Positions 1 through 64,000 of a stretch of 64,000 nucleotides of DNA are shown one piece after another. A program made the translations under genes and the position numbers. Below the pieces are notes generated by a model. It was not told the origin of the DNA, searched no databases, and worked only from the letters and a program-made list of their open reading frames with translations. The stretch is taken from positions 855,262 through 919,261 of the forward strand of contig NW_018407519.1 in assembly GCF_002113885.1 (NCBI RefSeq). Direction: 5' to 3'. Every line of letters starts with the position of its first letter. Position 1 is the first letter of the stretch. Source of the stretch: Mizuhopecten yessoensis. Lineage: Eukaryota.

Positions 1-925
1 GGATTAGACAGGTTAATCTGACTAATATACCATGTCCCACAGGGTGTTGGATTAGACAGGTTAATCTAACCAATATACCATGTCACACAGGGTGTTGGAT
101 TAGACAGGTTAATCTGACTAATATACCATGTCCCACAGAGTGTCGAATTAGACAGGTTACTAAGACCAATATACCATGTCCCACAGTGTGTCGAATTAGA
201 CAGGTTAATCTGACTAATATACCATGTCCCACAGGGTGTCCAATTAGACAGGTCAATCTGACCAATATACCATGTCACACAGAGTGTTGAATTAGACAGG
301 TTAATCTGACCAATATACCATGTCCCACAGGGTGTTGGATCAGACAGGTTAATCTGATCAATAAACCATGTCCCACAGAGTGTCAGATCAGACAGATTTA
401 TTTGACCAATATGCCATGTCCCACAGAGTGTCAGATCAGACAGATTTATCTGACCAATATACCATGTCCCACAGAGTTTCAGATCAGACAGATTTATCTG
501 ACCAATATACCATGTCCCACAGAGTGTCAGATCAGACAGATTTATCTGACCAATATGCCATGTCCCACAGGGTGGTGTCAGATCAGACAGGTTAATCTGA
601 TCAATAAACCATGTCCCACAGGATGTCAGATCAGACAGGTAAATCTGACCAATATACCATGTCCCACGGGGTGTCAGATTAGACAGGTCAATCTGACCAA
701 TATACCATGTCCCACAGGGTTTTGGATTAGACAGGTTAATCTGACCAATATACCATGTCTCACAGGGTGTTGGATTAGACAGGTCAATCTGACCAATATA
801 CCATGTCCCACAGGGTATCAGATTAGACCGGTTAATCTGATCAATATACCATGTCCCACAGAGTGTCAGATCAGACAGGTTAATCTGACCAATATACAAT
901 GTCCCACAGAGTGTTGGATTAGACA
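1..925. repeat. 48-bp tandem minisatellite (~19 copies, truncated by window start) in the last intron of the SGK gene
   Basis: Unit GGATTAGACAGGTTAATCTGACCAATATACCATGTCCCACAGGGTGTT repeated head-to-tail. The 16-aa periodicity of ORFs 66..926 and 402..947 matches 48 bp. Confidence 0.95.
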
Positions 926-1066
926 TGTCTCATTATACCCATCATAATATTATTCTAAGTCAAGAACATACAAAAAGATGTATACGGTATAAGCATGAAC
1001 TTGATTGAAGGACATTGTGACTTTCGGAACAACTTTGGTCTTAAACAATGTAAATTTCTGTTTCAG

Positions 1067-1182
1067 CATCTGTTGGGAAGTCCATGGGGACTAGTAAGCT
1101 GGTGAGTGCCAGTGTGATGGAGGCTGACAGTATGTTCCAGGGCTTTTCCTACGTCCCACCTGCTGAAGATGCCTTTTCATGA
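1067..1182 (+). CDS. SGK: Terminal coding exon of serum/glucocorticoid-regulated kinase (SGK family AGC kinase); upstream exons lie outside the window
   Basis: Acceptor tttctgtttcag|CA, then SVGKSMGTSKLVSASVMEADSMFQGFSYVPPAEDAFS*. Contains the AGC hydrophobic motif FxxFSY and closely resembles the recalled SGK1 tail (SIGKSPDSVLVTASVKEAAEAFLGFSYAPP). Confidence 0.9.
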
Positions 1183-1234
1183 CAAATACCTAAGGGATCA
1201 GGACTTTAGCCTGATAATGACTGTGATAGGACAT

Positions 1235-1596
1235 TGTGTAATCCCAAGTGTCAAGGACATTGTGAAGTGACAGACAGCGTGTGGCCCAATCTTTGAAGGA
1301 CAGTAAGTGACCCCAGGTGTCAAGGACTTTGTGTGATGATCCAAAGTTTCAAAGACATCTTGTGATGACCCCAGGTGTCAAGAAAATTGTGTGATGACCC
1401 GAGATGTCAAGGACATTGTGTTATGACCCCAAATGTCAAGGACATTGGGTCATACAGATGTCAAGGACATTGTGTGATGACCCCAGATGTCAAGGACATT
1501 GTGTTATAACCCCAAATGTCTAGGACATTGGGTCATACAGATGTCAAGGACATTGTGTGATGACCCCAAATGTCAAGGACATTGTGTGATGACCCA
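1235..1596. repeat. ~29-bp degenerate tandem repeat in the presumed SGK 3' UTR
   Basis: Recurrent TGTCAAGGACATTGTGTGATGACCCCAGA units. Confidence 0.85.
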
Positions 1597-2792
1597 TTTT
1601 AAGATCAAAAAGGGACAAAAAAATTGACAGGGCAAGGTCATTGCAGTGAAGATGTAGCTCTGGATGTTCTTAAATGCACAGACAGTTGTCCAGGTGGAAA
1701 GAGTGAGCAGCACTTCAGGGTCTTGTCTTAATGTGCCAATGTTTGAGTGTTGGATGTTTCAGGTGCTTAAATGGAACAAGTTTGTAATGTAATCTACATC
1801 AATGTATAGGTGTGTATTACAAATCTGAGTCAACCTGTGACCTCTGGAAATGGGACCATAACTATGCAAATGTAGACAGGTGTGTAGAATCTAGTGTGTT
1901 TTGCTAAAAGGTTAAGAATATACAGATATATTTATGTAGTCCAGTTAAGTCCTCCAGTCCTCCAGTGTGATTAATCTTCAGAATTGTGTTAGAATGGAAC
2001 TTCAATGCCAGTTTATATACAGTAGGTCTCCAGTTGATGGTTGTTAGCAAGTAATTTTTAAGTCATAAATTATTTAATATTGCATCATAAAAATATGTTC
2101 ATAATGTGATATTAACAGTAGACATTAATTGACTCTTTGACTGTGTTACAAACACTAACAGTGCTGTACAGGGATCGTATGTAAGACAGGGATGATGTCA
2201 TAAACAAATGGACATATAAATAAACTGACTGAAAATGGTGACATTAGACAAATGGACCAGATCAGGGCTCAAACCAGGACCTCCAAACACTAGATAGACT
2301 GTCAACAAACTAAGTTATCTTGCCATAAGTAGTCTAGAGGGACTGGATCAACTTTAGTACTACTCCCTCCTTGTCTAAATCTTTGCACCCGTCCTCCCTC
2401 ACAACCCAACCTCACACTACAGGTCAAAGTTCATATGTTTGAGTCTTGTTTTAGATGCCCAAAGCATTTCTGAACATTAATCCAGAGACATGTGTTTGTA
2501 TAACACACATTTTTGGGTGATTTGAGATTCAATTTCTATATCAAATGAAGTGATATTGAGCGCTGGTCGTACATATTAATCGATACTCAAACGGAAAACT
2601 CACTTTCAAGAATGTGAATACCAAAAATGTTTTTTTATCATGAATGTGTTAAAAGTACTGAGAATTGTGTAAAATAGTGACTGTAGCCAGTATGAACTGT
2701 AACCCTAGATCAATATTATTCAACATGGTGTCGGTTACCAAGTGTGATTGTTTTATCTTAGAAATATAAACCATATCAAGACATTTAAACCA

Positions 2793-3009
2793 TACTGTCA
2801 ATCAGGTTAATTTTGTGAGTTCTTTATTTTGCAAGCTGTATACCTGTATGTTTCATCAAACTTGGGGTCCCAATTGAGAGGACGCTATTTCACTGTTTAT
2901 AAAATTGCATAGGGAAGTAATATTCATGGTAGATTAAAAGTTCCTGAATGACTTTCCTGGTATCTTGACACAGAAATAAATTTCTCACAAAAATAAAAGG
3001 TTCACAGTA
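2793..3009. mobile_element. Degenerate Tc1/mariner-type MITE remnant
   Basis: TACTGT...ACAGTA ends with weak subterminal complementarity (ATTTTGTGAG / CTCACAAAAAT). Confidence 0.4.
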
Positions 3010-3909
3010 TATAGTTGCCTGTGATATTTTATTTGACCAATCATCATCAGTTATGTGTCTTTTAGCAATTATGTTTTTACCGTCTCAAGTAGAAAATGTC
3101 ATTAGGCCTAAGCTAAAATGTTGTGTGACTTGAACATAGAGACTTCATTCACATGACTAGAAAATGTTCAATATGTGTTAGATCATTGTAGGGTCAATCT
3201 AGTCAGGAATCAAACTCTATTATTGCTACATATCTAAAAGTAACTCATTTATCTTGAGTGAGAAATAGAAATTCAATGACTTTTCTATACTTTGTTTTTC
3301 ATCTTGGAGATAGTCAAGAAATATGAAAATGTTGATTTTGGAAATTGATTGCTGCGTGAAACCGAAGTTCAGTAAACTTTCAATGTTAAAACGTTTTTTT
3401 TACTTACTGTCTGCTAGCTGTATCATTATTTGACCGAAAGTGAAAATTAACGCAGTCAAATTAAGTCATTGATCAAACAAGTCATTTTGTTGTCTAGTCA
3501 TTGTGTTTGTTGTTATTTCAGAAATATAATCAAAATATTTATCTCCTATTTAACATTAAGTTTGTAGATAATCAAGATTTCTCAACAAAGCTTTTCCAGG
3601 ATTTTCTTTTACAAAGAAGATACATTTGTTATGGAAATGTTTGGTTTCATATTGGCTAGCTATACATTCACATGCATGGAATCATTAACAGCTGGTATAT
3701 GCTGACTTTATATATACCTGTATGTTTGTTTATTGTTGAAATTAGAATGTCTGGTTTTTTTTATATTTTGCAAAGTGTGAAGTATATATGTATTTATCAT
3801 AAAAAAAAAAGAAAATTAATTTTGTTCAAAAGGATAACTTGGAAACCTATGTCCTCATCGAAGTTTTCTACTGCTATATATATAGGTATTACAGAACAAG
3901 TTTTTGTTT

Positions 3910-3915
3910 AATAAA
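3910..3915 (+). terminator. Candidate polyadenylation signal of SGK
   Basis: AATAAA after a long U-rich UTR-like tract; other candidates exist upstream. Confidence 0.35.
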
Positions 3916-4853
3916 TATTACAAAATACATAATGTAATGTAAGCAGCATTGTATTATTGAGCTCAAAGAAATTTAATTTAAATATCTCTTACAAATTAGG
4001 GCATATGTATTGCTGTTTTGATTTAAAAAATTATTGATTTTGAATTTTTCAATCTGTTTGAAATAGTTTACTGTGACGATCAGTGTAAAATACATTATTT
4101 TGATGTGTATTTTATTGTACTCAAAATGACCAATCATATCTATTTCAATATCAATTATCTTATTGTGAAGATAATTGAAAGGTATGAGAGGATTCAGTTT
4201 CATGTGTGGTACTGAACATTTATTTAATGATCTACATAAGGTAAGGGTACAATGAAGTGTTCTATAGATTATGTATCAAACACAATGTTTGCAATGCATT
4301 TTACAGAAATATATATCAACCAAATCAAGGGAGGTAACTGTAAGCCATAGCAATACGTAAGTTAGAATACCTCCATTAAAAAATACGGCTTGGAATACTT
4401 CTTGGCAGTTACAACTGCTGGAGTGCTACTCTTAACCTTAAATTTTGAATTTTTTTTGCTATGCTTACTTACATATACATGTAAGTAGTATTTTACATAG
4501 ATTCCATATCATTGTTGATGGCTACCTACATAACAATGTTGACCAGTACTTTTATTATCGACACAACGAAGTGCTAATTTTAAGAGAGGTATACATTTAT
4601 AAACATTAATTGTCATGTTTTATTCAGAAGATGACCATTTTATTTTTAATGACATATTTGAAAAAAAATACCGTGTCATTTTGTGCAATAATACAGAAGT
4701 CAGTGATTTTTTTAATGACAAATCAAATAAAAAATCAATATATTTTGATGTTGTTGTTTTTTAACTGACATATCACAGTGGACTAAACCAGACACCAATG
4801 GGACCTCATTATTCGGCCACTAGACAAGAATGGGACACCGGTTTACAGCTTAT

Positions 4854-5301
4854 GCTTATGCTATGCCATGCCAGTATTGAGGTTTTATCGTAACATCACC
4901 AATTGAAATACCAAAGTGTTCTCCCTAGGCTGTTTTTGAAGCATGGCACCATACTCCTACAATTTACTGCTGTATAGAAGACAAGGGACCAGAAACATGG
5001 CCAATTTACAAAACAGACATAATCCAGATTTGATAGCAAGATGTCTTCATTACTGTAGTTTACAACCAGTTTTCTGGGGACCAAAAAAAATTGGTAGGCT
5101 TAGAAAAAGAAGCTACCTGGTAGTCCAAATGGCAAGTGAGCTTAAATGGACTCTTAGTTTTTAGCTCACCTGGTCCGAAGGACTGGTGTAGCTTATGCTA
5201 TGCCATGCCAGTATTGAGGTTTTATCGTAACATCACCAATTGAAATACCAAAGTGTTCTCCCCAGGCTGATTTTGAAGCATGGCACCATGCTCCTATAAT
5301 T
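4854..5301 (+). repeat. ~110-bp direct duplication (4854-4965 / 5191-5301); the second copy follows a HINE/pearl-type 5' end
   Basis: GCTTATGCTATGCCATGCCAGTATTGAGGTTTTATCGTAACATCACCAATTGAAATACCAAAGTG occurs twice. TTTTTAGCTCACCTGGTCCGAAGGA at 5158 matches the end of the element at ~13423-13447 (reverse strand). Confidence 0.75.
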
Positions 5302-7216
5302 TCTTGCCATGCTGCTATCCTAGATCTGCTCTGCGATATATTCATAGTAAATCTAAAGTTACCATGCTGCTTTGATTTTACATAAAGTGCTGCTTTAACA
5401 TAAATATTGAAATACCATGCTTCTTTCAAAACATTCTGGGGAGAACATTGCCAATATGATTTAATTCTGGGTTCAACTAAATATAATACATATATACAAA
5501 CAAAACAACAATGGATGTTTTTATTTGTTTTATTCTGAAAAGGTTAAACCCTCCACAGGAACAGAGATGGCTCTGATCTTACATCAGAAATACATTATTC
5601 TAGGTTACATTCCATCTCGGTGTTAACATTCTATAATTAACAGTGGCCATCACTACCCAACAAATGTACGGGGACATGAGGCAGGACAATGGTCATCTCA
5701 AATGACCTAAAACATCTTTAACAAGTGACAATCTACACCAACAGCATGATTGGAGATAATGCATTGATACAGTAACTAATTTATTTACAAAATGAACACC
5801 CTCTCCAAGTAGATGCTAATAAATGTTCTTTCTCTCATGATTATGAAAATAATATTATGGATAATGTACAAACTCTGCGGTCAAAGCCATCTGTTGAAAA
5901 GTATTGTAAGGTACTATCTTGTTTGATGGACAGATGGACGGACAAACAACTAAAGCAACATATTTGTCTCGGAAAGTTATAGCAATAGAGCAGAGAAAAA
6001 CTGCAAGTTCAACATATACAGTACCATCACACATGTATACCATATATTGTAAATATCTCCATTTAGATATGGACATGTGTAATAGTGCGACTCCATAAAA
6101 CAATCCAAGTGATTAATGGCATAATCTTCATGACAACATGTTGGCACACATTTTTTTCATTCAAGCAAACAAGTAAATATGTAGAGTTCAGGCACCACAC
6201 AAAAATAACTTGATATTGCTATGCATCGTATCAAACACATAAACCAGAAATTAGTCCAAGGACTGGGGAAATTGTTGTTTTTCAATATATAAAGCCCTCT
6301 CAAGAAATCTGCAAAAAGACTCTTTTTAATTTTTCTGTTTAACCTCATGTTCAAATGATCCTTCCTTTCATTTTTTTTAAGCTTGGGAATTAATTCTAAA
6401 CACACATATAATCTTTTATGACGCATGATTTTATAAATAAACATGTATTTATTCATATACAAATGCATTTCCCAATAATATTCATTCTTTCTACATGCAT
6501 ATGCTTCATCGAGTAATCCACATAATAAGTCACACATTTTCAAGGGTGAACACTGAAAGTCAATCACAATAGTAACTTAACCTCAGCAATTGTTCCCATC
6601 AAAATTTTTATCTATATAACAATTTATTGAAAGAATAAGTGTTGAAATATACTGTAAAAGACTGACTTCTGAGGGCAGAGACTAAGGTTTGCATGGAGTG
6701 TACTAACATCTTACAATAAATTTGCAGGGTAAAACATTATGGAGCATGGATGGGCATGAAGGGGAGGTAACTCAATAAATATTAAAATACTCTTTCTCAA
6801 CAACACTGCCAGATGCTTTCAACACTGACCATGTATCATCACTGCACCAACATATTACAACATATACAAGAAATCATGATTACTGATAGAATCTTTCTCT
6901 TCCTTGAAGATGTGACAGAGAAATTGCTGACTTGAAAAAGATGATTCTTTTTTGGTCGTCCATTCCAAGGCTTTACGGAGGGTAAAACAACCAAAACATC
7001 ACCTCCATGTTGGAGATTTCTCCATCACATCTTTAGGTAAGGGAGGATTGTTTTCCTCGAATCAGTCATTTACTAATTTGAAAGCAACCATTTTCAGTAG
7101 TTGTTATGTGTTCATCCAGATTACACATGACAACTGCTGTAGAGAACCGATTGCAGCGTCAGTGATTGTTCCTTTGACATCCTATTGTTTCTTTTCATGT
7201 TCTATCTGCCAAACCT

Positions 7217-7568
7217 AAGGTGAGAGATCATACCGTACAGACTGACAAAAGATACCCTCTAGGGTGAGAAATCATACTGTACAGACTGACAAAAGATACC
7301 CTAGGGTGAGAAATCATACCGTACAGACTGACAAAAGATACCCTAGAGTGAGAAATCATACCGTACAGACTGACAAAAGATACCCTAGTGTGAGAAATCA
7401 TACTGTACAGACTGACAAAAGATACCCTAGGGTGAGAAATCATACCGTACAGACTGACAAAAGATACCCTAGGGTGAGAAATCAAACTGTACAGACTGAC
7501 AAAAGATACCCCCTAGGGTGAGAAATCATACTGTACAGACTGACAAAAGATACCCTAGGGTGAGAAAT
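7217..7568. repeat. 42-bp tandem minisatellite (~8 copies)
   Basis: Unit CTAGGGTGAGAAATCATACCGTACAGACTGACAAAAGATACC; 14-aa periodic ORFs on both strands. Confidence 0.95.
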
Positions 7569-9840
7569 TCATGAACAGGTAAAAAAAAAGATAATTCTGT
7601 GAATGGTTGGAACAATTATGGTTATTGTTTCTGTTGGCTTAAATTGTTTTCATTCAGCTACACATTTTACATTCATTAGTCAATAATATAATTCTCCTCT
7701 GTACAAGCAGACTTCTAACTCTCATCAGCAATATGCCTTCTATACAGAGTAAATCAATTACATCACAACAAAACATCAGTACATGATCTCCATCCCCCAA
7801 TTCCATGCATCATTCTTAGCTTTACATCAAATGCCACCATAGCAATGTGTATCTACATGTGACACTTGATCTAAAATGCTTAAAAGATTTCTTCATTGAT
7901 GCTCAATATAATGTACATGTGAGTGTAATTCATTGCTTTCAAAATTTATCTGAAAATGTACACAAGATTACATGCATGACGAACATAGAAGTTTCCTCCC
8001 GAAGATAAAAACAATACCTTAGTAATCATCGTTTTACCTTCACACTGGTATAGAACAATGAACCTGGTCAAAATTTATTTAGCTTGATTTCTCAGGTTTA
8101 TGCATAAATAGATCAGGAAATGATGTACATTAATTTTTTCTGGACTAATGTTTTTTAACTATGGAATCAAAGTGTTCAGACCTACATTACAAAAGAAACC
8201 TGCTACTAACTGGCCATCCATGTTTTTAGTGATATTGGTACATGTGAAAGTAAACAGTGAAACATATCACTGGACTATATATACAGCTTGACATATATAT
8301 AAAGGACTGAATTAGTAGGTCTTCTGTGAAATTTTCTGGAAATTTCAAAACTCTCAAAACATATGAACTTATAAAATTTTATATTTCATATTTCCTTCCA
8401 AATGTGTTATTGTTTTTGCAATTCATCCACAGTTTAAAGTCAAGAGATGATATCCTAACACTAATTTATAATGTACATATTTAACTCTTCCAATTAATGT
8501 TTTGGGAAATATAGTCCTTTAAATCAATATGATTTTTGAGCTGAGTAAGTACATACAATCAGTAACCAATTTTTATGATTTATGGGCTGGGAATCTTTAC
8601 CTCTACACATAACAATTCCTCTATTTACCGACACGAAATCTCCTTTCTACTTAATACAACATGTATTCAGAAGTGCTTTTTAGCAGAAGTTATTTTTTTG
8701 AAAGAATTTCATGAATCTCCTATATACCAAACAAAAATAAATTCAAGATCACTTTTATTTCACTATCAAGACAATATGGCACAAAATATTCTATTTTTCA
8801 TGACTAAGATCATTGTTTTGATACATGTCTATAGCATCACTTCTATTTTCTTAATTTTAACATCACAATGAACTTTTTGAACAATCAGTTAAGTACATCA
8901 TATTACTCTATTAAATAATATTCATAACACCAAACAAACCAGAATACTGACCCAAGTTTCACAAATGTCTGAAACTTAAAAAAATCCGTAAGATTATAAG
9001 CAATACTTCCTAATCCCAAGACTAAAGTGATAAGAATTTGCCTGACGACTAAGTTAAGGAACATTTCTGAAAATATTATTTACAAATAAAAACAGAAATT
9101 GGAAAGTTAACAACCAATTAAAATAATGACTAAGGGGACAAAGTTTCACTGAATTCAATTGATGCAGCACTTATATAGAAGTAGCCAGGATATGTGTATT
9201 ATGTAGAGGGGCATAACTCTGCACACAAAAAGAATAATGGTCAAACAATAAAAGACTGCATGGTTAACAAACTGTTTTTCAAATGTTGATAAAACGAACA
9301 ACGGTTTACTGAAATCTATGCAGTATCTGAGGAGAAGTAGTCTCAGAATTGTGTTTAAATCTATATAATTACAAGCATATGGTAACACAGACAGACAGTC
9401 CGATTCCAACACAACATTTCCTTCCCATTGTTGTTGGAGGTGTAATAAATTGATTAATGATAAATCAGACTGCATTGTTCTATAAATGTGTATATGAGTG
9501 TAAAGGCTGTGTTTACCAGTGAAGGAGCCAGGCACAGTTTAAACATAATTTTCTGCATTTTACATGTGTACATTAACTGCTAAAACATTGTTATATTAAT
9601 CCCAATGTTGAGATTAAAGCTAAAATAATTAATTTTCATAAAATATATATAACTAATATATATAATCAATCTTAAACTGTAGTAGCTATAAATATTTCTG
9701 CACCAGTTTTATCAATGATATTAAAACCAAGTTCTAATGCACACATCATCTCCAATACATTAACATGGACAAGCCTAGTAACATGTAAAATGCAAGTGAC
9801 ACTGATAAACAAGTTGCTTACAAATTACCAAGTCAGTCAA

Positions 9841-11837
9841 TCATGAACCCTGTTGATAAACATTGTGATGAGAAACTGGCATCCTTTTTTGCATTTCAGT
9901 TGGATGTGCCACGAGGTTAGGGGTAGCACTAGTGGAATAGGGCATAGTTTGTATGGGTACCATGGTTGGTGTGTGTGTGGTCTCCATCTGTATAACCCCT
10001 CCCTGGGTGTTGGTCGGCAGGTTCTCTAGGAACCTCAGGGTCTCCATGTAGCCAAGAAGTGTGGAGAAGGTCTGTGCAGAGGGTGTCTGTCTTGCATCCG
10101 ATGTCTGTAGGACAGTGGGCCGAGTTCCTTGTTCGCGGACTGGCTGGTACTGGACCTGGTCTAGCACCCCATTGGTGCGTACCAGCTCCATGTTAGCATC
10201 TTTGTTGGCGATCATATGGTGCTGTTGGGGTTGTGCCAGGTACATAGTTGTACCCTGGTGTTGCATTGTTCGGTAGTCATTGCCCCCAATCACTCCTGCA
10301 TCCATTGTCTGGTTCACGTTGACATGTCGGATTCCTTGATTACCCACTTCCACAGTATATCTCTCAACCTGCATTTGATTGGCTGGTGCTATGTGCAAAG
10401 TCTGCTGCATCTGAGCTGGCTGTTGTTGCTGCTGTTGGGTCATTGTTGCCATAGTGATAACTGGTTGGGCATTAATATTTTCATACAGGTGTATGGGTAG
10501 AGGTACATCTCTGTTCTCTGTTGGTATTGCATGTATAGGGTATGGGTTATTAAGTGAAGGTTGTGAGGTGACAAGCACAGCTGGCTCCTCCCTCATAGTT
10601 GGCATGGCAACAGCTTGCTCTATCCTCTCGTAGTGTTTGACTTGTCGCTCCTTCTTCTCCCCCCGGGGGGCACGTGGCGGCTTGGCATTAGGGTTATCTC
10701 CAGAGTGAGATGACCGCAAGTGACGTGTGAGATGATCTTTACGACCAAACCGCTGTGGACAGTGTTGACACAAAAAATCTTTTTTCTTTGTATGTGTTAT
10801 CATATGTCTACGTACATCCTTTTTGGTGTAAAACTTTTTACAGCAGTCTATACACTCGTGTGTTTTTTCTAAGCAGTTTTTTACAGACCGTGCACCACTG
10901 TGCACTTTGAGATGATAGAGCAGTTCCTCGCGTGTTTCGTGTTCCTTGTGACAAATGCCACACTCGGTTGTCCTCCCAGACTCGGCATCATGGAAGGCTT
11001 TATGTGTCCTATAGGAGAAATTATACGAATATTCCTTACCACATTCCTCACAAACCCAGCGTTTCTTGTTTGGGTCATGCGTTATGAGATGGTTCTTTAG
11101 ATGGTCCTTGCGGTTAAAGGACTTGTCACAGTAAGGACACTTATGGTGACGTGGACAGGTGTGTATCAGACGATGCCGCTCAAGTTTGAACTTTGACATG
11201 AAACCCTTTTTACAGTCTTCATCCTCACAAATAAATGGCTTAATGCCTGTGTGTTCAGCAACATGTATCACATAAATTGCTTCCTTGGTGAATTTCTCGG
11301 CACAATAAGGGCATGTCATAGGTTCCCTTCTTGGACCCCTCGGAGATTTTGGCTTTGGAATTTTCAAAAGTTTTCGTTTACGACCCCTCCTTTTAGGTAT
11401 GATAGGCTCCTCATCATCATCATCGTCATCATCATCGTCGTCATCATCATCAACTCCAAGGATGTCATTTAGAAGTTGATCTGTGGTTGGTTCCTCTAGA
11501 TCCTCTGTTTCATTAAATTGGATAGGTTCTTCCAACTCAGGTGAGGCAGGCTTCTCAACAACCATCACTGCTGGCTTGATCTTCGGCGGCCGACCTCTCT
11601 TTCTTGGAACATTAGGTACCATCGGATCCTGAACTCTTGCTTTCGACAAACGAGCCTTGTCAAGTCGTGCTCTCCAAGTTTTGGACGGTTTAACATATTT
11701 TCTTGGTCTTCCTTTTCTTGGCCTTCCTCGCAGTCTTTTACCGCCAGGAGGCACCCCTGGGCACATGTGTGCTTCTAATTCAGCAAATGTGCTAAACCCT
11801 TCAAAGCACACTGAACACACCCATTTGGCTGGGAATT
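9841..11837 (-). CDS. PLAG1: PR-PLAG last exon: C2HC finger, AT-hooks, poly-Asp, seven PLAG C2H2 fingers, Q/M/T-rich putative activation domain
   Basis: ORF 9841..11859; true acceptor tttctttggcag|AA at 11838-11839; the finger array matches recalled PLAG1 fingers 1-7. Confidence 0.95.
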
Positions 11838-14800
11838 CTGCCAAAGAAAAAGATTTCATGAATAAAATGAAATATTAATTGCATCAAAAATAATTTCAGC
11901 ATCTCAATCTATAGATAACATCTATGTTAGGGGAGTTCCATTTCACTAGCCTGACCCCAACAGCTAACAGATTTTATAAGCAAGAGCTTGTGTTAAGTTT
12001 CAATGTTTGCCATGAACATATAAGTAGGGCTAGCTAGTACAAAGCTTTAAGATCTGCCTGTGGGCTAGTAATAATTTTACACCCCTATACCAGAGTTTGT
12101 GGAAAGATTTATGTAACACAACCAATAGGTGTTTCTATGCGACGTTCCGATGATAAGGCCAAAAAAAATTGACAACTTGGTTCTCAGGCCCGCACACATT
12201 TCATGGCACCGTGCGCATTGCCGATTTTATCGTGAAAGTAATAAAAAAAAATGTGAATGCGCCAGCCGCCATCTTTAAAACAAGAGGCCCGGAGGGCCTG
12301 TATCACTCACCTGGATACCTAAGCAATCATGGCAAACTAATCTCCAAATGAGATCAAGGGAATATGCCAGACCCCAAGGCCAATCCTTGTAGCATAGTTA
12401 TATTAGATTTTTCATGACCAGCAATTTTATGAATGGTTATGGGGTGGGGATCTCAACTGTTTCCAAGCTTCGACTCAGAAACTAGGGCCCTAGAGTTGTG
12501 GCCAGACCCCAGGATCGATTCTAATATCGTGACTGCATTTGTCTCTTTTTGCCAAGCATTTGTATATATAGTTCTGGGTTGGGGATCTCAACCGTTTCAA
12601 AGTTATGACCCAGGGGCCAAGTCTGCAAGGGTGGGGCAGACCCTGGGATCAATTCTAATATCATGACTGCATTCGTCTCTTTATGCCCAACAATTGTACA
12701 ATTTTGAATCCCTGCCTCCCATGAATACTTCCGACCAAATGTGATCAATATCCATGGCATAGTTCTGCAGAAGAAGTCATTTATAGCAAAATAACCAAGT
12801 TGCCCCCTTTTGGCCCCGCCCCTTAGCCCCCTGGGGAGTCAGCCTCACCATTTGTACAATTTTTAATCACCACTACCTAGGGATGCTTCCAATCAAATAT
12901 GGTTGATATCCATTTCTTGGTTCCAGAGAAGAAGTCACTTAAAGCAGTATAGCCAAGTACCCTTTTTGGCCCTGCCCCTCAGCCCCCTGGGGGGTCAGCC
13001 ACACCATTTGTACAATTTTAAATCCCTGCCTCCCAGGAATGCTTTTGATCAAATATGATTGATATCCAGTGCACAGTTCTACAGAAGTTTGAAGCAGTAT
13101 AGCCAAATTGCCCCTTTTTGGCCCCGCCCCTCAGCCCCCTGGGGAGTCAGCCCCACCATTTGTACAATTTTTAATCACCACCACCTAGGGATGCTTCCAG
13201 TCAAATATGGTTGATATCCACTTCTTAGTTCCAGAGAAGAAGTCGCTTAAAGTAATATGGGCAAATTGACCCCTTTTGGCTCCGCCCCTCAGCCCCACTA
13301 TTTGTACAATTTTGAATCCCCACCACCTAGGGATGCTTCCAGTCAAATTTAGTTTAATTCCAACCAGTGGTTAAGAAGAAGAAGTCGTTTAAAGAAATTG
13401 TTGACGCACGGACGCCAAAAGCTCCTTCGGACCAGGTGAGCTAAAAATCCGGAAAATTGGTCCGTATGTTGTTTTTACTCGTTAGTCACCCAAGTCCCGA
13501 AAACGTTTGAATAAAGATAAGGATTGAGATACAGGCAAGTGTTAAAATGATTATGACTTATTAGTCTTGTGTACAAATGATGCTCATTTCGGTACAAATA
13601 CGGAATGGGGGGTTCGTGATTCTCGTCTGGAACATTGTGGGGGGATTTTTTCGGAGGCTTGCTCTATGACGGGTCTCTACTCAACTATAAAAAGACAAGG
13701 TAATGCCCACAATGAACGTTTTCCAAACTACACAATAAAAAAAAAATTGCCCTCGTCTTGTTTTTGCCATGTAAAATGAAAAAAAAATATACCGCCCTGC
13801 CGCATCTATTTTGAAAACAATTGGCCTGAGAACCAAGTAATTAATTTTATTTGGCCTTAGTACGGCATGTACTCTGTCACCTTCATCAGACAAATGACCA
13901 GTGAAGCGCATGTACACAAAGGTGTTAAATATGTACAAGTTGTCCATGCAAATCGATGTTGATTCGGCTACGTTGTAAGTGTATAAACAATTTGTTGCTA
14001 TATATGTACTGAAATGACTCAATTTTCGGCTACGTTTTGTTTAATATTTGGTCATAGATGTGCGAGAGTCTATGGTCATTTGTCTGATGAAGGTGACAGA
14101 GTACATACCATACCAGTCATCGAAACGTCACAAAGAAACACTTATTGGTTGTGTTACATGAAACGCTTCACAATCCATAATTACCAACCTGAGGAAAATG
14201 TTTAGAATTAGGTGATCTATATTTTTTCTAATAGTTCTGTGCTACTTTATTGAAAAAAAAAGGTTAAATACACATGACACTTTGGGTTCTGACACAAGAA
14301 GAAGCACATTTATAACACTGTAACATACTGTACATACCTGCTCCCTCGGGAGACTCGTCATCAGGAAGCATATCTTTGCCCATCTTCTCTGCATAATCTG
14401 CGGAGTACCACACTTTCAGCTCCGTGTTAGATGGAATTGGCTGTAAACATCACAAAAGCATTTATATTAAAGACCATTTTTTTTCTATTTTCTCTATTGT
14501 GAAAGTTTGGGTTTTTAACCCTTTCACCACCGTAGACCATAATGGACTCATTCAGATCAATGCATGGTAAAGTCTACTAAAGTTACCTAGGGTTGAAAGG
14601 GTTAAAAAGAGCATCTAGTGATTTACAAAATACTAAATATTAAGGTATTGGTAGTAAAAATATTTTTTACGTAACAAACCAAATATAAATTTATAAAATC
14701 ATTGACAGCAATCTGCAAGAAATAACTTTGCTGTCAAAAGACAAACTTGTATGATTAGGTTTCACCTAAAGTGAGATCAGTAGTACTGTAGTCAACTAGT

Positions 14801-17800
14801 TATGTTGAGTAGGGCAGAATAAATTGAAATTAATTAAACTTCTTGAATAATTTGAGAAATTCAAGCCTGATTCATGACAAATCCAGGTCCCTTGTAATTA
14901 TGTGGGACCTAACTGTACAATGCAATTAAACTGGACTCTCTATAAAAAATCTACAAAATCTAATAATGTATTATGTATTATGGGTTTTAGCTTTACAGAC
15001 AACTACACAGAAAAACAAACATGTTGATAAACACACGACTAGTTGAACTAGTTAATTGAAACTTCATCGATGTTTGGTGCAATTTTAATTTTCAATGTGA
15101 GTGCTCCAGATGATGTATGATGTAGTTTGACGATACATTTTTCTATACTTAAAGCACCATTTTCAGAAAAATAAAACACTTTTTCCTATCATGATATGAA
15201 CATGTTTATCATAATACATTCTTTCTACATAGCAATATAATATATCACGCTACGTACACACTAGATATATCATAACCCCGCTAACAGATACATTATACCA
15301 AGAACTAAAACATCATATACCTTTGTAGAAACATAAAATATGTAGTCCTGGAACTGGTAAGCCACTAGGTTTTGTTCAGAAGCTGTTTTCGCTGGCCGGA
15401 TAAACATCATCCAGTTGCACTTATCCTCGTCAGTAAAGTCAAGGGTATCCACATAACCATCTTCCCTAAACACCTGATCAAAATTTCAAAAAGTTGAACA
15501 ATTAAACACATAATTTCTACTTAGACATGAACAGAACTTTAATAACATCAATAGTACCCATCAAGTTTTAATATCAATCAATATAAGTGGGGATTTTCCC
15601 CACAATGAATATGCGAAAATAAATAATGATTTTCAAGTCACAGTATTCTGTACATATAATACTATATCTCGTGTGTACCTTTTTATTATGTAACAATATA
15701 ATATTGAAGTAAGGGCAATTCATTTTAAAAGGTGGATCCTAAGCATATCATCAGTAATATTAAATGGTTAGAAACATAAAACCTTTGAAGTGATTTGTTT
15801 TTTTAGATTTTGCTGTTTCAATTTGATAAGGAAATGGTGTCTGACAACATGAACCCTTTTTTTCGTTGTTTTAAAATCAAAGTACTGAGCAGACTCTGAG
15901 TTGATAAATTTTTATCTATAAGAAACCTTAAGTCATAAATTTATCTTCGTATGGTTGTACAGGATAAAAGTTGGAATTGATGATAACAGTATAAAATACG
16001 CTATAAAAATATAAACCATAATCATTACATATGTACATTCTGTAATTACTGAATATACAGAGAATTACTGTACAATACCTTGAGTTCATACTCTTGTTCA
16101 GCTGCAGTGTTGACTATGATTGGAGGCACCTCAGCAGTATCTGCCTGTTTGCCTGTGGAGTCCTGTGTTTTTGTCTGGTCTCCTTCAGTCTGGGATGCCT
16201 GTAACTCCTTGGTATTGTCCCCGTCAGGACCTACCTCTGCCGGCTGTTGTTGCAGCATCATATCATCAGGTTGTAGCACCATCTCACCCGACTGTTGTGA
16301 TATTAGCTGTGTGGACTGGTGTTGTGGTAGTAACTCATCAGCTGGATTCTGTTGTAATAATTCACCCGACTGGTGTTGCAACAGTTCACTAGCTTGGTGT
16401 GGCATCAACTCACTTGACTGTTGTTGGATCAAGCCTGGTATAGAGTTTGTGTTTGTCCTGTGAGGTCCTGACAAAACCTCCCCTGTTGCAGGGTTCACCA
16501 GAAGGCTGTCACCCGTTGCTGTCACGGTTAAGCCCTCTGTCAACTGGTTCTGTGTGGGCCCCAGGGTTAAGCTATCATTGACAAGCATCTGTGTTGATAC
16601 CAGACCATGTAGGGTATTTACAGGCACAACCACCACTCGCCCCTCACTGTCTACAGTAACGCGGGTCTCAAATGACTGGTTTGGTATCTGAGTCAGCTGC
16701 TGCTCAGCTGACTGACTTAGACCTGCATTGGAAGATAGACCGTCAGTCACTGGCAAACCTGCCTCGATCGATGTTTGCAGGTTCAACTCTGATCCATACT
16801 GTGTTTGATTGGCCAACATATCGCCACCACTATTAAATGATGGGAGGGCATTGGCAACATCTGTGAGTGAGTTGGCTGTGGACAGATAACACTGCAGACT
16901 TTGTGTGACCTCTGCATCAGAGAAGGATCCTGCCTGTAGTGTCTGGGAGCTAGACACACCTACCTGTACAATCTGCTGATTGCTCTGATTGTCAGATACT
17001 ATCCCCTCAAAAAGGTCTCCGTCCACCAGCACCTTGTGACCTACAACAGTGCCAGTATCAAAGTTTTGTTGAGACTCTAGCGGAGTCATTTCTGCAGGTA
17101 AGCTTATAGGGGTTTCTACCTTTTGTTCCAAACTGGCTCTAGATAGCTCAGTCACTACTTCTTCATTGCTTGTTATTTCCTTCTCCTTTGATTTTTTTTC
17201 TTCTTGTTCAGTTTTCTCCTTTTTTGGTTTGGCTTTCTCAGTCGATACAACTTTTGCCATGAAAGGCCCAAACTGTGACTTTACTTGAACAATCCTTTTG
17301 GCTAACACACCATATCCTGTAAAGGTATCATATGTCAAAATTTTTTAAGTATTGATTTAACAGAGATTGTTATACAAGTTTCCCAAACTGGGCAAAAATA
17401 TATAAACCATATATCAGCATTAGCGTAACATTGCTTTTATCATTTACATGTATATGGGATAGAAATATCTCACCTTAAGGTACCTTTTTTGAACCCAAAT
17501 TATGTACCCAAAAGTGAAATGATTTCTATGCTACATAACTTGCATATTATAAAGTAGTTTACTCTTAAATCACTTACCATTGTATTTTATTGATATGTGT
17601 CAACTAATTAAATATTGAACTGATTTTCAAATTATCTAAGTTCTAACTCATTGGAAAGAGTGCAACAGTTTGGTTTTACCGTTTATAATGAAAGTATGAA
17701 GTCTGAATTATACATAACATGTAATAAATGTGGTAGACATATTTAAAAGAAAATAATATTAAGAAAAATGACCTCATCTCATTGTCTTTGAATTATGAAT

Positions 17801-19535
17801 ATATGATATCATGCCCCATGATAGAACTTTCCTACTTGGCTTTCCATTTCTGGAAATGTCTTATATCACATTGCATATTTACAACTAATGAACTATGTAA
17901 GAAAAATGTCACTTGAATCTCACATTGTCAATAATGCTTTTCAAAAAGCAAAATAACAAATAAACTTGTATCACAATATAACATTATCTTTTTGTATGTC
18001 TATATAGATCTGAAAGTTGTAAGCCATCTACGGTGTTAGTGCACACATGAATTTTGAATAACTTGTCAGATCATGAGCATCAACTATCATCATACTTACT
18101 TAGTTTTCCATCCTGTGTTTTGACTGGCTTAATGACAAGCCCTTGAGGAAGCGTCAGTCTGGCTCGGGAGGGAATGACATTGTCATACACTTGGTGGAAA
18201 CCACCATGCTTCCTGCACATCCCAGGTACACTCTTACTGCATTCAGAGCACCCTGTGTGTAACATTGAAAAAATAATGTTTAAATATAATTGGTACATTG
18301 TACTATCTAGATTTATAAATTATTGAATTTAAACATTATTGGCATCAACCATAGAATTAATGTATGTTTAGAAATTAAAGAAGCAATACTTCAATCAAAT
18401 TTAATGTCCTTCTTGTGAATTAACAAGCATTATGTTTAAAATCAAAGAGGAACAGTTCAATTGTGTTTTTACACTCTAAAGGATTAGGGGAGTTGAGGGT
18501 CATTTCTGGCCTCATCAGGGATTTAGAATTAGTTGTTATATTCGTTATCTGGAATAAATGAAGTACGCAAATATGAAATTTAAAATTCATTCAACAACTG
18601 GTTTAGGAGCTCGAGATATGGCATTACAAAGAGAGACATAAACCCGCATTTTCGCAAAAAAAATGTCTCTTGTGCGCTATTTTGTTGGAAATTGGCCATT
18701 TTGAAGGAAATAAACTAAACATTCTTTAATTTTTGAAAGCCTCTGCATCCAACAAACTAAATATTTGACATTCTTACCCATTGTCATACTATGTCAATGT
18801 CCATTTGTAGAAAAGATTTTTTGTTCGTCACATGCAGAGGCTTATTTGGCTATTTCTGCATAGCAATGCAATTTTGTTGCTAGGATAGGGATATACGCAT
18901 GCCCATTGGAAGCAAATCTTCACCAAGAAAGCACTTATTATTCAATATGATGTTTATAACGGAACTTGGTAAATAAATTTTATTTGTATTTGTTTTCTTC
19001 TTGTTATTATGAGCCAAAAATGACCCAAGTCCTTTCAGGGAACATATATGTTATTTGACTGCTAAATAGCAAGGGACAACTGAAATTCCTTGTTAAATTG
19101 ATACATACGTACACTTGCACTTTAGATTGGTGTTACAAGTCACTGTAGGCAATGACATTGATATGGACATATTTACCAATACACTTGTAGTTAGTATAAA
19201 TAAAATGTAGCAGTGCGAGACAATTGAATTACATTAGTAACATGTCAGTCCATATGAAATTGATTCAGCCTAATTAATAACCCTTTACAGAACTGAAAAG
19301 TAATTACGGTTGGTTTTTTACCTTCTCTTAGTTTGACCAAAGTTGTTCATGGTTTTTTTCAGGTTTATTTTAACTGAGTTAAATAGAACTTTACTGAACA
19401 TGTCTTATTAGATCTGGCATGTTTATATAATTACCAGAGCATTATATCATTGTTAATATATGCCACGAAAACAGACTGGAGACCAGAGAACTCTGTGATT
19501 CAATACTTACAAAAGTCATCTTTTTTCGATGACAT
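9841..19535 (-). CDS. PLAG1: PR/SET-domain PLAG-family zinc-finger transcription factor, 1222 aa; complement(join(9841..11837,14338..14440,15321..15473,16079..17316,18100..18252,19511..19535))
   Basis: All five introns are GT-AG with compatible phases (1,1,0,0,1), giving a 3669-nt CDS. N-terminal zinc knuckle and PR domain resemble PRDM10/15. Seven C2H2 fingers carry PLAG signatures ([48 protein letters not shown]). The symbol indicates the family: a likely co-orthologue of PLAG1/PLAGL1/PLAGL2. Confidence 0.88.
12156..13857. mobile_element. Non-autonomous TIR DNA transposon (~35-bp TIR, TA target duplication) nested in the outer MITE
   Basis: TA|AGGCCAAAAAAAATTGACAACTTGGTTCTCAGGCC ... GGCCTGAGAACCAAGTAATTAATTTTATTTGGCCT|TA. 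Confidence 0.8.
12277..13447 (-). mobile_element. HINE/pearl (Helentron-associated) non-autonomous element with internal ~155-bp tandem repeats
   Basis: Minus-strand start TTTTTAGCTCACCTGG; CTCACCTG/CAGGTGAG subterminal IR; terminal AGGCCC...GGGCCT palindrome plus CTTGTTTT; ~4.5 internal repeats at 12690-13390; inserted in an A/T run. Confidence 0.75.
14338..14440 (-). CDS. PLAG1: PR-PLAG coding exon 5: C-terminal end of the PR/SET domain
   Basis: tttacag|PIPSNTELKVWYSADYAEKMGKDMLPDDESPEGA|gtatgt; ELxVWY is the PR-domain C-terminal motif; absent from the ORF track. Confidence 0.92.
14519..14601. mobile_element. 83-bp piggyBac-type MITE
   Basis: TTAA|CCCTTTCA ... TGAAAGGG|TTAA: CCC/GGG termini and TTAA target duplication. 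Confidence 0.7.
15321..15473 (-). CDS. PLAG1: PR-PLAG coding exon 4: core of the PR/SET domain
   Basis: VFREDGYVDTLDFTDEDKCNWMMFIRPAKTASEQNLVAYQFQDYIFYVSTK; NWMxF..EQNL motifs; flanked by AG and GT. Confidence 0.95.
16079..17316 (-). CDS. PLAG1: PR-PLAG coding exon 3: PR N-terminal strands (GVLAKR..QFGPF), ~390-aa low-complexity insert, then YELK
   Basis: ORF 16046..17338; acceptor ctttacag|GA, donor AAG|gtattg; 1238 nt of open frame. Confidence 0.85.
18100..18252 (-). CDS. PLAG1: PR-PLAG coding exon 2: PRDM zinc knuckle and pre-PR region
   Basis: (W)CSECSKSVPGMCRKHGGFHQVYDNVIPSRARLTLPQGLVIK resembles recalled PRDM15 WCEDC..ECPELG..VKDSFVLSRARSSLP; acacacag| acceptor and |gtaagt donor. Confidence 0.92.
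18489..19032. mobile_element. Old degenerate TIR MITE
   Basis: GGAGTTGAGGGTCATTTCTGGCCTCAT vs reverse complement of ATGAGCCAAAAATGACCCAAGTCC. Confidence 0.45.
19511..19535 (-). CDS. PLAG1: PR-PLAG first coding exon (MSSKKDDF+T); exon spans 19511-19560
   Basis: Acceptor tatatttcag at 19561, ATG at 19535, donor gtaagt. T+GG across the intron gives the conserved knuckle Trp. Confidence 0.8.
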
Positions 19536-21333
19536 ATTGAAGACTTCCAGGATGGAAAAGCTGAAATATAAAATTGAAGAAATTCTTTGAAATGAAACTA
19601 TAATATGTATACAAATTATGAAAAAGGGAGGGGGGACTGGGACACAGTTTCTCTAATTAATTGCCCCCCTTCCTCATCTCCCCTTCCTTTAAAAACAATC
19701 TTGGACAAAATCCGAAAACATCAATATTAATCAATTTATTGTGGTATTTCCAGTATAATTCCTGGGCTAGATAGATGAGATGTCCATAATTTCAAACCAA
19801 CCAACCTCGCAGAGTTGGTAGGAAGCGGCTAGTATTTTACCAGGGCGACATGCATCCAGAACATCAGAAACTTCTCAATATCTTGGAAGCATGTGTACAA
19901 ATGTACTTGAATAACAGTTCCATTGTCAACAGATTATTAGGTATTTTAAGGTTTATTAGGAAACTAATTTGACTATAGATCTATATAGCTATAAGTGGGC
20001 TTTATTGGAGCAATCTATAAATCTTCAGACATAATCAATGATTCTTATGGACTCCTACATCTACTTCCAGCAGTCCCTCAGTGCAACCTGTCAGTTGAGC
20101 TAAATACAGGTGAAGTAGACATTTCTGGCTTCAATTTGAATACAATAGTTTACAATGGACTGTGTTCAAACTGGACACCTCTGGGACTACAATATACAAG
20201 AATATCCAGTTTGCAGAGATAGAGTTTCATATTGTGGAGTCTAGCTGACTCAAGGATCTATAAAAATGAACAAAAGAAGCAGAACAAATGATCTGGAAAA
20301 CAAGTCAGAAATGGAGTTTGATTAAGAGAGTACATTCACCCACTTTTTATTTGTAAGATTTTTAATGTGAACATGATATCATAAGGTTGTGGACCAAGGT
20401 GTTTTCTATAATGATGCTAATTACACTATCACAATAAGTATAAAACAACTTCATTTTTACTTTTCATTAATTATATATAAAGTTACTACAAATATTCATC
20501 ATCAGCACATGCACGCACAGTATCCAGAGACAGTAATCGCTTCCTCCTTTGAGATTCGTCACTTAATACAGAAAGAAGACGAAGATCATAAAACAAAAAC
20601 ACACCTTTTGTGACCTAACAAAAAGTAACACGATAGATATAAATCCAATTTTCATGTGATCAGTGATATAATCACTTCCTTTTCTCAGAAAATACAAAGG
20701 AGTCTTGTTAAGAGTGTCAATACAATAGCAATGCTACAGTATATATCCTGTATAAACTATGAGGCTTCACCAACAGCTTGGACTGGACTGCAATAAACAG
20801 CACTGTCCCAGATTTTGGAACGTTTGTGTACGGTTATCCAGATTTCTTGATATTTGAAAATTTCATGCAGGATTGATTGAAATTAATTGGACATTTCAAT
20901 TGGTAGAAAAACGACATTTGAGAATCAGAATGACCGACTTGGTTACAATACAGAATGCATACTGTAGCCGTGTTTCGCGTTAGATCAAGGCTCTCAATTT
21001 TATATGGCAAATTGATTTGTCATCGCAGAAATTTTTTAATCGACAACACGTATTATACCCATCACATACTATGTTTTGTGGTAGTGTTTGGCCCCATTTA
21101 AATCTCAGATCAATCCTTTATGCAATACACACATATTCGTAACCACACACTACAGTTAGTTTTGGAAATGAATCCACTCTCGCGGCGCATAGTGCTCTTG
21201 AGGCACCAGGGAGGGGTCAGGGCCCACACCAGGAAAATGACATCCTGTAAATTAATGTAACAGCCAAATAACAGTTAATGCAAGCATAAGGCATCCATTA
21301 TCAAACAAGCAGAATCCATTAACGAAATCTTAC

Positions 21334-21451
21334 CGTCCTTATTTGTGTATTTGATAAAAATCTTCAAAAATTAGGACAAAGAATAATTTAGTCCCGTTGG
21401 TAGCCATTACCGCAATGCATGATGGTATCGGACGTTCGTGACGTAGCTGTC
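21334..21451. promoter_or_regulatory. Compact bidirectional promoter/5' region shared by PR-PLAG (non-coding exon 1, donor ACG|GTAAGA at 21334) and CHCHD7 (ATG 21452)
   Basis: Divergent genes; locally CpG-rich; Staf/ZNF143-like site at 21410-21428 and CRE-like TGACGT at 21439-21444. Confidence 0.65.
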
Positions 21452-24400
21452 ATGGCCGCTTCCATAGAATCCTCAAGTTCGAGCCAAAAGGAAAATAAAT
21501 CAAAAGAGAAAAGGGGTAATGCACCACTAAATCCCGACTACACCCTCAAATCGGCATGTTTAGAAGTAAGTTATTTACTATAAATATCTTTTTAATATCA
21601 CTGAATATTCCAAGAATTATTGTGTTTGCAGTAACACTGCAGCCTCATTGAGTCATTCTAATTATAACTCAACTTTCGTTTTTGATCAAGGGTAAATGTA
21701 CATGAAAGTTATTATTAGCAAAAGCTTATCAATCGAGTCACTGTGAAAGCTGCATATTTCTGGAAACGCTTCAAGAAACGTTATATCCACTCCAAATAAT
21801 ATGAAATATGTGCGACCTAATGAAAATACTGTTTTCTACATAATTTACTTTTTACGTAACACTGTCAGTAAAGTCTATCTATCTAGCTATATGTTATATA
21901 CTCCACAGAGACCAAAATGGTTTTGAAGTGGAGGTAAAATGGTAAACATCTGGTCAGTGCATTAATGCTGATATGACGTTTACCACATCCGATTCAATTT
22001 GTGTAGTTTTTTGTTCGAGGGGGTTGGGTTTGGTTGCAGAGCTCTATTAATTCCATATCCTACCACCTACCCCATTCTAAGGCTGTCATTCGCACCATGT
22101 TCCCCTATTTAAAGCTTCCTGCATTAGTTGATATGGAAACTTTGTTTAAATGTAACAAAAAACAATCCAACTCAAGTCCTGTAAAACACTTATTTTACTA
22201 GCAAATAATATTGAATCCTGGGGCAAGAAACAAAAGCTGGTAGCACTAGGTAACTTGTGCGTAACCTCAAAAAAATGAACGTGATAAACTGTTATATGTT
22301 AGCACAAAGGCATTGTATGCTAGAGTTGTGACCAATGGTTGCATACACACTCCCAAGGGGTACGCAGTCAAACATACAGCTACAATGTAAAACCAAATGT
22401 CAGCATACCAGGTGGTTAGTTTGCATTATCCTTAATGCAACCAGCCAAATTACAGTGAAGTACCCTTTGACCTCCATGGATTGAAAATATTAGCATTCAA
22501 TTTTCCATGACACCAACCAAATATCAAGCACCAACATACGCAGTGATGGTCTAATACCAATAGGTCACAAACCATAACATTCATCAACCCCTGTGAGAGG
22601 TAACAGAAAGATTTAAAAAAAAAAAGAGATAAAAACAAGCCCCATAGAATCTTCAACATCAACTCTCAATCTTTAAAAAACAAGCAATATACATCTACTT
22701 AATTTAAAAGACAAAATAAGACACAATTATTGGGACACAGTCAAAGACTCTGAAGTGTCTGCTCAGACAACTTCAAAGTATACAGAAATGATAGTCAAAA
22801 AATACTAAATTATAAAAGAGGAGGAGTCTCTGTGGCCATTGCGATCGTTATATCAGTGATGAGGTTCATGTTATCTCCTTATGGTAACACCACAGAAATT
22901 GTGTGGACAAAACTTAATACTGTTGGTAAGAAATCATTGTATATTGCATCATTCTACAACCCAGAGACATAACAGTTTATGAGGTCTTGAAACCTCCCTC
23001 AGAAAAGCAGTTGGTCTAAACAATGCAGTAATCATAGTCAGTGGTGACTTCAACAAGGTCTGTCAACCAAACACAGACCATCCCCAGGTCCACTATGATT
23101 TTGCTGACCTACTAGATAAAACTGGCCGACCACAAATAATAGAACAACCAACTAGAAATGGAAACACTTTGGACCTTACCATCACAAACCTACCAAATCA
23201 ATTTTCACATTCTGAAGTCATGCCAGGTGTATTTGACCATGGCATAGAGTTTTGTGAATTCATTACTTATTATGGTTTATATTCGCAAATGATACTTTGG
23301 ATATAACATGTTGATAACATGTTTGGAATTATAACCCTGAGTTGACAGTTTGATACTTTGAACATTTTGAGTCAGCCCTACCTCTAAGGGCTGTAGGGCG
23401 GGGCCCAAAGGAGTCAGTGTGCTAAGAATTTTGTTTTGTTTAGAATCAGAGGTGCTAGTTTCAAATACTTTTCAGTCTTAAATCTGTATGCTAGATATTG
23501 AATAAGGTGGTTTTATTGTTTTTTTTATGACTTTGAATAATATTTCTGTTCATGTTTAAAAAAAAAATCTTTGTATAAATATATCAGAACTCAGGTGACC
23601 GCTAATACATGGGCCTCTTGTTTTCCTAAATAAACATCTGTGTTAAGTTTGCAAGAGTTAGAATATACTGATATACCACTCTCAATATCTCATAATAAAT
23701 GGATTTCTTAAAAAAGATATTATGTTTTCAACAAGAGAAACACACAAATTATTCTTACTGATTATATTGGATAATTGTCAATTGTATGCAACTGATCAGC
23801 AACAATAAAAAATGGAACTGATTCAAATCACAGGTTAAAAATCTAAATTTTATAATTATCGTGAACATAATCTGCTAAAATGATTCAAAATATAAAATCA
23901 AGGATGATGTGTCGTATTTGAAAGAAAGTATAGTATAGTATGTCAATAAGGGGAAAGTCTGCCCTGGCACCAGTTCACAAAAATAAACACATTCAGAGGA
24001 GACAACTTCCCCTTTGTATATGATACATGTGATATGTTTTCTTGTCAATTAGAAGTCGTCTCCCCTTGCTCACTTACACATGTATTCAGGAAGCTAATAT
24101 AATGTATCATTCTAACAAGCTATTTCTAGTTAATTCTTGAGCTAAATGTAACTTAATATATGTTAATTGTTTTGGTAAATATGATTAATGTAATTTGCAT
24201 GTAAAAAAATGGATGTATGTTAATTTATTTAATAAATATAATTACCTGGTAATGTAATTTATATGTAACATAATGGATGTATGTTAATTTATTTAATAAA
24301 TATGATTAATGTAATTTACATGTAACATCATGGATGTATGTTAATTTATTTAATAAATATAATTAATGTAATTTGCATGTAACATTATGGATGTATGTTT

Positions 24401-27400
24401 ATTTATTTGATAAATGTAATTAATGTAATTTGCATGTAACATAATGGATGTATGTTAATTTATTTAATAAATATAATTAATGTAATTTGCATGTAACATC
24501 ATGGATGTTTATGTGCTTGGTTGGATCGTCATGTCATCATGACAGCAAGTCATACTCCATTTAGCATATTCCGTCTTTGCGTATTGCAGAGTTATCTTCT
24601 CTTGGGAGCTGGTATTCATTGTTACGTCACTTGTTTGTGAGAGTAACGTCATCAATTTTTGAGAAAACGACGTATTTTTCTCACACAAACCAATGACGTA
24701 ACAATTAATACCTGCTCCCAAGAGAAAATAACTCTGCAATACGCAAAGACGGAATAAGTACATTTGGTTAATTTTTGGTTTGTTAAGATTATTATTTCAT
24801 AGACATGAACTTTCATGTTTTAGGTATTTCTCTTATAAAACTTGAATTCCATTAACTAGCTTTAGTTGTTTTTTTTTCTTTGTCACTTTTAGTCAACTGA
24901 GACAGACTAGAACTAGTGATGGTGTTTTTATGGAAAGTTTGTGATATTTACATTAATCACAAGGTACTGTATATAGGCCAAATATATAAACCTTGTTATA
25001 TTGCTATCATTTGTTCAGCAAAATTTTGGCATTATGAAGGGGTTGGGCAATTCGTTGAACTAGACATATAGAGGAATTGTGTTTAGAAAAATATCAGGAG
25101 GTTTTGTAACATGTTATAGGTCTAGGTGGAAAACGGCAACTGAAACAAGGTACATTTAGTAGCATTGCATACTTCATATATATACAAGAGGGGCATTGTG
25201 TGAAAGGTTTTCCTGTATATGGACGAAGGGCATTTGTACATCAAAGATTACTATATTCAAATGATAGGCACCCAAAAGATAGAGGTTTTGCTAAAATTAT
25301 GAATTAAGGGTCAATATAAGAAGGTTTTACAGTATATATATGTATGAGGGGCATTATACCATATTAAGGTTTTACTGTAAGCAAAGTTTAAATAGGTTCT
25401 TATTGTAGTTGTAATTGTTGCAGAACTACTCTTGCTATGATTTATACAAACATTGATATTGAAGTTGAAACAAATTAAAGGCTGCCATATTTGTTACTTT
25501 CCTTCATCAGAACCAGACGATTCACTGTGTAAGAGTTTGTCTGATGAACCCAGCTATAGTCTAGTGTGTTGAGTTAAAAGCTACTGGTGTGCTCTCCTGG
25601 GTTATAAATCCAGAAAATTAGGCAAAGCTTGTTAATGGTAACCTTATAAACACCTTTGCCAGTTTTAACCTCACTGTTCTGACAAAGTGAGTTAAAATCC
25701 TTCTGCACTGATATGTACAACACATTCAAATAATTTAATCACATATTTCTTGTTTTTATTTTGTAGGAGGGTAAGATCAGTTTGGATTGCATAAGACGTC
25801 ATAATTTCAAAGATAATTCCCAGTGTGAGAGTGAGTTTCAAAACTACAGAAATTGTAAAGCATTTTGGGTAAGTTTTATTAATCTAGCCTGATCATCTGT
25901 TCCCCCTTAGACAGGACATTTTAGGGGCTTACATATAATACAAGACAAATGTCTGTTCTTTATACCCTTGTGATCCAAAACTGATCCCAAAATTGATATA
26001 TTCAATGCTTTAAGTTTAACTCCACACATGCTGACCTCCTGTGCTAGCCTATAGCTACACACACAGAATATTAGCTTCAGATTAGCTAGGTATTTTTATC
26101 TATTGTGTCATTGACATTTGACGGTCTGTAATTGGTTCTAGACAAGAAACAACTTCTCTTAATATTTATTGAATTCATCCAGACATGCTTGTATACTATA
26201 TATAATTACTCAGGTTAAATAAAGAGATGGGAACCTGCCTGTATGTTATTTGGTTACCAATTCTTACTCAGTATTGACAGGCTACTTCATTCTGGACGAT
26301 AACCTTTCTAAATAGCAATGGACTTTGATATAGTCTGGTATACATTTGTGTAATTCAAATGTAGTTTTGTCAAAATTAGGCCATTTTGAAATATGCTCCC
26401 TACTTTACCCCACATATCTCTCAACTAACCTTAATTATTATTTCCAGAGATTATCTTAGAATCCAAAAGAGGAATCTTTTGAAAATGACGTGTTGATACA
26501 CTTTGATATTTAGATATTGACTAACGGTTTAAAAACTTTCCACGGTCAAGGTCACTGTTACAAAAAATAGACCATAGGGGATCAGATGGTCCTTATCTTA
26601 GAATCCAAAAGCCTAATGTTTTTGAAATATTGAATGTTGATTCAAATGGTGACACACTGTGATATTTAGTGGTGCAATATGAGTTTAAAATGTTTCCAAG
26701 GTCAAGGGCACTGTTACTAAAAATAGATCCCTGATATTTGAATCCAATAGACCCATCTTTTTAAAACATTCCATGGATATTATCATATATAAACACTGTA
26801 ATAATTAGGTGTGCAATAGGGGTTTAAAAATTCTAAGGTCGAGATCAAGGTCACTGTTACTAAAAATAGACCTTTGGGGATACAGTCCTTATTGCAGAAT
26901 CTGAAAGACTAATTTGACAAGGTGATACACTGTGCTTATGTAGATGTGCAAAGGGTTTTTTAAACGTTTTAAAGGTCATTGGTCAAATTCAAGTTAACTC
27001 TCACTTAATGTCAAATCATGATGGCATGACCCAAAGGTATATTAATGCAATATTAGTAAAATTGATTGGGGATAGCTACCGAAAGGCCAAATTTGGAACA
27101 CATCCTTCGCTTAAAATGCTGTTATTTGTACTAAAGGAGTAAGTGGGCCCCAAACCCTCTGCCCCCATGTTGGCTGCACCATATGTTTATTAAACATTGA
27201 GCCTCCTTAGCCCAACAAACCTGCAAAAGCAGATTAAATTAGATTCAGATCCCTTAATCCATACTACTGACTGAGTAGGATTACCGTAAGAATCTTTCTT
27301 ACCATTGAGCCTCCTGTTGGCCCAACATGTCCCAGGCCAAATTTAATCAAATACCACTCAGCTGTTCTGGACAAGTAGTGTTTTAAAGTAAAAAAAATAC

Positions 27401-27882
27401 ATAGACACTGCACCATTAATGTCTATTTCATTATTCAGAGCACAGGAGGTCAAAGGTTATAATACAGCACCTACAGTTACGATATAAACTGTATACATGT
27501 CCACTGCCATCAAAGTGGATGGTGTGCTGTATCCTGACTATTTACATAATATTACCACTAAATTGATAAATCTCTGATCTGCTGTGAACTGAGGTGGCTG
27601 TTTTTAGGGGCCTTGTGCCTCTTGTTTTTCAAAGTGTGAGAGCTGGAGCTAGAATTTGTTAAACTAAAATCACTACAAAGTGCTAAAGAATGTGACACAT
27701 AATATCTAGTTGATTATGTTTTTGTACAACCTGTGTGTTTATTCTATTTTCAGACTAAGGTTCAATGGCGTCGGTTTTGGAAAGGAGATAGGCCTACGTT
27801 ACCCCTTCCAGAAGATCGCGAGCAGGCTAGAAAAGACTATGCAGATATCATGGAGAAAGTGATGGCTAAAAGTCAAAAATAA
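21452..27882 (+). CDS. CHCHD7: CHCHD7/COX23-like twin-CX9C mitochondrial intermembrane-space protein, 114 aa; join(21452..21565,25767..25868,27754..27882)
   Basis: MAASIESSSSSQKENKSKEKRGNAPLNPDYTLKSACLE|EGKISLDCIRRHNFKDNSQCESEFQNYRNCKAFW|TKVQWRRFWKGDRPTLPLPEDREQARKDYADIMEKVMAKSQK*. Exact CX9C-CX9C spacing; Y.NC..FW...RR..G..P.P...ER pattern of CHCHD7; both introns GT-AG, phase 0. Confidence 0.92.
22700..23270 (+). mobile_element. Decayed non-LTR retrotransposon fragment (APE endonuclease region) in CHCHD7 intron 1
   Basis: Frameshifted RGGVSVAI, EIVWTKL..LYIASFYNP, IIVSGDFN, IIEQPTRNGNTLDLTITN, GVFDH motifs. Confidence 0.85.
24176..24508. repeat. ~57-bp AT-rich tandem minisatellite (~6 copies)
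   Basis: Unit TAATGTAATTTGCATGTAACATAATGGATGTATGTTAATTTATTTAATAAATATAAT. Confidence 0.9.
24567..24756. mobile_element. 190-bp near-perfect foldback (palindromic MITE)
   Basis: Arms TATTCCGTCTTTGCGTATTGCAGAGTTATCTTCTCTTGGGAGCTGGTATTCATTGTTACGTCA and its reverse complement, 3 mismatches over 63 bp. Confidence 0.85.
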
Positions 27883-28059
27883 TAAGCCAGAAACATAGTG
27901 TTTAGTTTACATTTGTTCAAAGACAGGGCCTGAAGGCTGTGATATAGTATATGGCAAGATGGCATCCACCAGCCTGTTCTTAGTGACAGATACTGTTTTT
28001 GAATGAAAGTCTGCCTATCAGGTCGTTTAGAATGTATGCTTGGAGTTTTTACAGATTAC

Positions 28060-28065
28060 AATAAA
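28060..28065 (+). terminator. Likely CHCHD7 polyadenylation signal
   Basis: AATAAA ~180 nt after the stop codon. Confidence 0.55.
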
Positions 28066-28329
28066 AAGACAATCACCTTCTAAAAACTTTTTAAATTTGA
28101 AGGTTTTCTAATGTGTGGGAATTCTTCAAGCTTTCATGATCACATGATAGTAATTAACAGGATCAAGGGTTGTTTAAACAAGAGTGATACAAATTTGCTC
28201 AAGAAAGATAGCATTTCATGCAAGTACATTTTGTAATTAACTAACACAAGATAGCAGTTAACATAGATATTTTTGTTAAAAAGGCATCAGTTCTAACATA
28301 GATATTTTTGTTAAAAAGGCATCAGTTCA

Positions 28330-29500
28330 GCTAAATCTACTTAGAAAATTGAAATACCTTGTCGACCGCCAAACACTCCAACAAATGTATTTTACTTTTA
28401 TAAGACCAGCAATAGAATACAGGGATATCATTTGCGAAAATTTTACAAACTTACAATCACAAATGATAGAAAATATACAACTTGAAGCGGCATGAATTGT
28501 AACTGGGGGCGCCTATATATATATAGCTAACTCACTAGCCACTTCAACCTTTGCAAAGAAACGGGACGGCAATCACTCACATGTAGACACAAACACAAAA
28601 TAATACATTTATATCAAATATCACAATACCCCACCATATCTTCCAGATCGACATTCAAAAATACACCACCAGAAAACTAGAGACACAGATAAATTTCGAC
28701 CTCCACGTTGTAGAACAAATATATAAATTCTTTCTTACCTGCTACTCTCAATCTATGAAATACTCTCCCTGAAGTTATTATAAAAACCCATCTTACTAGA
28801 AATACATCCCAATTACAATCTTATTTTTATTGTGGTACTAGAACAGGACAGATTCACCATGTCAGGCTATGTATGAAATGCTGTTCACTAAATGAGCACC
28901 TGTTCACTAACATGTAGTTGAGAGCCCACTCTGTTATTGTCGCGTGGCAAATGAAACAAGCGAACAATATCTATTGCTTTGTCATAATTATGAACGTATT
29001 AGACCAGTAAGTTTTGCATCTATCCAAAATCAGCTTTCTGTCGAAGTTTTACTGTTTAGTGACAACAATCTATCTTACATACAAAATAAAAATATATTTA
29101 AATGTGTACAATGTTTCATTATTAAATCAAATCGATTTGTATAAGTTTCATATGAAAACTCATGTTTGCGGCTTGCATTGTCTTGTGAAGTAGCTAATAA
29201 TTAAGCGTCTATGTAAATTGTAGCTATTTTTGTTGTGGTACACTATTTGTTTGTTTCCTTCTGAATATGACATCAGTTTCAAATTTTCTTTTCCTCTTTC
29301 ACTCCCCTTTATCTTTACATTCTCCTACTTCTACACGGTATAAAACTATTGAAACATGTTGTTGTTGCTACCATTTGTATTCATATTGAGTCAAACTTCC
29401 TTGTGCATGTAATTTCTATGAAGGAAAAAGATTTGTGCAAGTTTTCAAAATTTGTTTGTGAATCCTTTTTCATTGTCAAATTAATCAAATACATGCAATA
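28330..29500 (+). mobile_element. Old 5'-truncated CR1/L2-group LINE (C-terminal part of ORF2 plus 3' tail), heavily decayed
   Basis: LRKLKYLVDRQTLQQMYF.., IRPAIEY.., IENIQLEAA*IVTGG, ANETSEQYLLLCHNY; parallels the element at 33812-34980. Confidence 0.8.
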
Positions 29501-31890
29501 CATTTATTAAATATGAAATAAAACAAAGTAACACAAACTAGCTATTCACACCAGAAAGTAATTCATTTAAGATGGAATTTATCACAAGAAAATGGTTACT
29601 AACACAAGAATTAATTCTAGTAATCGACACAGAAATAATTAACATAAAATCAATAGTAGTTCGCACAAAATATTAATACAAGGTAGTGAAGGGTCATATG
29701 TCGACAGATGGTTAGACCACATAAAGTGCTATAGTCTCACTACCAGCCATAACCTGGACACGGTAGGAGCCATAACCAGTGTGCCTATTTTCTTTTTCAC
29801 CAATGAACCATTGGACAAGTAATTATATAATTGGATGGTCAAGCTGATATGGACTTTAATATATACACTGATAATCTCAGAGAGGAGCAACAGGGCAACC
29901 TGATGTGCAAAGCTAGGGTGCATCAATATACACAGCAAGATAGAAATGAGCTATCCAGACAATATCAGGATTGCCATCCTCTAGCCCAGTGTTAGAGATC
30001 TAAGTCCAATGGGTTTCCTATGAGACTTTTGATGGCGTCGCAGCATAACATTATTTCTGGTGTTGAGATTATATTTACCTATGCATCAAGCAAATCCTGG
30101 CTTTCTCTGAATACTCTTAATACCTGGGTTGTTGATCTTTTCAATTCAATGTACTGATTTAAAGGAAATATATATAAAAAAAACCCAACATATTTTCAGA
30201 AAAAAATAGATTATTAATCACACCAACACATGACATCAGAAATACAACACATCATTATCACAGGTCTTTCTCGTGACAATTCCTCTCTTGACTGGAATCG
30301 GTACCATTCACATTTTCTGTTTTTCTGTCAATATTGCTCCATGGCATGGGATGTTCCACGACCTGTCAAAAAATAATATTTTATTTCAAAAGCCTGGTTA
30401 CCTTCGGAGAAATATTTGTTTCTTATAGTTCCTATTGAAGTGACTTCAAAAAAGGCAACGCGCAATCATTGCTTTGTCGAAAATGAGAAATTTATGGAGG
30501 ATGTGATTCTGCTCAGAAATATGATTATAACAATTTCAAAGCCCTGCCTTAACCCAATCCAAATTCCTCTTCATATTTGTAAATATCTGGACAGAAAATA
30601 ATACACCATGCCCATACATAATTTCTACACAACAAGGCAACGTTTGTAAGTACCGGGTAGATTAAATCATACACAAAAACACCGAGGTGTGCGACAGCCT
30701 CGGTGAGGTAACCCAACATTGTCACGACATAGTCCTGGATAGTCAGTAAACAACTTCCTTCACTCAATCTGGATGGAATCATCGAGGCTGATATAAGGAA
30801 GTATGTTTTTGAGCGATATTTCAAAATAGGCTACAGATCGCGCCAGGAAATAATTAGTTTCCACCATCGGGTCCGCAATATTTACCATAGTAAATGTTGA
30901 CTTAAATATTACTTTGTAATACATAGCCGCATTTCTCTAACGTGAAGTTTGAAAACAAAAAGAATGTATTAAGTAAAATAATTATATTGCCGTTTGACAA
31001 AAGGGATTGGACATAATGACTTAATGGATAAACTTTAGTTGTCATCTATGTCCATAATAACATCTGTTAAAACTTTGACTTCCCAACACTGCATACTAAC
31101 CATGCCTCGTGCTATAATACCAAAAGCACGTCACACTATATATGTACACTTAGATAACGAGATGACAATTGAATCGGACAAGTCAACCCGGATACGTATG
31201 GTCTAGCACCTGGTCCTTGTGTAAGACATTTACCAACGTGGGAAAAAAACTTCGAAATAAACGTTTCAGAGTTTCAAATATCGGTCATTTTTGTTTCAAC
31301 TTGGCAAACGCAGATACCTCGTTTTATTGTTAACACAAGGGACTTGATTGTTAAACATACGCTTCCAGCAAGAGAGAAAAAAAGATGGTGATTGTTCGCA
31401 TGATACATGTTTCGGTCGACAAAGTTCTGCTAATTGTTTCAACAGACTGTCAGTATTTGAATCTTGAGGTTTCATAGGAACCACTTTTAGCCAAAATGCA
31501 TGAGGAAATTTAATTTATATCAAGGTCACTATCCTTTGATACACAATAAGGTATTTTGTTTTTCATTATGCCCATTGGTGTTTCATTTGGTTCCGTTATC
31601 ACTACCCCGGTTATCTTTATGAGAACCTGGCATTACTTTGGGTTTGACGAAGTTCGACATGTCGTGTGATGTCGATAATTACAAGATACTGATTACCCTT
31701 TCGGAACACTTCGTGTTATATTTTCCGTGTAAGCCATGGGTATGTGTGTGTACATATTTTTCTGTTCCTAATGTTGGCCTACTAGATTAATGCATGTTGA
31801 GTCTGAATCGCTGTTTTGTTTCCGGTGTTCTCCTGCTTTCTTACCAAGAAGATAGAAATTACTTGCGTAAACTTTATTTTCAAGAAATTG

Positions 31891-32120
31891 AATTAAAGAT
31901 ACTACTATTCAAGAGAGTATACAACAAAATATAATTAAAGATACTACTATTCAAGAGAGTATACAACAAAATATAATTAAAGATACTACTATTCAAGAGA
32001 GTATACAACAAAATATAATTAAAGATACTACTATTCAAGAGAGTATACAACAAAATATAATTAAAGATACTACTATTCAAGAGAGTATACAACAAAATAT
32101 AATTAAAGATACTACTATTC
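31891..32120. repeat. Perfect 42-bp tandem repeat (~5.5 copies)
   Basis: Unit TTAAAGATACTACTATTCAAGAGAGTATACAACAAAATATAA. Confidence 0.95.
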
Positions 32121-33811
32121 ATTTGGCTTCAGTTTATATTTTGATATTGACCTAAAAAGTACGGTTCAATACAAAACTCATCGATAACAAATTCATAATT
32201 TATTTCGCGATCGATAGCATCCCTTCTTTAAGGAGTTTACATGACATAATTGATTCACAGTTCCAAAGCCAGTTTTGAGTATCTGTGTTTATCTCGATAG
32301 ATACGTCAAGTTGACCGATATACTATTTAGGTAAGGTTTTACGACCATATTTTTTATCTAAGCGATTTAGATGTATACTTTGATTGCACATTAGCTACAT
32401 ATAAAGTAGAGTATGAGTGACCTAGATACCTCCCTTGATTTGACATCTTGACAGATGCCACATGTGGTTCCCTACCAGAACACTAAAATTCACCTCCAAG
32501 TTTTGTTTGGGATAATGTTTTCTTCCCTTTTGTTTTGGTGCTACCTCATTTCCGGTTGCTGTCTTTTGTTAAAGACTTTGATTAAAGGTTTTGTCCTCTT
32601 GTATAAATAAAGATGTGGTACATTTTCTTCAGATTTTATTTGTAAACTTTGTTAGATATAATTGATTTTTCCTTTATTGATTTACAATCTTTAATGTTTA
32701 ATCAAACAAAACTATCGACCATCCGAGCGACCTTTATGTGATAGCGGTTCTCAAGACCTCGTTTTTTCACACCACCTAATAAATTATGCATATCAACCGG
32801 AATACGATATTAGCAGTCGAAAGGATATACATCGGAGTTAGAAAGATTAAAGGTTTTTAGGTGCGGTCGTCTGCTCAAGAATTAAATAGATTAAAGGTTT
32901 AGATGTTCGGTCGTCTGCTCAAGAGTTAGTATTCTGCGTTAGTCTTGCAAAATATCGACGACACTTTGAGACTGTGTGGAGATGCTTGACTGCAATCACC
33001 TGCCCATGCTGGAGTATTGATTCTGCATATGAATAATTCCAAACACTTAAGATTAAGATTATTCTACGCAAACAACCATCTCATAACACCGTTCACGTAC
33101 TTTGAATCGGCTACATTGTGTAGATACAAGAAACTAATAACAGAGGATTGGAACGGGAACGGTGTCGCCCATAACTTCCACTAGTCATGAATAATTCAAC
33201 CAGGGTTTTGCTACATAGCTTGTATGTAGTGATGCAGGTTTTGGATATTGTTTACTTTGTATATTGCATTGTTAAAAAAAACCCAAAATAGCGCGGATAT
33301 GTATAGCTTACTGAAATATCATTGTAGTACAAATATATTTAACTAATCATATCCCCCACAGCTCCCCCAAAACATTGATATTAACCTGATCATGTACACC
33401 GGTCGATAAGTACACCAAGAAACATGATAACAAGATTCTCCTTCTCAATACTCGATATCTATCATACGCCCCAGTGCTGACCCGTATGTAACATATGATA
33501 GTCATGTTTACCATCGTTAGCGCGTCATGAGCAATTATGTAATCTATATAGGGGGAGATCAATTATATCAATGACGTCATCTTTACAAGAGTGAACAAAA
33601 GAACAAATACTCGATATTCGTTTATAAAGAGGGAAGTTATGACAAACAATCATTACCTAAAGGTAGATACAAAGTCGAACACTCGACGGGTCTAAGGGCG
33701 TTACACAGTTTCTGTTTATGAGCAGGGATAAGCGAAAAACAAGATACTTGTTTATAATGAAAGTAACAAGGCCAATAGCTTACTACATGAGGAACGTCAC
33801 GAATGCAAAAT

Positions 33812-34980
33812 TGTGTTGAAAGTCATAAACATTTAGGCGTAATATTTAGTGCAGACGCAAAATGGTCTTTACATATTTACGAAATTCAAAAAACATGCAT
33901 GAAAAAGGTATCAGTACTACGAAAGTTTAAATTACTGTTGAGTAGGAAAACTTTGTTAAGAATATATAAAGCATTTGTGTTGCCTGTGTTGGAATATGCC
34001 TGTGAAGTTTGGGATGGTTGTTCTCTGGCAGATCTAACTAAACTTGAACAAGTTCAGCTTGAAGCAGCAAGAATTATTACTAGCCTACCCTCTTTTTCTA
34101 GTAAACAATCACTGTATCAAGAATCCCAACTTGAACCTCTATCTGAAAGAAGAAAACTTAAGAAACTTTCCCTAGTGTACAAACTCCATAATAATAACAC
34201 CTTCTTATTTAACTAACATTCTTCCTCCTAAAGTATGCGAACGCAATAGCTACAACTAAAGAAATACTGAAAACTACACTGTTCCCAATTTCCGACTGTC
34301 TAGTTCATTCAAATCCTTTATTCCTTCTCCTATAAGACTATGGAACGATTTACCAAATACTGTCAGAGAGCAGCCATCGGTTAACATTTTTAAACCATCG
34401 ATTCAGCGTAACCAAGGTTACTTGTTGCCTATTTTTTTTCATGTAGGAACTCGAAAACTAAATATTTTACATACACGATTGTGTCATTCATGTAGTAGTT
34501 TAAATTATGATTTGTATAGAGTTAATATTGTAGGTGATCCAATGTGTGCATGTGGAAATGAGTGTGAAAATGCAGTCCATTAATTTTTTGATTGTATGCT
34601 GTATATCAGACAAAGACAAATTTTGATTGATAATATCTCACGTTATTGTAATGTTTCTCTAAATGTTATTATGTACGGTTCTCCAAATTTGTCAGATGAA
34701 GACAATGAAAATATCTTCCATATAGTCCAAACCTACATTAAACATAGTAACAGATTTTAAGGTCAGTAGTATTATCCTGTCATCTCTCTTTCTTATTCTT
34801 CTAAATTTCTTTTTCTTCCCTTTTCCCTTCCTTTCTTCTTTGTTCATATATTTTATAAATATATTTGTTGTTGTTGTCATGTAATCAATATAATGAAATG
34901 TATTGGAGAGGGCGTTTCTAAGTTGAGATAACTTGTGCCTAATCTTTTTTGTTGAATGACAAATAAAAAATGTTTAAAAC
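33812..34980 (+). mobile_element. 5'-truncated CR1/L2-group LINE (RT C-terminus plus Cys/His region) with 10-bp TSD
   Basis: HKHLGVIFS..KW..HI, VLPVLEYACEVW, LEQVQLEAARIIT; later CACGNECENAVH*FFDC with stops; AATGCAAAAT at 33802-33811 and 34981-34990. Confidence 0.92.
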
Positions 34981-34999
34981 AATGCAAAATCCTCAATTC

Positions 35000-36800
35000 C
35001 TGTTGATGAATAACGGCAAACATTGAATACCAGGTTTTTAAGGTGGACAAGGAAAGAAAACACTGAATACATGTTTAAACGGTTGAATGGGAGGGGGAGG
35101 GGGGCAAACACTGTTTTAAAGGGGGGGGGATAGAACAGCACACAGTCAGTAGGAATTTTTAAGGTGGAAAAGATCGGTAAACACTAAATACCTTTTTTCT
35201 AAGGTGGATAGGAGGGCAAACATTTCCCTTTTTGTAAGGTGGAAAAAGTAGACAAACAATCAATACCTGTTCTTTGAGATGTAAAAGGAGGGCAAACACT
35301 CAATGCCTGTTAATCAATACCTGTTCTTTGAGATGTGAAATCTTTTTTAGATATTAAAGGAGGGCAAACACGTAATACCAGCTTTTTGAGATGTAAAAGG
35401 AGGGCAAACACATAATTCCAGTATTTTTTCAATGTAAAATTAGGGCAAACATTCCATACTATTTTTTGGATGATGTAAAAGAAGGACAAACACTCAACAC
35501 TAGTTTTTTTTTTTTTAGATTTAGGAGGAGGTCAAACACTCAACACTAGTTTTTATTAGATTTAGAAGGAGGGCAAACACACAATACCAGTTTTGAGAGA
35601 TGTAAAAGAGGGCAAACAATCAATACCAGTTTTCGAGATGTAAAAGGAGGGCAAACATTAAAAACCAGTTTTTTGAGATGTACAAGGAGGGCAAACACTA
35701 AATGCTTGTTCTATAAGATGGAATAGGAGGGCAAACACTCAAAGCTTGTTCTATAAGATGAAATAGGAGGACAAAAAACCAATGCTTGTTCTATAAGCTG
35801 GAATAGGAGGGCATAAACCCAATGCTTGTTCTATAAGATGGAATAGGAGGGCAAAAACCCAATGCTTGTTCTATAAGATGGAATAGGAGGGCAAAAAACA
35901 ATGCTTGTTCTATAAGATGGAATAGGAGGACAAACACTCAATGCTTGTTCTATAAGATGGAATAGGAGGGCAAATATTCAAAACCATTTTTTTGAGATTT
36001 AAAAGGCGGGCAAACACTAAATGCTTGTTCTATAAGATGGAATAGGAGGACAAAAATTCAATGCTTGTTCTATAAGATGGAATAGGAGGGCATAAACCCA
36101 ATGCTTGTTCTATAAGATGGAATAAGAGGGCAAAATAACAATGCTTGTTCTATAAGATGGAATAGGAGGGCAAAAAACAATGCTTGTTCGATAAGATGGA
36201 ATGGGAGGACAAACATTCAAAACCAGTTTTTTTGAGATGTAAAAGGAGGGCAAACACTAAGTGCTTGTTCTATAAGATGGAATAGGAGGACAAAAACTCA
36301 ATGCTTGTTCTATAAGATGGAATAGGAGGGCAAAAACTCAATGCTTGTTCTATAAGATGGAATATGAGGGCATAAACCCAATGCTTGTTCTATAAGATGG
36401 AATATGAGGGCAAAAAAACAATGCTTGTTCTATAAGATGGAATAGGAGGGGAAAAAAACAATGCTTGTTCTATAAGATGGGGTAGGAGGGCAAAAGACCA
36501 ATGCTTGTTTTATAAGATGGAATAGGAGGGCAAAAACCCAATGCTTGTTCTATAAGATGGAATAGGAGGGCAAAAAACCAATGCTTGTCTATAAGATGGA
36601 ATAGGAGGACAAACACTCAATGCTTGTTCTATAAGATGGAATAAGAGGACAAACACTCAATGCTTGTTCTATAAGATGGTATAGGAGGGCAAAAACTCAA
36701 TGCTTGTTCTTTAAGATGGGGTAGGAGAGCAAACACTTAATTCTCTTTTCCCCCTCAGATCGGATAGGACGGCAAATACTGAATGTTTGTATTCAAAGTT
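35000..36800. repeat. ~40-bp tandem satellite, sub-array A
   Basis: ATGCTTGTTCTATAAGATGGAATAGGAGGGCAAAAACCCA units, homogeneous at 35700-36720 and degenerate toward 35000. Confidence 0.92.
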
Positions 36801-37344
36801 TGAAATAGCTCCTGCTTTTGAAGAGAGATGCAACCACAACAACTAAATCCTGCTTATAAGGTGGATATAAGGATATGAGGGGCAAACACTTCATACATGT
36901 TAGACAGTAGAATGCATGAGATCAAAAACGTAATGCCTATTTACACGGGCAAAATGTCAATATCTGTAAGGAAGGATACGAGGACAAACACCAAATATAT
37001 AAGGTGTTTTACGAAGGCTTACATTCAATAGCTGCTTTAAGTTTGGATAGGAGAAACAGACTCATTAAATATTTATTAGGTGGGATAGGACGACAACAAC
37101 TCACCGACAAGAAAGCAAACACGACGGTAAATACTCAGTGTTTAAGGACGGCGGACAAACTCTCAATACTTGTTCATTAGAAACAAGTTAGGGCAAAACG
37201 TATCGATGTTTAGCTACATTACGAGGTAAACATCTTAATACATTTTTTAAAAGAAAAAATAAGGGCAATAAGGGCAAGTTCCCATCACCAGTTGATAAAG
37301 ACTGATACATTGTGAAATCCTTTAAACCGATTATGAAGACGGAA

Positions 37345-39175
37345 ACAAGAGCAAACATTCAAGACCTGGTTATAAAGAAGGATTAGAGGGCAAACATTCA
37401 GTACCTGGTCAGTAAGAATTATAAGAGGGCAAACATTCAAAACCTGGTTATAAAGAAGGATAAGAGGGCAAACATTCAGTACCTGGTAATAAAGAAGGAT
37501 TAGAGAGCAAACATTTAATACCTGGTTATAAAGAAGGATTAGAGGGCAAACATTCAGTACCTGGTTATAAAGAAGGATAAGAGGGCAAACATTCAGTACC
37601 TGGTAATAAAGAAGGATAAGAGGGCAAACATTCAGTACCTGGTAATAAAGAAGGATTAGAGAGCAAACATTTAATACCTGGTTATAAAGAAGGATTAGAG
37701 GGCAAACATTCAGTACCTGGTTATAAAGAAGGATAAGAGGGCAAACATTCAGTACCTGGTAATAAAGAAGGATAAGAGGGCAAACATTCAGTACCTGGTA
37801 ATAAAGAAGGATTAGAGAGCAAACATTTAATACCTGGTTATAAAGAAGGATTAGAGGGCAAACATTCAGTACCTGGTTATAAAGAAGGATAAGAGGGCAA
37901 ACATTCAGTACCTGGTAATAAAGAAGGATAAGAGGGCAAACATTCAGTACCTGGTAATAAAGAAGGATAAGAGGGCAAACATTCAGTATCTGGTTATAAA
38001 GAATGATAAGAGGGCAAACATTCAGTACCTGGTTATTAAGAGGGATAAGAGGGCAAACATTTAGTACCTGGTTATTAAGAGGGATAAGAGGGCAAACATT
38101 CAGTACCTGGTAATAAAAAAGGATTAGAGAGCAAACATTTGATACCTGGTTATAAAGAAGGATAAGAGGGCAAACATTCAGAACCTGGTAATAAAGAAGG
38201 ATAAAAGGGCAAACTTTCAGAACCGGGTAATAAAGAAGGTTAAGAGGGCAAACAGTCAGTACATGTACCTGATTAAAAAGAAGGATTAGGGGGCAAACAT
38301 TCTATACCTGGTAATAAAGAAGGATAAAAGAACACATATTCAGTACCTGGTTATAAAGAAGGATTAGAGGACAAACATTTAGTACCTGGTTATTAAGAGG
38401 GATAAGAGGACAAACATTCAGTACCTGGTTAGAAAGAAGGATAAGAGGGCAAACAGTCAGTACCTTATTAAAAAGAAGGATTAGAAGGCAAACATTCGAT
38501 ACTTGTTATAAAGAAGGATTAGAGGACAAACATTCAGAACAAGGTAAAAAAGAAGGTTAAGAGGTCAAACAGTCAGTATCCGATTAAAAAGAAGGATTAG
38601 AGGGCAAACATTCGATACCTTGTTATAAAGAAAGATGAGGGGGAAAACATTCAGTACCTGTTTATAAAGAGGGATAAGAGGGCAAACATTCAGTACCTGG
38701 TTATAAAGAGGGATAAGAGGGCAAACAATAAGTACCTGCTTATAAAGAAAGGTGAGAGGGCAAACATTCAGTACCTGTTTATAAAGAGGGATAAGAGGGC
38801 AAACATTCAGTACCTGGTTATAAAGAGGGATAAGAGGGCAAACATTCAGTACCTGGTTAGAAAGAAGGATAAGAAGGAAAATATTTAGTACCTGGTTATT
38901 AAGAGGGATAAGAGGGCAAACATTTAGTACCTGGTTATTAAGAGGGATAAGAGGGCAAACATTCAGTACCTGGTTAGAAAGAAGTATAAGAGGACAAATA
39001 TTCACTACCTGGTTAAAAAGAAGGATAAGAGGCAAACATTCAGTACCTGGTATTAAAAAAGGATAAGAGAGAAAATATTTAGTACCTGGTTATTAAGAGG
39101 GATAAGGGGGCAAACATTCAGTACCTGGTTATTAAGAGGGATAAGAGGGCAAACATTCAGTACCTGGTTATTAGG
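37345..39175. repeat. 39-bp tandem satellite, sub-array B (~47 copies), with a 156-bp higher-order block
   Basis: GAGGGCAAACATTCAGTACCTGGTTATAAAGAAGGATAA units; variant GAGCAAACATTTAATAC at 37505, 37661 and 37817. Confidence 0.95.
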
Positions 39176-39893
39176 AGAAACACGAGGGTATATAATCATA
39201 CTTGATAATATGAATGCAACTATAGCAAAAATAAGAATGATTTGAGGGCAACAACGTTATACCTTTTTATAAAGAGAGTTGGGAGTACAAACCATTCAAT
39301 TCGAAGGATACGAGGGGAAATACCTCTTCCTGTATTATAAGGACTATAAGGATGGATCCGAGGGGAAAAACGTTTATATAAAGAGGGATTCGAAGGCAAA
39401 CATTCATTAGGTCGCTTCTGGTTTATATTTGTTGTTATGATATACTAGACCGTAATTGGCGACTACCTGGTGTATGTTTGATACACTGCTGAACTCAATA
39501 CACCCGAGTGAGATCCTATCATTGACTCCGTGTAGTGAGAGGGCGTGGCTATAGGTATTGTATGCTCTATACATACTCGTGTATCAGAACCTACCGATCA
39601 GAGCCGATCTGGATAGTGTCAACTCGGGACGGGTGCCAACACTAAGTCATATACATCGAGCCTACCATTTCCCGTTTAAGTTTGTGTGACGTTTTTACAT
39701 TTACGAACTTTGTAACGGTAATGTTTGATATTACTACAACGTTGTTTCATTATTGGACAAAATACGATACTGTTCGGACCCAGCTGTGCAGTGTTAATCA
39801 ATAACTTCAAATTTCTTAATCGGACCAACACTTGCTTGAACGTATTGGTGACATCAGTTTCCCCCACTTAAAGTGGGCGCGCTAGGAAGGGAA

Positions 39894-40571
39894 ATGACGG
39901 AGGCGGAAAACTGTGATGCTAATTTCGATGAAGTATTTAAAAAATTCGACGAAATCCAATTTAGTAGGCGAAATATTGAGGACTTATCGTTACACACTAT
40001 TCCTACTGGGTCACATGAATTCCAAAAAGTGTTGTGGACCTGCGAGGACACAGAGAAACAAAACAAAAATGAGGAGGAGGTAACCTTCAGACAACGAAGT
40101 CATACAATAGACAGTACATATGGGAAACCCAAGAAACATCATGTGCATTTTTCATCACGTTTGGAGACTAAACCCGTTAACATGGGATCCAACGAAAGCA
40201 TTGATGGCACGCGCCATGGTATACTCCTACGACATAACAGCAATTCGTTTGGTAGAGAGAGGAGTAACACTATAGATTCTGTTTATAAAAAGGAGAAGTT
40301 CTTCACTATTCCACAGAATTCTAGGGTTCACCACTCGTCATCTGATTCCATAGAGGAGGAGCAGACGACAGGTGATAAACAATCTCAAAGTGTTCAGTGT
40401 TCTAACCGCAAAACCAGTGTCGGTGATAAAAAGAGTTCCAGAAGTGTTGGAGGAAGGAGTCCTGTATCGTCATCCCACAGAAAAACAAGCTCAGGAGAGT
40501 CACCTTTATCTCGAACTAATATCGGATCTCCACAACGGAAACATTCTCAGAGTAGTCATCGAGTCCACTGA
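39894..40571 (+). CDS. Uncharacterised intronless ORF, 225 aa, Ser/Arg/Lys-rich and probably disordered
   Basis: 678-nt non-repetitive open frame in AT-rich DNA; protein-like composition; duplicated RxRSxTIDSxYxK motif; GGGCGTGGC box at 39541; AATAAA at 40812. Confidence 0.7.
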   Translation: MTEAENCDANFDEVFKKFDEIQFSRRNIEDLSLHTIPTGSHEFQKVLWTCEDTEKQNKNEEEVTFRQRSHTIDSTYGKPKKHHVHFSSRLETKPVNMGSNESIDGTRHGILLRHNSNSFGRERSNTIDSVYKKEKFFTIPQNSRVHHSSSDSIEEEQTTGDKQSQSVQCSNRKTSVGDKKSSRSVGGRSPVSSSHRKTSSGESPLSRTNIGSPQRKHSQSSHRVH

Positions 40572-42784
40572 AGCTGTTGTCCAATAGGTTACTACAAATC
40601 ATACATGTAGAGTTTGTTATCGTGACCGGTATGACGCACATGGTCACAGCGTTATTGAAGAGAGGGAACTTATCGGATGGATTAAGGATTGTCTCTAGTT
40701 GTCTCGCAGCGATTGAAGTATGTGCCCATATCATTACTAACATAATACGTTGCTAGGTCAAAGTCTATACAACACACGCAAAAATTGCAGATGTAACAGA
40801 ACATCGCAGGTAATAAAAACATGTTTTAGATATTAAAGGTAATTTGCAATAACTGGATTTCGTTGTTTAAGAAGAATATGGAAGTACATTTGATAATTCT
40901 GATTATGAATGAATCAAATAAGATATACTTTGTTACTATGTTTTTAATATATTTTTAATTAAACTAACACATGAACTATATTTTATGTACGAAATCCGCC
41001 TTTTTTGTCGTGTTGTCTCTAGTTTTATGTGTACATGCAGTTTTAAAATTTTGATGTGTTTGCTTCAGAATATATATACACTTCGTTGCAAATGGATAAT
41101 TAAAAATCACGAGAATGTGTTGAAAACATTTGATATAGCTGGTTTATCGTGTAATCAATACCACACGTACAGGTACATCCTAGTGTGTATTTTTTCAGCT
41201 TGAGAGCACTCTGTAAACTACTTTGGAGGTTAACTTATTTTAAGTAACTTCGCATTAAGTCGTATGTTTAAATAGAACAAAGTTAAATAAAGCGTAAGTA
41301 ACGCATTCACCGCAACGTGTCCGGCATGTAAATACACAATCAGAAAATATAACAAGTTGATTCAAGTGCTTCGCAGTCCCACAAAGATTTGGTTACTGTA
41401 ATCAATGCTGTTCTGGTCTAAATAATAACACTTTGAGACGTGCCAAATCCGAACTCATTGAGGTCAGTGTTTTTAACTGACGCCCATGCGACGACCAGTA
41501 ATAATATATTGAAAGGTAATGTATATACGGATGTCTTATGATTTCCCGTTAAATATTATTTATATGTCGCCAATGTGACAAAACACTTTTTACACGAACA
41601 ACGACATCACTGAAAACATTGTTCAAAGGATACTGCCATTTAAATGGAAAAAATGACAACTGTTACAATTTCTGTTCATTACATTCTCAAAACTTTAAAA
41701 CGAAGAAAATGATCATGTGAAAAAAATGGGAGTGCTTCAGAGATATCAGGTTATAAACGACTGTATGTAGTAGTGTGATTCATGTTTTGCATGTTGTACC
41801 TATTACTAATTACATAAGTGCTATATCACGTGTGTGTTTACGTTAATCTCTACGATATTGGATTTCTATGCCATTACAATCAACGACAATGTCGATCACA
41901 TACATTTAAAATTTTCTTAATGGAACGGACGGGTTTTTTATTCCATAAAAACTGACGCCAAAGGATGATTTTTCAGTAGTTTAAAACACTATTCTCATAT
42001 TTCTCACTGCGGTGGATTTAACACATTTATTCAATGAATAAATCCATAATAATATTTTACTGGAAAGATGGTAACACAATTTAATGATAAATAAAAGTAA
42101 TGCCTGTCATGTTGTATGTAGTATATGAAATAAATACTGAATACCATATACTAAAAGATAAGAAAAATATGTTTTGTGTTGCAGCCAACAGTTGTTCATT
42201 TGTAACGTTTACATTGTTGCTGTGTACGACTTTCGCTGCTGTATTTTCACCTATCACTCTGTGTCAAGTTTGGGAACGATTTGACCTTTAGTAACACCGA
42301 TGAGCCTTTCACCTTTTTGACCCCTGGCACCACCAATATGTCCAAGAACAACGATCAGTTGTATGTTGCAATGCTGTTCATTTTTGACACAATATATCAC
42401 CTACCATATTTAATAGGTGCAAAAACAGGTGTATCTTACGTTCATTGTTCTAGCGGTTAATTGGTTAATGCATGTATATCGATGAATTAAGTATATGTTT
42501 TCAATGTTGAATGAACTTTGATAATTTGCAACATTTCGAAAGGACTTTACTTTCATTTAGAAATGGTATAAAAATTTGACGGGAATTAATTATCTAATCC
42601 TTTCTAATATAAACCAAACTCGACTAATCCCCATTTTTTCTCATGAAGTGCATATTTTGTTAATTTCCTTTTTTGTTCTATTTGTACTTTATTTCGTTGC
42701 AAACAATGGTAAGATATCGTTTGCAGCGACATACTTACTAATTTAAAAGTAAGCAAGTTTCTAATAATGATTTGATTTGTGTAC

Positions 42785-42797
42785 ACGTCACTTCCGG
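42785..42797 (-). promoter_or_regulatory. Overlapping ETS-CRE composite motif (CCGGAAGTGACGT)
   Basis: ACGTCACTTCCGG on the plus strand, ~100 bp upstream of the ATG at 42896. Confidence 0.45.
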
Positions 42798-42895
42798 TAT
42801 AGAAAACAAAATTATTTCGAAATATCAACAAAAACTGTAATACGACCTCAAAATCGATACAACTAAGGCAATATATGAACCAAGAAAAGTTTAAC

Positions 42896-43096
42896 ATGGA
42901 GACCCCTGAAACGGCACAAGGAGAATATGACCAGATATTCCGGAATGTTAAGTGTCTTCTGCTTAATCGACGACAACTGCCTACAAAAATGATGTCACGT
43001 CCTCACGTCGATAATTGGGTAGTGACAGCAAAACCAGCGACCTTCATATCACGTAGAGAAGTAGGTCTGCTCGGAAAAGTAATATTTGAATTGTGA
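42896..43096 (+). CDS. Putative small protein (66 aa) or first coding exon; N-terminus resembles ORF 39894
   Basis: Strong context AACATGG; METPETAQGEYDQIFRNVKCLLLNRRQL...; upstream ETS-CRE motif. Confidence 0.4.
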   Translation: METPETAQGEYDQIFRNVKCLLLNRRQLPTKMMSRPHVDNWVVTAKPATFISRREVGLLGKVIFEL

Positions 43097-46000
43097 TTGT
43101 AACTTTAACTTCCGACGAAAACGTCCTTGAAATCACCATTTGAATTTTATACACTTGTCCGCAGTTTCACACGTTTTTGAAAAACAGACATTATTGTAGG
43201 TGACAGAGTAATGAACACCTTTTTCAATTTGAGCTTGCCTGTCTGTGGAGAAGTATGTAATAATAAATTCCGGCATTTCATTGAATAGTTATAGGGGAAA
43301 GAACTGTCAATAATTATTTTAACAATCACGTACAATTGACCTTCTTAAAACAAAATTAACCATCCTTACACACTCTTTTACTGTTTTGCTACAAAAACTT
43401 GAATATTTGTCCAAGTAAACGGTTCGTTTTAAAATCGTTATATCTTTTTGTGAGTCATCTTTTCGGATACATGAGAAAGTCAAGCAACTGACTGCCGTTA
43501 CTTTCTGTGTTCTGTTTCTGCTCCTTTGCTAGTATATTCTTATATATTTATTATCAATACTGTTTTTCGCAACAAAAACGTCAACAATGCATGTGTCTAT
43601 CAATATTAAACGGCCAGTAAGATCTTAATATAGCCTACCATAAATATGCAGACACACATTTATAAATCTAATAACCTTGATCCACCAATTGTTCCACTAG
43701 CATCTACTTTCTTCTTGTTTGTAATCCTATTTGTGTTGTGCTCTGTCCCTTCTGCTAGTATTTAGTGTTTCTTACAGAGTGCATTGTTTGATTGAATCTA
43801 CGAACATACAATGTAGGTTATATTTTCATGATAGTTAAAAGACAGTAATGTAGGAGATGATGGTAGTCTGGTGAATCCAAATCCAAATAGGATAAACGAT
43901 ACAGCATTATATTACACAAGACTCAGACTTACACATTCATATATCCTATGAAAAACTAATCATAAACCATCAGCATGATAATCATTCTGTGTAAATGATT
44001 TGTATAACTAGATCACTGCCGGCAGCGGAATGGTGATTTGAATTAAACCAAACCACTGCTAATTCCAACCTGCTTTAACTCCGTCGCATCACTATGCATA
44101 AAACCATTTTTGACGGGAATGACGGAAGCTGGCGTGGATTGTCGAGGGTTTTACTGTAGCTCAAGTCATATAGGTAAAGTTAAGCCATATTTCTGTACAA
44201 ACACACAAAACCGGAACACAGACGATTGTATAATAAACAAACCTCGCGTTGATGTATACATTTAAAACGACGAATTCATACTCGAGTGTAAGAGACGGCT
44301 TTACTGGACACGTATAAATCCATGTCTTTTGTAGAGTAGGTCAGGACAGGAGGACGACTGACATTTGTTGTCCCAGGCTAATGACAGGTGCAACGTCGTA
44401 TACACAACACACGTCTGAACATAAATCAGAACTGGAATTCTGACAATTCTAAACATTTAACCTTTAGTGTTTGATCATATTGTTTGGTAGTATGTCACGT
44501 TGTAACAAGTAAATGTGACAAACCTGAATTTAAATCGTTAACTTAGTCAAACCAAAAAAGAAGAGTTTTTAAATCGCAGATCGGAGCTGCGTAACCTTGC
44601 TGAAAATTGATTAGTATTCTACACAGGGGTCTTGCCACTGACAGCTTGTTTAAACCAATATTTACATATTCATTCAATACTAAGGCCTGCTTATACGTTT
44701 AATAGACACGTACTCTGGTTGTTTGAATTACCTTTCTTTTTTTAAAGCTTAACTTTTTTCAATATTCGAAACATACCTACCATGATATCAATATCACTCA
44801 CCTGTCGCTTATAAATTATATTTTGCATTCTTTATTTGTATCTATTTTTATTGAGTTTTTGGGAAAGGGTACTTTCATTGTCTGAAACTGTAATTGATAG
44901 AAGCCTCTTTGAAGCTAACCAGTCTTACTGCGTGTTTGCCTGTGCTATCATAAAATAAATAAATGTTTTGAGTTAATGAATTGTGAGCGTGTCATATTTT
45001 CACTTTCTTACGTAGGTTAAGCGACTTACCTTGACACCTAAGGTGAGATATTGGTCGCCTATGTTTCAGTCTACATAACAATGATATACTGTCGCTAACG
45101 CATGTAGTAGAAACCATTGGAAATACTGAATATCGTAAAACCTATAAACAACATTTAATTAGGTGAGTAGTAGCATAAATAAATGTCGATACTGTTAAAT
45201 AAAATATTCACTGTTTCAAACGAATCAGAAATTATTCAATGGAATACAGATTGACTGTGTATCTAATTTTATGTCCAAAAATGGGGAGATTAAACTGTCC
45301 CCTTTAAAAGTGATATATTATGTGTACATAACTTGAATTCGAGTTTTCTGTACTGTTGCTATATATTGTCTTAATAGTATGAGTTGGAGTTCCATATATA
45401 TGTGAAGTCTGGATTAAATAAAGAGGCTTTTTTTCTGTAGAGACAGATAAGTATACAATATTGTAAGATTCCGGATTCAGTGAGGTTTCTTCGGAGTTCG
45501 ATATAACGAGATTTCTGTATTGCTCGAGTCCAGATTTAAGGAGATCATGCCGGTGTCCGGATTTAACGATAATTCTGTATATCTGTATATTTTTATAGTC
45601 CTTATCAACACACATTCCTGTATCAATAGCAAAGAAAAATAAGTTCAGGAATCTGAATTACATAACGGGTATTGTGAAAACGGTATAGCTAATACGGATC
45701 CAATTGGTAACATGTTCAAACCAAATACTTATTACCTCTTTTTCTGACGTCACAAATTGTTACGCGTTGTAAACAACATGCCGATAAAGTCTTTGTGACT
45801 GCAGTTAATGCTATAGTCAATGGCTTCGGACATGATACCATAGAATGTAAAGAACGTCCAGCGATATTGATGGGCAGTAAATAGCTCCATGAGAGCTTTC
45901 AGTCGGACACGTATATCATGAGAGGAAACAATTCTAGATTGTAGTGTTATCTTTTCAAAACGGTAATGTCCACATTTAAACTGCAATAAATGTCATTTGA

Positions 46001-46927
46001 AAGAAAGGCACCTGATAAGGTCCTTGTCAGCACTGCGCACTGGTAACTATATACGGGAAACACTCCCAGACTACCATGAAAAGAAACCTAGCAAAAATTA
46101 ATTTTCAAAAGCACTTTCAATGATGAACTTACTTTAAATAACTTTATTCCACGTGATATTGATTTTTTTAATTGATTAGCCAAGAGACTCATCTGTGAAT
46201 CTAAATCTTTCGTGAACAAGAACACATCAATAAAATCTACAAGCATAGCTCGAGAATAAATAGTAAACGCACAAATTAAAATCACTCGCCATTTAACAAG
46301 ACAGTCGGCTTCGATTCCACGATTGGACATGAACTTACAGAATGTACATTGGGGTTATTATCTATCAAACAATCGAATAATTGTGTTGAGACTCAACTCC
46401 GAAATCATTTTAAAAAAGAGCGTTATTTTGTGTTTTTTTTAACGACTCTAGCAACGCTAATCAGACTTTTGGTGATCGAGAATCAATCATTATCACACGA
46501 ACAGTAATCAAGGCAGACACACTGGAGTCACTAATGCTAACATACATTAACTTCTGTACAATTATAACGATACCGGAAGTTTCAATCGGGTACAAAACAA
46601 GTTTTGCTAAAAAAGAGGAGGAGCATTATTTCATTCTGATGATAATTTGCAATTTCTATAGATATCCTCTTACAAGAGGTCGACAAATTCAACTGATTAT
46701 GTGGACATCATACGGATACAGAGTCCGAACGCTCTGTGGTTTATCTCCAAAGTAAAAGAGCTCCAATTTACTCAACATTTTCTGAGTTGTTTGCCTATTT
46801 ACTGTAACAAAGAAATGCTGGACATCTTGATCACAAAATAGGAATCTTATCCACTGCAATTGTTTTATTATAATAAAGAGGCAATGGAATAGATTTTACC
46901 ATAAAATACATTAACGCCTTCATGCAA

Positions 46928-47126
46928 GGGCCGCGGTGGCCACGTGGTGTATGACAATCTGCTACCACTAGCCCTCCACCACTGGATCGCGGGTTCGAGG
47001 CCTACGTGGGGCAGTCGTCAGGTACTGGGTCGGTGTTTTTTCTCCGGGAAGTCCGGCTTTCCTCCACCTCCAAAACCTGGCACGTCATGACCATAGCTGT
47101 TAATAGGACGTAAAACACAAACAAAC
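46928..47126 (+). mobile_element. tRNA-derived SINE with V-type central domain
   Basis: Box A GGTGGCCACGTGG, box B GGTTCGAGGCC, TTTTCTCCGGGAAGTCCGGCTTTCCTCCA, tail GCTGTTAATAGGACGTAAAAC plus (CAAA)n. Confidence 0.85.
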
Positions 47127-48789
47127 CTGAAGTCAGTATACATGTGAGTGGATGGAAGGTGAAACACGCCACAATACGTAAGACCTGAACACGTGTCGAT
47201 ATTGCAGTTTTAAATTGCGTGTACTACGGCCTATTTTATGGCTTGAAGTCTATTAACACAATACTTGAGACATGCTTTTATCTATTCCCATTGCGTACAT
47301 GTACTTGACTAAATTCACAGTAGCTGAAAAGCTGTGAAAGAACATTTCACAAAATATACACGGAGCAAATATTGATATTTCTCTCAATCATGTTCGTTAT
47401 ATACACGAACTCAAGTGTTAGGTATTTAGCAGGCAGTAGCATGTTTAAGGAAGAAGTGTTCAGGTTTTGAAGACATATTATTATTAAAATATATAAGTAA
47501 TGGACAGCATCAGAATTGTCCAGAATTGTCACACGCCATAGCAAGTAAACGGTTATTTGTTTTATGTAAACAATGAAGTTGCATGGATTTCCGTTTGTTC
47601 TTATGGAAATAGGACATTTAAGTTGTACGTTGGAATCGCTGATAAAATTTAAGGGTAGGCATGGATCCAGTGCCAATTTTAGATGCATGATTGCATTAAT
47701 TTCTTCATTTCCTTTTTATAACATAATGGCGAAGATCCATCATTGAGTTACAGAGAAGACTATTAAAGGTTTTGCGATGTTATCTCGGATGCCTCGCCGC
47801 TCAGCCCTGAGGGGTGATCAGCTCCATCTCGAGTACAGGTTTTGAACCCACCTCAAGATGATGAATACTACCAAGTTTCATACAAATTTGACAGATAATT
47901 TCTGAAGAAAAGTAAAAAAATAAAGTGATTGTTTCAGGTTTTTACTAAATGACCCCTCCGGGGCCAGTCCCTTCTTTAGAATAAATTCAGATCCTACTCA
48001 TCATTTTATGACATGTTGCTGAAAATCCACACCTACTTTTTAACGAAGAAGCAATTGAATGTTTCTGTTACCTCTTATCCCCTACCCCCTACCCCCGCCC
48101 AATGATGTGTCAGTTTGACTGACGGTTTCAAAGAAGAACTCGAAAATATGATTGTGTATGCATGGCCTGACGCCCAAAGACGGACAAAAGGCGATAGCAA
48201 TAGGTTACCAGACTGGCTAAGGTGACCAAATATATATTGCAAGTGTGACTCATATGGAACATTTCTGTAAGAAAGGACTTCAACAAATCTATTATGAAAG
48301 TGACAATATGGATAGTATTACTTAATCTCATTCTTTGCCTTTATAAAATATCATGCATGACAAAACGAGACAAACTTTTTAATCGCCAAATTATTTTACT
48401 GATTATGCAAATGAAAATCAGATATTTAAGCTTTCTTTCAGCGTACATATTATCGAAACAAATTCCAACTAGTGTCATGCATACATATCATTTTTGATGT
48501 AGGTGGAGAGCGATGTTGAATAAAAAGCAGGTCAACTGTTCTTGTACTTGGTACTGACACTAATTCCATGATTTTTAGACGCCGGACGTTTCCACTAAGT
48601 AAAACTAACGATTATTTTATTGAATCAATATACACTTTATGACACCATTGTCCCAATAAGAAAACAATAATGTTTGTGTATTGGTTGTAATTATACCGTA
48701 CGGAACCAGCCTTTTGATAGCGTATATTGGAACGTATATCAAAGAATATGACCTTATGTGCTGCAAGAACTCCATAAACCGACTGAACA

Positions 48790-51700
48790 GTAAACGTTAT
48801 ACATAGAATATGTAAGTTAGCCAGTGTACTGTACCCAATAAATATATTTTTTGAATAAAATCGATTTGACGTTATAAATTTGTCGCTGAAGATCAGGGGT
48901 CCGTACCGACGTGGTTCTATCTCACTTTATCTTTTCATAAATTCGTTTCAATACAACGAAGAGGTCTTATGCGTGCAAATGTTAATTGTTAAAGCAGAGT
49001 CCACTCAACAAATGTAACTATAACTACTGAACAGTGTGCTTTAATCTAACATCAAGTAGGAAGGACGTATATTGAGTTATAGACTGTTTAATACTACGTA
49101 CTTGGTGAAATACGTCAGTAAGCCACTGTCCTTCATATCGGCCGCCAGACCATTGACTAAATCTACATATATAAACGTCAGCTTCCTGGGATGATCCCTT
49201 CAGTAATCACATAAATATGTTTACTTATAAACTAAACAAACACCATGCTGTTGATTATCTCCAGTGAAGGTCAGTTTATTAGTTTATTAGTTTGTGTCGG
49301 TCATCTCCTGTACCGTCACAGGAGGTTATCCATTTAAAACCAATTAAGAAATAGATTATGATTTGGGTTGATTGTCAATTACATTTTTATTATTTTGGGA
49401 AAATTTGTTATCTTTAGGTATTAATTCATTTCCTAAATAACTGATAGGAAGTAGTAACGACCGTATAATATTGCAACGTTATGCCTGTATAATAAGGATT
49501 GCAACAAAATGCAAAATGTTAAACTAATATTGAAGGTATGCTTTTATCGAAATTTGGTAATATACCCCATTTTTATGCACTTTTGAACAAAATAGTTTTC
49601 AAATTACAACATTATTAGCATTTCAGAATATGTGCCCGTTCCCTGTATGTAGGCGACAAAAACTATTGCAATTCGTTATAACAAAAAAAAGGGGTGGGGT
49701 TTAATACACAAAATATTATTCACAATTTCAACTATAAATTCCAATATTTCGAATTTCAACTGTTTTATCTGTAAGTGTACAAATACAGGTAACTGAGAAC
49801 ATCTTTCATCGGATTACTTTTCTTTTTCTTTTTCTAAGTTTTTCAAGCTTTTCAACAATTTCTGTTTTTCACAGGCATCACATTACATCAAAAATGACAC
49901 AAGAAAAAAAGGTAACAGAAATATTGATTTGATACATTTTTACAGAAAAAAATGACATCTCATTGTTATTTTTTAAACATGATTTTATTGTTTAATATGA
50001 TTAAATTCTGAAAGAAATGCCTTTTATCTTTGTTAATCATGCCACTAACTTGTTCTTTTATAAATTATTGGCATCACGTAACAATAAAAATAAATAAAAC
50101 AAAACCTCAAATGAATGAAATTTTACTTGACAATTAAGCGGCCAATTCCCGAGTTTTGTTTCAAGCATAAACGTTTATATGAGACCGAACAGGAGAACCC
50201 CGACACACAATTGAAAAACCAATAAACTGACCTTCACCAAGACTTATCAACAGCGTAGTGTTTGTTTAGTTTGTAAGTAAACATATTAATGTGATTACTG
50301 GAGAGATCATCCCAGGAAGCTGACGTGTGTACATTGATTGATTTGTAAACTCTCAGTTATCTGGCGGCGACATGATGGACAGTGGCATACTGACGTGTTT
50401 CAACAAGTTCGTGTATTGAACAGAAAACATATCTATAACTCAATACATTTCCTACCAGATGTCAAATTAAAACACACTGTTCAATCGTTATATTTACATT
50501 TGTTGAAGTGTACTCGTTAAACAGCATTAAAACACTTGTACACATAAGATCTTTTTTGTATTGAAACTAATATATTATCTGATAAGACGAGACATCATCA
50601 CACCAGTACGAACGACAAAATGACAACGTCATATCCATTGAATTGAAAAGGTATTGATGGATACAGAACAGTGGCTAACATTCAGGTTCTATGTCAATTG
50701 TTTGATACGTGTTTTGTTAGCTCTCTCATCAGCCAAGGTCATATGAAGACGGATTCTTTGAAGGAAATTACTGTACAAGTATGTGTTTAGTAACGATTTA
50801 AGTCCAAGTTTTATAATATTTAAGAACTGGCCCCATATGGTAATAACTATCCCTATGCATAAAAAATTGCTTCCACACCGGAACAAAGCCTTCATATCAG
50901 ACATTTGATATTCAATAAAAAGAGTGGTTAGTTTCATAAAAAGGAAGTAGTAATGGGATGTCAATATATAGATATTGTTCCCATAAAACGCTCAGGTAGC
51001 AGGCATTAGTATTTATATTATGATGTAAAAACTTCAAGAAGATCGCAATTATGGTATTGATGTTGTACATGTGGCGGTGGGGGGCATATATTGCTTATTA
51101 AATATTGTCGTGGTATGGTACGCTATATATGTCCCCTAACTCGAAACAAAAACCCTACAATCTGTAGAAACACAGACCCCTTTTCTAATAAAGAGCACAG
51201 TGTAGTATGTAACAGGGCTACAATATGATGCACATGATTTATCAAATACTCAGTGCGAAGTGGACATTCACCAAAATAGTAGTAGTAAGCTGCTCCACGT
51301 GATAACATTAACACTCGTGATTCTAATAACTGTTGTCCGAAGTCATGCCATAAGTGAGTGTAATCTACATCTACGGTCTAGGACGAAATTTCAGGCTACA
51401 GTAGGTTAACATGTGTAGATCGGGGAACAGTGACTTATACAGCGTTTTTCTACATGTTGAAATGCTGACTCATTTTCAAAACAAAAAAGATAAGGTTTTA
51501 GGTTAGAAATAGTTTATTCAATAGTGCTGGATTAATGATTATTCTGAATCCCTTGTAGTTTGATACTTTCTTTCAGCAATAGCAATTGGATTCCACATTA
51601 CTGACAGACAAGTTAAACCATAGATTGTCAACAAGGATAATTATTTGTATCATCATTTGCTTATTATTTGCTTTGGTTTATTATCAAATTATAGTAAAGC

Positions 51701-52420
51701 ATACCTTTAGCCTTTGTTAAGCATAATGCTTTTTGTTTTCTATGGATCATCTATGGGTGTCGCATACTATATACGGACATGCAAATTTCCTCATAGAAAT
51801 TCATAACAAACCCTCTAAATATGAAATGTAAATGATAACCATACCAAAAAATCCCTCTGTTTGCCTAAGTCATAATGTTTTAACTAATAAAAGCAATTGG
51901 CAACGTCCTGAGACCAACCAGAAGATGACTGGGACAGAATCAAAAACCAATAAACTGACCTTCGCCAGAAGGTTTCTAGAAAGTGAGGTTTGTTTAGATT
52001 ATAAGTAAACATATTAATGTGAATACTGGAGGTGTCATCAGTGGAAATTGATTGCATGTTAAACTATATACTTCCACTCTCCTGGCGGCTGATATGAAGG
52101 ACAGCAGCTTTCACCAAGCATTCTATGAATTACGCTAGTGTTTTTTCTTTTTTTAAATATATTTCTTTTGATAGAAATACCGTATTTCCTTTATTAATAA
52201 AGTTTCCGTAAGTATAATTATAACCATTGTGAGTACGATTTTTTCCCGTGTTGGAATGAAGACATCATTACCTGTTTTTTTTTCAAATAAATGTGGTCGT
52301 TAGTTTTTCGAGGAAATTGGAAGTCAATATATAGATACTCTATTCATGAAACGCTCACGAAGGAGATATTGATTTACTGAAAATATGTAAATACTTCATC
52401 ATAAATATGGTAATAATATT
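48790..52420. repeat. Old local repeat in three copies: ~48790-49290 inverted relative to ~50214-50700; partial direct copy at ~51940-52420
   Basis: AAAAACCAATAAACTGACCTTC..GTTTGTTTAG.TT.TAAGTAAACATATTAATGTGA.TACTGGAG at 50214 and 51941; reverse complement at ~49175-49293. Confidence 0.75.
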
Positions 52421-52704
52421 GTATAGTTAATAAGCACTGCATGTCTCCCCTACCTCGATATATTGTCTGGGCATGACAATCTGATGTCCCTTAACCCGAC
52501 ACATTGTCCTGGGATGATAAATTCATGTTTCCTACTGTGGCATATTGCCTAGACATGCTATACTATCTTTCATCAACAGCGGAACAGTATCTAGGCATAT
52601 TCGGTCATTAAAAAAACAAACTCAAAACGAATATGTAAATATGATTTTTATTTATTTTACAATAATTATTAAATATGTTATTACAACTGATATTAATCAC
52701 TCTT

Positions 52705-52867
52705 TATGGCCTGGAAATTAGCGCCCTTGGGTCTTTATATGGGCAGAAACCAGAGTACCCGGAGAAAACCCACGTGGTCGGGCAGGTGACCTCTTTCACG
52801 TCCGATCGGGGAATCAAACCTCGGCCGCATGTGAAAGGCGAGTTAGTTATCCAATGCACCACCCGAC
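52705..52867 (-). mobile_element. tRNA-derived V-domain SINE
   Basis: Reverse strand GGGTGGTGCATTGG...GGTTTGATTCCCCG...GTGGGTTTTCTCCGGGTACTCTGGTTTCTGCCC. Confidence 0.85.
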
Positions 52868-53049
52868 ATCAATATGGATATATTATCATGTTGACATTCC
52901 AACCCTTGTTGTGCCATTGCGTTTGGTGGTATTTATCTCAAAATGGAACAAGACACTATCGAGTCAATATGTATTCATTTACGAAGAAAGATTGTTCAGC
53001 CAATTCATAAAGAAATAGAATTATAGAAGGAAAGATATTACATCAGCCT

Positions 53050-53270
53050 CAAAACACAATAAAGAAATGTACCACTGCGTCAATATACAATGAAACAATT
53101 ATCAAAGCGTCAAGATACAATGAAACAATGTATCGCAGCATCAATATACAATGAAACAATGTATCACAGCGTCAACATACAATGAAACAATGTATCACAG
53201 CGTCAATACACAGTGACGAAATACATACCACAGCCTCGAAACACATTGAAATAAAACAAGTCAGCATCAA
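53050..53270. repeat. ~32-bp degenerate tandem repeat, followed by an A26 run at 53351-53376
   Basis: TACAATGAAACAATGTATCACAGCGTCAATA units. Confidence 0.8.
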
Positions 53271-53345
53271 CACATAAAAAAACACCCAGAAGAACATGTA
53301 ACATTATTAATAAATGCACCAGCAGGAAGGATAGGGAACAGTCAT

Positions 53346-53376
<31 letters not shown>

Positions 53377-56300
53377 GCAGAAGAGCAGGTACCCTAATTA
53401 ATTAAAAAACGAAGGAGGGAAATCAGTTATAAGATATACTGTTCCTAGCAAATAAGATATGTCGATCACTTATATCAAGTCATGACGGACACTATAATCT
53501 CACAGTTGAAGGAGAGGTCAAGTTATCGACCGTAAGAATTCTCCAGCCTTGATTGACCTCCATAATATAGTTTATAACTCAATACATATATACATAGAGA
53601 GCCCCGAGAGGAGGGTCGTTACAGATCCGTCAGAGGGGTGCTCCGATTAACGTAACGGAATAATCTACCACACCAACCAGCCATACTGGATCTACCCAGA
53701 TAATTCTAAAACACTGACGTGTGGTATTTAAGCTGGAGCATGGGAGGGTGGTTTACGTTTTACTGAAGAAGGAACCATTTCTGTAGTTAACGATTGCAAA
53801 TGAAAGTGATAGCTTTAGACGTTAATTTTCATTTTTATAATTTTAGTACCATTAGTGAAATCAAAATGCCGGTAATGGACAAAAGAGACATAATTATTAT
53901 TATTTTGTTTAATTTGATTGGCTTTGTGCATCCACTTAAATTTTTAATCAGGTGTTTCCTTACCACGAATTGCTAGTAATTCTTTGTGATCGAGTTTGGT
54001 TGTGAGATGACCGTTATCGTCATACTAAACAATGACTATGACAAAGAACGGTCTTTATAACTAGTTCTGGATTATAAATGAAATGCAAATAGTTAGTTTT
54101 CCAAAAATATAAATGTCATTCATTTATATGTAACTAAATATTTAGACAAAGACTGTACCTTTATTTTAAATATCCCATTGTATTTAAAAGGGAATCAGGG
54201 GACGAAGCCTTTTCTGTCTGTGTATGATATAAATGTGTATGTTTATTGGTAGCAGGACAGTCTATTAAACAGATCAATACGCATGCTACTAAAATTAGCA
54301 CTCCTTGAAAACCCCCGAGCCAGTGCCAATTGATGAAGTAGATCCTGAACAGCTGATGTCAACCTCACTATTATACATAGAAGCGCATAGGATAGCTTAA
54401 GCAATTGATTGGTTAATTGTATGTTGTAAAGCAATACATCATGTCGAGATACAATTATAGCTTCGATTTGTTCTAGGGGGAAATCATCGTGTCCCACGGG
54501 AACGTTGACACTTAATATTTACTGCACGATATAAACATTTTATGTCTAGCTGAAGTCAGACGGATGTCACGTCCCTGTCGTACTGTAGTGGTTAAGTTGT
54601 TATCTATAATTGTACCTCATAACAATTATCATCATTTCTCTTAAGCCTGGGTTCAAAGTTGCTCATTTCAACCTATAAACATTTTCTTCATAAAATCATT
54701 AGTTCCTTCAAGCTACAATTGTTTTACGATTTGTGTCACGTGTGGGGTTACCTTTGCCGCTCTTATCATTTTATTGTAATTGCCCAGTATTTGTTATTAT
54801 AACTATATTACGCGTTCAATTGCACAAGGACCATATTAGTAATGTTCAGTTTCGTGTTGTCATATAATCATCACGTTTGTATTAGTGTATGGTAGCGACA
54901 TCACAGTTTTTGTCCTTTTGTTATCAAATGTTATCATGTTTGGCTGATAGATGGCAATAATTGTTATAATGTAAGTTAATGTTTAAGTGTTGGGTAGTGA
55001 GATGATAAATTTCATAATGTGAATATAAATATATATATCTGAACATGAGTCTTTTGTTTATTTTCATTATTTTCGTTCTGGTGGGGGTTCTTGAAATGTG
55101 TCAATACCATGATTATAAAAGGTAAATATAAACAAACCTTTAGATAAAGAAAAGAAAGGTAATTTATTTTAGAGGTAGGAAAATAATTGGAAAATTTGGA
55201 AAAATGTCAGGTTACTGTATTCTATTTCCCTAAAATGCTTGTTTCAATGACGTGAACCGTGATATCACAATTACAACGATATCATCATTGATTGCATTTG
55301 CCATCGAAACAAATTATGTTTTTTGTCTTTCTCACTCCAGTGCGAGTATTACAGAAATATCGGGGGTAATAAAGGTGTTTAAGACATTTCTTTCTTACAC
55401 CCCATTTTACATGCTTCACTTCACAATGGGATAACAATGACATGGTGTAACAAAATCGGAAAAAATCCGATAGGCAAAAAAAATGAGACTTGTTTGTGTG
55501 TTTCTGAGCTGATTTTTTTTTCCACGTTCAGGTTTGTAGAGTAAAGAAATTCCGCAATCGGGGTTTTCAATTGGTACAGAACCCTCGGCAAGCCTCGGGT
55601 TTCCCAAATTTAACCTTGTCATTGAAGAGCCCGATAATCCTACACCGCTGGACATGAAAGAGTCATATATCTCTACTCAACCACTCTGCTATATACATAT
55701 GTATTTATTAGGTGGGGAGCAATCCAAAGTATTGGAATGGTGCTTAAATCTAATCTTGTTAAATATTTTCTCAAACAAATATACGCTATTCACTTTCCCA
55801 TACTACACAAAACGTTTCCGTTTTGGTTCGAGTATTTGACTTCTTTAAATGCGATTCGTGCCAACTCCTGTTCTTGATGCTCATAAAGAATTTAGTTCTG
55901 ACATACGCTGGACTGTACAACCTCAATATCATGTCCTTCGTTTTATTTGTGTTCGCGTATACTCACTACAATTTTTCAAGGTAAAGTTTCTATATATCTT
56001 CACAATCCCTTTATTTTTCCTTAAATATGTTTAAAAATCCATTCAAAATGCCAAAATTGTACTGGACGATGTCTTTTTGTAAATTCATCATTGCCGTTTA
56101 TTTACTTACATGATCCTTACATCGACATGACTTTTATAATCTTTAATCCTTTTTCAATTACAGTGATCAAACCCCATAATAAACGGATTTCAATGGAGTA
56201 ATCCAATCTGTATATCCTTCCATTCCGTCTTATGAATTGCAATTCTAATACAGAAATTTAAGTATCCTATAAAGATTGAAGTATTTACAAATACATAGCG

Positions 56301-58716
56301 TTCGGACATACCGTTAAATCTAGATCAATTTATTTTATAATCAAGAGAGGAATCTCTCAATGCAGTATCCTGGTAATACGACACTACACCCGGCCGTGAC
56401 TCGACATAGATCTAACTGATTTAGATTTGTTAATAATTCTCAACTATCTTCTTTTTTATCGAGTATGGGTCATTGATCTGTGGACAAAATTACAGTTATG
56501 TAGTATAAGCGTCAAGTTAATTAAAGGATTTCTACACCAAACATGCAACCGTAAAATGTACACATCGGCAGCATGCTTATTTTTGCTAGAAGTGGTTGGT
56601 AAAAAGGGTATAATATCGAGTTGTTTCCATATCTTTTTAAACCAATTATCGAAATAAATCCATTGAAATAATATATGATTGTTTATTTAACCCAAGTAAT
56701 TTAATTCATTGAGGCCGATTTTCGCGTGGACTCAAGAAGAGACTTTTCGCCAATTTAAAGTTTTTCTAATATGAATTTCACAAATAGTAACTATGGGTAT
56801 TATAAACTATCTTCTCTTTCGCGAGTTAAAGCATTCGCGAACAAGTCTTATGGACATAACTATCGAATAAAGGGCACGCCAAAAAAGTAGCAAACATTAA
56901 CAGATCATCATGTTAAAAACTGTTATGCCAGTAAAATGAAAAACAGTATTAAACGCAAATAAAGTCAAGCTCCATGTGGACTATTATTTAAGTCCCCAAG
57001 CTGAGATTCAACACTAACATGATATGGTAGTGGTGTCAAACACCAATTTCACCATTAGATGCTTTGATATATCACTTATAGGCAGTCTCAATGTCACATA
57101 CATTACGTAAATTGCACAAATGCCCCTAGCGTTTCAGATTTTATTGCCCTGTTGGGTAATTTGCATTCATATTACTAACGATCGCCACGTGAGAGTACTT
57201 AACTACACTGATAGGTGTTAACTTTGTATAAAATATAAATAAAATAATACAGGACCGGTGAAATTCAAATTTTTTGCAAAAATCATGTATTCCTTTTCAA
57301 AAAGAACCATCAATCTGCCAACAAGATAAGATGATATCGAATATTACTATTATAACGTGGTTCCGCTGATTGCGTGTTCGACGAGGCGCTATGAGCAATA
57401 AACAAGTGAATAGCTGGTATATTGCACTCACATCAAGTTAATAATGTTTTATTACTTTATTTACGTTACAATAATAACACAGAAGAGAATAGTTATTTCG
57501 GATGTGCAGATAGAATGCGAAATTCTCGATGTGTAATATACAGGTGTGCAATGATTAGATCTGATTGGAAAATCCAGGTATGTAAGCTAGAGTTTCCAGG
57601 CATTAATAAATAAAGATCTGCATACTTGCTTAGAGGTCGATCATTATGATTGATAATTAGTATGATTTTTTATCAGATCAACAGGCATTATCATATAAAT
57701 AAATTGAATTTGACTTTATGTATAATAAAATGTATAACCCTTCCTTAACATACATTTCATGTCAACAGGTATCAAAACAATTGTATATCTTATAGATAAA
57801 GCATTATTTTAATATTATTCATCATCGTACATATCTGTTTATATCAAGGTCCCAGTCAAGTCCGATATCCATGGAATATTGACATCCAACAGTTAAATAG
57901 AGAATAAAACCTACACAACTATAAACTGTAGAGTACAGTTAGTCAACGCAATTGATTGGCTCCCACCGACTACGAGTTATGGTGGTATTCGGGCGAAGTG
58001 AAGAAGATAGACCTGGTTTCCGAATAGAAGATATTGGAGAAAATGACTTTAACCAAATTAACAGAAAAAAAGCTCTATAGATCTCTGCATATCAAGACTA
58101 GACATGTTTTATTGAAATTTATTGTACTGAAGCGTTGAAAAGCTAAAGTAATAATATGTTTCAAATTCGAACTTGTATTTTCCAATCTTATTGTATGTAC
58201 GTGTATATGAAATTTGGGGCTGTCAGAATACAATGGATATTAAAGAAATCCAATTACACCTCTATAAAGAAAATTAATTAAAGAAATAGATTCCCCAAGC
58301 AATATTGTGCAAGGAAGGTTTATTATATACTTTTTGGAAAATAGAGTTAAATGACTGTTCGGACATAAGCTTATAACTGGACCCTGTTGTTCAAAGTTTT
58401 GTTAGATTGATCACAATTTAACTAATTTGTTTAAATGTAGTATATTTCGCATCATCATTTCTAACTTAAGCTTACAATACATGAGTAAGGAATCGAAATT
58501 AATGTCAGGAATGCAGAAGCAATATAAAATTTCAAATATATAAATAATCACAAATTTATATTTGATTGAAAGACTCATAAGCTAACCAGACTTTGTACTG
58601 CCGAGCCCAGGAGTGACGTTCTCTAGTTTCCTGAATAATATCGTGTTTGAAAATTACAACAGAAAATAATCGCTTTTTTAATGTCTATATGTTATAAAAG
58701 ATTTATTAATATCAAA

Positions 58717-61700
58717 GGGCCTGTTTCCAGTAATGTTGATTGTCCATTGGAGCCTGTCCCCGTATAATTTCTTATCTAGCTCAACTACTGTTTTTTTCTT
58801 TTCCGAAGAATAATTTTACACCTTTCCGACACCCAGATTTCATAATTTCAGTGAAAATGTATTTTTATAAAGTTGTCAATTTCAGCATCAAAGACATAAG
58901 TTCGTAAATAAAAGAAGGTTATCTCGAAATTGTAATTCGCAACATAGTATAAATTTCTTTTGATAAATATTTCCAAAACATCGTGTTTATTCATAAAACA
59001 TAAAAAAAAATATTCTCGGATGAAAATGCACTTGCAGAGACACAATTATGAAGAAAAATGCCATAAAATTGCAATTTTCTCCCGTTATATAGTTTTGGAT
59101 GCAAATTTCCATCAGAAAATCGGATAGAGCTTTACTTGTTTCATATGTGTACCAAAAATCAGCTAATTCCATGTGGTGGAACGTTCTCATATCGCCGCCT
59201 GAATGTGGTTGTAAATTGAAAGAAAAGGGGAAATGAGTAACAACCTTGTCTGAAACCCTATTATATAGCTTATTATATACAAACTTTTATATTGAATATC
59301 AGAGCGGATATTTTCATGACAGTTTTATGATGTGTAACGACTAAATAAACAGTATCGATATAAAGATTTACACTGAGGACACCCTGATACATGAATACTG
59401 TTCTATCTCAAGTTGTCCTCTTCTGAATTTTCTGATCGTGTGGCCTTGTACATTTATCCGTATCTTCTTGTCTTTGTCTATACGTTTACGGAATCATTGA
59501 CTCGACGCTAGCTATTCTTGTCTCACTTTCCTTGTTTTATTGTCCCATCTCCAAAGCGTTGTGGCTCTGTCAGGGTTGGGACCCTGACTTGTCTCACTTT
59601 CTTTGTGCCTGCCGACCACGCCACATCGAATAGATAGATTATCCATATGAAATACTTTATTTTGTTCTAAGTAATCAATCAATTCTGCGCTTCTTGGAGG
59701 TATTGAATGTGATTTATTATATTGTCTTGTTATTTTGTGTAATTAGTTGTTCGTTATTTATCACACATTTTCGCATAATTGTACCAAACTACTAAGTATT
59801 AGCTGTTTACAGCAATCATCGGTGGCTTGCTATTTTGTTACTTTATCGACGCTTCATAAACCAATCGTTATTGTTTCAAGATGGAGGGTAAATGTGTTGG
59901 AGAAGGGTGTCAAGTATACTTCAAGAAACGTAGTGGCAATAAGAACAGAAGTGCACGCAATGTAAATAGTCCACAATATAAATGGCTCCTAGATACGCTG
60001 GTGCAACAAGGATTGATGTCAGCAAAGGAACAAGCACTTATTTGCCAGAAGTGCTACATGAAGTATCTTCGGAACAAAAATCAGCCTGAACCTGAACCCG
60101 AGCAGAACCAGGAAATAGAGGAAGAAGACGACTCCCCGTCCCATATCCTGCCGTTGCTGACCCTTCATGATCTTTTGAATGGATCATCTTCACACAAAAA
60201 ATGCTGTCTCTGTCTTGTTACCTTTGCAAGAAATGGAACAAAATCATCAGTCTTACCAAAACGTGCAAGACATCACCTGATCTATTCACACAAACTGTGG
60301 TGTCCCACCTCATCCCGCGTCTGCTCCATTCACCTTATTGGTAACGACTTAGATCCGTCTACAGAGGTTGTCCTTGATGGTAGAGGTTCCTTGGAATCTC
60401 AGTTACCATCAAAATCGTCCGAAATCATTAATGACCTCCTAGAGGTGTCGCACGTCCTTTCACAGAACCAGTCTGCGTTTACAATAAGCTTTTCTTCTCT
60501 TGATGACTCGGCATGCATGGCCTGGACAGGTTGGTCCAAAGATCAGTTCCTCGAAATCCACTCGCACTGTTCCCCATATCTTTCATCTGGTATATATACC
60601 AAGACTACACACGATGCTCTATTACTGTTCTGGGTAAAACTGAAAACCGACATTTCCTGGAGTCAGTGTTCTTCTCTTTTTGGAATTTCCAAGTCAAGTG
60701 TGTCCAAAACTTTCCACTCCATAGTACAGGCATTAGACACATCGATAGTCCCACAATTTCTAGGTCCGGATCACTTGACAAGAGAACAGTTGCTCGGGCA
60801 CAATACTGTCTTTTCAGAAGCATTTTTTGGAGATAAAGCCACTGCCATATTAGATGGCACCTATATTTATATCCAGAAAAGCTCCGACCACAAGCTCCAG
60901 AGAATGTCCTACTGTGGCCAGAAGAAGAGAAACTATCTCAAATTCATGAGCATCGCCTTACCAGATGGCTACATTCTGGACACAGTAGGACCATTCACTG
61001 GCAGCGAAAATGATGCTACAATTACAAAAAAAGTCATGGACAAGCTAGTTACTTGGCTACAACCAGACGACAACGTTGTCGTTGACCGAGGTTTTAGAGA
61101 TGTCCTACCAGTTCTCGAAGCCTCTGGCCTCAATGCTAGCATGCCGTCATACCTGAAACCCGGTCAAAGTCAACATTCTGACGTCCAAGCAAATCTTGAC
61201 AGAACTATCACCAAATCGAGGTGGATTGTGGAATCCTATCATGGTCGTCTGAAACACTGGACGTTCTTCCGAACGCAATTGGTGTCTAACAGCTTTATCA
61301 ATGTCATCGAGGCTTTGCTTCGAACCGTCACAGCCTGTCTGAATGGTATTAGAGGACCGATCTACCAGAGATCTCCAGAGAGAGATGCCAAAGATAGGCT
61401 AATGGCTGAACGTATGAAGGACCGTTTGACAACACCGAATGGTTTAGCTCAGAGAGTCAAGACAGATCCGGATCTATCTAGACGGGCAAGGTCCGAGTTT
61501 GTCAAGATGGATGCATCTTCCGTACTGTTTCCCCGTCTCGATCTTGATTACTTGAGAACCATTACGTGTGGAACGTATCAGATATCTCTGGCTCCTGGTT
61601 ACATCGCCGAACATTTAAGTGATGACGGAGACTATGAGGTGTGGCTTTACCAGCACTCCCCAGACCTTCTCCGATGTCAAATACATTCTCGACACAAAAG

Positions 61701-62788
61701 CCAAACGAAATATAACGTTTGGATACGGTTCACCGTTTCACCCGATGTTGAGGCCCCAATAAAGGACTACTACTGCCAGTGCCCAGTTGGAGAGAGAACG
61801 ATGGGAATGTGTGCGCACATCTCCAGTATCTTGTACTACCTTGGGTATTACAGGACGCTGGAAAACCCTCGACCATTACAACCACAGGTAAAGAAATTCC
61901 GACAAAACTTGAAATAGTTTTCCATGCGGCAACGGAGTGCATATGTCGAAAGTATGTTTGGGGCTCGATATGAAAGATCCCCGTTACCATGTGACTAACC
62001 AAACTTATAAATATAGGTATTATACAATCGCCCGTAGCTATGAACACTCCCGTAAATGCGAAAACCAACCAAAATCATAAGGAACACGTTTTGTTTGTTG
62101 TTCTGTCTATTTGTCAGCCAATGTCTTCAACCACGGGGACTTGTGAAGTAGCCATCTTGGATTTTTTTTATGAAAAAGTGTTTCTCTCACTTTTTTTCAT
62201 ATCTGTGTACATATTCTCAACATACCGAGCAAATACTCTCGTTTTTTTGTTAATTATCTAAAGAAAGTCGAAAATCGGCAATTCAACCATAGGCTAATTC
62301 AACCCAACATTTGAAAATGTTCCACCACTTACATTTTGATGATTTTTCCTCTCATCAATAGCATATTACGTACTGTTTAATAGGATAAAAATTGGTTTGC
62401 ATCCAACGCCCATAAAAGGGTGTATTCTCTAAAAAACACAGTTTTTGTGTCTAAAATGTTATCATCGAAAATGGCATTTTTGAGATTGTTTCTTCCATAA
62501 AACAGCCAAATGGCGCGATGGAAACATGATTTTTTGTCACAATCATGCCATGAATGTATTCTTTACGGTGACCATCATTTGATTAGATTTTCATTAATAT
62601 TTTACATAACATGCACATTTTATCAACACTTAGACAGCTTCTGAAAGGTACAACTTTGAGGAGCCATAAAAAACAAACCAAGTGACCTAAATCTTTATAC
62701 TTTATAGATTTGTGACCACAACGGCAAGGGCAATGCACCACCAACAGGAAATTTGAATCAGAGAAGGGGCCGTTTTGGAAACCGGCCC
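58717..62788 (+). mobile_element. Apparently full-length DNA transposon of the PIF/Harbinger-ISL2EU-Spy group, 4072 bp
   Basis: 13-bp TIR GGGCC(T/G)GTTTCCA at both ends; flanks AAA| and |TTT; encloses one intact transposase ORF. Confidence 0.85.
59881..61917 (+). CDS. DDE transposase (DDE_Tnp_4/Harbinger-like) with N-terminal Cys/His motifs, HTH and C-terminal SWIM zinc finger, 678 aa
   Basis: ILDGTYIYIQKS, VVDRGF, RWIVESYHGRLK catalytic D-D-E; HTH WSQCSSLFGISKSSVSKTF; SWIM YCQCPVGERTMGMCAH; THAP-like CCLC...RVCSIH. Confidence 0.93.
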   Translation: MEGKCVGEGCQVYFKKRSGNKNRSARNVNSPQYKWLLDTLVQQGLMSAKEQALICQKCYMKYLRNKNQPEPEPEQNQEIEEEDDSPSHILPLLTLHDLLNGSSSHKKCCLCLVTFARNGTKSSVLPKRARHHLIYSHKLWCPTSSRVCSIHLIGNDLDPSTEVVLDGRGSLESQLPSKSSEIINDLLEVSHVLSQNQSAFTISFSSLDDSACMAWTGWSKDQFLEIHSHCSPYLSSGIYTKTTHDALLLFWVKLKTDISWSQCSSLFGISKSSVSKTFHSIVQALDTSIVPQFLGPDHLTREQLLGHNTVFSEAFFGDKATAILDGTYIYIQKSSDHKLQRMSYCGQKKRNYLKFMSIALPDGYILDTVGPFTGSENDATITKKVMDKLVTWLQPDDNVVVDRGFRDVLPVLEASGLNASMPSYLKPGQSQHSDVQANLDRTITKSRWIVESYHGRLKHWTFFRTQLVSNSFINVIEALLRTVTACLNGIRGPIYQRSPERDAKDRLMAERMKDRLTTPNGLAQRVKTDPDLSRRARSEFVKMDASSVLFPRLDLDYLRTITCGTYQISLAPGYIAEHLSDDGDYEVWLYQHSPDLLRCQIHSRHKSQTKYNVWIRFTVSPDVEAPIKDYYCQCPVGERTMGMCAHISSILYYLGYYRTLENPRPLQPQVKKFRQNLK

Positions 62789-64000
62789 TTTAATAATTTG
62801 TGGACATACCAAAAAACACGTATTATACACCTGATAGACAATATCTACAAACAAAATAGTTTCACAAACGAAATGTGATCAGTTAATTCATGACATACAA
62901 TGTAGATTCATGATATTGAGAATTCTTGATGAGAAAAAAATATATGTTTTATAAAATTGTCTTTTAAATCTTGAACCACGTCTTCTAATGACAAATTACA
63001 CACTTTGAACGAAGAATAATTCAAATATATACAATCGAATGTACACATTCCATGAATAAAAGAAAGATGAGCTGGGGTTTCGTGTCAGAATGAGATATGT
63101 ATCATATATATATTCTGTAGGGAACGAATGCCATTATTTATATCGTTTAAGGATTGTTTATGAAGATGTGATTCTTTTTGTTTTTAATTGTTGCTCACTA
63201 ACATATATTTTCCAGCTTTGATGGCAATACTTTATATGACGAAGTGGAGAAAAAAAACATGTTTACTTCGTACGCACACGTCAATGTTTGACAACATCAG
63301 TATATACATCATTGCAATTAATTTGATTGCATTTAAATCACAGGAAAAAGTAAATGTTGTCCACATCTATAAAATGTATCCATGTATCTACAATCTCTAA
63401 TAAGCAGGGTACAAACATCTGATAAATAACGCTAACGATGTTTGTGTGCTGCCCAGAATGTTAGGTAAACAAATTTGTTTGGAAAAAAGGAAGTCGATTC
63501 CCCTAGTGATGTCAACAGGTATTCGGCATTAGACTTGTATTACGTATACAATGTTGGTTATCTGTGGCTTCAAGTAAACTATACATACCAGGATGTAATT
63601 ATGTTAATCAAGGCCATTTCAAAATTGAGGAATGTTTACATTCTGTAGTATTACATTGTTTACAAAAATAAATCGATTCAGAAAGAAATTGCTTAAGCTG
63701 GAAAGTGGTTAAATATCACTTAATTTACCTATTACGTACATGTTTATAACTATATATTTTGTTTCATGTACTCTGATTTGTTGTTGATACCCTCTTTGTT
63801 CTATGCACATTTGTTTGGACTTATTGTTATATAGGTGTATGTGTGAGGTAAGTCTAATCAATCGTTAGATCATAAAATATATTCACGCAGCGTTCAAAAC
63901 GAGCCGTCTAGGTGATGGGTGGCTTGATAGGACAGGTACACAGGATTTGGGTAAAACTCAGTCATATGTTATATGTATAGGTAATAAACCTATGATAGAT

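What the first reader, a model, noticed from the sequence alone, without database searches (positions are those of the whole stretch)
1067..27882. SGK-PLAG-CHCHD7 adjacency mirrors a vertebrate paralogon
Seen in sequence: SGK lies tail-to-tail immediately next to PR-PLAG. Established knowledge (from memory): each human PLAG paralogue shares a chromosome arm with an SGK paralogue (PLAG1 8q12/SGK3 8q13; PLAGL1 6q24/SGK1 6q23; PLAGL2 20q11/SGK2 20q13). Inference: this window may preserve an ancestral tight cluster that was dispersed after vertebrate genome duplications. The cluster is functionally coherent around insulin/IGF-PI3K growth control, since PLAG1 activates IGF2 and SGK acts downstream of PI3K/mTORC2.
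Basis: partly seen in the sequence, partly recalled or inferred. Interest (0 to 1): 0.7.

Follow-up and report, generated by a model that had tools for sequence, protein, structure and literature searches.

The report
Conserved SGK–PLAG–CHCHD7 gene neighbourhood
In the Yesso scallop three genes (a growth-signalling kinase SGK, the zinc-finger factor PLAG, and the small mitochondrial protein CHCHD7) lie side by side, and a brachiopod and an oyster keep the same arrangement; this is an old but fairly ordinary piece of conserved gene order, and it is not shown to go back to the ancestor of all bilaterian animals.

Summary
The window is from Mizuhopecten yessoensis.

**Gene layout**
- A PX-containing SGK gene lies on the + strand. 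Only its last exon (1067-1182) is in the window.
- SGK ends 8.7 kb from the stop codon of a PR/SET-bearing PLAG zinc-finger gene (- strand, 9841-19535). No gene lies between them.
- The PLAG start codon is 1.9 kb from the start of CHCHD7 (+ strand, 21419-27882). RNA-seq shows the CHCHD7 splicing.

**Other species**
- The same trio in the same orientations occurs in the brachiopod Lingula, with a 2.3 kb PLAG-SGK gap.
- It also occurs in the oyster Crassostrea virginica, with one DHRS11-like gene inserted.
- CHCHD7-PLAG head-to-head was found in scallop, oyster, Solemya, Lingula, Owenia, Patella and amphioxus, and is known in mammals. It was not found in the crinoid.
- SGK was not within 10 kb of PLAG in amphioxus (an unrelated gene is next), Owenia, Patella, Solemya or three echinoderms.

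**Verdict**
- The tight SGK link is documented only for bivalves plus a brachiopod.
- A bilaterian-ancestral cluster is possible but unproven.
- Dispersal after the vertebrate duplications is less parsimonious than before them.
- The functional-coherence idea is untested.

This is a neat but ordinary microsynteny block.

The parts
1067..1182 (+). Last coding exon of the SGK (PX + AGC kinase) gene, with hydrophobic motif FQGFSY and stop codon TGA at 1180-1182. The rest of the gene lies upstream of the window (C4192:814.6-855.2 kb).
   Evidence: translation, acceptor ...tttcag|CA at 1067. The exon is 89% identical over 38 aa to the last exon of the oyster PX-kinase gene and 65% to the Lingula one. 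Upstream exons match SGK1 best.
1183..9840 (.). Convergent intergenic interval between the SGK and PLAG stop codons (8,658 bp). It presumably holds the two 3' UTRs, and contains tandem repeats at 1308-1595 and 7214-7568.
   Evidence: No Pfam match for any ORF of 73 aa or more. Tandem repeats. No match to the oyster SDR gene. No conserved non-coding block against the other species.
9841..11874 (-). Last exon of PR-PLAG: an atypical N-terminal finger, an acidic/basic linker, seven PLAG-type C2H2 fingers and a Q-rich tail. The stop codon is at 9841-9843.
   Evidence: Pfam zf-C2H2 hits. Best vertebrate matches are PLAG1/PLAGL2 at 48-52% identity over the finger region, E about 1e-61. Single copy in the scallop genome: 624 bits against 95 bits or less for the next zinc-finger genes.
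14306..18250 (-). Internal PR-PLAG exons: PR/SET pieces at 14306-14443 and 15321-15476, a large exon at 16073-17341 with a low-complexity insertion, and a zinc-knuckle exon at 18101-18250.
   Evidence: Pfam PRDM2_PR hits. Exon mapping with P0002.
19511..19535 (-). First coding exon of PR-PLAG (MSSKKDDF, donor GTAAGT).
19536..21418 (.). Divergent interval between the PLAG and CHCHD7 start codons (1,883 bp). This is the presumed shared or bidirectional promoter region.
   Evidence: Coordinates. RNA reads begin at about 21300-21455.
21419..21565 (+). CHCHD7 exon 1 coding part (49 aa, ending ...NPDYTLKSACLE).
   Evidence: Junction 21565 to 25767 (GT..AG) with 17-46 distinct read starts in the three raw-read RNA-seq runs and one contig in a fourth run. 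Frame and ATG.
25767..25868 (+). CHCHD7 exon 2. It completes the first CX9C and holds the second (C-ESEFQNYRN-C).
   Evidence: Pfam CHCH 2.8e-5. The top PDB match is human CHCHD7 2LQT, aligned in register up to the ...FW exon end, E 0.039. It matches the gene upstream of PLAG in oyster, Solemya, amphioxus, Lingula, Owenia and Patella.
27754..27882 (+). CHCHD7 exon 3 with stop codon at 27880-27882.
   Evidence: Loose read ends after 25868 read ACTAAGGTTCAATGG..., which is the sequence at 27754. It matches the oyster and Owenia exons.

Best explanation
This is a real three-gene microsyntenic block made of two adjacencies of different age.

(1) CHCHD7 and PLAG are head-to-head, with start codons 1.9 kb apart in the scallop. 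This pairing is found across bilaterians and corresponds to the PLAG1-CHCHD7 bidirectional-promoter pair of mammals. A shared divergent promoter region most likely makes the two genes hard to separate.

(2) PLAG and a PX-type SGK are tail-to-tail. This is shown for two pteriomorph bivalves and a brachiopod, so it dates at least to the common ancestor of molluscs and brachiopods. It was not found next to PLAG in the amphioxus, echinoderms, annelid or limpet that were sampled.

I infer that the SGK link persists mainly by inheritance in slowly rearranging genomes, possibly helped by PLAG regulatory elements that reach into the neighbouring gene. I do not think the genes form a functional IGF/PI3K unit.

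Vertebrates keep only chromosome-arm linkage of PLAG and SGK paralogues. That is what two genes on one ancestral chromosome would show after the duplications. Their separation most likely pre-dates those duplications.
For: - Gene identities.
- Scallop layout and CHCHD7 splicing.
- Oyster L007: CHCHD7(-), PR-PLAG(+), adh_short(-), PX-Pkinase-Pkinase_C(-). The SGK 3' end is 8.8 kb from the PLAG end, and five SGK exons are 68-95% identical to the scallop exons.
- Lingula L011: CHCHD7(-) ends 181 bp from the PR-PLAG(+) gene start, and PX-SGK(-) begins 2.3 kb after PLAG. Fifteen collinear exon matches reach up to 89% identity over 73 aa.
- CHCHD7 exons lie upstream of PLAG on the opposite strand in Solemya, amphioxus, Owenia and Patella.
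- Mammalian bidirectional promoter: PMC5359603.
- No SGK exon within 10 kb downstream of PLAG in amphioxus (a Steroid_dh gene is next), Solemya (an SDR gene is next), Owenia, Patella, Anneissia and one unnamed ENA mollusc-like assembly. No annotated neighbour at all in Patiria and Apostichopus.
- PLAG is single-copy in the scallop, and there is one intact SGK.
Against: - The view in other genomes was limited to 10 kb on each side of PLAG. SGK could still be the next gene in Solemya, Owenia, Patella or the echinoderms, which would make the block older than I claim.
- Only one amphioxus species and no hemichordate, ecdysozoan or cnidarian locus could be read.
- The neutral-retention inference is not tested. 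No chromatin or enhancer data were used, and blastn is insensitive to short conserved elements at these distances.
- The argument that separation pre-dates the duplications rests on parsimony, on my recollection of human gene order, and on cytobands from two papers.
Confidence: 0.72

Rival explanations
1. CHCHD7-PLAG-SGK was a tight cluster in the bilaterian or pre-vertebrate ancestor, held together because the genes act in one insulin/IGF-PI3K growth pathway, and it was pulled apart only after the two vertebrate genome duplications.
For: - The trio is conserved between two lophotrochozoan phyla.
- Each human PLAG paralogue shares a chromosome arm with an SGK paralogue.
- Established knowledge: PLAG1 activates IGF2, and SGKs are PI3K/mTORC2 effectors.
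Against: - In amphioxus an unrelated Steroid_dh gene follows PLAG and there is no SGK exon in 10 kb.
- Three echinoderms have no neighbour within 10 kb.
- Three independent post-duplication separations are less parsimonious than one earlier separation.
- The genes are convergent and share no promoter.
- An unrelated SDR gene lies between them in the oyster and next to PLAG in Solemya.
- CHCHD7 is a mitochondrial intermembrane-space protein with no known role in that pathway.
- No conserved non-coding sequence was found.
Confidence: 0.2
2. The PLAG-SGK adjacency is held by cis-regulatory constraint, as in a genomic regulatory block. Enhancers of the developmental transcription factor PLAG lie in or beyond SGK, which is a bystander gene, so breaks between them are selected against in lophotrochozoans.
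For: - PLAG is a transcription factor of the kind that typically anchors such blocks (Irimia et al. 2012, PMC3514665).
- The echinoderm orthologues span 38-140 kb with empty flanks, which suggests large regulatory landscapes.
- The adjacency survived at least since the mollusc-brachiopod ancestor.
Against: - No conserved non-coding block was found between scallop and oyster, Solemya or Lingula at blastn sensitivity. Only exons aligned.
- An SDR gene was inserted between the two genes in the oyster without breaking the block.
- The pair is not mentioned in the main text of the microsynteny survey, nor in the one set of microsynteny supplements that could be read.
Confidence: 0.25
3. The shared arrangement in bivalves and the brachiopod is a coincidence or an assembly or annotation artefact.
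For: The scallop assembly is scaffold-level with a 2.9 kb run of N inside the last SGK intron. Several other species did not show SGK within 10 kb.
Against: - Three independent assemblies give the same order and orientations.
- With tens of thousands of genes, the chance that the same orthologue is the convergent neighbour twice is of the order of 1e-4 or less per comparison.
- The exon-by-exon matches are collinear.
- RNA-seq supports the scallop CHCHD7 model.
Confidence: 0.02

Closest known systems
Mammalian PLAG1-CHCHD7 bidirectional gene pair (human 8q12; bovine chromosome 14 stature QTL)
   Same: It is the same two orthologous genes, divergently transcribed from a short shared interval. 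The interval is 1.9 kb between ATGs in the scallop and 181 bp between gene ends in Lingula (PMC5359603).
   Different: The invertebrate PLAG carries an N-terminal zinc knuckle and a PR/SET domain that mammalian PLAG1 lacks. In bivalves and Lingula an SGK gene follows directly at the 3' side, which is not the case in mammals.
Ancient metazoan microsyntenic pairs and genomic regulatory blocks (Irimia et al. 2012, PMC3514665; Robert et al. 2022, PMC8851819)
   Same: Unrelated genes are kept adjacent across phyla, and one of them is a developmental transcription factor.
   Different: This trio is not named in the main text of PMC3514665 or in the supplements of PMC8851819. The supplements of PMC3514665 and PMC7530604 were not available. 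No conserved non-coding elements were detected here, so regulatory-block status is unproven.
Vertebrate 6q/8q/20q paralogy (2R ohnologue sets such as SGK1/2/3 and PLAGL1/PLAG1/PLAGL2)
   Same: Both families have one member on each of the three human arms. This is consistent with both ancestral genes lying on one pre-duplication chromosome, as they lie on one scaffold in the scallop.
   Different: In humans the partners are separated at cytoband level (about 10 Mb by my recollection, not checked here), so this is macrosynteny and not adjacency. The scallop MYB gene is on another scaffold, whereas in vertebrates (from memory) MYB genes sit close to the SGK genes.
SGK3 (the PX-domain SGK of vertebrates)
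   Same: PX domain plus AGC kinase plus C-terminal hydrophobic motif. The oyster (522 aa) and Lingula (488 aa) orthologues are annotated with PX, Pkinase and Pkinase_C. The scallop has a PX exon on the same strand about 21 kb upstream of the next exon I could assign to SGK.
   Different: It is a single invertebrate gene that is pro-orthologous to all three vertebrate SGKs. No biochemical data exist.

Membership tests
SGK subfamily of AGC kinases | Catalytic domain closer to SGK than to AKT, S6K, PKC or PKA | tested here: met
   Exon L004:4342-4638 scores 122 bits against SGK1 and 68 against AKT1. Exon L003:1540-1944 scores 64.6 against 36.7.
SGK subfamily of AGC kinases | Activation-loop threonine context and C-terminal hydrophobic motif F-x-x-F-S/T-Y | tested here: met
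   [23 protein letters not shown] in L003:2-190. FQGFSY in window 1067-1179.
SGK subfamily of AGC kinases | N-terminal PX domain (SGK3 type) | tested here: met
   PF00787 hit at C4192:814642-814800 on the + strand, 37.9 bits. Oyster and Lingula orthologues carry PX. That the scallop PX exon is spliced to the kinase exons is inferred, not shown.
PLAG zinc-finger family | Array of seven C2H2 fingers most similar to PLAG1/PLAGL1/PLAGL2 | tested here: met
   Seven canonical fingers in 9844-11874. The best vertebrate hits are PLAG1/PLAGL2 at 48-52% identity, E about 1e-61, and no PRDM10/15 appears among the best 120. Sources name P0002 'Zinc finger protein PLAG1'.
PLAG zinc-finger family | Architecture of the mammalian proteins (fingers only, no PR/SET domain) | tested here: not met
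   A PRDM2_PR domain is present. The same PR-bearing form occurs in Lingula, Owenia, amphioxus, echinoderms and sharks. It is an ancestral-type PR-PLAG and not a mammalian-type PLAG.
CHCHD7 (twin CX9C protein) | Two CX9C motifs in a CHCH fold | tested here: met
   C-LEEGKISLD-C across the exon 1/2 junction and C-ESEFQNYRN-C in exon 2. Pfam CHCH 2.8e-5.
CHCHD7 (twin CX9C protein) | Closest to CHCHD7 among CHCH proteins | tested here: inconclusive
   Human CHCHD7 (2LQT) is the top PDB hit for exon 2, but only at E 0.039 over 31 aa. Exon 3 has no PDB hit. The spliced protein was not searched as a whole. Position head-to-head with PLAG supports orthology.
Deeply conserved microsyntenic block | Same neighbours and orientation in several phyla | tested here: met
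   CHCHD7-PLAG is found in Mollusca (4 species), Brachiopoda, Annelida and Cephalochordata here, and in mammals in the literature. PLAG-SGK is found only in Mollusca (2 bivalves) and Brachiopoda.
Genomic regulatory block | Conserved non-coding elements spanning target and bystander genes | tested here: inconclusive
   blastn (word 11, E 1e-4) of window 1-28000 against eight orthologous loci aligned coding exons only. The method is insensitive at these divergences.
2R paralogon shared by PLAG and SGK families | One member of each family on each paralogous human chromosome arm | tested here: met
   Cytobands from PMC4039502 and PMC9811725. Ohnologue status of the families and the ancestral linkage group were not tested.

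The most novel reading that the evidence does not exclude
[quoted passage not shown] It was held by a PLAG regulatory landscape that extends into SGK, and the scallop, oyster and Lingula preserve that state while deuterostomes broke it before the vertebrate duplications. If so, the chromosome-arm co-location of every human PLAG/SGK pair is the remnant of a former adjacency.
Probability: 0.22. Interest if true: 0.55.

Novelty: new member of a known kind. Interest (0 to 1): 0.35.

Why it matters
- The PLAG1-CHCHD7 locus is one of the strongest body-size loci in livestock and humans. Showing that the divergent pair is at least as old as Bilateria means a shared-promoter constraint has to be considered, beyond any mammal-specific regulation.
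- The additional SGK linkage in bivalves and a brachiopod gives one more datable microsynteny marker for lophotrochozoan genome evolution.
- It also offers a concrete locus in which to ask whether conserved adjacency of a transcription factor and a signalling kinase reflects regulatory entanglement or plain inertia.
- As it stands, it does not change what is known about vertebrate paralogons.

Tried and rejected
- **Macrosynteny on the scallop scaffold.** I looked for vertebrate neighbours of SGK and PLAG: MYB (PF09316, PF00249), MTFR (PF05308) and PDE (PF00233). All lie on other scaffolds, so the scaffold-level assembly gives no answer.
- **SDR gene remnant in the scallop.** I searched the scallop PLAG-SGK interval for a remnant of the oyster/Solemya SDR gene and found none.
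- **Wider conserved block.** The flanks of Lingula, Owenia, Patella, Anneissia and the ENA locus gave no further shared genes with the scallop.
- **Conserved non-coding elements.** None were found by blastn.
- **PR-region word search.** A search with the Lingula PR region returned only 4 proteins. The profile search was swamped by generic zinc-finger proteins, but it yielded the gastropod orthologues.
- **Failed contig look-ups.** Lingula and Patiria isoform X2 were not on record. I repeated them with isoform X1.
- **No DNA returned.** The Patiria and Apostichopus genes span more than 100 kb, so no sequence came back.
- **Literature.** No paper holds at least five of the six SGK and PLAG gene names. 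The microsynteny papers have either no held supplements or no mention of these genes.
- **SGK-side look-ups not possible.** No full-length SGK protein could be referenced without joining exons.
- **Masked sequence.** The run of N at L003:7101-10000, in the last SGK intron directly before the window, was left untouched.
Full report
**Source and coordinates**

The window is G000:C4192:855262-919261, on a 1,069,242-bp scaffold. A protein encoded in it is 100% identical to 'Zinc finger protein PLAG1 [Mizuhopecten yessoensis]' (P0002, 1106 aa, on a contig of the same length). The organism is therefore the Yesso scallop.

**SGK**

- The only SGK sequence inside the window is the last coding exon, 1067-1179, with a TGA stop at 1180-1182. 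It reads ...VMEADSMFQGFSYVPPAEDAFS and so contains the AGC hydrophobic motif.
- I fetched 40 kb upstream and found the kinase exons on the same strand. They include [26 protein letters not shown]...[10 protein letters not shown] and YLAPEVL...DWWCLGAVLYEM. Pfam gives Pkinase and Pkinase_C hits.
- Two exons match human SGK1 far better than AKT, PKC, S6K or PKA: 122 against 68 bits, and 64.6 against 36.7 bits.
- A PX-domain exon lies on the same strand at C4192:814642-814800. The gene is therefore SGK3-like in architecture and spans about 42 kb.
- A second scallop match on scaffold C4373 is a partial, frame-broken copy of exons plus introns, not a second gene.
- A 2.9 kb run of N lies in the last intron just before the window. 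I left it alone.

**PR-PLAG**

- On the minus strand the coding sequence runs from the ATG at 19535 to the stop at 9841. Exons were mapped with P0002.
- The last exon (9844-11874) carries seven PLAG-type C2H2 fingers. Its best vertebrate matches are PLAG1 and PLAGL2, at 48-52% identity over the finger region and E about 1e-61.
- Upstream exons encode a zinc knuckle and a PR/SET domain (PRDM2_PR).
- The gene is single-copy in the scallop.
- PR-bearing orthologues occur in bivalves, gastropods, Lingula, Owenia, arthropods, echinoderms, amphioxus and sharks.

**CHCHD7**

- Pfam CHCH matches the exon at 25767-25868.
- Three raw-read RNA-seq runs of this species, plus contigs of a fourth run, show a GT..AG junction from 21565 to 25767. 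The raw-read runs each give 17-46 distinct read starts. Reads leaving exon 2 at 25868 continue with the sequence found at 27754.
- The gene therefore has coding exons 21419-21565, 25767-25868 and 27754-27882. It encodes about 125 aa with two CX9C motifs.
- Human CHCHD7 (2LQT) is the top solved-structure match of exon 2, aligned in register, but only at E 0.039.
- I did not search the joined protein, because spliced models were to be searched exon by exon. CHCHD7 identity thus rests on the motif, this weak match, the exon matches in other species and the position next to PLAG.

**Layout in the scallop**

- SGK (+) and PLAG (-) are convergent, with 8,658 bp between their stop codons. That interval holds tandem repeats and ORFs without any Pfam match.
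- PLAG (-) and CHCHD7 (+) are divergent, with 1,883 bp between their start codons.

**Other species**

I looked up the genomic places of PR-PLAG orthologues with 10 kb of flank. This horizon limits what can be concluded. The table gives what lies on each side of PLAG.

| Species | CHCHD7 upstream, opposite strand | Downstream of PLAG |
|---|---|---|
| Crassostrea virginica | yes (118-aa gene; two scallop CHCHD7 exons match it) | 248-aa DHRS11-like SDR gene (-), then a 522-aa PX-Pkinase-Pkinase_C gene (-); its last five exons are 68-95% identical to scallop SGK |
| Lingula anatina | yes (121-aa gene ending 181 bp from the PLAG gene start) | 488-aa PX-kinase gene (-) begins 2.3 kb after PLAG; collinear exon matches up to 89% over 73 aa |
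| Solemya velum | yes | SDR gene at +9.7 kb; anything beyond is out of view |
| Patella vulgata | yes (exon match, no gene called there) | no SGK exon and no gene in 10 kb |
| Owenia fusiformis | yes (two exon matches, not called as a separate gene) | no SGK exon and no gene in 10 kb |
| Branchiostoma lanceolatum | yes | a Steroid_dh gene (-) is next; no SGK exon |
| Anneissia japonica | no convincing match | no SGK exon in 10 kb |
| Patiria miniata, Apostichopus japonicus | no gene called within 10 kb (no DNA returned) | no gene called within 10 kb; the PLAG genes span 109 and 140 kb |
| Unnamed ENA assembly with a PR-PLAG orthologue | no match in the 10 kb upstream, which holds the gene's own PR exon | no SGK exon in 10 kb |

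**What this shows**

- The CHCHD7-PLAG divergent pair is present in seven of the nine genomes where sequence could be read, across four phyla. It corresponds to the known mammalian bidirectional pair (PMC5359603). It is best explained as a pan-bilaterian adjacency held by a shared promoter region.
- The PLAG-SGK convergent pair is shared by two bivalves and a brachiopod. Chance is negligible given three independent assemblies and identical orientations.
- Positive evidence stops at molluscs plus brachiopods. In amphioxus the adjacency is absent. In the annelid, limpet, protobranch and echinoderms it is unseen within 10 kb.

**Vertebrate side**

SGK1 is at 6q23, SGK2 at 20q13.2 and SGK3 at 8q12 (PMC4039502). 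PLAG1 is at 8q12, PLAGL1 at 6q24 and PLAGL2 at 20q11.21 (PMC9811725).
- This is macrosynteny. From memory, not tested here, each pair is about 10 Mb apart, with other ohnologue families in between.
- Because all three pairs are split and amphioxus lacks the adjacency, one separation before the duplications is more parsimonious than three afterwards.
- In the scallop, MYB lies on another scaffold. In vertebrates MYB genes sit close to SGK (from memory). The vertebrate SGK neighbourhood is therefore not mirrored at short range.

**Mechanism**

- Shown: the orientations, the distances, the conservation pattern, and the expression and splicing of CHCHD7.
- Inferred: a shared divergent promoter keeps CHCHD7 and PLAG together. 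The SGK link is kept mostly by inheritance in slowly rearranging genomes, perhaps with some regulatory entanglement.
- Against a functional IGF/PI3K cluster:
  - The two genes are convergent.
  - An unrelated SDR gene sits between them in the oyster.
  - CHCHD7 has no link to the pathway.
  - Only exons align between species.
- A regulatory-block explanation remains possible and is testable.

**Novelty**

- I found no paper describing SGK-PLAG linkage in invertebrates.
- Conserved microsynteny blocks of this kind are a well-known phenomenon, and the CHCHD7-PLAG1 pair is well known in mammals.
- I class this as a new member of a known kind, of moderate-to-low interest.

**Earlier notes of this scan**

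Notes on the same stretch (s1-517112, s1-517133, s1-517219) agree on gene identities and on the head-to-head pair. I checked both independently.

Noticed in passing
window 1-925 and L003:7101-10000: A 48-bp tandem repeat array (19 copies, 89% matches) fills the start of the window, inside the last SGK intron. It directly follows a 2.9 kb run of N in the scaffold.
   Followed up: partly
L015 (G000:C4373:1993657-1999126): A partial duplicate of the SGK locus, copied with its introns. It is about 60-90% identical at the translated level over roughly 4 kb of L004:2967-6697, and the kinase exon is broken by frame shifts and stops. It looks like a segmental-duplication pseudogene fragment.
   Followed up: partly
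L007:16516-19287 (oyster) and L009:30998-31270 (Solemya): A 248-aa DHRS11-like short-chain dehydrogenase gene lies just downstream of PR-PLAG in Crassostrea virginica, between PLAG and SGK, and also downstream of PLAG in Solemya velum. It is absent from the scallop interval, so it was probably there in the bivalve ancestor and lost or moved in the scallop.
   Followed up: partly
window 59881-61917 (+): An intact 678-aa ORF with HTH_Tnp_4 and DDE_Tnp_4 domains. It is a PIF/Harbinger-type transposase, either an active element or a domesticated copy.
   Followed up: no
window 23300-23700 and 24500-24900: Two short stretches attract very many RNA-seq reads and contigs that match only in part and carry many variants. 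This is the behaviour expected of abundant transcribed repeats (SINE- or MITE-like) in the first CHCHD7 intron.
   Followed up: no
L013:4379-5433 (Owenia) and L016:6741-6842 (Patella): CHCHD7 exons are detectable upstream of PR-PLAG, but no separate gene is called there. In Owenia they fall inside the range of a PRKCSH gene model. These are likely missed or merged annotations.
   Followed up: partly
P0106, P0034, P0036 (sharks): Cartilaginous fishes have a 'PLAG1-like' protein of about 750 aa that still carries the PR/SET domain (Pfam PRDM2_PR 1.2e-36 in P0106). A PR-bearing PLAG paralogue therefore survives in some vertebrates. Its genomic neighbours could not be looked up.
   Followed up: partly
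G000:C76663:47046-52647: Two full-length, apparently intronless PDEase_I ORFs (477 and 473 aa open frames, 239-251 bits) lie on opposite strands about 4 kb apart on a small scaffold. The other scallop PDE genes match exon by exon.
   Followed up: no
window 28280-29141 and 33803-34216: ORF fragments that by eye resemble the C-terminal part of a non-LTR retrotransposon reverse transcriptase lie just downstream of CHCHD7. They have no Pfam match at E 0.01.
   Followed up: no

What the first reader, a model, noticed from the sequence alone, without database searches (positions are those of the whole stretch)
19511..27882. PLAG-CHCHD7 head-to-head pair conserved in a probable mollusc
Seen in sequence: a three-exon twin-CX9C CHCHD7 gene, invisible to the ORF track, starts at 21452 divergently from the PR-PLAG gene, whose probable non-coding first exon ends at 21334, only 118 bp away. 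Established knowledge: human PLAG1 and CHCHD7 are head-to-head at 8q12 sharing a bidirectional promoter, which is involved in CHCHD7-PLAG1 promoter swapping in pleomorphic adenoma and in the cattle stature QTL. Inference: the pairing predates the protostome-deuterostome split. It independently supports PLAG orthology of the PR-containing gene and suggests ancient co-regulation of a growth TF with a cytochrome c oxidase assembly factor.
Basis: partly seen in the sequence, partly recalled or inferred. Interest (0 to 1): 0.82.

Follow-up and report, generated by a model that had tools for sequence, protein, structure and literature searches.

The report
Scallop PLAG–CHCHD7 head-to-head gene pair
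In a scallop genome, the growth-factor gene PLAG and the small mitochondrial gene CHCHD7 start back-to-back within about 100 bases, as they do in humans and cattle, and the same pairing in oyster, amphioxus and acorn worm shows that the arrangement is older than the split between molluscs and vertebrates.

Summary
The + strand carries a three-exon, 114-codon twin-CX9C gene (21452-21565, 25767-25868, 27754-27882). RNA reads confirm its first splice. RNA reads also show that the minus-strand PLAG-family gene has a non-coding first exon ending exactly at 21334. That exon is spliced to 19560-19511 (ATG at 19535) and then to 18252. The two transcripts therefore start at most about 65 bp apart.

The small gene is CHCHD7. 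Its exons are identical to the public Mizuhopecten yessoensis CHCHD7 protein. A family profile hits human CHCHD7 (PDB 2LQT) at E 3.6e-27, against 3.5e-4 for the next CHCH family. The zinc-finger gene is the only PLAG-family gene in this genome.

The same divergent pair, with CDS starts 2-3.6 kb apart and nothing called between them, occurs in Crassostrea virginica, Branchiostoma lanceolatum and Ptychodera flava. Two more bivalves probably share it. It is absent in three arthropods. It was not seen within 10 kb in a sea cucumber, a crinoid and a sea slug.

Inheritance from the bilaterian ancestor is well supported, but the protostome evidence comes from bivalves only. Functional co-regulation is not shown: splice-read ratios differ between samples. 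Both genes already carry these names in the public annotation. The cross-phylum pairing was not found in the searched literature. The scan's own earlier notes cover only the PLAG gene on this same window.

The parts
21449..21565 (+). CHCHD7 exon 1 (CDS from ATG 21452; 38 codons; holds the first Cys of the twin CX9C). The 5' UTR seen in RNA is only about 3 nt.
   Evidence: Translation. The RNA contig of X7 ends at 21449, and 6 molecules of X22 begin at 21455. 120 reads run on from 21565/21566 into exon 2. 100% identical to P0273.
25767..25868 (+). CHCHD7 exon 2 (34 codons; the other three Cys of the twin CX9C)
   Evidence: Pfam CHCH at 26.2 bits. Exon borders are the same in oyster, amphioxus and Ptychodera. 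The loose-end consensus at 21566 equals its first 30 letters.
27754..27882 (+). CHCHD7 exon 3, coding part with the stop codon (42 codons; holds the family's conserved ...P.LP..ER motif)
   Evidence: tblastn of P0273 and P0127. Family alignment A2.
21385..21448 (.). Core of the shared divergent promoter. This is the largest possible gap between the two transcript starts. It contains TGACGTAG at 21439-21446.
   Evidence: Bounded by the 51-nt minimum extent of PLAG exon 1 and by the CHCHD7 contig end at 21449. Sequence. Local CpG o/e is 1.13 against 0.58 for the whole window.
21334..21384 (-). PLAG-family gene, non-coding exon 1 (minimum extent; its 5' end was not mapped)
   Evidence: Joint 21334->19560 with GT..AG on the minus strand, 16 reads, longest shorter side 51 nt.
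19511..19560 (-). PLAG-family gene exon 2, with the start codon at 19535-19533
   Evidence: Joints on both sides. Sequence.
18101..18252 (-). PLAG-family gene exon 3 (N-terminal part before the PR/SET region; lower end approximate)
   Evidence: Joint 19511->18252. P0008 residues 10-59 align at 100%.
16073..17341 (-). PLAG-family gene, large exon with part of the PR domain and a long low-complexity stretch (limits taken from the alignment)
   Evidence: P0008 residues 52-474 align at 98%. Weak PRDM2_PR hit, E 0.011. Homologs carry PF21549.
14306..15476 (-). Two short PLAG-family coding exons (15321-15476 and 14306-14443) and the intron between them
   Evidence: tblastn of P0008. tblastx hits to the oyster, amphioxus and Ptychodera genes.
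9841..11859 (-). PLAG-family gene, last coding exon with the C2H2 zinc-finger array
   Evidence: ORF. Pfam zf-C2H2. PLAG1/PLAGL2 relatives at E about 1e-60. Only strong match in the genome.

Best explanation
The window, from Mizuhopecten yessoensis or a near-identical genome, holds the scallop orthologs of CHCHD7 and of the PLAG zinc-finger family. CHCHD7 is the animal counterpart of yeast Cox23, a twin-CX9C protein of the mitochondrial intermembrane space (established knowledge). The PLAG gene here is in its ancestral form, which carries a PR domain. The two genes are arranged head-to-head and transcribed outward from one compact promoter of at most about 65 bp between the transcript starts. 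The arrangement is inherited from the last common ancestor of protostomes and deuterostomes. It has been kept in bivalves, amphioxus, hemichordates and vertebrates (beside PLAG1), and broken in arthropods. Shown here: the gene models, the splices, the position of both 5' exons, orthology, single-copy status, and the pairing in three other invertebrate genomes. Inferred: the pair persists mainly because a break between two start sites this close would damage one or both promoters. That reasoning does not require the two genes to be expressed together. CHCHD7 behaves as the more strongly and steadily expressed partner, and PLAG as the variable one.
For: Gene models and splices. CHCHD7 identity: exon 2 against 2LQT at E 0.039 as top hit. 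Pecten ortholog P0127 against 2LQT at E 9.8e-11, next family above 0.2. Profile A2 against 2LQT at E 3.6e-27 and 97.7 bits, against CHCHD1 at 23.9 bits. All named relatives are CHCHD7. P0273 is identical over all three exons. PLAG identity: (vertebrate PLAG1/PLAGL2 at 49-54% identity and E about 1e-60 over the finger region). In the genome, one match at 521 bits and the next at 90 bits. CHCHD7 is single-copy. Pairing elsewhere: C. virginica L001, B. lanceolatum L002 and P. flava L003 each have a divergent three-exon CHCHD7 gene 2.1-3.6 kb (CDS to CDS) from PR-PLAG, with no gene called between them. In Potamilus the two genes have consecutive locus tags (038784 and 038785) on one contig. In Saccostrea both lie on a contig of the same length. 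Vertebrates: 'head-to-head only 500 bp apart' (PMC9405559) and 'bidirectional promoter of PLAG1 and CHCHD7' (PMC5359603).
Against: All protostome positives are bivalves. The pair is absent in a spider, a locust and Tribolium. It was not seen within the 10-kb flank in Holothuria, Anneissia and Plakobranchus. That limit could miss a PLAG coding exon lying behind a long 5' intron. The PLAG start site is bounded, not mapped, because the libraries are unstranded. In the other species only CDS-to-CDS distances are known, not start sites. Junction-read ratios (37:1, 67:15, 16:0) argue against tight co-expression.
Confidence: 0.85

Rival explanations
1. The pair is kept because the two genes are truly co-regulated. 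In this view a shared element couples a growth-promoting transcription factor to a cytochrome c oxidase assembly factor, and selection acts on that coupling.
For: The promoter is extremely compact. The pair is retained across at least three phyla and vertebrates. Bovine promoter variants were first reported to affect both genes (citing Karim 2011). CRE-like TGACGT motifs lie in the scallop and oyster intergenic DNA.
Against: Read ratios between the two genes vary widely among three scallop samples. In cattle mammary tissue the lead variant affects PLAG1 strongly but not CHCHD7 (P = 0.065). Arthropods separated the genes and kept both. The motif match is short and was not tested against chance.
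Confidence: 0.2
2. The adjacency arose independently in bivalves and in deuterostomes, so it says nothing about the bilaterian ancestor.
For: No non-bivalve protostome positive was found. Three arthropods and one gastropod were negative within the range examined.
Against: Bivalves, amphioxus and acorn worm share the same two single-copy families, the same divergent orientation, a similar 2-3.6 kb CDS spacing and the same three-exon CHCHD7 structure. With roughly 20,000 genes per genome, a chance repeat of one specific neighbour pair is of the order of 1 in 10,000 per lineage (inference).
Confidence: 0.04
3. The small gene is some other twin-CX9C protein (CHCHD1, CHCHD5, CMC, COX17/19 or an NDUF subunit), and the likeness to CHCHD7 is generic.
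For: Pfam reports only the generic CHCH domain, below its cutoff, for exon 2 (26.2 against 27.2 bits). Exon 2 alone reaches only E 0.039 against 2LQT.
Against: The family profile separates CHCHD7 from every other solved CHCH protein by more than 70 bits. The match extends beyond the CHCH domain into the C-terminal motif encoded by exon 3.
Confidence: 0.02

Closest known systems
Human and bovine PLAG1-CHCHD7 bidirectional promoter (8q12; BTA14 stature QTL)
   Same: The same two gene families in divergent orientation, with a shared promoter of a few hundred bp or less. PLAG has non-coding 5' exon(s), and CHCHD7 is a small gene of few exons.
   Different: The scallop gap is far smaller: at most about 65 bp between transcript starts, against about 500 bp. 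The scallop PLAG gene carries a PR/SET domain that mammalian PLAG1 lacks, and it is the only PLAG-family gene in its genome. The distance from the PLAG start codon to CHCHD7 is 1.9 kb here and, from my own knowledge, tens of kb in mammals. No growth association is known in scallops.
Ancient conserved microsynteny and head-to-head pairs in metazoans (the general phenomenon, from my own knowledge of the field)
   Same: Unrelated neighbouring genes are kept together across phyla in slowly rearranging genomes (scallop, amphioxus, hemichordate) and lost in arthropods.
   Different: This particular pair did not turn up in the full-text searches for invertebrates. Supplementary lists of published microsynteny surveys were not searched.
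Human CHCHD7 (PDB 2LQT) / yeast Cox23 family
   Same: Twin CX9C with the same spacing, an N-terminal ...NPC/SAC... lead-in, and a C-terminal ...KFW..V...R...G..P.LP..ER tail.
   Different: The scallop has a longer Ser/Lys-rich N-terminus (114 against 85 aa). Its first Cys is preceded by Ala, where nearly all relatives have Pro. Its function has not been tested.

Membership tests
CHCHD7 / Cox23 family | Twin CX9C motif (two Cys-x9-Cys helices) | tested here: met
   C36-x9-C46 and C58-x9-C68 in the exon translations. All four Cys are invariant in A2.
CHCHD7 / Cox23 family | Closer to CHCHD7 than to any other CHCH-domain family | tested here: met
   Profile A2 against the PDB: CHCHD7 97.7 bits, next family (CHCHD1/mS37) 23.9 bits. 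P0127 gives 9.8e-11 against more than 0.2. All named relatives are CHCHD7.
CHCHD7 / Cox23 family | Family-specific C-terminal extension after the CHCH domain | tested here: met
   Exon 3 (WRRFWKGDRPTLPLPEDRE) aligns with the conserved R...G..P.LP..ER block.
CHCHD7 / Cox23 family | Location in the mitochondrial intermembrane space and a role in cytochrome c oxidase assembly | not testable with these tools
   Needs localisation and loss-of-function experiments.
PLAG zinc-finger family | PLAG-type array of C2H2 fingers with PLAG1/PLAGL1/PLAGL2 as the nearest named vertebrate relatives | tested here: met
   Residues 170-400 of the last exon: vertebrate PLAG1/PLAGL2 at 49-54% identity, 88-94% coverage and E about 1e-60. 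The closest match is 'Zinc finger protein PLAG1 [Mizuhopecten yessoensis]' at 97%.
PLAG zinc-finger family | Unambiguous orthology (no competing paralog in the genome) | tested here: met
   Own-genome search: 521 bits at this locus, and the next match at 90 bits and 38% identity is a generic C2H2 gene.
Bidirectional (divergent) promoter pair | Opposite strands, with 5' ends facing each other less than 1 kb apart | tested here: met
   PLAG exon 1 occupies at least 21334-21384 on the minus strand. CHCHD7 RNA runs from 21449 on the plus strand.
Bidirectional (divergent) promoter pair | Correlated expression of the two genes | tested here: inconclusive
   Only three samples. Junction reads CHCHD7:PLAG are 37:1, 67:15 and 16:0. 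This suggests loose coupling at best.
Bilaterian-ancestral microsynteny | The same pair and orientation in at least one protostome and one deuterostome phylum | tested here: met
   Mollusca: this window, C. virginica, and probably Potamilus and Saccostrea. Chordata: B. lanceolatum, plus vertebrates from the literature. Hemichordata: P. flava.
Bilaterian-ancestral microsynteny | Presence in several protostome phyla | tested here: not met
   Absent beside PLAG or CHCHD7 in Schistocerca, Parasteatoda and Tribolium. Not seen within 10 kb in the gastropod Plakobranchus. Annelids and other spiralians could not be reached.

The most novel reading that the evidence does not exclude
The PLAG-CHCHD7 divergent promoter would be a regulatory unit more than 550 million years old, kept by selection because it links a growth-controlling transcription factor to mitochondrial respiratory-chain assembly. 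If so, variation in the roughly 100-bp scallop promoter could influence growth, as the bovine promoter variants do. The pair may even predate Bilateria, since cnidarians were not tested.
Probability: 0.15. Interest if true: 0.8.

Novelty: new member of a known kind. Interest (0 to 1): 0.5.

Why it matters
The PLAG1-CHCHD7 promoter is one of the best-known stature and body-size loci in livestock, and it is a site of promoter swapping in salivary-gland tumours. Showing that the two genes were already back-to-back in the bilaterian ancestor gives that locus a deep evolutionary frame. At that time PLAG still carried a PR/SET domain. The scallop also offers a very small, experimentally tractable version of the promoter, about 100 bp, in a farmed species. 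Finally, the finding supports calling the PR-bearing invertebrate gene the true PLAG pro-ortholog. On the other hand, conserved head-to-head pairs are a known phenomenon, both scallop genes already carry these names in the public annotation, and nothing here shows a functional link between them.

Tried and rejected
1. The word search with a single exon could not reach full-length relatives because of its length window. I therefore searched the representatives library with an exon-2 profile built from four species, which gave 242 hits. I then worked from the full-length public proteins it returned.

All searches used single exons by reference or the public proteins P0273 and P0127.

3. The look-up of the Mizuhopecten PLAG1 record and of the Apostichopus PLAG protein returned nothing.

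4. I looked for PLAG exons within 10 kb of CHCHD7 in spider, Holothuria, Plakobranchus and Anneissia, and for CHCHD7 beside the catshark PR-bearing PLAG paralog. There were no hits. Because of the 10-kb limit these results are uninformative rather than negative, except for the spider. There, a different divergent neighbour (DUF4604) sits 378 bp away.

5. I looked for a vertebrate-like extended neighbourhood. The oyster short-chain dehydrogenase gene 3' of PLAG has no counterpart in the window.

6. I compared the 120 bp upstream of the CHCHD7 ATG in four species. The only shared feature is a CRE-like TGACGT in scallop and oyster, and there is no alignable block. I considered a TISU-like start context (ATGGCCGC). 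The relatives start with Met-Asp, so it is not conserved, and I dropped it.

7. Rfam found nothing relevant in 17-29 kb.
Full report
**What is in the sequence**

On the + strand there are three short coding exons.
- Exon 1, 21452-21565: 38 codons, from MAAS... to ...KSACLE.
- Exon 2, 25767-25868: 34 codons.
- Exon 3, 27754-27882: 42 codons and a stop.

The donors are GTAAGT and the acceptors are preceded by pyrimidine-rich tracts. Together the exons give 114 codons, with C36-x9-C46 and C58-x9-C68. The first CX9C spans the exon 1/2 junction. None of the exons reaches the ORF list at 70 aa or more.

On the minus strand lies a long zinc-finger gene. Its last exon is 9841-11859, with six C2H2 stretches by Pfam. 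Further exons lie at 14.3, 15.4, 16.0-17.3 and 18.1-18.25 kb.

**RNA evidence**

I laid three raw-read RNA-seq runs and one set of RNA contigs, all with the same species label, on 17950-23900.

*CHCHD7.* 37, 67 and 16 reads in the three runs, plus a 722-nt contig, leave the genome at 21565/21566. They continue with AGGGTAAGATCAGTTTGGATTGCATAAGAC, which is the beginning of exon 2. This proves the exon 1-2 splice. The contig's other end is at 21449, and six molecules of one run begin at 21455. The 5' UTR seen in RNA is therefore only a few bases long.

*PLAG gene.* A joint from 21334 to 19560, with GT..AG on the minus strand, is seen in 16 reads from 9 different starts. A joint from 19511 to 18252 is seen in 19 reads. 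No other joint into 19560 was reported within the laid stretch. The shorter side of the first joint reaches 51 nt, so exon 1 covers at least 21334-21384. Exon 2 (19560-19511) holds the first ATG, at 19535, so exon 1 is non-coding.

The quoted 118 bp is the distance from the PLAG exon-1 donor to the CHCHD7 ATG. The gap between the two transcript starts is at most about 65 bp (21385-21448). The libraries are unstranded, so I could not map the PLAG start more closely.

**What the small gene is**

Exons were searched by reference.

- Exon 2 alone gives Pfam CHCH at 26.2 bits, against a cutoff of 27.2 for the whole domain. Its top PDB hit is human CHCHD7 (2LQT), E 0.039, with the alignment ending at the same ...FW.
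- A profile of exon 2 from scallop, oyster, amphioxus and Ptychodera (A1) found 242 proteins at E <= 0.001 in the representatives library.
- One of these, P0127, is 'CHCHD7-like [Pecten maximus]'. Searching with it returned P0273, 'CHCHD7 [Mizuhopecten yessoensis]'.
- P0273 is identical to the window over all three exons. It lies on a contig of 1,069,242 bp, the same length as the contig that carries the public 'Zinc finger protein PLAG1' of that species (P0008).
- The genome behind the window has 987.6 Mb in 82,659 contigs. The organism is therefore the Yesso scallop or something nearly identical.
- P0127 hits 2LQT at E 9.8e-11 over residues 27-97, while every other CHCH protein in the PDB scores above 0.2.
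- A 32-sequence family alignment (A2) hits 2LQT at E 3.6e-27 (97.7 bits). The next family is CHCHD1/mS37 at 23.9 bits.
- Every relative that carries a name is called CHCHD7: oysters, freshwater mussel, sea slugs, spider, mite, tick, bees and a sawfly, nematode, sea cucumber, acorn worm, amphioxus and a fish.
- The gene is single-copy in this genome.

The public 124-aa model starts at an ATG at 21422. That ATG lies outside the RNA contig, and the Pecten protein starts at the downstream Met. The 114-aa reading is therefore the better one, though this is not decisive.

**What the large gene is**

The finger region (residues 170-400 of the last exon) finds vertebrate PLAG1, PLAGL2 and PLAGL1 at 49-54% identity over about 90% of its length, E about 1e-60. 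It finds P0008 at 97%.

Many invertebrate relatives carry a PR/SET domain (PF21549, PF00856) in front of the fingers: bivalves, insects, sea cucumber, Ptychodera and amphioxus. So does a second shark gene called 'PLAG1-like'. The window's 430-aa exon gives a weak PRDM2_PR hit, E 0.011.

In the scallop genome this locus scores 521 bits. The next match is 90 bits at 38% identity, which is a generic C2H2 gene. This is therefore the only PLAG-family gene, and so the pro-ortholog of the vertebrate family.

**The pairing in other animals**

Starting from PLAG relatives, I fetched their loci with 10-kb flanks.

| Species | Locus | Divergent neighbour | Gap from its end to the PLAG start codon |
|---|---|---|---|
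| Crassostrea virginica | L001 | 118-aa gene | 2.2 kb |
| Branchiostoma lanceolatum | L002 | 109-aa gene | 3.6 kb |
| Ptychodera flava | L003 | 123-aa gene | 2.1 kb |

In each case nothing is called between the two genes. In the scallop the corresponding distance is 1.9 kb.

tblastn shows that each neighbour contains the exon-2 homolog with the same borders (AG|GA... and ...TGG|GT), together with matching first and third exons. The amphioxus product is P0122, which NCBI names CHCHD7-like. The Ptychodera product is P0121.

In Potamilus streckersoni the two genes have consecutive locus tags (CHS0354_038784 and 038785) on one contig. In Saccostrea echinata both lie on a contig of 7,031,926 bp.

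For vertebrates I rely on the literature. [quoted passage not shown] **Where the pairing is not seen**

- Schistocerca PR-PLAG has an IMPDH gene upstream.
- Tribolium PLAG1 lies between a dipeptidyl-peptidase gene and a Gaa1 gene.
- The divergent neighbour of the spider Parasteatoda CHCHD7 is a DUF4604 gene.
- No PLAG exon lies within 10 kb upstream of CHCHD7 in Holothuria, Anneissia or Plakobranchus.
- No CHCHD7 exon lies within 10 kb upstream of the catshark PR-bearing paralog.

The last four results are limited by the 10-kb flank and by gene-model quality. The three arthropod results are real separations.

**Interpretation**

The same two single-copy families sit in the same orientation, at similar spacing, with the same CHCHD7 exon structure, in a mollusc class, a cephalochordate, a hemichordate and vertebrates. 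Inheritance from the bilaterian ancestor explains this best. Independent assembly of the same specific pair is very unlikely (inference).

The weak point is that the protostome evidence comes only from bivalves. I could not reach annelids, brachiopods, cephalopods or cnidarians with the tools and look-ups available.

**How it most likely works**

A single compact promoter region fires in both directions. It is relatively CpG-rich for this genome (o/e 1.13 against 0.58). With start sites this close, any rearrangement breakpoint between them would damage a promoter. That alone can preserve the pair in slowly rearranging genomes.

True co-regulation is not shown. CHCHD7 splice reads outnumber PLAG splice reads by 37:1, 67:15 and 16:0 in three samples, so the ratio varies widely. 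In cattle mammary tissue the lead variant affects PLAG1 but not CHCHD7. I put the co-regulation reading at about 0.2.

**Novelty**

Both genes already carry these names in the public scallop annotation, and the pairing is well known in mammals. Full-text searches gave only livestock and tumour papers. None reported the pair outside vertebrates:
- CHCHD7 with microsynteny;
- CHCHD7 and PLAG1 with synteny;
- CHCHD7 with head-to-head;
- PLAG1 with PR domain and amphioxus;
- PLAG1 and PLAGL2 with invertebrate and ortholog.

Supplementary tables of microsynteny surveys were not searched. I class the finding as a new member of a known kind: a further, deep example of a conserved head-to-head pair.

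**Earlier notes of this scan**

Two first-reader notes on the same window describe the PLAG gene with its PR/SET domain. They agree with what I found, and I only partly tested them. A follow-up report that overlaps this stretch exists but was withheld.

**Limits**

- The joined protein model was not searched.

Noticed in passing
window 1066-1182: This stretch is 90% identical at the protein level to the last exon of the oyster PX + protein-kinase (SGK3-like) gene that lies 3' of PR-PLAG in L001 (24362-24478). The neighbour on the tail side of PLAG is therefore also shared by scallop and oyster. In oyster a short-chain dehydrogenase gene lies in between, and it has no counterpart in the window.
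   Followed up: partly
window 23436-23523, 19821-19851, 18613-18845: Short stretches inside introns attract very deep RNA reads and contigs (word depth up to about 6000 in one run), with loose ends on both sides and many variant letters. They look like copies of a highly expressed dispersed repeat, not exons of either gene. Rfam has no match there.
   Followed up: partly
window 24129-24756: CHCHD7 intron 1 holds a 57-nt tandem array (24129-24534, at least 6 overlapping copies). It is followed by an inverted repeat with 80-nt arms, 91% complementary (24567-24646 / 24677-24756), which is MITE-like. There is a weak sub-threshold Rfam hit to MIR4387 (41.5 bits against a gathering score of 84).
   Followed up: partly
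window 59881-61917 (+): An intact 678-aa ORF with HTH_Tnp_4 and DDE_Tnp_4 domains and a weak SWIM finger. It is a Harbinger/PIF-type transposase, either possibly still active or domesticated.
   Followed up: no
window 21422-21451: The public 124-aa CHCHD7 model (P0273) starts at an ATG 30 nt upstream of the ATG at 21452. The RNA contig ends at 21449, and the Pecten maximus ortholog starts at the downstream Met. The public start codon is therefore probably outside the mRNA, and it falls within the shared promoter or PLAG exon 1.
   Followed up: partly
one search hit list (P0042, P0043, P0092, P0113; locus L008): Sharks have, besides the ordinary PLAG1 (about 500 aa), a second 'PLAG1-like' gene of 725-775 aa that keeps the PR/SET domain, as do amphioxus, Ptychodera and invertebrates. 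The PR domain therefore seems ancestral, lost in the PLAG1/PLAGL1/PLAGL2 lineages and retained in a paralog of cartilaginous fishes. No CHCHD7 exon lies within 10 kb upstream of the catshark copy.
   Followed up: partly
window 66-947 and 7228-7521, 31880-32122, 38565-39035: Long ORFs on both strands that are really translated tandem repeats (satellite-like arrays), not genes.
   Followed up: no
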